From the NCBI GenBank assembly GCA_951406725.2, contig OX597836.1, positions 38,688,001 through 38,752,000 of the forward strand: a stretch of DNA of 64,000 nucleotides, given 5' to 3'. Position 1 is the stretch's first letter. Every line of letters starts with the position of its first letter. The stretch is from Octopus vulgaris (Eukaryota). This document shows positions 1 through 64,000 of the stretch, piece by piece. The notes under the pieces were generated by a model, which ran no database searches, was not told the DNA's origin, and worked only from the letters and a program-made list of their open reading frames with translations. Both the position numbers and the translations under genes were made by a program.

Positions 1-357
1 ACAATAGATGAGGATGAAGAAGATGAGAATGATGATGAAGATGGAGATGAGGATTATGAAAATGAAGATGAGGATTATGAAGATGATGATGAAGATGAGG
101 ATGATGAAGATGACGAAAATGATGATGAAGAAGATGAAGATGATGAAGATGATGATGAAGATTATGAAAATGAGGATGATGAAGATGAGGATGAAGATGA
201 GGATGATAAAGATTATGAAAATGAGGATGATGAAGATGATGAAGATGAAGATGATGAAAATGATGATGAAGAAGATGAAGAGGAGGACGATGATGATAAG
301 GATAATGATGACGATAATGACAATGATGATGATGACATTCCACTCCTAAGGCTATGA
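1..357 (+). repeat. Degenerate (GAT/GAA)n trinucleotide tract; frame +1 is open and reads poly-Asp/Glu with repeated DYENE, ending DDDIPLLRL*
   Basis: No frameshift over ~340 nt; TGA at 355-357; 5' end lies outside the window. Could be a microsatellite or an acidic coding exon. Confidence 0.6.
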
Positions 358-1124
358 CAGAAAACTAGAAGACACTTGCTTCAAAGTGTTGAGCAGTGGA
401 ACTGCCTTTGGAGTCATACATTTGTGAAGCAAACCTTAACTACACAGCTATGTCTGTATCCATGGTTACGTGTTCATTTGTCTTTTGTACTCAGACAAGT
501 GACAAGAGAATTTCTAGGAAGTCAGAAATACAAAATCTCCATTAACATAAAGTAACAATATCGAAACACAACCAAAACATATTTTCTTTTCAGGCGATAC
601 ATCAGGAGATAACGGTTCAAAGTACTAAAATTTATTATCTCAAAACAGCTACTAATTACCAGTTACTTGAACAGTAATATAAATTCTCATTTAATTAATT
701 ATTTGCTATTCATCAGCATCATTAAAATTTTTTATGTTAGTGTAGGTTGGACAGTGCTGCAAATCTCCGTGTAATCCAGTTCTTTGTTTAAGCAGAGTTC
801 TCTTCAAATTGTTCAAACTACAGAACAATTTTCTGAAGCTGAGGTTAAAAATCTATAATCACACCAGAACACATCACATCCAATTTGCAGCAATTATTCT
901 CTGCATAATCACATCAGCTCAGCATTCCTATGTATAAAACAATTCCTACTAACAATTTGTGAGGCCCTCTCAATGACCACTTACAATGACTCTCTCATTC
1001 TACCAGCTAAAAATTAAAAAAACTTATATCCCTCAACGAGGAAGGACTCACTGGATACTGTAGTCCTGTATAGACAATGCCTGAATAAACGACAGGACAG
1101 TTACAGCTGATAATATTAACCAGA

Positions 1125-1560
1125 TGACAGAGTGGTGAGCTGGCAGAATTGTTAAGCATACCAAGCAAAATGCATAATAGTATTTCAACCATTTTTACAT
1201 TCTGAGTTCAAATTGCACCAGGGTCAACTGTGCCTTTCATCCTTTCAGGGTCGATAAAATAAGTGAACACTGGGTTTGATGTCATCGACTAACCCCCTCC
1301 TACAAAACAACTGGCTTATTGAAACCAATATCAATCCGATGGAAGAAGGTGACAAGCTGGCAGAATCACTATCATACTAGAAAAAAGCTTAGCAGCATTT
1401 CTTCCAATTTTAAGTTCCGAGTTCAAATGCCGTGAGGGGTCGACTTTGCCTTTCATCCTTTCAGGGTCAATAAATAAGTATCAGTTGAGCATTGGGGCTG
1501 ATGTAATCAACTTACTCCTTTCCCTGAAATTACTGGCCTTGTACCAAAATTTGAAACCAG
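1125..1560 (+). mobile_element. Two decayed tandem copies of SINE family A (tRNA-like head; GCCTTTCATCCTTTCGGGGTCGATAAA central domain, Nin/Deu-like as I recall)
   Basis: Matches younger copies at 6423, 25085, 37840 and 62750; many CpG>TpG changes. Confidence 0.8.
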
Positions 1561-1604
1561 TATTAATCAGATGATGTGCTCAATACTGTAGAGCAGCAAC
1601 AAGT

Positions 1605-1980
1605 GGAGGCGCAATGTCCCAGTGGTTAGGGCAGTGGACCCGCGGTTGGAGGATCGCGGTTTCAATTCCCAGACCGGGCATTGTGTGTGTGTTTATTGAG
1701 CGAAAACACCTAAAGCTCCATGAGGCTCTGGCAGGAGGTGGTGGTGACCCCTGTTGTACTCTTTCACCCCAACTTTCTCTCACTCTTTCTTCCTGTTTCT
1801 TGTCCCTGACTTCCTACGCAACCACTGATCCTGGATGTGCATTCATCCATCTGTCGATGCTCTCGGTGTCGGGGATTGACCTGCTTTCTCTTCTGCGGGT
1901 CTTACGAATAACAAAGGACCACGTTTCACACTACTCCCACTATGGAACGAAGACCGCTTCGCTCAACAAACAAACAAGCA
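1605..1980 (+). mobile_element. SINE family C, tail type 1
   Basis: Head GGAGGCGCAATG(G/T)CCCAGTGGTTAGG with A/B-box-like motifs; (CAAA)n tail; AGCAGCAACA direct repeat on both sides; second copy at 16035-16404 (-). Confidence 0.85.
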
Positions 1981-2861
1981 GCAACAGGTAAACACGTAAG
2001 TGAAGAGAATCTGTTCCAGCTTCAGTTCTCAGATGATACAAAACCACTTCATTTACAATACTTATGGTCTTTTAGAAAGACAAATGCTGAACATCAACTT
2101 CTCAAAATGCAAGATATATGCACCTTGTCATAAGTGAAACATTTCATTCATTATTCCTTTATTTTAGTTCTTAATTATATATCTCATGATTAACAATAGT
2201 GTCACTGGTTTCATGTCTTCAGTAAACAAATCATTGGTTGATATCATTTCTGACAGCAAGAATGACAAGGGTGTGCCTGTAACTTGGCACAGAGCTAATA
2301 TCGCATAGGACTTACCCTTAAAAAACAAATTTGTTTTGTTGCTCCTCACCAATGTTTACATCCTTCGCTGCTAGACAACAGGAAAAAATGCATGCACACA
2401 CACACACACACAATACATGCTTTCAGAGCTCTTGTCTATTGAATTCCATGCACTAGGTACTGATCAAGCCATGGATGAGGTAGAAGACATTTGCCTAAGG
2501 CACCACATAATAAAATCAAATCCAGAACCAAACTGAAGTTCTTAACCACTTGGCCAGTTTTACATCCTACTATAATCTACTTTAACGATGGTTCTTGATA
2601 AGGATTCATTTGCTTAATTAATTGAATTACCAACTCTAGATTTAATGTGAAAACAGCTGAGCATTCTGCTGAGAAACGCACTTAATGAAATTTGCAGGCA
2701 TAATGAGCATGGTATAATAGATACAAGGTATTTCAGATGCAAAGTATTACAGATATGATCTACCCAATGGGCTTCCATACAGTTTCCATCTACTTAATTG
2801 CACTCACAAAATTGAGTTGACCTGAGGCAATAGAAAATGATGCTTAGCCAAGATGTCACAC

Positions 2862-3285
2862 TATCTACATATCTATCTATCTGCTCAATCGAAGTCAACT
2901 CTCGGTTACTCGATGGATCAGTGTTCTCCAGCCAGTTCTATCCTGGGTCGCTTCTTTCAGATTGGCTATGGCCATTTCCGTGTCACTCTTGATGGTGTCA
3001 AGCCAGCGGGTTCTTGGTCGGCCTCTTCCTCTCTTGCCACTGACCATTCCGAGCATGATCTCCTTCTCCAGTGATTTTCTCATCATAATATGACCAAACT
3101 ATGCCAATCTATGCTTGGTGATCCTAGCTTCTAGCGACAGTTTCGGCTCAATCTGGTTAAGAACTTCTCCCTTGGTGAGCCTCGCTGTCCATGGAATCCG
3201 TAAAAGTCTTCTCGAACACCAAAGCTCGAATGCATTAATTCTCTTCTGGTCAGCTTTCTTTAATGTCCAGGTCTCGCATCCATAT
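2862..3285 (-). pseudogene. 5'-truncated RTE-clade (BovB-like) LINE: C-terminal ORF remnant with (GATA)n tail
   Basis: Minus-strand translation YGCETWTLKKADQKRINAFELWCSRRLLRIPWTAR...FGHIMMRKSLEKEIMLGMVSGKRGRGRPRTRWLD, typical of the RTE C-terminus; TGTCACAC duplication; inserted into a SINE. Confidence 0.9.
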
Positions 3286-3429
3286 GTTGAATGTGGAAGT
3301 ATGGGTTGATGGTTAGGGTGTCACACAGTGGGATCAAAACCAAAGACCTTGAGGTTGCTAAGTGAACTTCTTAAATTTTTGGTCATGCAGCACCTGCATA
3401 TTCTATCTTCTTGGGAGTCTCTTGAATCT

Positions 3430-3710
3430 CAGGGAGCCAGTTTTGTATTCACTTACTGAACAACCTACACAAATGATTTGCTTATAGCGATCAAATGTTT
3501 GTGGCAGACATGAGCTCCCTCTATGCACCAAATCAACATTGCCCATTACAGGTACATGGTATTTCACATGTCAAATGTTGAAGTGATTGCAGAGCAATGT
3601 GAAAATGAAGTATTTTGCTCAAGAACACAACAAACTGCCTGGTCTGGGAATCAAAGCTAGGATCTCATGGTTGTGAGTACAACACCCTAACCATCAACCC
3701 ATACTTCCAC
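3430..3710 (-). mobile_element. SINE family F (tRNA-like head followed by GTGTTCTTGAGCAAGACACTT domain)
   Basis: Related copies at 4730-5077, 12860-13149 and 25330-25628, all minus strand. Confidence 0.7.
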
Positions 3711-3719
3711 ATTCAACCA

Positions 3720-3935
3720 ATCATCATCATCATCACCGTTTAACGGCCACTTAAGACGTTGGACGGTTTGACTGGAGACTGGTGAGCCAGATGGATGCAC
3801 CAGACTCCAATCTGATCTAGCAGAGTTTCTACAGCTGGATGCCCTTCCTAACGGCAAACACTCCAAGAGCATAGTGGGTGCTTTTATGAGCCAGCCACCG
3901 GCACGAGGGCCAAGTCAGGTGGTACAGGCAACAGC
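3720..3935 (-). mobile_element. Family D: RTE-LINE 3' UTR fragment ending in (GAT)n
   Basis: GTTGGCGTTAGGAAGGGCATCCAGCTGTAGAAAC...CGTTAAACGATGATG consensus; further copies at 5913-6100, 14810-15058, 20900-21085, 25895-26048, 53185-53645 and 60868-61113. Confidence 0.75.
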
Positions 3936-5377
3936 CAAACAAACAATTTTTTTTAACAGCTGAAATAGATCTTTTCACATTCGTATTTTAAAACCTTCTT
4001 TCCTTGCTCTTACTATTTCTACCATCAACAGTGGTGTAAATCACAATAAAATAATGTGTTATTAAATTATGCAAGAAGCTTTTTGTTGAGCCGGAGGACT
4101 GTGGAATCAATGCCTACATCAGACTATTGTAGTATCACATCTACTCGATCCAGCGGCCATTTTGTCTCTGGTCTAAACTACAAACTTCACCATCACCTAT
4201 ATTGATTTAGCTGAGTTAATGAGGACTTGGTCACTTATTAGAATTAGATTAATATCAAGCATTGATGCAACATTTTGTTCTCTTCATAATGAATTATTAA
4301 ATATCTACAGAACGATACACCTCAGAAATAATTAAATTTTAAAGGGTAATCTTTATTTTCTCATTAGCTGTTAATAAGAGAAAGTTATATGACTAATCAA
4401 GTGTCACAAATTCACAATATGTAGGAGTAAAACTTTTATTTATTTATTTATCAGATATTCTGATGTTCAAACAGCATTAAAAAGAAAAGTAATACGTATG
4501 TACAAAAATAATAAAAAAAGGTAGTTGATCAGCCCCGGATCAACACAGATTAACCATTCCTATGAGTGAAGTATTATAGCCAAAGTATTTGTTCATTTTT
4601 ACATTTATTTTTCTATGTAAGCATGAGTTAGATGAATACATTGCTGAGGTATTATATTTACAAATCAATGTCCTTTTTGTAACTGTTTTACAAGGAAGAG
4701 ATGTCACACACAGTGTAAAAGGTAACGACTTCCTGAGTGAGTTCAATTCCTGGACTGGGCTGTATGACCATGGGACTGCACCTGGAAAGTTCCCCACTGA
4801 GGCACAAGTCCGGGCAAAATTGCCAATGGAAGACCAGCAGTTGCCCATGCACACCAGCCTAACCTCTCCATGCCACTGAAGTTATCCAAGGGAAAGGCAA
4901 AAGATGATACAGATTGGCACCAGAGACATTGCAACTCATTTCTACAGCTGAGTGACCTGGAGCAACGTTAAATAAAGTGTCTTGCACAAGAACACAACAT
5001 ACAGCCCAGTCCAGGAATTGAACTCACTGCCTTATGATTGTGAGTTCGACACCCTAACCACTAAGCCATATGCCTTCGTGTCTCATATCACTCATCTTCA
5101 AAAGGTTCAAAGTCAGCAGATGGTTTGTTGACTGGAGAAATTACATATTTGATTGATTTTCATGGAAGCCCAAATGTATAGAAATGCACACACACACACA
5201 CATCTGATGGGCTTCTTGCAGTTTCCACATACTAGATTCACTCACAAGACTTTTAATCAACCTGTACTTTAGTAGAAGACACTTACCCAAGGTATACAAG
5301 GTAGAGCATTGTGGGACTGAACCTGAAACCATGTGGCAGAAAACCAAACTTCTTAAACCACGCAGCTATGCTAACAC

Positions 5378-5682
5378 TGTTTGTTTGTTCCTTCTCGAAC
5401 CATGCCTGGCTCATAAGGGCCAGTTTCCCGGTTTCTTGGCGTATAGGTTCCCCACCTGGATGGGACGCCGATCCATCACAGGTGAGCTGCAAGATGCAGG
5501 AGGAAAGAGTGAGAGAAAGTTGTGGCGAAAGAGTCAGCAGAAGTTTCGCCATTACCTTCTGCCGGAGCCGCGTGGAGCTTAGGTGTTTCGCTCATAAACA
5601 CACACATCGTCCGGTCTGAGATTCAAACCCGCGATCCCTCGACCGCAAGTCCGCTGCTCTAACCACTAGGCCATGTGCCTCC
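5378..5682 (-). mobile_element. SINE family C, tail type 2
   Basis: Same head as the 1605 copy but a different 3' half; TATGCT(A/T)ACACT target duplication; sits just past the 5' end of a family B copy. Confidence 0.8.
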
Positions 5683-6422
5683 ACTTATGCTTACACTCAT
5701 CCACATAGACATGCTTCCCAGAGAAATTTAGCAAGGTGGAACAAAACTACTTTTGGGTGGAATGAAGAAGCTCCATCGAAATTCAAAAGTGCTAAGCTTT
5801 TTTAAGGAGAGGTCAAGTATATAGCCATGGACAACCTCCTACATACCCCATATCCTGAACTGACATACCAAGTGAACCCTCAATCGCATAAGCCATGATT
5901 TCAGCCATGACTCATCATCATCATCATCGTTTAACGTCCGCTTTCCATGCTAGCATGGATTGGACAGTTCGACCGGGGTCTGGGAAGTCAGATGGCTGCA
6001 CCAGGCTCCAATCTTGATCTGGCAGAGTTTCTACAGCTGGATGCCCTTCCTAATGCCAACCACTCCGAGAGTGTAGTGGGTGCTTTTTACGTGCCACTGG
6101 CATTGGAACAATGAAAGGGCACGTCCAGGATCATTGTTCCTGTGCCGGTGGCACGTAAAAAGCACCCACTACTATCTCATCTTTTTTATGTAATATCAGG
6201 GATCACATTGTCCAGTATCCCCTTTTCCATTTTGAAGACAGTCATGTCAATTTAGGTCAGTTTGATTGTTCTAAGTCTTGCACTGACGAGGTGTAAATAC
6301 TAACATTATGCAGTACACCATTCGTCCTTTGCACACACCCGAAGGGTTAAGACATATTAATGTAAAGTCTGAGTATGAAGCATTAATGTGCTTATGTCAT
6401 GAAGTATATTTTCTCCAGTAAT

Positions 6423-6650
6423 AAGGCGGCGAGCTGGCAGAAACGTTAGCGTGCCAGGCGAAATACTTAGCAGTATTTCGTTTGTCGTTACATTCTGAGT
6501 TCAAATTCTGCCGAGGTCGATTTTGCCTTTCATCCTCTCAGGGTTGATAAATAAAGTACCAGTTTCGCACTGGGTCGATGTAATTGACTTAATCCCTTTG
6601 TCTGTTCTTGTTTGTCTTCTCTATGTTTAGCCCCTTGTGGGTGGTAAAGT
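6423..6650 (+). mobile_element. SINE family A
   Basis: Full head AAGGCGGCGAGCTGGCAGAAACGTTAGC; ~16-bp duplication ATATTTTCTCCAGTA. Other copies: 8706-8937(-), 9705-10070(+), 12441-12846(-), 22407-22870(-), 25085-25310(+), 37840-38180(+), 41769-41997(-), 43966-44400(-), 50422-50635(-), 61920-62142(-), 62750-63170(+). Confidence 0.9.
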
Positions 6651-7115
6651 AATATATATTTTCTCCAGTATATTCCAATAAGATGTAAGGCCAACAGAGG
6701 TGAGAGAAACAATTCTTACTTCTACTAAAGCCTTTCCTCAATCTGACATTTAAAAACAACACATAGTAGCACTTTTATTTCAAAGTTCAAGTTGAAGCCA
6801 ACATTTTAGATCATTTTACATCTGCTTTCTACTCTATCTAGTATTATACTGTAATAAATTAAATGTTACAATACATTAAAACTTAGAGTACTGCTTCTAA
6901 TAGAAAAGACTTGCATTGTCGATCACACAACCATACACAGCTTGATAAGGTTAGTTTTAGATAAAACCTAATTTTTCTAGTTTTCTGAGTACCTGAGCCA
7001 GTAATTTCTTACTTGGATAACTCTATAACTAGATTTACCTCGTCTTCACAATAACAGAATATTCACGTTTATAGGGCAATGAAAAAGAACATATTAGATA
7101 ATGTAATCCTACAAT

Positions 7116-7512
7116 AGGTGTAGGAGCGGCTGTGTGGTAAGTAGCTTGCTTACGAACCACATAGTTCCGGGTTCAGTCCCACTGCATGGCACCTTGGGCA
7201 AGTGTCTTCTACTATAGCCTCGGGCCGACCAAAAGCCTTGTGAGTGGATTTGGTAGACGGAAACTGAAAAGAAGCCCGTCGTATATATATGTGTGTGTGT
7301 GTGCGTGCGTATGTGTTTGTGCCCCAACATCGCTTGACAACCGATGCTGGTGTGTTTATGTTCCCGTAACTTAGCGGTTCGGCAAAAGAGACCGATAGAA
7401 TAAGTACTAGGCTTCCAAAGAATAAGTCCTGGGGTCGATTTGCTCAACTAAAGGCGGTGCTCCAGCATGGCCACAGTCACATGACTGAAACAAGTAAAAC
7501 AGTAAAAGAGTA
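7116..7512 (+). mobile_element. SINE family B (tRNA head, CORE-like ACCTTGGGCAAGTGTCTT, internal TA/TG microsatellite, (GTAAAAGA)n tail)
   Basis: Near-identical copies at 18090-18490(-), 23430-23838(+), 32053-32408(-), 39694-40071(-) and 52220-52624(-); older ones at 10342, 17395, 19198, 20735, 25672 and 41600. Confidence 0.9.
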
Positions 7513-7514
7513 AT

Positions 7515-8140
7515 ATACCATGTCTGAATAAAAGATAGGACGGTCACAGAGGTAAAATCTTTGATCACAGGTTAGCCAGATCAAGGTTGACCTAGAACAA
7601 ATAATAACAACACAGGAGAATGCATTACATTTATGTAATGTATTCCTAAGTATAATGTCTGATTAAATGTAATCCTCAGTATACTGTCTGATTAAAGTAT
7701 ATATAAGTTTATATATACTTTAAAGTATATATAAGTTAAGCTATATCAGGGCTGACCTGAGTAAAACAACAGCATAGAAGAACACATCATTTAGTCCTAA
7801 ATACACCAACTGAATAAAAGATAGGCTGGTTACAGCTGGAGCACACTTCATACTTTCATAATATATCAACTGGATCTAGAACTAACTGGGGACTAATAAT
7901 AACCAGGGAGGATACATTAGATAACATAGTCCTAAATACACCCAAATAAAAGAAAGGTTTGTTACAGTTGCAACATGTATCATACATGTATCATAAGACA
8001 TCAGCTGGATCTGGAACTGAAGAGGGAGAAAGTATAATGACAGATACATTAAATGATGTAATAACTATACACACTACATCTGACCAAAAAGCAGGATAGT
8101 CATGGCAAGAACACTTGATCATTGCCAGTTGGATGAGGAT
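7515..8140 (+). repeat. Decayed tandem copies of dispersed repeat family E (...GGATGGTCATGGCTGGAATG...GACCTGGGGCTAAACAACAAC)
   Basis: Recurring ~125-bp units; relatives at 11910-12045, 21925-22100, 36610-37005 and 51290-51460. Confidence 0.6.
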
Positions 8141-9238
8141 TCACTATTCTGTTTTTATGACTAGCAGACCTGTGAATCCAATTTAACAAAATCATTCCTC
8201 CAGACCCGTGGTTTTCAGTGTTCATATAGCCCTTGGCAGGGTCCATATAAGGTTTTGTTGCTAAAATTTAAGTGCAGCAAATTAGTTATACTTCTACAAT
8301 ATACAAAATATTTTAATGATTATTTTTATGCATTTCCTTACAATATTTAATTATAATACTAGAATTTTTTTTTAACATTGAATGGCTAGGAGGGGCCACC
8401 CAAGTAAAATATGAATTGACGGCGTCCACAATTATAAAATAATTGAAAAACACTGCTCTTAAATAAAATCTTCCATATTATCACACTTTTAAAATGTGTA
8501 TTTTCACTTAAAATTTTGAATAACTAAATGTTTTAACATATCTTTTATCTTTTATCTTGTTTCACTCATTAGACTGCGGCCATGCTGGGGCACTGCCTTG
8601 AATTTTTAGTCGACTGAAATGACTCCAATACTTTCAAGAAGTGGTACTTATTCTATTGATTTCAATATATATGTATGAATACACACACATATACGCATGA
8701 TATATATTTCTTTATTGGCCACAAGGGGCTAAACGTAGAAGGGACAAACAAGGACAGCCAAAGGGATTAAGTCGGTTACATCAACCCCAGTGCGAAACTG
8801 GTACTTAATTTATCGACTCCAAAAGGATGAAAGGCAAAGTCGACCTCGGCGGAATTTGAACTCAGAACGTAACGACAGATGAAATACCGCTAAGCATTTT
8901 GCTTGGTGTGTTAACGATTCTGCCAGCTCCCCGCCTTATATACATATGATATATGTGTATGCATATAAACACATATGTATGCATACACACAATATATATG
9001 TACGCATACACAGACACACTATATATATATGTACATATACACACACATATATATATATACACATGTACACACATTCATACACCCGTGCGTGTATGTATGT
9101 ATGTGTATATATACATGTGTAAATAAATAATTTCTAATAAAAACAACCATTACTTGAACGGAGGGTTCAGAACATATATAGAGCTAAATGTAAAAATGTC
9201 GACACTTTGAATTTTCATCACTGGTGGCTTATTCATAC

Positions 9239-9279
<41 letters not shown>

Positions 9280-11237
9280 TCCAAACATCTATAAACAACT
9301 CTATATATGGAAATAAAATAAAAAATTAAAAAAAAGATAGTTATGGTCAAAAATGGAGTTGCAGATTATAGAAAATAGCTGTCAGCACATAAGATCATTA
9401 AAAATATATTAGGTTTATAATCAGTTGCCATTTCTGTAATAAATAAAAATTTACTGAAAGTATAGAAAAGATGTAGATACAACTTATCTTTTAGCATTGT
9501 TACAGATACATTGAAAAAAATATCATTATAGTATCAGGTATTACCGTAGTTGAGTAGCCTCTGTTATTACCTGGTTCTTTTCTAACTATATATCTTAGTA
9601 AAATACACAGCTGATGTGTCGTAATTAGATTTTGAAAAATAATCAAATATTTTAGTAATTTAATAAAAAAGCTAATTTTAAATTTATTAACCCTTTTGAT
9701 ACACTAGGCGAAATGCTTAGTAGTATTTTGTCTGTCTTTACGTTCTGAGTTCAAATTCCGCCGAGGTCGACTTTGCCGTTCATACTTTCGGGGTCGATAA
9801 ATTAAGTACCAGTTAGGCACTGGGGGTCGATGTAATTGACTTAATACCTATGTCTGTCCTTGTTTGTCCCCTCTGTGTTTAGCCCCTTGTGGGTAGTAAA
9901 GAAATAGGTATTTCGTCTGTCTTTACGTTCTGAGTTCAAATTCCGCCGAGGCCGACTTTGCCTTTCATCCTTTCAGAGTCAATAAATTAAGTACTAGTGG
10001 CGTACTGGGGTCGATCTTATCTACTGGCTCCCTCCCCCAAAAATTTTGAGCCTTGTGCCTAGAGTAGAAACAGGTCCTATGATAGAAAATTTTTTTGAAA
10101 ATGATCTAAATTAAAGCCTTTCATAAAAATTCCATATCAATACATTTTCTATGTACCAACTTAATACTGACAAAGTTATTTTACTAAATTCTTTGTTATT
10201 TTCGAAATTAATTAAAACAGAGGCAATGAATTTCAACAAAAATATGGTAAAGAAAGAGTTAAACTATGTTTGGAATATAAAACACTCTAATCTAAAATAA
10301 TTATTGAAGGTTTTAAAATAAATATATATACTATATACTTTAGGTGCAAGCGTGGCTGTGTGGTAAGAAACTTGCTTCCCAACTACATGGTTCCAGGTTC
10401 AGCCTCACTATGCAGCACCTTGGGCAAGTGTCTTGTACTTCAGCTTCGGGCTGAACAAAGCTTTCTGAGTGGATTTGGTAGATGGAAACTGAAAGAAGCC
10501 CACTCTGTGTGTGTGTGTGTATCTGTCCCCCATTTCTCTTTGACAACCAGTGTTGGTGCGTTTTTACCCTCATAACTTAGCAATTCAGCAAAAGAGACCA
10601 ATATAATAAAAACCAGGCTTAAAATAAATAATTACTGGGATCAATTTATTCAACTAATATTTCGTCTAGGTGGTGCCCCAGCATGGCCAAAATCTAATGA
10701 CTGAAACAAGTACAAAAACAAAAAGCTTTAAATACAGCAAGTATTTTTTTTGTTTTTTTTTTTATAGAAACAATCAATCGAAGGAAACCTGAAACCCTTA
10801 AAGCAAGTCACTGCTCCAGTATGAGCAAAACAAGAAGCAAATATCAAACAAGAGGGATGGTGTATATATATATTACATCATACTGCATTTAGTTGTGGTA
10901 AATGATGCATGACGGCTAGGGAGGCGGAGGAGGAGTTATACGTCCAATCAAATGTGTTTTTCCGGCACTAAAGAGATTGGTAGACAATGCAGCGGAGGAT
11001 GTGAAAAGTAATGGGTACGCACCAACAACAAGAACAACAACCATTAGGGGTGTAGTGAAAGGGATTTGCCAACCGACTCAAGAGATGCAAGGATAACAGG
11101 ACATAGGAATTATCTAATATAGGAACATGATGAGATGATAGAGTTTTATTACTGCTGTTGCTATGCGATATAATAGATGTAACAAAGATAGAGCAAAATA
11201 TACAGTTCAGCACCATTGCTGTTCAACAGTAATACTA

Positions 11238-11910
11238 TATTAACAAACAAGCCTGGTAGAGCCTTGGTACAGTCACTGAGCTGGCTAGAAACAGCAGTCG
11301 ATACCTATCGAATCACACTGTATGAGTTATAAAATGAGAAGTACACACATATTAACAAGCAAGCTTGGTAGAGCCTTAGTACAGTCCCTTAGCTGGTTAG
11401 AAACAGCAGTCGATACCTATCGAATCACACTGTATGAGTTATAAAATGAGAAGTACACACATATTAACGAGCAAGCCTGATAGGGCCTTAGTACAGTCAC
11501 TTAGCTGGCTAGAAACAGCAGTCGATACCTATCGAATCACACTGTATAAATCATAAAATGAGAAGTACACACATATTAACAAACAAGCCTGATAGAGCCT
11601 TAGTACAGTCCCTTAGCTGGCTAGAAACAGCAGTCGATACCTATCGAATCACACTGTATGAGTTATAAAATGAGAAGTACACACATATTAAAAAGCAAGC
11701 CTGATAGAGCCTTAGTACAGTCCCTTAGCTGGCTAGAAACAGCAGTCAATACCTATTGAATCACACTGTATGAGTTATAAAATGAGAAGTGCACACATAT
11801 TAACAAGCAAGCCTGATAGAGCCTTAGTAAAGTCCCTTAGCTGGCTAGAAATAGCAGTCGATACCTATCGAATCACACTGTATGAGTCATAAAATGGAAG
11901 TACACACATA
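11238..11910 (+). repeat. Tandem array, 6 x 112 bp
   Basis: TATTAA starts at 11238, 11350, 11462, 11574, 11686 and 11798; units highly similar; internal palindrome TCGATA-CC-TATCGA. Confidence 0.95.
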
Positions 11911-13308
11911 TCCAAAATATAGCTCTCGATACATTATAACTTCCCCAAAAAATAAAGTAATGCATAAAATGACTGGATGGTCACAAGTGGAATGGCTTTA
12001 ATATAAAGCTTTGCTGATTAAGGGTCGACTAGGTTTGTATATCAACAAGTAGTAATAGAGATAGACGCAAAATAGTAGTAACAGATATCGTATACGTTTA
12101 TAACAGTTGCAAAAGACAGCATTAATACAGGTGTGTGCGTGCATGTGTATATAAACATAAATGTGTGTATGTGTGTGTATGTATGTATGTATAAATATAT
12201 GTGTGTGTGCATACATATACTAGCAGAGACAGTTGTAGTAGAAGTAGCAATCACAGAATGTGTTATAAAGTAGCTGATGACACAGTGGTGATCGCGACAG
12301 AGACTGCAAAGTAAAACATACAGCAATGAATTTACAACTGTGAAATGACAGTGTACAGAGGTAGATTACATTAGAGAGATGAAAGGGAAATATTAAAATA
12401 GCTTCTGGAGAGACCATGTATGTATGTACGTATATATATATTTCTTTATTGCCCACAAGGGGCTAAACATAGAGGGGACAAACAAGGACAGACAAAGGGA
12501 TTAAGTCGAATACATCGACCCCAGTGTAGAACTGGTACTTTATTTATCAACCTCGAATGGATGAAAGGCAAAGTCGACCTCGGCGGAATTTGAACTCAGA
12601 ACGTAACGACAGACGAAATACCTATTTCTTTATTACCCACAAGGGGCTAAACACAGAGGGGACAAACAAGGACAGACATAGGTATTAAGTCGATTACATC
12701 GACCCCAGTGCGTAACTGGTACTTAATTTATCGACCCCGAAAGGATGAAAGGCAAAGTCGACCTCGGCGGAATTTGAACTCAGAACGTAACGACAGACAA
12801 AATACCAATAAGCATTTCGCCCAGCGTTCTAATGTTTCTGCCAGCTGAGTGGATGGAGCAACTTTGGTACTTATGGGGTGTCAGCTTTTGCCGAATGACC
12901 TGCACAAATGATTTTTGTTTATAGTGATCAAATGTTTCTGCCACGCATTAGCTCACTCCCAGCACCAAATTGATGTTGTCTGAACAGGTGCACTGTGTAC
13001 CACACGTCAGGTATTGAGGTGAGCGGAGAGCAACAGGAGATGAAATGTTTTGCTCAAGAACACAACGCACCACCCGGTCTGTCTAGGAATTGAAATCATA
13101 ATCATCAGATTGTGAGTGTAACACCTTAACCACTAAGCCCTGTACCCTCACACACACACACAAATATATATATATATATATATATATACGGTAATCCCTC
13201 AACTATTGAGGGTGTTGCATTCCAAAACCTCCCACAGAAATAATTAAAATCTAGATAAATATAAATGCCTATCAGCCACAGAAACCCGGATATACTGAGG
13301 AGTAAGAG

Positions 13309-13370
<62 letters not shown>

Positions 13371-13433
13371 ATATTTCGGAATGGTCATATTGCCAGTTTA
13401 GCCAATAAAATCTTGCACAACAAATATTTAAAC

Positions 13434-13502
<69 letters not shown>

Positions 13503-13783
13503 CGTATATATATAGACATACACGCATCTGCTATTTCCACATATACACACATGTCCAGACACATACACACACAAATATATATGCCCACATACATACAGTT
13601 ATATATATATATATATATATACAATTTGAAAACTCCACTAGAATGGACGAAAGCACTAATATATGATATATGATGTATAAAAACATGTAACATATAAATA
13701 AATATCAGTAAATATAAAACCATCCGAATTTCTGAGTACCTCATTTCATCTAATATAAAATACCTGTACATCATCTCCAAACC

Positions 13784-13831
<48 letters not shown>

Positions 13832-14569
13832 CACACCCAACACACATATGCCCATATATGTACATACACGCACATGCACAAGAAACTCCTGCGTTACATG
13901 AATAATTCACTCCTGTAAAACTTGCTGAAACGCAAAATTAATTTCCCCATTGATCTTGTTATAAAATGATAATGCATTCCAACAGATATTTTCAAAAAAG
14001 AAAAACAGTAAAGAAAAAAAAAAAAGAAAAGCTACACAACTACCTTTTGAGCATGAAAATAACAATTTCTAAACATACATAGTAAAATATGTATAAAGAT
14101 GAAAACATTTGCAGTGAAATATATTAGGGAATTATAAGAATTGTAATATCTTAGGGTATGAATTTCCCATAGAAAAAATGTCAACAACTGTCTGAGGAGT
14201 GGGATAAAAGTTATCAGGAGGATGTGAGACACTATCCTCCATCTAATATCTCTTCATAAGGTGGCGAGCTGGCAGAAATGTTAGCATGCTGGGCAAAATG
14301 TTGGTGTATTTGTGTTCCCATAACTTAGTTGTTTGGCAAAAGAGACCAATAGAATAAATACCATGCTTACGAAGACTAAGTCCTGGGATCAATTTGTTCG
14401 ACTAAAGGTGGTGCTAAAGGATATGAGACACACACACACACAATATGCACACACATACATTATACATACACAGATGTGCATGACAGGCTTATTGCTTGCT
14501 TTTTTGCTGACCAAATGTCACATGTGCATTATTGTGCTACCCGAGGGTGTAGCAGAAGACGCATACCTG

Positions 14570-15360
14570 AATAAAAGAATAAAAGTTGTAGGAATTTCCA
14601 TATTCTCATCACTATTCACAGCTTCTTTCTGTTCGAACAACATCAGCTTCTCATTGAATAAACTTTCTCTGTGCAACACTAGCAACTCAACCACATCATC
14701 CTCTATAATTTCTTCAAACCCAACATCATTCACAAGTGTCACAATATCCTAAATTTGATGTAAACTTTCTACTTGTGGAAAACTTGTAAAGTCACTACTA
14801 ATGTCTACTAATGCCGGTGGCATGTGTAAAAAGATTCAAACGAGGTCATTGCCAATACCGCCTGACTGGCCCCCATGCCGGTGGCACGTAAAAAGCACCC
14901 ACTACACTCTCAGAGTGGTTGGCGTTAGGAAGGGCATCCAGCTGTAGAAACTCTGCCAGATCAGACTGGAGCCTGGTGCAGCCATTTGGTTTGCCAGCCC
15001 TCAGTCAAATTCATCCAACCCATGCTAGCATGGAAAGTGGACGTTAAACGATGATGACAGTTGGTTCATATTCATTTTCAATCCATGCACCCTAGAGCCT
15101 TCCCATTTTAAGCATTACATTAAATCTATGGAAAAATAAGGCCTGAGCAATTAAACAGAATAACCTCCTGAGCACTTAATTTTCTCTCTCTAGTCACATA
15201 ATATTCCCAACTATAGAGGTTTTAAGCTTTGATATTTAGCAAAGCGGTTGGTGTCTTCTATTGCATCAAGCCTTTTTAAAACATCAAGTTTAATATCCAG
15301 TGTTTTCCTTTTATAATATGCTATTCTGATCCACTTGATAGCTTCTTTCTAGGCATTCTG
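14570..15360 (-). pseudogene. Tigger/pogo-like transposase remnants, interrupted by a family D insertion
   Basis: C-terminal GFEEIIEDDVVELLVLHRESLFNEKLMLFEQKE and decayed N-terminal MPRKKLSS...KTLDIKLDV; stops and frameshifts; Tigger-type TIR-like sequence at ~13189. Confidence 0.65.
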
Positions 15361-16034
15361 AATTTTAGGTAAATTCAGCAGTGCTGGTGATCAACAAATT
15401 CATAACAAATATGCAGGAAAAACAACAAAATATAGCATCAGGAAAGAACTGCCCTCTGAGAGTAAAAAAATGTTTTATTCTAATGGGTGTAAAAATGGAA
15501 ATAAGAAAATGAAATGCTGAAGGAGTGAGGTGAAAGGAACTCCTGTATTACTACACTTAGTTGAAGAAGTACCAGGCTGCTCGGCACTTTGACCCTTGCA
15601 CTTCTGACTTAAGCCTTAAAACTACACACTCTACTGACACACATATTGGCATACAGCATATGTAGCTACAGACATAGTTATCATACTGATACAATTATTA
15701 TTGCTAGTTGGTTATTCAAAAATTGTTAGGTTGGTAGTGGTGGTGGTGTTGGTCATGATGGTGCTGGTGGGGCTATTGTTCATGGTAGAGTAATCAAATT
15801 GTTCTTGTTAGTTGTTGCAGTTTAGTTTCAATCCTAAGATCAAAGACATTTCATTCAACATCTAAAATACCATACAATAAAGCACCACATTATCTTACAT
15901 AATTGCTTTTTTTTGTCTTTTATTTTAGATGGAATCACTTATCTTGAAAATAATATTGTTGTTGTTACTGTTGCTGGCCAGTAATGAGTAGCTTTATTGA
16001 TAATGGCAGTGACTGTATTGTTTTTGCTGTTGAT

Positions 16035-16404
16035 GCTTGTTTGTTGAGCGTAGAGGTCTTCGTCCCATTATTGGGAGAAGTCCGAAACATGGTCCTTTGC
16101 TATTTGTAAGACCCACAGAAGAGAAATCAGGTCAGCCCCCAACACCGAGAGCATCGACGGATGGATGAATGCGCATCCAGGCTCAGCTGTTGCGTAGGAA
16201 GTCGGGGACAAGAAACAGAAAGAAAGAATGAAAGAAAGTTGGAGCAAAAGAGTACAACAGGGGTCGCCACCACCCCCTGCTGGAGCCTTGTGGAGCTTTA
16301 TGTGTTTTCGCTCAATAAATACACACAATGCCCGGTCTGGGAATTGAAACTACAATCCTCCAACTGCGAGTCTGCTGCCCTAACCATTGGGCCATTGCGC
16401 CTCC
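16035..16404 (-). mobile_element. SINE family C, tail type 1
   Basis: Reverse-complement match to 1605-1980. Confidence 0.85.
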
Positions 16405-17037
16405 ACTGCTGTTGATGCTGGTTGAGTTGGTGTTGATAGATAGTGGTGGTAAAGATTGATTCAGAGAGATAGATTGATAGATAGGTATACAGATACACAT
16501 TGTGACCCAAGAAAATATATGTACACATACACAAATATTCAAAGTACACACATCATACGTATACAAGGGTGGGCAAACGAAAATATACAGTTGCTTGTGG
16601 CTCAAGCAACACTCAAAGTTCCCAGAAATCAAAAGGAAAAAGGGTTTTCCAATGAACTGGGCATCTCCTGCAGATCCCTTATCCAACTTATGCTTCACTT
16701 AAGTAAAAAAGAAATAAAGAAATGAAAAGAACATTCCCCTCATATTAAGCAATTGCTTGCTTACTTTTGCCCACTCCTCTGTGTGTGTGTGTGTGTGTTT
16801 ATCAGCATTATAGTTTTACAAATTGTTAACTACTTTGATCTTGGCTAAAACACTGGGAAACAGCCTTTGGCATAGAAAAATATGTAGTTTTTAAATTCTC
16901 AAAACTTATCCAAGTTTTGGTAAGAGCAAAATTTCAGATTGTACTCCCAAATTAGTGGTCATACTTTTACACAATACCCATAAGTGTAAAATGATATAAC
17001 CTGAGGTAACTATAATAAAGAGATGCCTATATCTATT

Positions 17038-17077
<40 letters not shown>

Positions 17078-18881
17078 AGAGTAAGCACACAAATGTGAAA
17101 CAAGGTGGGGGGAAAAAAGAGTACTCAAATACCAGAGGTAGAGTAATATGCTTTATTAAAAGCAGCAAGAATATCACAAAAACTGTTTTGTGATATTTTT
17201 GCTGCTGCTTTTAATAAATATAATATATATATATAAAGTTTCTATTCATAAACTATATGCTTTTATATACACCTATTATTTTAAGGAAATTTTTTCCCCA
17301 AAAATACTCGGTGTTAAACCAGTATTTCCTTGAATGAAACCATCCCTTCATGAGGGTAACACAACCTCTAATTAAATTTATATATACATATATTATTTGA
17401 CTTGTTTTAGTCATTAGACTGTGGCCATACTGGGGCACCGCTTTAAAGAATTTTAGTTGAATGAATCAACTTCAATACTTACATTTTAAGCCTGGTACTT
17501 ATTCTATCGTTCTCTAACTGCTAAGTTACGGGGACATAAACATACCTACACAGGTCATCAAGTAGTGCTGAGGGACAAACACACACAGACACACACACAC
17601 ACGCATCTGATGGGATTCTTCAATTTTCTGTCTACTAACTCGGTACTGAGGGACAAACACATACATACACACACATGCGCGCATGCATCTGATAGGATTC
17701 TTTTAGTTTCTGTCTACTAAATCCACTCACAAGGCTTTGGTTGGCCCAAAGCTATAATAGAAGACACTTGACCAAGGTGCCATGCAAGGGGATTGAACCC
17801 TGAACCATGTAGTTTGGAAGCAAAACTTCTTACCACATAGCCATGCCTGCACCTATAAATAAAAGACATATATGTATAGAAAAAAAAGTGAGAGAGGGAG
17901 CAAGTGAAAGAGAAAGCGAACAGTGTCAGTTTTTCTTTCAAACATGTTATATTGGAAACATAATTGAGTTTTCTGAAAATTTTAATATTTTTTAGTCTTT
18001 GCGCTTAATTCCTGGTAAATTTCATAATTTATTTCTTATGTGCAGAATTTTAGTTTGTATTTTATTATTTTACTTCTACTTTTTTTTTTTACTTGTTTCA
18101 GTCATGTGACTGTGGCCATGTTGGAGCACCGCCTTTAGTCGAGCAAATCGACCCCAGGACTTATTCTTTGTAAGCCTAGTACTTATTCTATTGGTCTCTT
18201 TTGCCGAACCGCTAAGTTACGGGGACGTAAACACACCAGCATCGGTTGTCAAGCGATGTTGGAGAGACAAACACAGACACTCAAACATATACACACACAC
18301 ATATATATATATATAAACATATATACGACGGGCTTCTTTCAGTTTCCGTCTACCAAATCCACTCACAAGGCATTGGTCGGCCTGGGGCTATAGTAGAAGC
18401 CACTTGCCCGAGGTGCAATGCAGTGGGACTGAACCCGGAACCATGTGGTTGGTAAACAAGCTACTTACCACACAGCCACTCATACGCCTATAATAAAGCT
18501 TATTAATAAAGCTTCCATAACTAATTGAGCATTATGCAGAATTCCATAAAGGTTGCAAATGAAAATGGAATGCATTGAGAAGTAATACTGATCTTTAGAT
18601 TACAGTGACATCTATGTTCATGTCAGAGTGAATATCTGCAGTTACCTTCTCAAAAGATAGTACTGTTGCTACATACCAGTCGTTGTTTAGTAACTATGGC
18701 TTAAAAAAAAAAACTGCCAAGTTAATCCTTCATCTTTTACTTGTTTCCATTATTGGACTGTGGCCACTCTGTAGCATCATCTTGAAGGGTTTTAGTCGAA
18801 GCATTTTAGTTCTGAGGTTTATTTTCTTTTCTTTGTCTATTTTTGTGTTCTGTATTATAAGGTGTTGTAATAGCTCTTTAA

Positions 18882-19101
18882 CCCTTTCATTACCAACCCG
18901 GCTGAAACCGGCTCTGGCTCTGAGTACAAATGTCTTGTTTTCATAAGTTTTGAATTAAAATCTTCCATCAAACCTTAGTCACAATTTATGCTCCTAACAC
19001 TAGCTGAATGATAACGAAGTTATTTTACTACATTCTTTGTTATATTTAAAGTAATTGAAAGAAATACAGAGCATCTCAACAGAAATACAGTAATGAATGG
19101 G
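18882..19101. mobile_element. piggyBac-like MITE (220 bp)
   Basis: TTAA at 18878-18881 and 19102-19105; TIR CCCTTTCATTAC / CCCATTCATTAC; relative at 9687-10262 carries a SINE A insertion. Confidence 0.85.
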
Positions 19102-21139
19102 TTAAATATATGGTTACATACATGGATTCCTGAATAAACACATAAATACTCTTTTAGCTCTTTTAAATCCATTCTTAACTGTGACTTAAGATTATATAGG
19201 TGCAGTCATAGTCGTGTGGTTAAGAAGCTTTCTTTGCAGTCATGTGGTTTCAAGTTCAATCTCACTTTACAGCTTCTTGGGCTAGCATCTCCTACTATAG
19301 ATGTGTGCCAACACCTTGTGGGTGAATATGGTAGATGGAAACTGTATAGAAGTCCATCACATGTGTGTGTGTGAGTGTATTACATAAGTCTGTGTGTGTC
19401 TTTGTGTCTTTCTACCACCATCACTGCTTGACAACCAGCATTGGCTTGTGTACATCCTCATAACTTAGCAGCTTGGCAAAAGAGACTGACAGAAATGGCA
19501 TCGCACTTACAAAAAAAAAATAAATAGATAAAATAAACCTCAATAGTGGAGTTGATTTGATCAACTAAAACCCTTCAAGATGATGCCCCATTATGGCCAT
19601 AGTCGAATGATTGAAACATGTAAAAGATAAAAGATTAAGTTTATTTTTAATCCATAGTTACTAATCAACAACTGGTATGTAGCAGCACTACTATTTTTTG
19701 AGAAGGCGACTGCGGAAATTCACTCTAACATAGATGTCACTGTAATCTAAAGATCAGTGTTACTTCTCAATGCATTCCATATTCAATTATAATTTATGAC
19801 AATTCTCCCCCCACCCCATTTCAAATTACTGTGATTAGTCATTTAGATACTGACTGCTCCTGACACCGAAGCCATAATTAATATTAATGAAAATTTCTTG
19901 GGTCCTACATCAAATATTGTTAATACACACTTCACTAATGTTCCAAGAAGCTGACATCCCTTATAATAAGCAGAAGACCAAGATACGTTCCAAACACCAA
20001 CTCAATATGAATTATTCTCTTGAATTCTTCAAAATTAATTGAAACACACAGTATTTAATTAGAAATATGATCACAAAACTAATTAAGATTGTAGTGTCAA
20101 ACCATCAGTATGGCAGTACAGAACCTTACAACACAATATAGTTTTAATCAAAATGAACTATAACACCTTGAACACACAAATATGTTTTGGCAGATATAAT
20201 TTCATTGGATGATAACCCTTCAAGATACAAAAGTTGGCAGGAACGTGATTGTATTTTTGGTTAAAAAAAACATGATTTTTGTCCTTGGGTAGCAACTGTC
20301 ATTTTCTATTTGCTTACCCCTAGAAAGTATGAAAAAATGTTAATATTTAATTCAAACTTTGCTTTTGTTACATTTATCCCCAAAGAATCCCTCTCAACAC
20401 ATGGCTATGATGCTCCCCAACTACTCCTGCTCATGATCAGAGTTGCACATTTTGTTAACCACTAAAAGACATGCTCGTGTGGTTAAGTGGTCAAGCAACT
20501 GACAAGCAAATCGGTGGTATTGAGCAGAATATTTGTTATAATGATATTTCTGCTTCAGCAACTCAGCACTGAATCCATCTGAGATGTAATGGAAAATAGG
20601 TCAGTTTTAAGGTATTGATGTCCAGGTCACAAAAGCAAAATTTGAAGGGAATAGTAGTCATTTCTTTTGATTTGCAGACAGAAGCAAATAGGAAATAACA
20701 CTTACTGACCAAAGACAAAACAAAATTTTAATTTTGTTGTGGCTGATTGGTAAGAAGTTTGCTTCACAACCTCATGGTTCAGTCCCACTGTGTGGCACCT
20801 TGGACAAATGTCTTCTACTAAGGTCTTGGGCCAACCAAAGCCTTGTGAGTGGATTTGTTCAACAGCAACTGAAAGAAGCTTATTGTGTATGTATATATAT
20901 CATCATCATCATCATTTAACGTCGGTTTTCCGTACTAGCACAGGTTGGACGGTTCAACTGGGGTCTGGGAAGCCAGGAGGCTGCACCAAGCTCCAGTCTG
21001 ATCTGGCAGTGTTTCTACAGCTGGATGCCCTTCCTAATGCCAACCACTCCGTGAGTGTAGTGGGTGCTTTTTACATGCCACCAGCACAGGTATCACAACT
21101 ACAATTTCCATTTGATATATAGATATATATATATGTGTG

Positions 21140-21251
21140 TGGATGGGTGTGTGTGGATGGGTGTGTGTGGATGGGTGTGTGTGGATGGGTGTGTGTGGAT
21201 GGGTGTGTGTGGATGGGTGTGTGTGGATGGGTGTATGTGGATGGGTGTGTG
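21140..21251 (+). repeat. (GGATGGGTGTGTGT)n 14-bp minisatellite, ~8 copies, in the microsatellite slot of a SINE B
   Basis: Read directly from the sequence. Confidence 0.9.
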
Positions 21252-23350
21252 TGTGTGTGTTTGTATTTGTGCTTTGTTGTCCCCCACCACCACTTGATAA
21301 CCGGTGTTGATGTGTTTATGTCCATATAACTTAGTGGTTCAGCAAAAGAGACTAATAGCATAAATACTGGGCTTAGAAATAAAAAAAAATAAGTACTGAG
21401 GTTGATACATTCGACCAAAATTCCTCAAAGTGGTGCCCCAGCATGGCCACAGTCAAGTGACTAAAACAAGTAAAAACAATAGATGAAAGTATAATGATTG
21501 ATTCTGCCATTTAGCAAGCCATAAACACAAAACCATGTGGCCACTGGTTTTTTTTGCATCTTCCATGGTTATAATCAAATTAAATCTCATCTGCTAAAGC
21601 GTAAGCTTAGGTTAAAAGGTTTCAGAAACTATTTCATTATTTTCTCTGTACTGTGTAGGAAGAGAAAGAGCTAAAATACCATTATGAATTTACATAAAAG
21701 AAATCAAAGTTAACCTCTATTGAATTTTTTCTTTTTTAACAAAATTACCTCATATCTTTTCAAAGAAAATGAAAATAGTTATGATGGAAAAGATATTAAA
21801 TATTCTTTTCTTTTTGACAACAGGTAAGGTCACTATTTTTCAGGAAAGGGCTGAGTTGATAGAACCAATTACAGATTATATTAACTCTTATGGAAACTGA
21901 CAGAAAAAGCTTCAAGGTGGTTGTTCAACCTGTTAAATATCCCTTAAAATACATGTTGCTATCTGAAAAGAAAGACACTTTGGAGTGTATTAACCAAATT
22001 ATATTGTCTGAAATTACATAACAAAAACGAAAAAAAAAATCAGGATGTTCATGCCTGGAATGCTTTTGGTAAGAAGGTCTTCTGCATCAGGAACAAATAA
22101 ATGGGCTCTGTCTATCAAATGCACACACTAGGCTTTAGGTAACTCAAGAGCTGTAGAAGAAGACACTTTCCCTATGTATCACACAGTGACTGAATGCAAG
22201 ATCACATGGAATGGAGAAGCTCTGTCTTTCAGCAATGCAGAGCCAACTGAATCACCACTCCTGAAATAACATGTAATTAACTGAGCATTCCACAGAAACA
22301 TATAACCTTAATATAATTCTCTGGCAGAATCATAATGACACAGTGTGTGACAGGCCAGTTTATTTCCAGTTGCAGATTGATTGCATTAGATAGGCTTCCA
22401 TACAGTTTCTTATTTCTTAATTGCCCACAAGGGGCTAGACATAGAGGGGACAAACAAGGACAGACAAACGGATTAAGTCGATTACATTGACCCCAGTGCA
22501 TAACTGGTACTTAATTTATCGACCCCGAAAGGATGAAAGGCAAAGTCAACCTTGGCGGAATTTGAACTCAGAATGTAACGGCAGACGAAAAATACCGCTA
22601 AGCATTTTCTTAGCTCGCCGCCTTCCATACAGTTTCTTATTTCTTTATTGCCCACAAGGGTCTAAACACAGAGGGGACAAACAAGGACAGAAAAAGGAAT
22701 TAAGTCGATTACATCGACCTCAGTACGAAACTGGTACTTAATTTATCGACCCCGAAAGGATGAAAGGCAAAGTTGACCTCAGTGGAATTTGAACTCAGAA
22801 TGTAGCGGAAGACAAAATACTGCTAAGCATTTCACCCAGTGTGCTAACGTTTCTGCCAGCTCGCCGCCTTGCTTTCCATATAGTTTCTGCCTACCCAATT
22901 TCACTTAGAAGGTATGGATATTGCAAATGATACTAGCCTAAAATGCCTAACAGTGGAATGAAACCTTGGAACCTATAATTGTGAAGCAAACTTAACTATT
23001 CAACCACAGTGCATTTCACACACACAAACACACACTAAAGAAGACCTGCCCTCCACAGCAGAAGTGTTAAGGCTGCCTTCTCTGATGAAGAAGCTTTTAG
23101 GGCATTTCTAGAATGCCCTAGAAGTTCCCTAAAGGGAGTAGATAGTTTCTAATACCAAGAAGACCTAATTAGTGGTGGAAGAGGGTGTTTTGAAAATATA
23201 GTTGTTAGTAAAAAAATAGGAAAGCTATTACTTCTATTGGCAAAAGAAAATATCTCTTTGAGTGAAAGGCAGATTGTATGAAGCTACATAGTAATGAGAA
23301 GTGGGCCCTGAATGGAAAGGACATGTGAAGACTAGAGAGGAGAGAATCTA

Positions 23351-23966
23351 CAGGGTGTCCACAAAGTCTGGGTACATGGAGTAAATAAAATCATAACATA
23401 AACAATTAAATATAAGAAATAATAAATCATAGGCGCAGGAGTGGCTGTGTGGTAAGTAGCTTGCTAACCAACCACATGGTTCTGGGTTCAGTCCCACTGC
23501 GTGGCATCTTGGGCAAGTGTCTTCTGCTATAGCCGACCAATGCCTTGTGAGTGGATTTGGTAGACGGAAACTGAAAGAAGCCTGTCGTATATATGTATGT
23601 ATATATATATATATATATATATGTATGAGTGTGTATGTCTGTGTTTGTCCCCCTAGCATTGTTTGACAACCGATGCTGGTGTATTTACATCCCCATCACT
23701 TAGCGGTTCGGCAAAAGAGACCGATAGAATAAGTACTGGGCTTATAAAGAATAAGTCCCGTGGTCAATTTGCTCGACTAAAGGCGGTGCTCCAGCATGGC
23801 CGCAGTCAAATGACAAACAGGTAAAAGAGTAAAAGAGTATTGTTAATCCCCATGTGGGTACATGGGGTAAATAAAATCATCATAACATAAAGGATTAAAT
23901 ATAAGAAATAATAATTTCTTAAAGTATGTGTTAATCCCCATGTACCCAGACTTTGTGGACATCCTG
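23351..23966. mobile_element. Tc1/mariner-type MITE with a nested SINE B
   Basis: TA duplications at 23349-50 and 23967-68; 29-bp TIR CAGGGTGTCCACAAAGTCTGGGTACATGG with one mismatch. Confidence 0.85.
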
Positions 23967-23969
23967 TAG

Positions 23970-25065
23970 TATGCTCTGTTGGATGTGCAATGTCAGTGTG
24001 CATGTACATCAAAGTACGAATGTACTGAGGAGAAAATTAGGCATAAGAGGAATTGGGTGTGGTGTGCAGGAGAGAGAGGAATGCATTGGTTTGGACATGC
24101 GATACATATGAATGAGGACAGTTGCCATAAAGAACTGCCAATCATTTAAAGTGGATGGAACTTGTTGAAGAAGGAAACTCATTGAAGGATAATCGCAAGA
24201 TGCTGATGCTGTGCCTCACAGAAGTGTTGATGCGGAACCAAGATGACTGATTATTCACTGTGCTTGAGAAGATCCATTCGTCTTGGCAAAGATGATGCAG
24301 TCCTAAAAACATCTTGTCTATGTTTGCACATGCAGGGTACTTTTCCTACACCCACTCTGCACTGTTGAGCATTCTCTTCATCTCATCTCCCTCCTCCAAC
24401 ACCCACCCCTCCATAGTACATATTACTCCCCACCCCTCCATCATTCACTCTGCTTACTAGCTCCTCCTCCACCTCTCAGAACCATTTTCCTCCTTATTCC
24501 TCCCCCTTCCCACTAACCACTTTCTTTCTGTGCCTTCCCCTCCTCTGCCATACTTAATCTTAACAATGCTCTCTCATATCTGCCATCATGATCCATTCAC
24601 GATAGCCCCTCCCCTTTCAGTGTACATCTACACACCTCCCTCCCCACCAGTCCTACATCATGTACCTCACCCCACCACCACCTGCTTCATTCCTGAGTCA
24701 CTTTTATCTCTCCCAACCTACCCTCCTCTCCACACTGGTATTTCCCTGCAGCTTTCATAAATTAGCCTCCTAACACCACCTCCTCCTCCTCTCAACTACC
24801 TCCACCCCCACTCTCTTAGTCAAAAGGGTTTTATCTTTTTCTGTCTTGCAAATTACTTGACAACCTCACTAGTGCAGGTGCCAAGATAAAAAAACACACT
24901 CAGTATACAAATGAAAGAAGTACTGCATTTGAAAGAATATACAGCCACAGTAACTATGCCAGAAGCTTCACACTGGATCTCAATGCAGCCTTGGGTTTCT
25001 TTGGACCCCAACAAACCATTCAACCTATGCCAGCATGGTAAAATGGATGCTAGATAATGATGATA
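23970..25065 (+). pseudogene. Old RTE LINE 3' end (ORF remnant, C-rich tract, family-D-like tail)
   Basis: Translation MLCWMCNVSVHVHQSTNVLRRKLGIRGIGCGVQE...WFGHA.HMNEDSC; the tail resembles family D, which links D to RTE. Confidence 0.7.
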
Positions 25066-27482
25066 TGTATCTATAGGATGAAGAAGGCGGCGAGCTGGCA
25101 GACACGTTAGTGTGCCGGGCGAAATGCTTAGCAGAATTTCGTCTGTCGTTACGTTCTGAGTTCAAATTCTGCCGAGGTCGACTTTGCCTTTCATCCTTTC
25201 GGGGTCGATAAAGTACCAGTTTCACACTGGGGTTGATGTAATCGACTTAATCTCTTTGTCTGTCTTTGTTTGTCCCTCTATGTTTAGCCCCTTGTGGGTA
25301 GTAAAGAAATATATACCTATAGGATGATGGACTCTCCTGTCGTTAGTTGAGGTATGCGGGTTCAGACAACTTCTAACTGAACAACCACACAGATGATTTA
25401 TTTGTAGTAATCAAATGTTTGTGTAGACACAAGGTCACTCACCTCCATCAGATAGACATTATCTGTACAGGTGCAACGCGGCGTGCCACACTTCAGGTGT
25501 AGAAATGACTGCAGAGGAACGTGAAATGAAGTGCTTTGCTCAAGAACACAATATAACGCCCGGTCTGGGAATCAAACCCACGACCTCGCAATGGTGAGTG
25601 CAATACTCTAACCACTAAGCCATGCCCCTATATATATATATACAAGGCTACAAAATGTAAATTTATATATACTCTTTTACTTGTTACAGTCATTTGACTG
25701 CAGCCATGCTGGAGCACTGCCTTTAGTTGAGCAAATCAACCCCAGGACTTATTCTTTGGAAGCCTAGTACTTGTTCTATCAGTCTCTTTTGCTGAACCGC
25801 TAAGTTACGGGGACGTAAACACACCACCATCGGTTGTCAAGTGATGTTGGTGGGACAAACAGATACACACACACACACACGCATACATGTATATGGTTGG
25901 CGTTAGGAAGGGCATCAAGCTGTAGAAACTCTGCCAGATCAAGATTGGAGCCTGGTGCAGCCATCTGGCTCGCCAGCCCTCAGTCAAAATCGTCCAACCC
26001 ATGCTAGCATGGAAAGTGGACGTTAAACGATGATGATGATGATGATGATATATATACATATATACAACGGGCTTCTTTCAGTTTCCATCTACCAATTCCA
26101 CTCACAAGGCTTTGGTCGGCCCGAGCCTATAGTAGAAGACACTTGCCCAAGGTGCCACGCAGTGGGACTGAACCCGGAACCATGTGGTTGGTAAGCAAGC
26201 TATGCTATATGTTGATTATATATACATACGTATGCATATACATACACACACACATATATAGTATAATTCTACATAATGCAGAATATATATATATATAGTA
26301 TAATTCTACATAATGTAGTATGTATGTGTATATATATATATATATATAAAACATACATACATATTATATAGCATGAAACTGCATAAGTACATATTATACA
26401 TATATGTATGTGCATATATAGTATAGAGCTATATAATGTAGCTGATGATGATGATGATGTGCGCGCAAGAGAGGCTATGGCTCCAAAGTGTAGTTAAAAA
26501 AAGTTTATTTTATTATGAGCACAGGAAAATGATGCATCACCATAGCAGTAATATTTCTTAGCGTTGTACTAAAAGAAGAAGCATGAGGAGGAGGAGGAAG
26601 AAGGGGAGGAGGAGGAGGAGATTGGTAGATTTCTGATACGTGAATTTGGTTTTAGAGTTAGAAGGCTGCAGTAGTTGCTGTTGACGAAGTGGTTGCGGTA
26701 GTAGTAGAAGTAGTGTTTTGCAATAAGAATCGTCGCCGTCGTTGTGTGCGTGTTAGTGAAGTTAAAAAAAAAAAAGAGAGAAAATATATATATATATATA
26801 TATATGAAAACAAATATATAAAATGAATCTTTTATTATTTCAAGGTTTCCGAGTGGGATCCTTTCATTCGACAGGATTTTTTATTATTATTAGCGTGAAT
26901 TGAAGGATATTGTAATAGAATAGTCTTAATTTATTATCAGCCAAGCAAGCTAAAGACAATGTATGTTTAGTAGTTGGTTATTACACAACTTGTTAGAGTG
27001 TTACTGAAGAGGTTAGCAGTCGTAGAAAACCAGCAGTAGTAGAAATAAACGGTAGTGGTAGTTGCAGGTGCTTTTCTTACTGTTAGTAAGAAATATTGGT
27101 AAATACTTGTTTTTTTTTTTCGGTTTGGTTTTGCACAGAAGGGAAGAAAATGGAAATAAAGGCGAGATAGTAAAAAAAAAAAATGATATATTTAAAAAAA
27201 AAATAAAAGTATATATGCGATAAATTTTCACTCGTGATTTAAAAATAGAAAATTTTGTCGTGACTTATGTAGTAGTTAAAATGTATGTATTTAGATGATA
27301 ATAATAATAATAAGTAAAAGAAATAATAATAGTAAAAAGACTAACATAAAATCACGTGTCGGAAAGCTTGTGGGAGTAATTGAGAGAAAATGTGTGGGCG
27401 CCCCACACGAGGATTTCGACATGTCTTTAACGTAGGAAATTACACGCGCGCTATTAGGTGTGCGAGAGCGTATATGTACGTG

Positions 27483-27514
<32 letters not shown>

Positions 27515-27974
27515 CGTATATATTATATTATATATGTTTATATATATATTACACGTGATACCCAAAAGATGCGTGGGCGTGCTTCGAGGTGTGTATTTTT
27601 GTTTTTTCAAAAAAATTTCGGTTCTTAATATAAAATGAACGTCGCCAAGCGAAGAACTACACGTATGTGTAGGCTGTACTAACATCGTCGCTAGGTGACA
27701 GCCGTCTGTTGTGAGGCAAGGAGGATTGCCATGAAATCATTTAAGAGAAAGCTAGAAGAAAATGTTGAACAGGTGTAGCTAATCAATGAATGTTTTACTG
27801 ATAATCTCGGCACTTCGATAACACTAGAGGGGTTTCCGTTTTCTTTTTTTTTTTTTTTTTCTTCTCCCTCTTTTCTAGACTCAACATCAACTAGGAGCAA
27901 CGAGGATGTTTTGTTCTGCCTTTATTAAGTTCTCACTCTAAAAATATGTAATAATTTCCGTCCTTCTCTCTCAC

Positions 27975-28060
27975 CTGAGAGCGAACCCTCTCTCTCTCTC
28001 CTTCTGCTCAACTCAATATCGAATGTCGTTTGATTGCTTTAATCTCGTTAATAGCTAGAG
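27975..28060 (-). promoter_or_regulatory. Candidate non-coding first exon/TSS region of a leftward gene
   Basis: Minus-strand CAG|GTGAGA donor at 27975/27974 inside a SINE-free, CpG-retaining block (~26.5-28.1 kb); no downstream coding exon identified; 5' boundary is a guess. Confidence 0.3.
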
Positions 28061-28151
28061 CAAGGGAAAATAATTAGCTATTTAGAAATGAAAGATAATT
28101 ATGGTATCGACTCCGATGAGAAAGGTTTCGATGGAGTTAAAATTGAATAAA

Positions 28152-28610
28152 TAATGGTTCCAGGTTAAGATACAATGCCCGAAATTTTAAGGGGAAGCGG
28201 GTTAGCAGGGGCTACCGACTGTTGATTGAGTGGTTCTTAATTTTAAACAATGCCCGAAATTTGAAAGGGAAGCGGGTTAGCAGGGGCCACCGACTCTGGT
28301 GATTGAGGGGTTCTTAATTTTATAATGGTTCCAGGTTAAGATACAATGCCCGAAATTTGAAGAGGAAGCGGGTTAGCTGGTGCCACCGACTCTGGTGATT
28401 GAGGGGTTCTTAATTTTATAATGGTTCCAGGTTAAGATACAATGCCCGAAATTTGAAAGGGAAGCGGGTTAGCTGGTGCCACCGACTCTGGTGATTGAGG
28501 GGTTCTTAATTTTTTAATGGTTCCAGGCTAAGATACAATGCCTGAAATTTGAAAGGGAAGCGGGTTACCTGGGGCCACCGACTCTGGTGATTGAGGGGTT
28601 CTTAATTTTA
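28152..28610 (+). repeat. Tandem array of ~96-bp units (5 copies, one truncated), derived from the end of an antisense SINE A
   Basis: TAATGGTTCCAGG starts at 28152, 28323, 28419 and 28515; the last unit runs into TTTTATCGACCC...AAAGTTGACC of family A. Confidence 0.9.
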
Positions 28611-29229
28611 TCGACCCAGGAGGAATGAAATGCAAAGTTGACCCCGGTGAGATTTGAACTGTAATGATTTCAAATTTTTACACAATGCCAGCAATTTTGG
28701 AGGTGGAGTAAGTCGATAAGTACCAGTGTTTAACTGGTACTTATTTTATCGCCCCTGAAAGGATGAAATGCCAAAGCAACATTTTGTCCGACGCACTAAC
28801 GATTCTGCCTATCTATCGACCTTACTTATTAACATTTGCATGTGCCCAGAAGTTTTGAAGGGAGGCTAAATCGATTATATCGATCCCAGTACTTTGGTAT
28901 TTTATTTGGTCGACCTATAGGATTGCGTTTTGTCCAACATAAGCAATTATGGAAGGATCAGCGGATGGGTATATATAGGTGGCAGGATTCCCTATTGTCC
29001 GGTTAAGCCTTATTTTATCGACCAGAGATATGGAAGATGAAAGTAACTCGTGTATCCACGAGTATTAATAATGGTAGTGGGTTTTTTAGGCGGACACCAC
29101 CCGTTTTCAGCGTAACCCTAACCCTAAACATCGGATGTGCATATTCTTTACCTGTCCAGAGATGAAATCTTTTCAAGTGATATGCATATATGTGTGTGTG
29201 TGTGTATATATATATGTGTGCATATATGT

Positions 29230-29420
29230 GTAAAGTTAATCCAAACAAGAAAGCACAAAAAAACACAACAACGCGAGGACGTGGAACAAATATAGTATTA
29301 TTGGACGCTCAGGAAAGAAGGGAAGACGGAGGGTTTAACGTTTCGAGCGGAGCTCTTCGTCGGAAACATAGGAGAAGGGAAGACAGAGGAAAATATCGCC
29401 AACGGTACACACGAGGTCAC
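29230..29420 (-). mobile_element. Penelope-like pLTR fragment with a minimal hammerhead motif (CUGA mutated to CCGA)
   Basis: Minus strand GTTT-CCGACGA-A-GAGC-TCC-GCTC-GAAA-CG-TT-AAAC; same family at 56330-56520. Confidence 0.7.
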
Positions 29421-29867
29421 ATTTTATATATGTGTGTGTGTGTGTGTGTGTATGTATATATGTGTATATATAAATATATATACATTTATATATATCTTCG
29501 TGAGTGATTAATGAGTGATTTGATTTTATTACTCATGAAGACGGCGAGGTGGCGTTTCTTCCGGTTATTTACGTTCTGACAGAGTTCAAATCCAGCCGGT
29601 GTCAGAGATCGATATAATCGACTAACCCCTACTCCTCTCAAAATTGTTGGCCTTATGCCAAAATTTGCAATAATTACTAATAACGTGGATTAAACTTCTT
29701 AAATACCAGAGAATTTATAGATGTCTGTCACTTCTTCATTACGACCCATACTGAAAAATTAACAATCAGGGACGGATAGAAGCCTTAAGCACTTGAAAGA
29801 TTTTGGTGTCCCCATATATTTGCCATTCTAAATGGTAACGATAAATAAACCATAAAATAAATATTTG

Positions 29868-30263
29868 GGATCTTTTCGGTTTGAACGGCAGTTTTTTTTT
29901 AAATGATTTCCACGTAACTAAACACTTTTAAACTTCGTATACTGGTAGAATGTGTTTATAAAACATCTTTTTCTCTTGGCTTTATTGAGAAAATTCTATA
30001 GTTTGTAAGATATTTGTTGTTTTTATTTTCTTCACTTTCTGCAATTTCAACCAATCAGTGACGTCTATTGAGGTAAAAAAAAACATTCTGTGCCGTATGA
30101 ATATGTCCCTCGTTTAAGAAACAGATTGGGTTTATTAACATTTGTGAAGAAAAATGATACCCTTCCCCCACCCAGCCCTAACCCTAAAACAGATTGAAAT
30201 GCAATAGATCGATTCTAGGGTTATAATTATGGGTGACAATTTCATATGACACCGAAAAGATCC
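29868..30263 (+). mobile_element. GGATC-TIR non-autonomous element, copy 1
   Basis: TIR GGATCTTTTCGGTTTGAACGGCAGTTTTTT (right TIR partly deleted); 11-bp duplication ATAAATATTTG at 29857-29867 and 30264-30274. Confidence 0.9.
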
Positions 30264-30370
30264 ATAAATATTTGTTTCAAACCGAAAAGATCCATAAATA
30301 TTTGTTTCAAACCGAAAAGATCCATAAATATTTGTTTCAAACCGAAAAGATCCATAAATATTTGTTTCAA
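30251..30370 (+). repeat. 4 x 30-bp perfect repeat ACCGAAAAGATCCATAAATATTTGTTTCAA (element end plus flank)
   Basis: Read directly from the sequence. Confidence 0.95.
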
Positions 30371-32565
30371 AATGAAACAAAACAGATGGAAAATAATGTT
30401 TCTTTCTGTATATAATTCCACTTGATTTATATTTGAAAAGTTTTCTCCTATTTTCCTTTTTTTTTAATTGCAAAATCTTTGATCAGATCCTCATTATGAC
30501 ACCATGAACACTTTAAATAATTCCGATAATAATAAACCACTCCGAATATTAATTTAGCAAGTTTAAAGTGATTTTTGTTTTTGTGCCATAAACCATTTAC
30601 AATTTCTGTGATGTGTGTGTATGTGTGTCCTGCTACCCCCACCACCACCACCACTTTTGCTTAACGGTTAATCCAGCGCTGGTAACAATTTCTAATCTAA
30701 ACATGATTTTAAAAGACTAGCAAAATTATGAAACTTCAGATTCACTCGCCTTCTGCTGAGTACATACGCGTGTGCGTAAATAATAGTACCTTAACCTGAA
30801 CATTGAGTATTCTAGTCACAAAGACACACAATTATATATAAGTAGGTGAATGAATTATCCTATGTTTATCGTCAGCATGGAAAATTCGTTTAACCGAAAC
30901 CTGGGTAGCAAATTCACGTCAGAAAACACGGTTGAGAAGATTGCATAATGCACCCTTTATTCCTTCGGAATGAAAATATGCTGTCTTCGAAACATGTGTC
31001 GAGAGTAAAGGAATTTTGTTAACATCTTCGTTCGACTCCATTCTTTCATTTATTCATATATATATACTTTTATTCTTTTACTTGTTTCAGGCAATTGATT
31101 GTGGCCATGCTGGAGCACCGCCTTTTAGTCGAAGAAATCGAACCCCGAACATATTCTTTGTAAGCCTAATGCTTATTCTATCGGTCTCTTCTGGCGAACC
31201 GCTTAGTTACTTCAGATGTATTTAGTGCAAGAAACAATTAAGTTTCTTCCTCTCGTATTTTACGTAGTTCGATATGTTTCTAACCGCTGAAACATGTTCT
31301 AGAGAGCTGTTGCAAACCTACGCAAGCGAAAGTGTGAAATACATATTCATATTGACAAGTAGAGATATGGTCTGTGAAAACTCCATTATATATAGTTCTC
31401 TCTCTCTCTTTGTGTGTGTGTTATATACATGCATACACATATACATACATATACTCTATATACGCGCACATATATACATATACATAGGAATTCTGAAAGA
31501 AGTCTCTATAAAAAACTTGTTTTTAAACACCGACTGGTTATGGGAGATCTACCAAAATAAAATAATAATCCAAGGGGTTCGTAGATAAAAAAAAAAGGTC
31601 TAGAACCACTACTATAGATAGACGTTGGATGTACAGAATCATCAGAACATGGGGCAAAAATGAATCTATTTGTGGCTCTTTTACGTTGAAATCCCTTCGA
31701 GATCAACTCCGTCTATCAAATAAATTACCGGTCAAATACTTGAGTCGATTTACAATCCTACAATATATCCTAAATATGAGAGAGATTATAAAATAGGTAA
31801 GCTCCAGTTTCTATAGACATTGCATTAAATGCCTTTTTCTCTCCGTCTGTGAACTGAAACATTCACCTATACAACACACATACCACTCCTAACGCCATGG
31901 ACTATGTTGCATAAAATAAGGCTTGTACTGCTTATTCTATCGGTTCTTCTGGCGGACCGCTAAGTTACGAGGACGTAAACACACCAAAACCGGTTGTAAA
32001 GCTATGGGTGGTGGGTAAACACAGACACACACACACACATATATTTATATATACTCTTTACTCTTTTATTTGTTTCAGTCATTTGACTGCGGCCATGACT
32101 TATTCTTTGTAAGCCCAGTACTTATTCTATCGGTCTCTTTTGCCGAACCGCTAAGTTACGGGAACGTAAACACACCAGCATCGGTTGTCAAGCAATGCTA
32201 GGGAGACAAACACACACACATACATATATACATATACATATTTACGACAGGCTTCTTGCAGTTTCCGTCTACCAAATCCACTCACAAGGCATTGGTAGGC
32301 CCGGGGTTATAGCAGAAGACACTTGCCCAAGATGCCACGCAGTGGGATTGAACCCGGAACCATGTGGTTGGTTAGCAAGCTACTTACCACACAGCCACTC
32401 CTGTGCCTATATATATATATAAAACTTACTGGAAAAGGATGCGTGGCGTTCGATCATATAATATATAAATATATGCATATATACATACACATATGTACAT
32501 ATGTGTCGCCATGATAGATCGTTAGCCACTACACACATTTTTTTCTCTCCTTGTTTTTTCTGTGT

Positions 32566-32605
32566 CCCTCTCTGTAGAAGAGCGTAGGCTCGAAACGTAA
32601 AAGAC
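32566..32605 (+). ncRNA. Minimal hammerhead ribozyme-like motif in a pLTR-type repeat (~32420-32700)
   Basis: CTGTAGA-A-GAGC-GTAG-GCTC-GAAA-CG-TA-AAAGA; core deviates from CUGANGA at one base. Confidence 0.55.
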
Positions 32606-33031
32606 TTATTTCTATTCCTGAGCGTTAAACTAATACATCTGTTTGTTTTGTACACCACCTGTCTTCGTCTTTTGTTTTTTTTTCATAAACTCTCCCTATT
32701 TACATACCAACATATATATGTATATGTACATGCATATATGGGTACAAGATATCAAAAAAAAAAAAAACGTTGAACACAATGAGAAACGAAAATATAAAGA
32801 CATGGAAACGAACCACAGCTAAAAGTACAACTACAAAGTCAAAGAAACTTGTAAAAACTTTAATATGATGAGGATTTACATATATGTATCTGTATGTAAT
32901 ATAAGGGAAATATCCGCAATAGATATTGCATGCTCCAATCATGCAACCATGGGTTCATCATATACAAAGCTAATGTTTACATGAATTTCTCATTTTCATC
33001 TCCCTATTTCTTCGCTAAAAGTAGAAGTCAG

Positions 33032-34147
33032 AGATCTTTTCGGTTTGAACGGCAGTTTTTTCTAGCGGTGTCATATGAAATTGTCACCCATAATTATGAC
33101 CCAAGTATCGATCTATTGCATTTCAATCTGGGTTAGGGTTAGGGGTGGGGGGAAGGGTATCTTTTTTTCTTCACAAATGTAAATAAACCCAATCTGTTTC
33201 TTAAACGAGGGACATATTCATACGGCACAGAATGTTTTTTTTTACCTCAATTGACGTCATTGATTGGTTGAAATTGCAGAAATCGAAGAAAAAAAACAAC
33301 AAATATGTTACAAACTATAGAATTTTCTCAAGAAAGCCAAGAGAAAAAGATGTTTTATAAACACATTCTACCAGTATACGAAGTTTAAAATTTTTTAGTT
33401 ACCTAGAAATTATGTTAAAAACAGCCGTTCAAACCGAAAAAATCCGATTTTGGAGTCCCCACAAGCAAACTAGTGAGCAGGCCAATCACAGAAGTATTTT
33501 AAGGGTCCACGAATGAAATTTTGCTTCAGATGTATTTAGTGCAAGAAACAACTAAGTTTCTTCCTCTCGCATTTTACGTAGTTCGATATATTTCTAACCG
33601 CTGAAACATGTTCTAGAGAGCTGTTGCAAACCCACGCAAGCGAAAGTGTGAAATACACATTCATATTGACAAGTAGAGATATGGTCTGTGAAAACTCCAT
33701 TATATATAGTTCTCTCGGATCTTTTCGGTTTGAAAGGCAGTTTTTTAAAATAATTTCCACGTAACTAAACACTTTTAAACTTCGTATACTCGTAGAATGT
33801 GTTTATAAAACATCTTTTTCTCTTGGCTTTGTTGAGAAAATTCTATAGTTTGTAAGGGATCTTTTTTTCTTCACAAATGTAAATAAACCCAATCTGTTTC
33901 TTAAACGAGGGACATATTCATACGGCACAGAATGTTTTTTTTTACCTCAACAGACGTCATTGATTGGTTGAAATTGCAGAAATTGAAGAAAAAAACCCTA
34001 CAAATATCTTACAAACCATAGAATTTTCTCAATAAAGCCAAGAGAAATAGATGTTTTATAAACACATTCTACCAGTATACGAAATTTAAAATTTTTTAGT
34101 TACCTGGAAATTACGTTAAAAACTGCCGTTCAAACCGAAAAAGATCC
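33032..34147. mobile_element. Composite GGATC element: copy 2 (33032-33445, -), 271-bp cargo, foldback copy 3 (33717-34147)
   Basis: Outer ends flanked by a 69-bp direct repeat, 32963-33031 and 34148-34216, with 5 mismatches. Confidence 0.85.
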
Positions 34148-34934
34148 TACAAAGCTAATGTTTACACGAATTTCTCATTTTCATCTCACTCTTTCTTCTC
34201 TAAAAGTAGAAATCAGATATTAAATCGTTCATCAATGTCAACAGTGGATGTGTGTGTGTGTGTGTGTGTTACCGCTTCGCTATGTTTAGAGAGGAGGTAA
34301 TACAAGCATTAATATCAAATTATTACCTGGCGGGCAACAGGCACATCAAATAATGTTGTATGGCCCAGGTCAGGCCAGATCAAAGTCAAGCAGATCTATT
34401 ATTGATCGAAGGCACTCTTTTAGCGAAGCCTATCCCATATTCGTTTTTCATACACAGTAGAAAATTCGGCTGTTGTCTCTAGTGGATCGATAGATCACTT
34501 AGTACTACCAGGGCTGAAATATGCAAATAAATGCATAGTGGCCACATCTGTGCTGAGAAACTTCAATCATTGTTTTCGTCTTCAAGCTTATGATTTCAAA
34601 TATGATGGATATGGAAGAGAAATTGCCCGCAGCCCTACCCTGTACAACATCTATTGTTGATTTTATCTGAAATAAGGTTTCAGCATTAGGAAAAATGAAA
34701 CTCAAGTACTTTCACCGAGAACGAGAAAGGTCGAGATGACCCTTTTTCCGTAATTACAACTCTAAGTATTCTGTAATATAACCCTAAGTATTGCGCACAA
34801 GATATACACATTCATATTGACAGGTAGAGACATGGTCCGTGAAAACTCCATTATATATAGATCTATGGATTTGTGTGTGTGTTATACATGCATAGACACA
34901 TATACATACATATACTCATATACGCGCACATATA

Positions 34935-35526
34935 TACATATACACATACGTATATATATATATACACGTATATATATATATACACAGATACACATACATA
35001 CATATATACATGCATATATATACACGCACGTACATATATATATATATACACGTACATACATACATGCATATATATACACACGTACATATATATATACACG
35101 TACATACATACATACATGCATATATATGCACACACGTACATATATATATACACGTACATACATACATGCATATATATACACACGTACATACATATATATA
35201 CACACGTACATACATACATATATACACGCACGTACATATATATATACACGTACATACATATATATATACACGTACATACATACATGCATATATATACACA
35301 CACGTACATATATATATACACGTACATAAATGCATATATATATATACACACACGTACATACATACATATATATACACACACGTACATACATACATATATA
35401 TACACAAACACACACATATATATATGTATGTATATATATCTATATATATATATATATATATAAATATATACACACACACATTTATCACCACTTAAAAGTG
35501 GATGTTGTGTCAACAATACACACACG

Positions 35527-35566
<40 letters not shown>

Positions 35567-35600
35567 TACACGTACATAACAATACACACACACACACGTG
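34935..35600 (+). repeat. Complex TA/CA-derived minisatellite with recurrent CACGTACATA units
   Basis: Read directly; accounts for the many YIYT/VCMY pseudo-ORFs. Confidence 0.9.
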
Positions 35601-35938
35601 TGTGTCTGTGTGTGAAAAAGATCGATAATGGATATTGAAACGCAACACTGGCACATTGCTTACACAAGGTGAATTGTTCTTTCACGCTACGAACATTCGA
35701 CACTCAAGTCTCTATAAATTATTTTCAGCATTTGAACAGAGTCAATCGAGTCTCACAATAAATGGGACACGTGTTGCTTAGCTCCCGGTCAGTTCTGATC
35801 CAGAAAAATCTATGGTTAAATATCTTCTCTGTAAACCGTGGTTCTCAACCATTTGTTTGTCTATGGACTCATTTAATTCCTATTTCACTCAACTGACCCC
35901 CTTGTTAATTATATTTTCACAACCAAATATTATAATTG

Positions 35939-36354
35939 GGATCTTTTCGGTTTGACCGGCAGTTTTTTAAAATAAATTCCACGTAATTAAACACTTTTAA
36001 ACTTCGTATACTGGTAGAATGTGTTTATAAAACATCTTTTTCTCTTGGCTTTATTGAGAAAATTCTATAGTTTGTAAGATATTTGTTGTTTTTTCTTCTT
36101 CAATTTCTGCAATTTCAACCTATCAGTGACGTCTATTGAGGTAAAAAAACAACATTCTGTGCCGTATGAATATGTCCCTCGTTTAAGAAACTGATTGGGT
36201 TTATTTACATTTCTGAAGAAAAAAAAGATACCCTTCCCCCACCCCTAACCCTAAAACAGATTGAAATGCAATAGATCAATACTAGGGTCATAATTATGGG
36301 TGACAATTTCATGTCACCGCTAGAAAAAAACTGCCGTTCAAACCGAAAAGATCC
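35939..36354 (+). mobile_element. GGATC-TIR element, copy 4 (full length, 416 bp), inside a hAT-like MITE (~35836-36490)
   Basis: Both 30-bp TIRs present; flanking duplication ambiguous (AAATATTATAATTG at 35925-35938 and 36381-36394). Confidence 0.9.
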
Positions 36355-37261
36355 GTAAATTGTATATAAAAATATCAATTAAATATTATAATTGTATTTA
36401 AAATATTTTGTGTCTTGTAGACTTATAACCAATTCCTTTAACAAAATGTTATAGGACCCCGCCAGGGGTCATATGGACTCCAGCTGGAGTTCATTATCTA
36501 ATGTGGTCGATCTTTTAAAGATAGTGTTTGATTTAGATGTTATTTCTAGCAGGTCGAGTTTCTTTCGCTTCAGATCTGATCAGCCAAATGTAGACTACGT
36601 GGCCGCAAGACATGCTTGAAATAAGAGCCAAGTTTCTCTCAAATTACATTACACATACAATAGGACATATTTGTATCGTCTAATCGAACATTAACTTTTG
36701 AAAAACAAACACTGGATGATCTCGCCTGGAACACTGCTGACCAGAGATCTGCTGATTCAGCGCTAAGCCGGAGCGAAACAACAAAGGCGGAATATAATTT
36801 ATTCTAATCCGAAATACACTATTTGTATAAAAGGTGGAATAGTTACAAACATGCCTTAGAATGACTACTGGATTAGTCTTGGAAAGCTACACGAGATAAT
36901 GTAGACTTTAGATACACCATGTTTGAATAACGGAATAGTCGTACTGGAAATAGCTTTGATCAATAATCTACTGGATCAAAGATGACCTGGGGTTAAACAA
37001 CAACCTCGTTGATTATATAAAGGGTGGCCAGATGCAAGTATTTTATACACACACACACACGTGTGTGTGTGAAAATGTGAGGGATATATTATCTGGATGG
37101 ATACCGTATTAGCTCTCAATTAAGTTCCAGTTAACGGCTAACCACAAAGATCAATATCTAACGTCTGTGACTACAATTAATTGTTAATCACTTCGTGAGT
37201 TTTCCCGATGGGTAATTCCGTGTGCTCTTCACTGGACGGTAAAAATTGTCTGAAGTGCATA

Positions 37262-37294
<33 letters not shown>

Positions 37295-37299
37295 GATAT

Positions 37300-37571
37300 A
37301 ATATATATATAAAAATACAAAATGGGACAAGAACGCAAAACATTCAAATAGACAATACAAAAAACGGACGGGTCATTCGAATCCTCTAATCTTCAGTCAA
37401 GAACCGGATCATCCTCGCAATTTCGGCTGATTAATCTTGAGATTGCTCCGATCTGGCCAGCCCCAAGGAAAAACTAAGCTACGAGCATTAGATTTCTTGG
37501 GAAAAGGATCGAATGTATACGAAACAAAACAGAAAAACGGACGATGTTACACGAATATAAATACAAAAAAC

Positions 37572-37605
<34 letters not shown>

Positions 37606-37640
37606 GGACAAAAACAACAGGCGTCTTTCGACTTTATACA
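37300..37640 (-). mobile_element. Penelope-like pLTR-type repeat with a decayed hammerhead; opposite-strand copy at 63750-64000
   Basis: 37415-37515 is the reverse complement of 63895-64000; minus strand CTGAAGA...CGAATGAC. Confidence 0.5.
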
Positions 37641-38794
37641 GTTATATATATATATATACGCGCGCGCGCGCTCAAAATTAAGAGGAATGACTACTAAAGT
37701 GGACACCCTATATGCTAAATATAGACGTCAAATCGCCATTACCACGAAGAATGTGTTCTCAAGAAAAAAAAAATTCCCAGCAAAACGCCAAAATGAAAAA
37801 ATTATGGCGTTTTTTTTCTTGAGAACACATTCTTCGTGGTATTTCGTCTGCCGCTACGTTCTGAGTTCAAATTCCGCCGAGGTCGACTTTGCCTTTCATC
37901 CTTTCGGGGTCGATAAATTAAGTACCAGTTACGCACTGGGGTCGATATAATCGACTTAATCTGTTTGTCTGTCCTTGTTTGTCCCCTCTGTGTTTAGCCC
38001 CTTGTGGGTAGTAAAGAAATAGGTATTTCGTCTGTCTTTACGTTCTGCGTTCAAATTCCGCCGAGGTCGACTCTGCTTTTCAGCCTTTAATTAAGAACCG
38101 GTTGTGTACTGGGGGTCGTTCTAATCGACTGCCCCCCCCCCTCACCCAAAATTTCGGCCCTTGTACCCAGAGTAGAAAAGAATATTTATTTTATGAACTG
38201 TTTTATATATATGTGTGCGCATATGTGTATTTACATATACATATATATATATATATATACACACACACACCCACATGACAGGGAAATTCCACCTCGGAAA
38301 TTTATCGATCTGTTATCTTCGGAAAGACTTGGAAAAGCTGTAAACAAGCTTTTAAAATAATTTGGGGCACACGACCTGTTAGTGGAATCAATTTGATGAA
38401 TTAATGTGGCGCCAATTACTTTAAAATGTGATGAGAGGATCAATTTATGTAGCTATATTTTCAATTGCTATCTTTTGAACAGTGAATAAACAAACGGCAT
38501 TTGTGTTTGGAAACAATTTTTTTTTTCCAGTTAATTTTTCGTAGAGGTTTCACTTTCTAAATTTCTTTGTCAATTTTAGCAGTTTTAGTCTTACTGTCTT
38601 CTCTGCAATTCGATTCTCCTCGGGAGTTTTTAATATTGCGTGAGTACCCCGTTGCAGCGTATTTTCCGATTCAGCGCTGACCCAACAAACCTATGATCAG
38701 AAGCATTCCAGCCACGACCATCCTGTCTTTGTATATCAGAGACAAGACGCATTTTTGTTGTTGTTGTTATTATTATTATTATTTTTTTTTTGTG

Positions 38795-39347
38795 GGCGAT
38801 CCTTCGGTATAAGTACACACGTGACTTTGTTTACATTTCTGAAGATAACAGAAACCCTTTTCTCCCACCTCTAACCCTAGCACAGGAGGCGCAATGACCC
38901 AGTGGTTAGGGCAGCGAACTCGCGGTTTCGATCCCCAGACCGGGCGTTGTGAGTGTTTATTGAGCGAAAACACCTAAAGCTCCACGAGGCTCCGGCAGGG
39001 GATGGTGGTGATCCCTGCTGTACTCTTTCACCACAACTTTCTCTCACTCTTACTTCTTGTTTCTGTTGTACCTGTATTTCAAAGGGGCCGGCCTTGTCAC
39101 TCTCTGTGTCACGCTGAATATCCCCGAGAACTACGTTAAGGGTACACGTGTCTGTGGAGTGCTCAGCCACTTACATGTTAATTTCACGAGCAGACTGTTC
39201 CGTTGATTCGGATCAACCGGAACCCTCGTTGTCGTAACCGACGGAGTGCTTCCAATCCCAATCCAACCCTAGCACAAACCATAACCCTAAAAAAAAAAAT
39301 TCTTGAAATGTATCTGGTACTTCTGGTACTTATACCGAAGTCATGCC
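38795..39347. mobile_element. GG-terminal MITE related to the GGATC family, with a nested SINE C (38885-39265, tail type 3)
   Basis: TIR GGCGATCCTTCGGTATAAGTAC / GGCATGACTTCGGTATAAGTAC; internal TTTACATTTCTGAAGA...CCCACCTCTAACCCTA shared with the GGATC family; SINE duplication AACCCTAGCACA. Confidence 0.8.
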
Positions 39348-39514
39348 GTTTTTTTTTTTTGTTTTTTGGTTGCCACATTTTGAGGGAGAGCCCATGTAGA
39401 GCAAACGTGGGTAATCTTTCTCAAGAAGCGGACCGCATGAGACATGGTTCGCTGCTTTGGCAGGTAACACTACAAAAAAAAAAATTCCAAGTAAATTTTC
39501 GCTAGGCGTGCCAG

Positions 39515-39623
39515 TCAGAAAGTCCCGAGGACCACAAGTTGCAGAGGCTCATTTAATGAGTGATCGGTGACAGTAGTATGGGTGACTACAGGTGATTCTA
39601 CGTCAATCAAGTCCTCAAATCCT
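39515..39623 (-). CDS. Candidate terminal coding exon of the micro-exon gene: (R)GFEDLIDVESPVVTHTTVTDHSLNEPLQLVVLGTF*
   Basis: Acceptor TTTATTTTCTGTTGAAG; phase 2 joins exon 40734-40666; non-repetitive, protein-like composition. Confidence 0.45.
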
Positions 39624-40563
39624 CTTCAACAGAAAATAAATATCATCATACTTGAAGCGATCTGGAAATCTTCGAGATTTGTCTTATATATATACTCTTT
39701 ACTCTTTTACTTGTTTCAGTCATTTGACTGCGGCCATGCTGGAGCACCGCCTTCAGTCGAGCAAATCGACCCCCGGGACTTATTCTTTGTAAGCCCAGTA
39801 CTTATTCTATCGGTCTCTTTTGCCGAACCGCTAAGTAACAGGGTCGTAAACACACCAGCATCGGTTGTCATGCTAAGGGGACAAACACACAAACACACAC
39901 ATACATATACGACAGGCTTCTTTCAGTTTCCGTCTACCAAATCCACTCACAAGGCTTTGGTCGGCCCGAGGCTATAGTAGAAGACACTTGCCCAAGTTGC
40001 CACGCAGTGGGACTGAACCCGGAACCATGCGGTTGGTAAACAAGCTACTTACTACACAGCCACTCCTGCGCTATATATATGTTTATGTATTCATATACGT
40101 AAATTATTAACAAGTGAAACTAATTAGTACATAGGTAATCGTTTTTTATTTCGTATATTTTCATTTGTCTTGCTTATTTTTACGCCTTGGTTTTTTGCTG
40201 AATTTTTTCTTGAGAATTTCTCCGTGGAAAATGGCGATTTTGACGTCTATTTCTAGTATACAGGGTGTCCACTTTTAGTGGTCAATCCTCTAAATTTTGT
40301 ATCTGAGCGTCAATAATACTTTAATTGTTCCACGTCCTGCGTTACTGTGTTTTTCTCTCTTTTTTTCTGTGTTTTCTTGTTTGGACTAACTTTATATATA
40401 TATATAGCAAGCGGATACATTTCCAAAGATTTAGTGGACTATAAATATACCCCGAAAGTATTCAGGAAAATCCACAAAGAAAAAAACCTAAAAAAAAATT
40501 CCCAATAATAATAATAATGTATTGGCTTTCAAATATATGTAACTTTTTATTTTTATGTCTGTG

Positions 40564-40598
<35 letters not shown>

Positions 40599-40665
40599 AT
40601 CGAGAGTGTATCGAGAGAAAGAGAGAGGGTGGGAAGAGAGATTTGGTTAGACCTATGACTTCAAC

Positions 40666-40734
40666 CTCAGTAGTTCTTCAATGTTAATTCCGAATATGTT
40701 ATGATGAACCAAGTTAATGGAATTGGTTTTCCAT
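40666..40734 (-). CDS. Candidate internal exon WKTNSINLVHHNIFGINIEELL(R); alternative acceptor at 40742
   Basis: TAG acceptor after a CT-rich tract; weak GAG|GTTGAA donor; open frame joins the terminal exon. Confidence 0.4.
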
Positions 40735-40966
40735 CTAGTTGGCTATCTCCGAGAGAGATAGAGAGAGTGCGTAAGCGTGTGTGTGTATGCGCATGTTTGC
40801 GTGTATGCCTGTATGTGTGAGTTGAAAAAGTGGGGCTGTTTTTTTCCCCACCAACCATTGATTAACCCTGATATTATTTAATCAAGAAACCTGAAATAAA
40901 TATTCATCTTGAGATTGCTTTTACACAGCACACGTACATACATACATACACAGTTTTATGTACATA

Positions 40967-41248
40967 TATGGCCCAGCGGTTAGGGCAGCGGACTCGCGGT
41001 TTCGATTCCAAGACCGGGCGTTTTGAGAGTTTATTGAACGTAAACATCTATAGATCCACGAGACTCCGGCAGGGTGGTGGTGGCGATCCCTGCTGTACTC
41101 TTTCGCCGCAACTTTCTCTCACTCTTTCTTCTGTTGGCCTGCTCGCTTAGCCAGCGGGGTGGCGTCATTTGAAGGCTAAAACAATGCAAAGCGCATTGTG
41201 ACCAGCGATGTGTAGCAACATCTGAAAGCCTAGTCGGTCACGGTGATG
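40967..41248 (+). mobile_element. SINE family C, tail type 4
   Basis: Shared head to CTTTCTCTCACTCTT, then a distinct tail ending GGTCACGGTGAT. Confidence 0.8.
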
Positions 41249-41464
41249 TGCATTTTTGTATACATACACACATATAAATGCTTCGATGTTGCATACGAGA
41301 TAAAGAATACTTCTTAAATGTAGCGCAGTTTGTTTTTTGTTTTTTTGGAAGCCGATGTTTAAACTCAATATTCTCTCACATTAGAATGTTCGTCGTTTGT
41401 CGACTTGAACGATTGAACCAATAAATTATTGGGAGTGAACTCGAATAGTGACATAATTAATCAC

Positions 41465-41511
41465 CAGTGTTGAAGGTATACGAATGGCATAGATTTTGAT
41501 GCCCCAGATTC
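41465..41511 (-). CDS. Candidate 47-nt exon ESGASKSMPFVYLQH; possible 24-nt exon at 41403-41380 follows
   Basis: TTATTAG acceptor and CTG|GTGATT donor; all three frames are open, so the frame is inferred from neighbouring exons. Confidence 0.35.
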
Positions 41512-41734
41512 CTAATAACATCGTTAAAAATGTATATTAATTGTTAGCTTTCAAAGATATGGATGGCGACTTGAATTTCTTTTTTTTTTTTTAAACTTTG
41601 TAGGTGTGGTTAAGAAGCTTGCTTCGTAACCACACAATTTCGAGTTCAATATCACAGCTACTTAATATAGCTTCGAGTTGACCACTATCTTGTGTGATTT
41701 GGGTAGACGGAAACTGTGAGGAATCTCATGTGTG

Positions 41735-41771
<37 letters not shown>

Positions 41772-42064
41772 CTTTATTGCCCACAAGGGGCTAAACATAG
41801 AGGGGACAAACAAGGACAGAGAAAGGGATTAAGTCGATTACATCGACCCCAGTGTGTAACTGGTACTTAATTTATCGACCCCGAAAGGATGAAAGGCAAA
41901 GAGGACCTCGTCGGAATTTGAACTTAGAACGTAGCGGCAGACGAAATACTGCTGAGCATTTCGCCCGGCACGCTAACGTTTCTGCCAGCTTGCCGCCCTA
42001 ATATATCTTCGAGTTGACCACTATCTTGAGTGATTTGGGTAGACGGAAACCGTGAGGAAGCTCA

Positions 42065-42096
<32 letters not shown>

Positions 42097-42316
42097 CAGA
42101 GAGAGAGAGAGAGAGCGAGAGAGATGTGTGTGTATCCCCACACTGCTTGACAGCCTCTGTTTATGTCCTCGTAACTTAGCGGTTGGACAAAGAGAGACCA
42201 GGTAGAAAACGAATCAGACTTAAAAACAAAATTAAGAACTGGGCTAGAGTTGTTTGATATAATCCTTCAAAACGGTGCCCCAGCATGGCTGCCGTCCACC
42301 GACTGAAACATGTAAA

Positions 42317-42356
<40 letters not shown>

Positions 42357-42597
42357 ATCCAGGATCTGGAATTATCCAGTAAAATGTTTTTGGTAGTTTA
42401 TTTTGTCTCTCTATCTACTTTCCCAGTGCTATATGAACATTTAATGTGGCTTTAGGGTCAGGTTTTGACTGCTATATCAGCATGGTGGTATATCTCAGAC
42501 ACCCTAATTTATAATTTTAAATAATTATTACCCGTGTAAGGTTTTTATTCCCATGCTGGCCTCTTGATAAGATCGATATTTAAATATCGATCTTATC

Positions 42598-42658
<61 letters not shown>

Positions 42659-42725
42659 ATACATATGGCGGTGCTCCAGCATGGTCATAGCTCGTGAGCT
42701 GAAACTAGATGAAAATTTTAAAAAA

Positions 42726-42759
<34 letters not shown>

Positions 42760-42900
42760 CAATCCGAAATTTCGAAGTCACTGTCAGCACTTCTTAGGAA
42801 AGAATAATAAAATATAAAATATGTACTCTACAAAAAGTATTGGATAACCCTTCAGTTTAATCTAAAATTGTTTTTATTACGATATAAAGAACAACAACAT

Positions 42901-42936
<36 letters not shown>

Positions 42937-42949
42937 CAGAAGTCCATAC

Positions 42950-43008
42950 TTTCTTGCCATTCAATAACTTGCTCATAGCACAAAAATCAAAAAAATTACG
43001 AGAATATC
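42950..43008 (-). CDS. Candidate 59-nt exon (G)YSRNFFDFCAMSKLLNGKK
   Basis: CAG acceptor and AAA|GTATGG donor; the only open frame matches the phase-1 end of exon 43164-43146. Confidence 0.4.
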
Positions 43009-43145
43009 CTGATTATTATTATTATTATTATTATTATCAATAAAAAAAACTGCAAGGTACGATAACAAAATTTCCCGATTTGTATTGTATAATACGCAGA
43101 AAAAAAAAACACAAAGAAATCTTAAACCTGGAATTCACTTTTTAC

Positions 43146-43164
43146 CGTGCCTTCCAATTTCATG
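43146..43164 (-). CDS. Candidate 19-nt micro-exon HEIGRH(G)
   Basis: TATTTATCAG acceptor and ACG|GTAAAA donor; phases 0 to 1 fit both neighbours. Confidence 0.35.
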
Positions 43165-43557
43165 CTGATAAATATCGATCGGAATAATTTCAATTTTTTT
43201 TTCTTATTCTTAATGTTGTGCAATGATCATGAGCAAGTTATTGCATCTTTTCTCAGGAAAAAGAATAGTAATAATATATTAATAATTCTTTTTAATTTGG
43301 GCACAAAGCTAGTAACTTTGAGGGAAGGGGGTCAAGTCGATTACATTGACCTCCTGTACTTGACTGGTACTCACACCAATTCTTTAAAAGTACAGTAATG
43401 CCTTGATATACGAGTTAATATGCTTCCAGAGATCGCTCATAAAGTGAAAACTCGTAAAACGGAGCAACAATTTCCCATAGCAATGTTATAAATTCTAATT
43501 CGTTCCCAGAAAAATATAGTTTATAATACTCGTAAATATCTGGAAATAAAACAACAG

Positions 43558-43673
43558 GGATCTTTTCGGTTTGACCGGCAGTTTTTTAAAATAATTTCCA
43601 CGTAACTAAACACTTTTAAACTTCGTATATGACACCGCTAGAAAAAAAACTGGCGTTCAAACCGAAAAGATCC
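43558..43673 (+). mobile_element. GGATC-TIR element, copy 5 (internally deleted, 116 bp)
   Basis: Both TIRs present; flanked by direct repeat 43372-43557 (186 bp) and 43674-43838 (165 bp, one ~22-nt deletion). Confidence 0.9.
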
Positions 43674-44434
43674 CACACCAATTCTTTAAAAGTAGAGTAA
43701 TGCCTTGATATACGAGTTAATAAGCGAAAACTCGTAAAACGGAGCAATGATTTCCCATAGCAATGTTATAAATCGTAATTCGTTCCCAGAAAAATATAGT
43801 TTATAATACTCGTAAATATTCTGGAAATAAAACAACAGTAGAATGTATCTCTGTTTGTGATGGATATTTATTATTGCAAAACTTAAAACTGAATAATTGC
43901 AACACAATGGCATTTTTATTTCTCATAACTATAATGAATTCCACCCCCATACTGTCAGTATTATACCTATTTCTTTATTACCCACAGGGGGTTAAACATA
44001 GAGGGGACAAACAAGGACACACGCAGGTATTAAGTCGATTATATCGACACCAGTGCGTAACTGGTACTTAATCTATCGACCCAGAAAGGATGAAAGGCAA
44101 AGTCGACCTCGGCGGAATTTGAACTCACAACGTAACGACAGCCGAAAGACGGCTACGCATTTCGCCCGGCGTGCTAACGATTCTGCCAGCTCTGTATTCT
44201 TTTCTATTCTAGGCACAAGGCCCGAAATTTGGGGGCAGGGGCCAGTCAATTAGATCGACCCCAGTACGCAACTGGTACTTAATTTATCGATCCCGAGAGG
44301 ATGAAATACAAAGTCGACCTCGGCGGAATTTGAACTCAGAACGTATAGATTTATAAATCCGCTAAGGATTTCGCCCGACGTGCTAACGTTTCTGACAGCT
44401 CTGTAATATCAACAAAATGTCATATCTTCCTTAC

Positions 44435-44462
44435 ATTTTGGCTATTTAAGGGACTCCAAACT
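44435..44462 (-). CDS. Candidate 28-nt exon 3 (R)VWSPLNSQN
   Basis: TCTCTTGTTGCAG acceptor and AAT|GTAAGG donor; phases 2 to 0. Confidence 0.5.
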
Positions 44463-44604
44463 CTGCAACAAGAGATTCATAACACATACAAAAAAGAAAT
44501 TTCAAGGTTTACCAACAGGTTTGAAAAATGGCCTAATAAACGGAAAAAAACAAATTTAATTGCAGTATAAGAAACAATAAATAACAATTAAATCAACACC
44601 AAAC

Positions 44605-44664
44605 CTTGACTTAAATCTTGGAGTAGATTTCTGCGAGGCAAAGGAAAGACTATGTTCAATTGAA
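44605..44664 (-). CDS. Candidate 60-nt exon 2 SIEHSLSFASQKSTPRFKS
   Basis: TATTTTTCTGTCGCAG acceptor and AAG|GTTTGG donor; symmetric phase 2-2. Confidence 0.5.
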
Positions 44665-45187
44665 CTGCGACAGAAAAATATTTCATTGAATCAAGTTATT
44701 CTAAAGTGTCTGCGTATATATAAGCCAATTTCGAATCGTTGTAGAATTAATTAGTGTTTTTGTTTCACAAAATACACAAAAAGTATACCACAAATAGAGA
44801 ACTGTATGGCAGATAGGTTAACAGGTGACGTGTATGTGTACGCGAACACATACATGCTTATTCGAAATATGTCCGTGTTTGTTTTTTAGCTTTAAGACGT
44901 CTTGCGAGAGTCTTCGTTTTTAAATAAAATACATCGTAATTACTGGATACTTTGTCTTAGATTCTTTTTGCAAACAGACGGGTGCCTATATATATATCAG
45001 AGGCGACTCCAGGTCATCAGCGTCACTCGGACTCATCACAGATTTCGCGTAAGACACGTGCCTGCTCGGAGAATTTCTTGTTTTTTCTTTTTATTTCTGG
45101 CTCCAAATGGCTTATGTTGTTTTTATATCTAGTACTATGCTATGGGTAAAAATAAAGCAAACCCTGCAAAACACAGCTGATCTTTAC

Positions 45188-45237
45188 GCACAGAATAACA
45201 GCAATCGAATAGTGACATCGGAATGCACAACAGACAT
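45188..45237 (-). CDS. Candidate first coding exon MSVVHSDVTIRLLLFC(A)
   Basis: ATG at 45237; GC|GTAAAG donor in phase 2; hydrophobic, signal-peptide-like stretch. Confidence 0.45.
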
Positions 45238-45728
45238 CAGCGATCTGGCTGTCGTCTGCACTCTTGACAAGAGTTGCTAGTTAGCTTTTTAGACCTACAA
45301 GACAAGTTCGTATTAGCCCCGAGTTGCTGCATAATTTTTCCTTCCTTAAAGAATATTGAATAAAACATAGAATTTGAAATACTTTTAATTTTTGCGATTA
45401 TCGATAACAATTCGGGCTGTAACTTCTGAGCCTGAGTCAGGCGTGTGTAAACGATGTCGAGAGATCGTCTGCTACGAATGATATTTTTTTGACACAAGAC
45501 GATCGCCAGACTCTGAACGAAAATAAATGGTGACCAAGCTCAATAAAATTTTTTTAAAAAAGCCCGAGTTATTGGCTGAAATTACATATTTGAAGTCAGC
45601 GTTGGCAGAAATTAAATCAGTTTGCAAATACACGTTCGCTTTACTAAATTTATACTCGGGCGAAGTCCGAGTGCCAGAGTCGCCATTGATTATATACAGA
45701 TATCGTTGCTATTATGTTAAACTGTCGT
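45238..45728. promoter_or_regulatory. Candidate bidirectional promoter / 5' UTR interval
   Basis: Repeat-free, CpG-retaining DNA between two divergent candidate ATGs. Confidence 0.35.
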
Positions 45729-45845
45729 ATGTCCAAACTTGACCAAATGCGTATTTTTCAATATTTATTTTTGCTCGCAATGGCCGGTTCTTTTCATCAA
45801 ACTATCGTATCACCAGCTGCTTCAGATGCCAAGATATCAAAAATT
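45729..45845 (+). CDS. Candidate first coding exon MSKLDQMRIFQYLFLLAMAGSFHQTIVSPAASDAKISKI (signal-peptide-like)
   Basis: In-frame ATGs at 45729 and 45747; basic-hydrophobic-small residue pattern; ATT|GTCAGT donor, phase 0. Confidence 0.35.
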
Positions 45846-45949
45846 GTCAGTGTAGTACAACGGTTTTGCTATGGAATGGTAAAACTAAATGGTAAAAAAA
45901 AAAGCAACGTTTTGGACTTACGACACTTTTGCACAATAACAACAATATA

Positions 45950-46490
45950 CAGTAATCCCTCGACTATCGCGGGTGTTAGATTCCTAAACCCTACGCAATA
46001 GGTGAACATCCAAGAAGTAGAAAACAGTGCTGTACTGTATATTATTTATTTTTATAATTTGTAAATATATATCTTTATATCTAAAGCTGAAGTTGTCTGT
46101 GTGTGGCAGGTTTGGTAGCCTTCAACTAACACTATCTCCTCCGAGACCCTACGACTAAAATTGGGAAATTCAAATCGGACCATGTTAAGATAAAAAATTA
46201 TTTACATAAAAAAGGTGGGTTTTTTTCTATGAAAATCCCTATTTTTTACGATTTTTTGACTGCTGTGTCGCCATTTTTCGGTGTATTTCAACCAGAAAAA
46301 ATGTTCACTTAAAGAGAATAAACAAGCTACATAATGCAAAATTTTTACTTTTCAAAAATTCCAATTCTAAAAGGTCGAAACAAACCCGAGCAACGCCGGG
46401 CGATACTGCTAGTTTTATTATAAATGCAAAACAACACGGCGGAGGAATCGACGTAAACATAAATGATAAACTGCGATATGGCGAGGAATT
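45950..46490. mobile_element. Tigger-type MITE interrupted by a Helitron
   Basis: TA-CAGTAATCCCTCGACTATCGCGGG left end; decayed right end GCGATATGGCGAGG; similar end at ~13189. Confidence 0.6.
46072..46412 (+). mobile_element. Non-autonomous Helitron, 341 bp
   Basis: A|TC 5' end, hairpin CCCGAGCAACGCCGGG at 46385-46400, CTAG|T 3' end, no TSD. Confidence 0.85.
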
Positions 46491-47647
46491 ATTACTCATC
46501 TTTCTCTAGATTAAGAAACCACCTAAGGGATAATACTTATCCAATATACTACTGGGCATGTACCCAATTATATATAGTCAAGTGCTTGTCATGACAATCT
46601 CGCAATTGAGTATTAGGTATGGGCGGAGGTAAAAGGTTATTTAGCCATGACTTATACGGCAAATAAGAGAAAATGGAGAAGATATACAATCGACAGACAT
46701 GATGCTAATAAACATTCAAATATGTCTATTTATTAAATTAGATAATTCCACAGCTATGTATGAGTGATACAGATTAACTGCATAAACAAGAATGTATATA
46801 CTTACATATATATATAGAACTAAATGAGTAAATATAAATGGGTGTACAGGTACTAATTCCTTACGGTCGTTTGTGCAACGAGGCAACAGAATCTTCCAGG
46901 TTATCGCCATTAGTTCTTTGATATGCAGGGATAAACAGACAAGGCTTGGATAATGGGTGTGTCCCTAGGCTTCTTCGGAGGGTCCAAGTGTTAGGGAGCT
47001 AACACGTATAAGAGTCGGTTAAAGATAGAGAAAGTGTGCTTATTCTTTTGAATAAAGTAGAGCAAGAATAAAATATAATAAAGTACAATGATTTGATGGG
47101 CCTAGTAAGGGAAAGTAAGGTGAAGACATCCAATAAAATGTTCATAAAAATCCATGGCATTCCATCCAGTGGTGGGTAGGTGAATAAAGTTACTTTCAGG
47201 AGGAATTTTGGCAGCCTGTAAATATTCCTCTGTAAAATTCGTCGACGTAAAAATTCCGTCGATGTTAGATTTGCCTTTATCCTTTTGGGAGTCGATATAA
47301 TTAACTGACTCACTCCCCCAAAATTTCAAGCCTATAATTGTAGTTTTTTCTTGGAAAGGAAAGCTATCATAATTATCTCAATGTTAGAAAATATTAATGA
47401 CATTTCCTGCTCTTCCCAAATCGGTCAGCTTGATGATATATTCAGAGCGAATATATCAGTAAATCAATGTCCACGAGGGGAAAATACGGAAGCTGGAATG
47501 CAGGAAATGATGGGGAGTCCGAATAAGATGCAGCATTTTGTATAGGTTTGTCCGGGAGACAGGATAATATAGTTGACGAAAAGTGGTGAGATTAGAATAT
47601 CAAATAGGCTTGGATGCAGTTAATTGATATCAAGTCATTAAATCAAG

Positions 47648-47955
47648 GGTACTACTAGCGACTAGCGAACCCGGTGCGCGCACTCGCGCATCCGTGCTAG
47701 CTAGTCGTAAGTAGTCGATCCTACAACGACTTGCTCGTTATGTTTGTATTTCAAGGCTGAATACATATCAAAGAAAATTAAATAATATTTTTCGAACAAA
47801 GTAAATAAAACGCAAAGTAAATTATTTTTATAAACAAACTAAGGTTAGGGTTACGTTTAAAAAATTAGGTTTAGGTTAGGGTTAAAAAGTCGTTGTAGGA
47901 TCGACTACTTACGACTAGCTAGCGCGCACCTGGACCACTGTTCGCTAGTAGTACC
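47648..47955. mobile_element. Merlin-like MITE, 308 bp
   Basis: 8-bp TSD AAATCAAG; TIR GGTACTACTAGCGA (fits GGNRM); 37-bp perfect subterminal inverted repeat; GGTTAGGGTTA motifs inside. Confidence 0.8.
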
Positions 47956-48691
47956 AAATCAAGTTACTAGTAACTTTAGTACTAGCATTAAATTCATTTA
48001 TAGTGTCTGAATTCTTTACAAATTTGCTAGGATTAAACAAACATGTTAGAGGAAAGTTATTCTATCCAGAGGGTAGTCGAACATAAATGACAATGAATGT
48101 CAAAATTAAACGTTAAGGAAGAATTAAACTCAGGCGTGAAGGCTGAGACTATCAAAAGAGCCACATGAAGTACAGAAATCGCAAAATCGTTCGTACATCG
48201 CTTAAAATGCCTTGCTGTATTTAGTAGCAACCTTTTACACCCGCAGCTCATAATCCACCCGGCGTTAAGAATTCAGACAACTTTGTAAACCATTCTGCAA
48301 AGTGTGCCTAACCATGCCGTGGATTGTTTTTAGATGTAATTTAAGACTTTAGAAAAGTCATTCATCTTGAAAACATATAATTTTGCTATATATAAATATG
48401 ATTTATTAGTAAGCAAGTTTTCAATGTATGTATGAGTGTATATATGTTAAGAAATTTTAATAGAGTTTTTTTAAAAACTTTCCGTGGGAAGTTCGCCAAT
48501 ATTTCGTTTCACTTTCTACGCTAGGTGCGCCAATAATTTTTAACTTGATCTCTGTTGCACCACTAAGGTTAAGAATAGAAACCGGTGATATATAGACACA
48601 CATTGAAACTACTTTGCAAACATAATTCCATATCGTATACCTTCCTCTGTCACCCATAATTTCTGTTTCTTATGTTTTAGAGACATCCCCC

Positions 48692-49127
48692 GGATCTTTT
48701 CGGTTTGAACGGCAATTTTTTCTAGCGGTTTCATATGAAATTGTCATCCATAATTATGACCCTAGTATCGATCTATTGCATTTCAATCAGTTTTAGGGTT
48801 AAGGTTATTTGGGGTTAGGGGTGGGGGAAGGGTATCACTTTTTTCTTCACAAATGTAAATAAACCCAATCTGTTTCTTAAACGAGGGACATATTCATACG
48901 GCACAGAATGTCTTTTTTTTTTTTACCTCAATAGACGTCAGTGATTGGTTGAAATTGCAGAAATTGAAGAAAAAAACAACAAATATGTTACAAACCATAG
49001 AATTTTCTCAATAAAGCCAAGAGAAAAAGATGTTTTATAGACACATTCTACCAGTATACGAAGTTTAAAAGTGTTTAGTTACGTGGAAATTATTTTTAAA
49101 AACTGCCGGTCAAACCGAAAAGATTCC
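48692..49127 (-). mobile_element. GGATC-TIR element, copy 6 (full length)
   Basis: Both TIRs present; flanked by direct repeat 48610-48691 and 49128-49216. Confidence 0.9.
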
Positions 49128-52100
49128 TACTTTGCAAACATAATTCTATATCGTACACCTTCCCCTGTCAGCCATAATTTCTATTTCATTTCACCTTATG
49201 TTTTAGAGACATCCCCTCCACCACAATCACCATTATAAATGTACAGGTGTCTAACAAGTTGTTTTACAACTTGTTAGTAATTATTTCAATGAATCTATTG
49301 TATTTTATAAAAAGACAGAATATCAGAAACATGGTTAGGTGGATTAATCTTGCACGAAGTCCAAACATAAAGGAACAGTCGCCTAAGTGCATTGTTTAAA
49401 TTATTTAAAAATGCTCTTTTAAAATGACGCACGCTCGTATTAAGCTCACCTCAATTTCAGCAGCGCATATTCAGTGGGGAATGGTTTTTGCACCATGGAC
49501 CGGTTTCATGCTAAGCAATTTTCCCACGGACAAAGGGAACACAACACAATAAAGTGCATAAAATATAATTTGATTATTACATCTCTTACCGTTTACTCAT
49601 TTCAGTCATTATACCGCAGCCGTGTTTGGGACATCGCCTTAAAGGCTTTTAGTTGAACAACAACTCGACTTCAGCACATTTTCTTTTTTGCTTTTATTAT
49701 TATTATTATTATTTAAGCCTGGTACTTATTCTACCGTTTCCTTTTTGCCAAATTGCTTAGATACGGCCACTTAAGCAAACTAGCATTGGTTGTCTAGAGA
49801 TAGACGTAATGTAAGCCCAACATCGCATGCGAAGGACTCAGCCTTCCTTCCTTCTCTCTCTCTCTCTCTCTCTTTTTTTTTGAAAAATGCCTTATATGGC
49901 ATCAAATACGATTATAAATTAACTCGTTTTTTTTTCTTTCAATTGTCAATTACAGAGTCCAGATGAAAACCCATAGTGGTCCCATATATTTATATGCAAT
50001 TCAATGTATAAGCAATAATAAACCATGAAATAATTTTTTATTTTTCAAGACGAAACAAAACTAACAATAAGATGGAAAATAACGTTTATTCTTGTATACT
50101 TCCGCTTTATTTATAGTTGAAAAGTTGTCTCCTACATTTTATAATTGCAAAGATCAGTGATTTTTTATTACCCACAAGGGGGCGAACAAAGAGGGAACAA
50201 CACAATCTGATTTGGGGTCAGATTTACGAATGGTTTTACACAGATGATGAATTAAAAAATTTTAACACATAATTACCAAATACAATAAAATCGAAAAAAT
50301 CGGATGATGGAACAGACCGGAAGAAATTACAGATGGAGTGGGGGGCGGGTTTAGTTCGGACCCCATGATCCCCGTCTCGCCACTGATACTTGGGTTTCAT
50401 CCTATTTCACATTTATGCGGTACCTATTTCTTTACTACCCACAAGGGGCTAAACACAGAGGGGACAAACAAGGACAGACAAACGGATTAAGTCGATTACA
50501 TCGACCCAGTACGTAACTGGTACTTAATTTATCGACCCCGAAAGGATGAAAGGCAAAGTCGACCTTGGCGGAATTTGAACTCGAAATACGGCTACGCATT
50601 TCGCCCGGCGTGCTAACGTTTCTGCCAGCTCGCCACATTTATGCGGTACCATCCATGTGCAACATCCGTGCTAATAATTGCAAAGATCAGATCATCACTA
50701 CGACACCATGAATACTTTGAAATTATATTTCCGATCATTTGAGACATCCAGAATATTATTTTATCAAGTCTAAAGAGATTTATTTGGTGCCACAACCCAT
50801 TTACCATTTCCATGGTGCCTCCCACTTCTCTTGATGACCTAAGCACGTGCTTATTTGGCTTAATGGTTCATCCAACCCTGACTACAAGGAATGGTTTCCA
50901 ACAATTTTGAATCTCTTTCAATCTCTTTTTTTTAAATATTGAATATTCCATGTGTCAGGATTTAGTCTGAATTTACATTTTTGCTTTTGATTTATGGTCA
51001 AAATAAACGTATTGATTATTTTTAAAAATTGATTAATAAAAAAGAAATGTGATGTTTATTTGTTCAACTCAGAAACCTTGGGATGTTATGGAAGTCGTAT
51101 CCTAACGACTTTGAAGTCGTGTCCTGACAACTTTGAAGAACGCATTCTTTGATATATTTATAAGTGTACTGAAGCCCCCGCCCCCATGTCTTGTAAATGA
51201 ATTTACAATGATTAATTATAATGCCCTGCTATACCTATCAAGGCAAACCAACAACATAACCTCAAGGAAGTAGTTTGATCTGGTTAACAAAATAGCAGTC
51301 AAATCGACTTCAAATCGTACCCTACTGTTTTAGAAAAGGCAGAACACATTAAACAATGTATTCCTAGATATACGATGACCAAGAGACCATGGTTATGGCA
51401 GAAAAATCTTGGATCATAGGTCTACTAAGTCTGACTTGACCCAGAGCTAAACAACACAGGCCAACAAGAAAACCTGTACAAGGTTGTTCCATCCGCTAGA
51501 AATAAGAACCAGATCTCCCTTTATTGTTTAAACTGGCCACATCTGGCCCAGATATTCTATTTGTTTTATATTTGAACTAGCCATATCTAACCTCTCACAC
51601 CTGACCTACACTGACATTCTAAAAATAAGTAATCACATCATTGAAACCTCAAAGCTGTAAGATAATGCATGAGTAATTCAAAAGAATTTGAGTGAAAAAG
51701 TATTACATTTAACAGAGTAATCTGAACACTAAAGGGTTAAATTACGACCTATGACCATAAAAAGTGGATAATATAGTCTTAGATCACTGGTTTCTTAATC
51801 TTTTATAGCTCAACAGTCCCCTGTCATTAAGAAATTTTACAAATACCCCATCATGAAGCTTTAGAAAAAGAGGTAATAATTGTTACAAATTTTGGCCAAA
51901 GGACAGCAATTTTAGTGGAAGGGTCTTAGCTAATACCATCGACCCTAGTACTTGACTGGTGCAGTCAAGTTTCAATTCATTGATGATACAATATTTTAAT
52001 TATGTTTCCATTACATTTCCATTTTTTAAAAAAAATTGTGTTTAAAGTATTTAAACACAAACACATTTAGATCTGGTTTAAATGTTTATATTTCTAAGAG

Positions 52101-54419
52101 AAATCATGACCTCCCTAAACATCCAGCGTCACCCACCTCCTCTCCACAATTAATTTGCTGCCTGCTCCCCTTATGAGCTCACAGAATTCCCTGTTCGAAA
52201 CACTGTACCAAGAAGACATTACTCTTTTACTTGTTTCAGTCATTTGACTGCGGCCATGCTGGAGCACCGCCTTCAGTCAAGCAAATCGACCCCGGGACTT
52301 ATTCTTTGTAAGCCCAGTACTTATTCTATCGGTCTCTTTTGCCGAACTGCTAAATGACGGGTACGTAAACACACCAGCATTGGTTGTCAAGCAATGCTAG
52401 GGGGACAAACACAGACACAAACACACACACATATATATATATATATGTGTACATATATACGACAGGCTTCTTTCAGTTTCCGTCTACCAAATCCACTCAC
52501 AAGGCATTGATCAGCCCGGGGCTATAGCAGAAGACACTTGCCCAAGGTGCCACGCAGTGGGACTGAACCTGGAACCATGTGGTTGGTAAGCAAGCTACTT
52601 ACCACACAGCCACTCCTGCGCCTATTAGGTTATCTATTTCTCATGCCAATGAAATGAATCCGACATTTCATTAATTCTTTTTTCATACTGTAGTAAACAT
52701 ATTAAGATCATTGAGATATTAAGAAGAAATAAAATTATCAGTTTGACATCAAGTTCCACTCTTTAATTTTCCAAATCGCTTGTCTTGTACTCTAGGCCAA
52801 AGTTCAGAATCTGAATAAATTGGTGACAGTCTGCACCGGCAACAATTTATCCAAAGTGGAGTCTGTGTGATGTTGATAAATTTGATTGATGTCACAAGAG
52901 TGTAAAGTTTAATATTTTGTATTATTGCTCTCCATCAGAGAGTAAAGAAGAACAAAGTCGTTAGTTAGGCTATCAGCAGGGAATCTTTTATCATTCTCTG
53001 ATGAAGAGCAAGAGACCAATACGTCAGACTATATTCTTTCTACCTGTCAACCTTGAAGAGTAGGTTGATACAATAACATTTATAAAGCAGAATTACCTGT
53101 AGAATAATATTCAACATTGAAGTAATTCTTCTTTATATATATATATGTATATATATATATACATATATATATATAGATCAAAATCAATTCGATGACTGGC
53201 ATTCGTGCTAGCGGGGTGCAAAGAGCACCATACGAGTGTGATTGTTGACAGAGTGGCTATTCGAGTATGATAGTTACCAGCGTCGCCTTACTGGCACTTA
53301 TGCCTCTGCTAGTAGGGTGCCAAGAGCACCATCCAAGCGTGATCATTGCCAGAGCAGCCAACTGGCTTCCATACCCGTGGCATGTAAAAGGGCACCATTC
53401 GAGTGTGATCGTTACCAATGTCGCTTCACTGGCACCTATGCCGCCTGACTGGCCCCGTGCCAGTGGCACGTAAAAAGCGCCCACAACACTCTCTGAGTGG
53501 TTGGCGTTAGGAAGGGCATCCAGCTGTAGAAACTCTGCCAGATCAATATTTGGAGCCTGGTGCAGCCATCTGGTTCGCCAGCCCTCAATCAAAATCGTCC
53601 AACCCATGCTAGCATGGAAAGCAGACGTTAAACGATGATGATGATAATATATATTGATAAAAATGGTAAGACAACAAAAGAATGAAAGAGACCTCGATAT
53701 TATGTAAATAGAGGAATTTATCTGTAAATGTAATATGTGACAATTATTCGATAGCCAAGATAAAACTCCGAGTTTTGGGTGCCGAGATGGAAATCCATGC
53801 TGCCATCTCTTCACATATCACAGCCATCGGAAAAATGCTATGTAAAATGATCATTATACAAAGGGAAATTACTGTGTGATTGATCGTTATTAAGACAAAA
53901 GAACTATTAGAATGACCGCTAAGTGAGGGGAGGGAGTGAAAGTATATATATATATATATATATATATAATTATTTTCAGGATCCAATAGAATCGAATTAT
54001 TTTAATGATTGCATTGTTCAATGAAATGGTCGTACTGCACTACTACTTGATATCCTGTTGCTTATTTTGATTTTATTCACCTTACTTTGAGCTGTGCTGA
54101 TAATACCGGACTGACTTGGTGCTTCAACTTAAGTACCTAATTCAACTGAATCTCAATTATTTCATACACACACACACGCACACATATATATCATCATCAT
54201 TTAGCGTCCGCTTTCCATGCTAGCATGGGTATATATATATATGTGTGTGTGTAAAATAATTAAGATTCAGTTAAAATGGCAAAAATGAGTAACGCTGCGA
54301 TGGACTGGTGTCCCATCCAGCTTGGGAACACATACGCTGTGGAAACAGGGAAACCGGGCCCATGAACCTGGCTAGGCTTTAAAAGGGTGCATTTATTTAT
54401 TTATATATTATTATTATTA

Positions 54420-54457
<38 letters not shown>

Positions 54458-54459
54458 AC

Positions 54460-54496
<37 letters not shown>

Positions 54497-55024
54497 TGTA
54501 TACATACACACACACACACAGCTTATCAGCCCTGGTCAAACTGTCCAATCCCTGCCAGCATGGACAACGGACTTTAAATGATGAGGATGATAACGACAAC
54601 ACATACACATTGGACTCCTACAATTTCCACCTCTCAAATTCGCACCGTAAAGCATTGGTTGATCCAAGGTAATAGCAGAAGACACTTGACCAAAGTTGTG
54701 TGCGGTAGAATTGAACCTGAAACTATACGGTTGCAAAGTGAGCTTCTTAACCACACAGCAATACCCGCACCTAATATAATTACACCTGAGCAAAAGTAAT
54801 ATTATGATAAAGATAATTAACACCTGTTGCAATATTGTGTACATCCTGTAGCTTCAACTACTTATAGGATGTTTGTGAATTCTAAAACAATTAACAGGTG
54901 TTTTTTTAAAATTTTTATTTCTATATTTTTTTTATGCATCTATTTATTTATTTTCTAAATTCTTGTTATGCTTCAAAAGACGGAATTGCTTTCGATAACA
55001 ATCTTTTAATATTTGTATCCACAG

Positions 55025-55053
55025 GTGATAGATAATTCCATTGTGAGGACACC
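55025..55053 (+). CDS. Possible 29-nt exon VIDNSIVRT(P) of the plus-strand gene; possible next exon from 55339 (SIILYYQEFPSFHY)
   Basis: TTTGTATCCACAG acceptor and GTATTT donor; TTTTTCAG acceptor at 55338 continues the frame; its donor is weak. Confidence 0.25.
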
Positions 55054-55718
55054 GTATTTGTTTGTGTTTATGCTTTCTCGTGACATCTCTTTGTAAATAC
55101 TATGTGTTTGTTTCATATCTGTGACCTGTGTACATCTATGTTCCTTTGTGTGTGTCTGTGTCTGCGTGTGTCTCGCAATTCACTTTGAAATATTCATTAG
55201 TGCCTGTTCAAATATTTCTATGGTAATGCACTAAAATGGAAGCAAGAATTATTTTAATCTAATTTGTGAATTTTCTCAAAGATATCAAATGTTTTGCAGT
55301 ACATGTTCTAGCAGCAACAATGTGGAATAATTTTTCAGATCCATTATTCTGTACTATCAAGAATTTCCTTCCTTTCATTATCTGTTAGATTTTGACCAAA
55401 CATTTGACAACCAATTCTTTTCTTTTCTTTTTTTTTTCCTCTGCCATTTTTTGATCTTTGTTTCCAAGATTTCAAAGAAATCATTAGCATTACCATTTCT
55501 GGTGTTGTCTTGTGTCTTTGATAATAAAAAAAACAACTTTATTTTTTACTTTGGGACTGAAGTCATTTATTAAAGAATTTGGAAGAATATGAACTGTCAA
55601 ATGAATGCAAACTCACACACACACACACACACATCTCGTGCTTACACATCTTGTGCTTATTGTATTAGCACTGGGAGGATGTCTGCTCCAACAGGATTTG
55701 AACACAGAATGTAAAGGT

Positions 55719-55766
<48 letters not shown>

Positions 55767-56202
55767 CACCGGATTGTGACCATCAGCCATCTTTCTTTCT
55801 TTCTCTCTGTTGCAGCTGGAACAAGGAAGACATGTTCTTGTTTGTCTCCTGTCCTAGCTTGATTCCCGCACTCACCACCACAACCTTGTTTAGGTTTAGC
55901 AGCCCTTCCTGTTTGTTTTCACTGTCCTGTTTGTGTTAGCTATTCTGACCCTCCTCAAAATCCCAAATTTTATTTAATTTTCTTTTGCGGGAGCAACTGT
56001 TTTATTGAAAGCATATATAGTTGTTAAATGCTCGAAATACGAGACTAGAAAAACAGCCAACAACTGATGAAGGGTCGTTTTTTTATGTTGTTTGTTTTGT
56101 TTGCCATGTGTGTCTTTCATTGTTCAAAAGAATAGTTCATGTTCCATGTACTCGTGCTTCAAACTTTTTTGCTGTACTCGTTTCATGACGTCCTGTGCTC
56201 AC

Positions 56203-56242
<40 letters not shown>

Positions 56243-56295
56243 AGATGTAAGTATATACATATACGTATATATATATGCATATATATGTATTATTC

Positions 56296-56329
<34 letters not shown>

Positions 56330-56333
<4 letters not shown>

Positions 56334-56520
56334 TAATCCAAACATGAAAGCTCAAAAAAACACAACAACGCGAGGACGTGGAACAAATATAGTATTATTG
56401 GACGCTCAGGAAGGAAGGGAAGAAGGAGGGTTTAATGTTTCGAGCAGAGCTCTTCGTCAGAAACATAGGAGAAGGAAAGATCCAGAGAAGGGAAGACAGA
56501 GGAAAAATAAAATCGCCATA
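56330..56520 (-). mobile_element. Penelope-like pLTR, inverted relative to the adjacent ORF remnant, with a minimal hammerhead (56464-56429)
   Basis: Minus strand GTTT-CTGACGA-A-GAGC-TCT-GCTC-GAAA-CA-TT-AAAC. Confidence 0.75.
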
Positions 56521-56569
56521 CACATACATATAAATATTCACACACACACACACACACAGACACACACAT

Positions 56570-57058
56570 ATAGATGATGGAATTGAATGTGCCAAGAAAA
56601 TAGGTATTAAAACACTAAGGCAAACAAAACAAAACACCACACCTCATTTCAAAATACCACCATATATATATCGACACACAACCCTAGAAACAATGAGGCT
56701 TACAACACCATTGTACAAAATCTACCAATGCTTATTAGGGATCCTAAAATGAACTACATTCTTAAAACACAAAGTCATCAAATCCAAATTGCTGAAAAGA
56801 TACTGACAAATACAACAATCACAAAACCAATGGTTTTAAAAATGTGGACGTCCAAACTGTGGAACACGCCCTAACCTACTGGAAGGCTCAGAATTCCAGT
56901 TCAAACAAAGAGAGAGGTTCACAATTAAGACCAACTTCACTTGTGCATCCAAGAACTTAATTTATGTTATAACTTGTTCAGGTTGTGGACACAGCTATAC
57001 AGGATAGACAAGTATGTTACTTAGATGGAGAACCACACTGCATAAGGAACAGATCCAG
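56570..57058 (+). pseudogene. Penelope-like element linker plus GIY-YIG endonuclease remnant
   Basis: KCGRPNCGTRPNLLEGSEFQFKQRERFTIKTNFTCASKNLIYVITCSGCGHSYTG*TSMLLRWRTTLHKEQI: Cys cluster plus NLIY...Y.G motif; contains a stop and frameshifts. Confidence 0.9.
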
Positions 57059-58009
57059 AAAAGATGAAAGGGAAAGTTGACATCAGTGGCATTTGAGCTC
57101 ATAATTCAAAGAACTATAACTAGATGCTGCCAGTTATGTTGTCCAGTGTTCTGGTGATTTTGCCAGTCCATCCACTATAATAGTTATAAAGAAGAGGAAG
57201 AAGTGAGAGCATTAGCAATAAAGAGGAAAAAGAAAAAGAGGGGCGGGGAGGGGAAGAAAAAGAAAAAGGAAGGAGTTGGAGGAGGAGGAGGAGGAGCAAG
57301 AAGAATGCAAAAATAGATAGCAATTATTTGTAAGGTAATTACCTAACATCTGTTTAAAAAAATCAAATATCCAATTAAAATATTTCTCAATGTACATGGA
57401 ATTTCATTCAATCATTTTTCATAATTCTCACTTTAATCCTATAAATAACTCAAGAGTTTGTTGTTCAATGGTGAAAAATAGATCTAATTTGCATAATGGT
57501 TCTATTATTTCTTATTATTTCTTCTTATATGTCTGACTACCTTAGGGTATTTCAGTTATGTAGAAAACAATTCTTCGTTGCTTCATTCTAGTATATGCGT
57601 GTCACATAGCATCATAGTTATGTATTTATGAATGTATGATTCGTTCAGTTTCTTATTAAAATTCTATTCAAGCATATCACAGGATAGGAGACAGTTAAAT
57701 GAGAAATAAAAACACGACTACAATTATATACTTTACAATTACATAATTCCATCCATCAATCCATCTTTTCCACTCACAATTCCTTGAAGGAGTCATGGAG
57801 ATAGATGGGTAAATTGTCACCATTTTATATCTTTAATTTCGCACATGCACATTGTTTGCTTTTCCTTTTGATGATGACAGAGTATAGTAGGGTCAGCTGG
57901 GCACCATCTCTGAGAAAAACAACATCGTGACACAATTTACTCTGCCAGAAATTTGACAACAACATGCTGCACTGCTTGGCATTCACACTGGAAGCTTCAA
58001 TACAAACAT

Positions 58010-58363
58010 TTCATCTGTCCACCTAACTCTCCAGACTGCAACCCCACTTGATTATTATGTTGTGGGGCCCAGTTGAGTGAGAGACCAACAAAACTCCTTG
58101 TAACACCAAAGATGAACTGAAGGCAAGGATTATAGCAGCATTCACCAACTTAAACAAGGAGACTGTCAAGAAGAGTTGCGGGAGATTCCAAAGTTGTCTG
58201 GAGGGTGTGATTGAAGCCAATGAAAATTTCATTGAATAAATTTACTTGTTACTATTTCAAGATATTTTTATGTAATTTTGGTAAATATATCTTTTAAAAT
58301 GAGATGTGAGTGTTATTTTAATTTTAGTAAAATTTAGACGACAGTTTATTCACAGCACCCTGT
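58010..58363 (+). pseudogene. Tc1/mariner transposase C-terminal remnant with right end
   Basis: PPNSPDCNPLDYY..WGPVE*ETNKTPCNTKDELKARIIAAFTNLNKETVKKSCGRFQSCLEGVIEANENFIE*; ends CACCCTG. Confidence 0.85.
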
Positions 58364-59159
58364 GTACATATGTATGTATGTGTTTTTGCTTGTGTGTATA
58401 TATATCTTTATATATATATACACATATACATAAATATATATGCATTGTGTATATGAATAGGCATATATATATGTACAGATGTATATATATATATACACAT
58501 ACTAGCATGGAACACAGACTTTAAATGATGATGATACACATACATATATGTAAATACATATGTACTTATATATATATATGTGTGTATGTATGCATACAGA
58601 TATAAATGAATATATAGATATATACATAGATACATACATACATATTGACACACACTCACATACACACACACCCACACATGTGTAGGTCAAAATAAAATTT
58701 AATATTTTCGTTTCTATAAATAAATTAGAGTATATGTTTGTGCATATGTATGTATACACACACACACACACACACACATATATGCATGTGTATACACACA
58801 CACACATTCATATGTATGTATGTATGTATGTGTGTGTGTATATATGGGTATTTGTGGCCCTCTATTATCTGTCTGCCGTGCCCCCCTAATTGTGACCTTT
58901 CGCATAACCATCCACCCAACCAGGTAGCCGTCTCTTCTCCCCCCCCACACACACTCCCTCTCCCAAGCTATATACTTTATATTCATATCACACACCCACC
59001 ACCTCGCTGCTCCTGACAGCCACCATCTTTGCCAGGACCATCTACTTTAGATTCCTTGCAGTTTTCTGGCAACGTTCACATCAGAAAATACACTTGATTC
59101 ATATTCAAAAGTGTATAAACAAAGATATGTGTGTGAGCGTGTGTGTGTGTGTATACACG

Positions 59160-59925
59160 TTTATATATGTGTATATATGTGTATATATGTATATGTGTGA
59201 ATATGTATATGTGTAAGTATTCATATTTGCATATATATGTGTGTGTGTGTGTATGTATCTGAATATGCATATATATATATATATACACACACACACACGT
59301 ATATGTAGATATGTGTAAGTATGCATATTTGCATATATGTGTGTGTGTATATATATGTATCTAAATATGCATATATATATATATATATACACACACACGT
59401 ATATGTAGATATGTGTAGGTGCATATATGTATGTTGGCACTCACACACACTCATATACATCACACACACTCATATACATCACACACACTCATATACATCA
59501 CACACACTCCAAGACAAACTCATTCACACACACACATATACATATTGTGACACATACTCAGACGTGTATTTACACTCAAATTCACACTTAACTCACACAC
59601 CTTATGGTATTTACCTGGCATTTTTCAGTAGAAAACAAAAACTTTTTCCAATTTTCTGATTTTCATTTTATGGTGATTTTTTGTACTTTTTGTGTTTGAA
59701 AATCCAATAATAAAAATATCTCCAGCAATTAGCAATTTCTTCCCCTCTGTAATCCAACCAGTTGTCACATTTCCAGAATTAATATACACACACACATATA
59801 TATATTTGCATATATATGTGTGTGAATAGATGTATCTAAATATGCATATATATACACACACACACACGTATATGTAGATATGTGTAGGTCCATATATGTA
59901 TGTTGGCACTCACACACACTCCAAG
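59160..59925. repeat. Microsatellite-derived ~100-120-bp unit, tandem at 59160-59460 and repeated again at ~59805-59925
   Basis: CACGTATATGTAGATATGTGTA recurs three times. Confidence 0.7.
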
Positions 59926-60159
59926 ACAAACTCCAAGACAAACACACACGCACACATTTTTTAAAACTTGTTTACTTTTTAGACTGTGGCCATGCTGTAG
60001 CACCACCTTGAGGGGTTTCCGTTGATGACATCACAACTCCCCCTCATAGTATACTTTTCCTTTTAAGTCTAGAATAGGGATTTCCAACCAGTGGGGTCAT
60101 ATATACTGGATATACTTCTTCAATATTCAATGAAACAACACCAGCCATATTTTTCCTCT

Positions 60160-60866
60160 TACTCTTTTACTTATTTCAGTCATTTAATTGTGGCCATTCT
60201 AGAGCACCGCCTTTAGTTGAGCAAATCGACCCCAGGACTTATTCTTTGTAAGCCTAGTACTTATTCTATCCTTATCTGTTGCCGAATTACTAAGTTACAA
60301 GGACGTAGACACACCAGCATCGGTTGTCAAGCGATGTTGGGGGGACAAACACAGACACACAAACATATACACACACACATACATATATACTCTGTACTCT
60401 TTTATTTGTTTCAGTCATTTGACTGTGGCCATGCTGGAGCACCTCCTTTAGTTGTGCAAATCGACCCCAGGACTTATTCTTTGTAAGCCTAGTACTTATT
60501 CTATTGGTCTCTTTTGCCGAACCGCTAAGTTGCAGGGACGTAGACACACCAGCATCGGTTGTCAAGTGATGTTGGGGGTCAAACACAGACACACAAACAT
60601 ATACACACACACACACACATACATATATACTCTTTACCCTTTTACTCATTTACGTGTTTCAGTCATTTGACTGTGGCCTTGCTGGAGCACAGCCTTTAGT
60701 CGAGCAAATCGACCCCAGGACTTATTCTTTGCAAGCCTAGTACTTATTCTATCGGTCTCTTTTGGCGAATCGCTAAGTTACAGGGATGTAGACACACCAG
60801 CATCGGTTGTCAAGCGATGTTGGGGGGACAAACACAGACACACAAACATATACACACATACATACA
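60160..60866 (-). mobile_element. Three tandem 3' halves of SINE B
   Basis: GCAAATCGACCCCAGGACTTATTCTTTG...GACACACAAACATATAC repeated at ~235-245-bp spacing. Confidence 0.9.
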
Positions 60867-61416
60867 TGAGACCAAGACCGTTTGCAATATGCTGTGCTGA
60901 GAAGATTTGTTAAGCCGAGTGAAACTGGTCGTGGTTGTTGCTGGTTAAGCCAAGTGAAGTTATATATTTGTGGCCATTGCCAATGTCATGTAAATGACAC
61001 CCATGAAATTTTAGTTGTGGCCATTGGAGTGGTTGGCATTAAGAAGGGCATCCAGCGTTAGAAACCATTCCAGCATGGAAAGCAGACGTTAAATGATGAT
61101 AATGATGATGATGTCAATGATATATATATAACAATAACAACAATAACAATAATAACGACAACCAATTACCTTCCTTTATTTATCTACTTGTGAAGTTATT
61201 CACTTGTGAATTTCATCATACACAACATGGACAAAATTTCTTCTTAAGAAAAAATATATATTCAAATAAGTAAAACATAATATCATGAATAGCGATAGCG
61301 AAACTGGTCGATATATTAAAAATTATATTAAACCTATGTGAGTGTATTTTCCTTTTTTAATTTCTTATATATATATATATATATATATAAATATGCATGT
61401 ACATATACATATATAT

Positions 61417-61455
<39 letters not shown>

Positions 61456-63241
61456 AATATGTATATATCAATATGTGTGTGTGTGCATGTGTATATTTGC
61501 ATGTGTCTGTTCCCCTCTACAACTTGACAACCAGTGTGGGTGGTTAATCTGTTTGACTAAAACTCTTCTAGGCCGGCGCCCCCAACATAGCCACGGTACA
61601 ATGACTGAAACAAGTAAAAGTCAAAAGGAGACTACCATCTTTAACATCACAAACTCTTCAACTATATTATGTTACAATATTCATCATATTTTCCTATTTT
61701 ACCTCCAAATAAGCTTATTTTTTCATCATGTCTGTACCAAACCACACAACAGCTGTGAAATTGTTAAGATACTATAACCACTGATCAAGTGCTTATGAAC
61801 AGAAACTAACTTGAGACATAATTCAGTTTTACTACAGTCTGTTGGGCTGACAAATGGGTTCCACTTTCCTCTGACAAGAAAAGCACATCAGTTATTACAG
61901 TAGCTGTCCCAACATGATGTCTATTTCTTTACTACCCACAAGAGGCTAAACAAAGAGGGGATAAACAAGGACAGACAAACAGATCAAGTCGATTACCCTG
62001 ACCCCAGTGCGTAACTGGTACTTAATTTATTGACCCCGAAAGGATGAACGGCAAAGTTGACCTCGGCGGAATTTGAACTCAGAATGTAATGGCAGACGAA
62101 ATACAGTTATGCATTTCATCCGGCATGCTAACATTTCTGCCATACCCCAACATGATATCTTTAAAAGAAACTTCATATCGCACTGTGAAGTGATATCTTC
62201 ACATCATACTGTAAAGACACAGTTTTAAAAATATCTCTACATATTACATTTTTAAGAGCTATCGTTAAAAATCTTTTCATATCTTACTAATAAAATTTTT
62301 CATTTCAGACAGTTGAAAAATAACTTTAAAATAGATATCCGCATTGCATATTTTTAACAAGAATATTTAACAAGAATATATTCTGCCCTTGGTGTATTAA
62401 TTTTCAAAATAATCTTGACTTACAAGAAGTTTAGTGAAATAATACATTTTTTATATACTGGAATTTTATATTATCTTTCATCTGATAATGATATTAGTCA
62501 GAGATTTGAATCTAAATTTCAATACTTTCACTGAGTTAGTTTTAGGTGCATTGGTGTTGAATGAGTTAAAAAGAGTTGAATAATGAATTCTTTTTAACTT
62601 GTTTAACATTGTTAAAAGCTGCCTTTAAAAAGATATTCCAAAGTGTTTTATATTACAGTAAAGTAACAGCAGAGAAAAACCAAGTGGATATGTAGAAATA
62701 GAAGAAAGCTTTGTGACAGAGGTTCAATTCTTGCTTGTTATTTCACAGTGGCAAGCTGGCAGAATTGTTAGCATGCCAGGTGAAATGCTTAGTGGTATTT
62801 AGTCTGCCACTACGTTCTGAGTTCAAATTCCGCCGAGGTCGACTTTGCTTTCATCCTTTCGGGGTTGATTAAATAAGTACCAGTTACGCACTGGGGTCGA
62901 TGTAATCGACTTAATCCGTTTGTCTGTCCTTGTTTGTCACCTCTGTGTTTAGCCTCTTGTGGGTAGTAAAGAAATAGGTATTTCGTCTGTCATTATGTTC
63001 TGACTTCAAATTCCGCTGAGGTTGACTTTGCATTTCATCCTTGTACGGATCGATAAATTAAGTACCAGTTATCCCTTTGTCTGTCCTTGTCTGTTCCCTC
63101 TATGTTTAGCCCCTTGTGGGCAATAAAGAAATAAGAATTGTTAGCATGCAGGGCAAAATGTTTCGTGGCATTCAAAAAGTTTCGTTAACATTCAAAAATT
63201 AAAGAAGGAAGCACTGAAGCATGTAGTTATACATTTATATA

Positions 63242-63292
<51 letters not shown>

Positions 63293-63425
63293 TCATTACA
63301 AATATAGTGTGAAAGATAATTAATTTGATAAAATCAACAAATTTCACCTAGTAGTTTTTCGGTATGGAAAAGGACCATATTCGGTGAAAACTTATACAAA
63401 AAGTTTTTTTTTATATATAATTATA

Positions 63426-63748
63426 ACAATAAAGGTTTTGCAACAAGTTGCTTGACCATATACTGAAAATTTTAGAAATAGCAGCCAAAGGACTCCTATT
63501 ACCTTTTTCTACAAAAATATGTCTCCACAGACAACAATATTTGTAACTCACACGTGGCAAAAAAAAAAGAAAAATAACGAAATCAAATAGTCTTCCATAA
63601 TTAATCGAAGACTGTTTGATTTCATTATTTTTCTTCTTGTTGTCTGTGGAGACATATTTTTGTAGAAAAAGGTAATAGTAATCCTTTGGCTGCTATTTCT
63701 AAAATTTTCAGTATGTGATCAAGCAACTTGTTGCAAAACCCTTATTGT
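63426..63748. repeat. Long foldback (inverted repeat)
   Basis: 112-bp arms at 63426-63537 and 63637-63748, plus an inner ~27-bp stem around an 11-nt loop. Confidence 0.9.
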
Positions 63749-64000
63749 CGAAAAGACGCTTGTCCTGACGTCCTGGTTTTCTTATAATTGTTTTTACGTA
63801 TTTTGTATTCTTATTCGTGCTATCATTATTGTTTTTACGTATTTTTGTATTTTTATTCGTGTAACATAGTCCATTTTCCGTCCATGTGTTGTATACATTC
63901 GAGGCTTTCTTCCAAGGAATCTAATGCACTTGGCTTAGATTTCCCTTGGGGGCTGCCCAGATCGGAGCAATCTCAAGATTAATCAGCCAAAATTGCGAAG

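Follow-up and report, generated by a model that had tools for sequence, protein, structure and literature searches.

A non-coding terminal-inverted-repeat element family often flanked by long direct duplications of variable length

Target duplication length, which serves as a criterion for classifying DNA transposons, reflects a fixed distance between the two active sites (PMC10045372). Variable direct repeats of 8-514 bp are described for the bacterial elements IS1549 (Mycobacterium smegmatis) and IS1634 (Mycoplasma mycoides), for which a mechanistic model was lacking as of 2008 (PMC2266710). Among eukaryotes, IS481EU of parabasalids is a terminal inverted repeat (TIR) transposon with several duplication lengths in one family (~4, ~15 and ~25 bp; PMC10045372), and our search of published papers returned no eukaryotic TIR family with a duplication above this ~25 bp. 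Replitron-1 of Chlamydomonas is a DNA element with variable-length duplications (10.1101/2022.12.15.520654), and Merlin elements, abundant in Octopus bimaculoides, combine 5'-GG termini with TIRs of 24-462 bp (PMC8101967).

In the 64,000-nucleotide stretch of DNA analysed here (the window), a 30-bp TIR yields 10 matches (30-mer, at most three mismatches) against none in 100 shuffles, and two further tips are recognizable, one shortened at 30263 and one carrying an extra A at 34147. The TIR family announced by an earlier, sequence-only reading is thus real, but its count of six ~415-bp copies is too generous: the family comprises six pieces at five insertion loci, namely four near full length, one of 116 bp and one chimera. 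All 12 of the 12 tips extend to a terminal GGATC within a base, none carries a tail, and damage to the pieces is internal, with the ends spared. Full-length copies are 4.0-6.1% apart (4.9% overall). The motif CCCTAACCCTA, previously described as internal to the family, is exact in three pieces and has one mismatch in a fourth, but is missing from the other two and occurs at four places outside the family in the window. The single-strand fold (z = -5.6) adds nothing, because the TIR pair dominates it.

The features of the five loci are as follows.
29857 to 29867, plus strand: left copy of a perfect 11-bp duplication flanking copy 1.
29868 to 30263, plus strand: copy 1, near full length; an ACCG microhomology marks the loss of ~27 bp within its right TIR.
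30264 to 30274, plus strand: right copy of the 11-bp duplication.
30251 to 30371, plus strand: a 30-bp unit, made up of 19 bp of right tip and the 11-bp duplication, present four times without change.
32963 to 33032, plus strand: left copy of a 70-bp duplication, compound locus.
33033 to 33445, minus strand: copy 2, full length, compound locus.
33446 to 33520, no strand assigned: 75-bp filler in exact junction with the left tip of copy 2.
33521 to 33716, plus strand: 196-bp copy of 31207-31402 (190/196 identical), in exact junction with a left tip.
33717 to 34147: chimera of two left arms, compound locus.
33717 to 33856, plus strand: left arm (140 bp) from another copy, part of the chimera.
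33854 to 34147, minus strand: local duplicate of 33153-33445 (279 identities, 13 mismatches), joined to that arm at an AAG microhomology.
34148 to 34217, plus strand: right copy of the 70-bp duplication, compound locus.
35939 to 36354, plus strand: full-length copy 4, nested in an older, presumably hAT-like repeat; duplication doubtful (none or 35-40 bp).
43372 to 43557, plus strand: left copy of a 186-bp duplication flanking copy 5.
43558 to 43673, plus strand: copy 5, a 116-bp internal-deletion derivative with both TIRs kept.
43674 to 43838, plus strand: right copy of the 186-bp duplication, 165 bp after a 22-bp deletion.
48610 to 48691 (start 48609-10), plus strand: left copy of an 82/90-bp duplication.
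48692 to 49127, minus strand: copy 6, full length.
49128 to 49216 (start 49127-8), plus strand: right copy of the 82/90-bp duplication, with an 8-bp indel.

The element is short and lacks a coding-like ORF; with a TIR at each end and similar copies dispersed over five loci in 64 kb, it resembles a MITE, or non-autonomous TIR element, in these respects but not in having a short duplication of fixed length, in place of which we find 11, 70, 82-90 and 186 bp and one doubtful case. It is probably a MITE that depends for its movement on a transposase gene located elsewhere. No transposase is present in the window, none of whose 72 ORFs is coding-like, a Pfam search with five of these gave no match, and Rfam gave none across 29500-49500. 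Scans for the TIR returned nothing from metagenomes or viral contigs; three loci with a paired-tip pattern, one in a bacterial coding region and two in palindromic contigs, were rejected, their likeness being limited to the tip and free of a flanking repeat. TIR 16-mers had no match in the literature text searched, nor did the TIR in 5,371 characters of supplement to PMC13282606, and that paper's repeat library may already contain the family. Of 21 sequencing runs listed, nine contain part of 43200-44000, shares that carry no weight as evidence. A general repeat search of the window was dominated by microsatellites.

At three of the five loci, element sequence sits exactly between direct copies of otherwise unique DNA (70, 82/90 and 186/165 bp), and all duplications adjoin the TIR tips within 1 base. 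Their lengths show no recurring short value, the duplicated flanking DNA has no further copy in the window, and neither end of the five loci shares a target motif. The long duplications described in the sequence-only reading are mostly confirmed. The 186/165-bp pair (158 identities, 6 mismatches, 23 gap columns) and the pair formerly given as ~82 bp (77 identities, 5 mismatches) hold, as does the 11-bp pair, whose target is present as a single copy in a host-repeat paralog near 50010-50060, the only testable paralogous empty site; the four 30-bp units beside it likely stem from recent slippage. The pair reported as 69 bp is 70 bp long, or 69 if the first base is assigned to the element, with 65/70 positions identical, but it encloses an entire 1.1-kb compound rather than a single copy. 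At copy 4, the anchored alignment outscores 149 of 150 AT-rich controls; only 14 bp, beginning 26 bp from the right tip, are perfect, however, and the fit to a distant host-repeat paralog is better if the supposed 35-40 bp are left in place (71.9 and 73.2 versus 52.7 and 63.0), so that we reject this duplication as established.

Of 1500 random 415-bp intervals, only two have an equally strong repeat abutting both ends, and these two fall within a tandem cluster of SINEs near 60250. The paired duplicates show differences at 16 of 316 sites (5.1%, 95% interval 2.9-8.1%), and the long duplicates are therefore about as old as the element copies at 4.9%. That the duplicated pairs predate the element or are assembly artefacts, with the element at the junction by chance, is scarcely credible: local duplications do occur in the window, but the copies are 4-7% apart with indels, unlike assembly doubling, the duplications match the elements in age, and the junctions coincide within 1 base at three loci against the rare, array-bound chance intervals.

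None of 10 other TIR or hairpin elements, picked by hand, has a long abutting repeat, against 3 of 5 loci here (Fisher p = 0.022); one of the 10 has a clean 8-bp duplication. Long duplications are not unique to the family, because two of the 10 SINE-like copies with a readable duplication also carry them: a tRNA-type SINE at 41761 has 98 bp and another SINE-like copy 57-60 bp, whereas the other eight have 13-19 bp. The difference between 3/5 and 2/10 is not significant (p = 0.25), and that between 3/5 and 2 of 37 SINE-like intervals (p = 0.008) rests on approximate boundaries with one locus counted twice. A Merlin-like element at 47648-47955 contains a similar GGGTTA motif; a telomeric role of CCCTAACCCTAA in long duplications was discarded, as a similar motif also occurs in an element whose duplication measures 8 bp.

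Like IS1549 and IS1634, the family is TIR-bounded with long, variable direct repeats; unlike the IS1634 family, described as bacterial, 1.5-2 kb long, transposase-encoding and starting with C (PMC2266710), it is non-coding, starts with GG and resides in a eukaryote-type genome, a comparison of traits rather than of sequences. It departs from IS481EU in duplication length (11-186 bp) and in termini, GGATC..GATCC as opposed to TGT..ACA or TNT..AYA (PMC10045372), and from Replitron-1, with its HUH enzyme, short direct terminal repeats, RG target and fuzzy right end (10.1101/2022.12.15.520654), in having inverted ends, with RG preceding the left tip at one of five loci. With Merlin it shares the 5'-GG termini and a TIR length within the reported range (PMC8101967). 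The 8-9 bp duplication of Merlin occurs at none of the five loci in the window, and no coding partner was found that could carry either the DDE_Tnp_IS1595 transposase of Merlin or one of IS1634 type. GG ends are common to other superfamilies besides Merlin; for Kolobok, the RR..YY termini agree and the TTAA (or 3-5 bp) duplication does not.

We propose that a transposase would attach each element end to its own target strand, independently of the other end and 10 to ~190 bases from it, and that host replication or repair would then fill in the intervening stretch. We assign a probability of roughly 0.45 to the long duplications having arisen at insertion in this manner, which among the routes previously suggested is the best fit. 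The broader notion of an unusual integration or resolution route survives in that the duplications end at the tips, match the elements in age and are absent at 10/10 other TIR or hairpin elements, but it had overlooked both the SINE-like copies and a one-ended alternative. The proposed link of the 186-bp length to Okazaki fragments or nucleosomes is dropped, as it depends on a single value among 11, 70, 82-90 and 186 bp. It is somewhat doubtful that we are dealing with an animal TIR lineage whose transposase routinely makes ~10-200 base duplications in a single step of insertion; such a lineage would be the eukaryotic equivalent of the unexplained IS1549/IS1634 footprint. The evidence base for the integration route is five loci (n = 5); the window contains no transposase, no empty site was seen for a long duplication, and copy 4 may carry no duplication, points that, together with the long duplications of SINE-like copies, speak against a one-step origin.

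The main rival is a two-step history, in which an ordinary insertion with a short duplication is followed by nearby re-insertion through one end or the ends of two sister chromatids; its variants (hybrid element insertion, sister-chromatid or reversed-end transposition) result in one element that is either enclosed by a duplication of its flanks or bordered by a deletion. Flanking rearrangements and tandem duplications are produced in this way by P and Ac elements, and, like the family, P and Ac/Ds alternative transposition yields transposase-made flanking duplications ending at the tips; there, however, these are secondary events beside a fixed 8-bp duplication, whereas here long duplications form the majority of five loci (PMC3744419). 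Gap filling in animal TIR elements also commonly captures nearby DNA (PMC8277862). The compound locus fits such a history. It contains two further junctions that fall exactly on TIR tips and lead into DNA copied from 2.1 kb off, together with a local duplicate (293 bp) of copy 2 at 33854 to 34147, which shares four diagnostic bases with copy 2 only; no second copy of the 75-bp filler was found in the window. The duplication at copy 1 could be of the ordinary length and copy 4 could represent the reciprocal deletion, and the matching ages are equally compatible. Two-step transposition predicts deletions about as often as duplications, yet at most one of five loci looks deleted, and a secondary event would be required at three or four of the five loci when none is seen at 10/10 other TIR or hairpin elements. 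We consider a two-step history unlikely. Later rearrangement at TIR tips did occur at the compound locus, as a two-step history predicts, and one locus cannot separate one step from two.

It is distinctly less probable that the duplications reflect a property of the host, whereby repair turns staggered nicks or breaks into tandem duplications and captures any mobile DNA at hand. The two SINE-like cases and the local duplications at 7792/7927 and 31339/34801, which have no TIR element between them, could be read in this sense. The SINE cases, however, need no host rule, because non-LTR insertion is itself expected to give long duplications of variable length (PMC9977147). Eight of 10 readable SINE duplications are of 13-19 bp, long ones appear in only 2/37 SINE-like intervals and 0/10 other TIR or hairpin elements, and capture during repair would be expected to trim the ends.

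The C. elegans RTE-1 retrotransposon is a precedent for long variable duplications, and RNA copying of the element by a LINE (RTE, R4 or similar) could lengthen the duplication through a widely spaced second nick. Dualen-4b (median 900 bp) and R9 (126 bp) have long flanking duplications but are retrotransposons without TIRs (PMC9977147), SINE duplications in the window reach 98 bp, and primates provide examples of retroposed DNA-transposon sequences (PMC11195612). Those primate retro-DNAs are described as lacking TIRs, with tails and 5' truncation (PMC11195612), whereas here all tips are intact and tailless and the damage is internal; moreover, no target motif is common to the five loci, and the spread of lengths is unlike that typical of SINEs in the window. 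RTE-driven retroposition, one of the routes suggested earlier, is thus a poor fit and very improbable.

Returning to independent joining of the two ends, a family routinely at 70-190 bp would, if true, need a different strand-transfer or resolution step; the longest duplication of a eukaryotic TIR transposon in our search was that of IS481EU. IS1549 and IS1634 pose the same question, and the family would supply many natural events for mapping this step. MITE finders that require a short duplication would miss such copies and, if the reading is true, each insertion would leave the host with one more small tandem duplication, making the family a steady source of them.

The sequence-only reading had described six copies of a ~415-bp element with 30-bp terminal inverted repeats (TIRs); BLAST and alignment within the window do recover six pieces, but these occupy five loci, and one is a 116-bp deletion derivative and another a chimera:

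29868-30263, near full-length copy 1
33033-33445, minus strand, near full-length copy 2
33717-34147, chimera of two left arms
35939-36354, near full-length copy 4
43558-43673, copy 5, internally deleted, 116 bp
48692-49127, minus strand, near full-length copy 6

The TIR is matched ten times at ≤3 mismatches versus none in 100 shuffles, each of the 12 tips extends as far as the terminal GGATC, give or take 1 base, none of the 12 carries a tail, and the full-length copies diverge pairwise by 4.0-6.1%: the anatomy is that of a MITE. The element has no Rfam match, and TIR and paired-tip scans of metagenomes and viral contigs yielded no relative or coding partner; two candidate metagenome contigs (L002 1001-1418 and L003 306-739) are long perfect palindromes unrelated to the element, likely amplification chimeras. 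Within the window, 60 bp at 38826-38885 and 39250-39300, interrupted by another SINE-like repeat, are 81% identical to the element interior around the CCCTAACCC motif, with no matching TIR found there.

To locate duplications of host DNA, we aligned 400 bp on either side of each element. Direct copies lie within 1 base of the tip on both sides at copy 1 (11/11 bp identical), copy 5 (186/165 bp), copy 6 (82/90 bp) and the compound locus 33033-34147 (copy 2 plus the chimera), which is bracketed in its entirety by a 70-bp duplication (65/70 identical), with no flanking repeat around either part alone; no third copy of the duplicated DNA occurs in the window. Equally strong repeats appear somewhere in the flanks of 31/1500 random 415-bp intervals and abut both ends in 2/1500, both within a tandem SINE cluster. 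The three firm long duplications in five loci are real and beyond chance, a somewhat smaller set than had originally been claimed. The 35-40 bp duplication proposed at 35939 fares worse: the anchored 35/40-bp alignment outscores 149 of 150 AT-rich controls, but its two sides have diverged much further than those of the remaining duplicate pairs, and comparison with a distant host-repeat paralog gives the better fit when no such copy is taken out. This duplication is doubtful, and copy 4 may lack one altogether.

The three long duplicate pairs differ at 16/316 aligned sites (5.1%; 2.9-8.1%) and the full-length copies by 4.9%, so that the duplications date from the period of the family's spread; they are not an assembly doubling and are probably not older than the insertions. 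The host repeat that contains copy 1 has a paralog near 50010-50060 with a single copy of the 11-bp stretch. At the right end of copy 1, 30251-30371 comprises four 30-bp units, 100% identical and each combining the element's right tip with its 11-bp duplication; together they form a minisatellite that the transposon end has seeded.

Within the compound locus, the segment 33854-34147 repeats nearby 33153-33445 (279 identities, 13 mismatches) and shares four diagnostic bases with copy 2 only among the copies, a count excluding two columns (one alignment shift, one outside the clean alignment of the duplicated part). Between copy 2 and this duplicate lie a 75-bp filler fused exactly to the left tip of copy 2, a 196-bp copy of 31207-31402 (190/196 identical) with an equally exact joint to a different left tip, and a 140-bp stretch of the arm behind that tip, which meets the 33854-34147 duplicate at an AAG microhomology. 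One unique stretch has three partial copies within 3.7 kb (31207-31484, 33521-33716 and 34801-34944). We infer that single ends of this family were attached to DNA in the vicinity and that template switching then sealed the break, a route reported for filler capture by TIR elements of animals (PMC8277862, in extract).

All element and duplication counts refer to the 64-kb window, which has a GC content of 32-45% (2-kb steps), abounds in microsatellites and SINE-like repeats, and holds no coding-like long ORF among 72. Its SINEs are presumably similar to octopus tRNA-derived SINEs. Other repeat structures include:

9700-10071, 12425-12856, 22400-22870, 37800-38184, 43962-44405 and 62745-63139, head-to-tail dimers, frequent for the tRNA-type SINE, spacing 183-227 bp
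11237-11917, tandem array of 112-bp units, identity 92-94%
7792-8018, old direct repeat whose 92-bp copies (77% identical) are separated by a 43-bp spacer, no TIR remnant seen
4736-5028, perfect 31-bp inverted repeat, arms 293 bp apart, one inside a SINE-like repeat
63426-63748, near-palindromic 323-bp element with long TIRs, without clear duplication

Long abutting repeats flank none of ten other TIR or hairpin elements, hand-picked and with approximate ends, versus three of five element loci (Fisher p = 0.022). One such control, the 308-bp element at 47648-47955, starts with GGTACT and combines GGGTTA-type repeats with a perfect 8-bp duplication (47640-47963 including the duplication), so the telomere-like motif is no marker of long duplications; its features fit Merlin (PMC8101967, in extract).

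As duplication length is the distance between two strand joints, lengths of 11-186 bp mean that joint spacing is not fixed. The exactness and symmetry of the tips suggest a transposase, and we give roughly 45% to the reading that variable spacing arises in one step, the two ends being joined to the target at variable spacing during insertion itself. A doubtful alternative, for which P and Ac offer precedent (available text of PMC3744419), is that the element first inserts in the ordinary way and later re-transposes locally, through one end or through sister chromatids. Both routes give the same structure at a single locus and are separable only by the length distribution by age; we favor one-step joining because re-transposition would have to strike most loci a second time, the duplications share no recurring short length, and neighboring TIR elements show no such effect.

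An effect of host repair in general is unlikely, though the long duplications around SINE-like copies lend it some weight. Among 42 other repeat intervals tested, 37 are SINE-like and 10 of these have a readable duplication, eight of 13-19 bp and two longer:

41663/41999, 98-bp SINE duplication, 90 identical
41761-41998, minus strand, tRNA-type SINE with that duplication, whole structure 41663-42096
23369/23855, 57-60 bp SINE-like duplication, 14 bp off the end

Other copies of the 41761 family have duplications of 14-19 bp. The SINE-like copy at 23341-23977, with the 57-60 bp duplication, carries 14 bp of templated sequence at one of its junctions and is hosted by what we take to be a Tc1-like hairpin element. 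The difference between three of five element loci and two of 10 readable SINE-like cases is not significant (p = 0.25); against 2/37 SINE-like intervals, many truncated and with one locus counted twice, p = 0.008. These SINE-like cases count against a family-specific reading. Non-LTR insertion is itself known to give long variable duplications (PMC9977147, in extract), which weakens the repair explanation. Retroposition of the element is highly improbable and at odds with its intact tips (excerpt of PMC11195612).

By membership criteria, the element falls outside IS481EU, Merlin, Kolobok (PMC9587614, in extract) and Replitron (10.1101/2022.12.15.520654, in extract). The curated Octopus vulgaris annotation has unclassified TIR and MITE families (PMC13282606, in extract), and its repeat library may already contain the element. 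In the open-access literature searched, we came across no TIR family of eukaryotes whose duplications exceed about 25 bp. The element behaves like bacterial IS1549/IS1634, which show direct repeats of 8-514 bp and, as of 2008, had no model (available text of PMC2266710). We tentatively propose a lineage producing long duplications in one step, whose resemblance to IS1549/IS1634 would be one of behavior and not necessarily of kinship.
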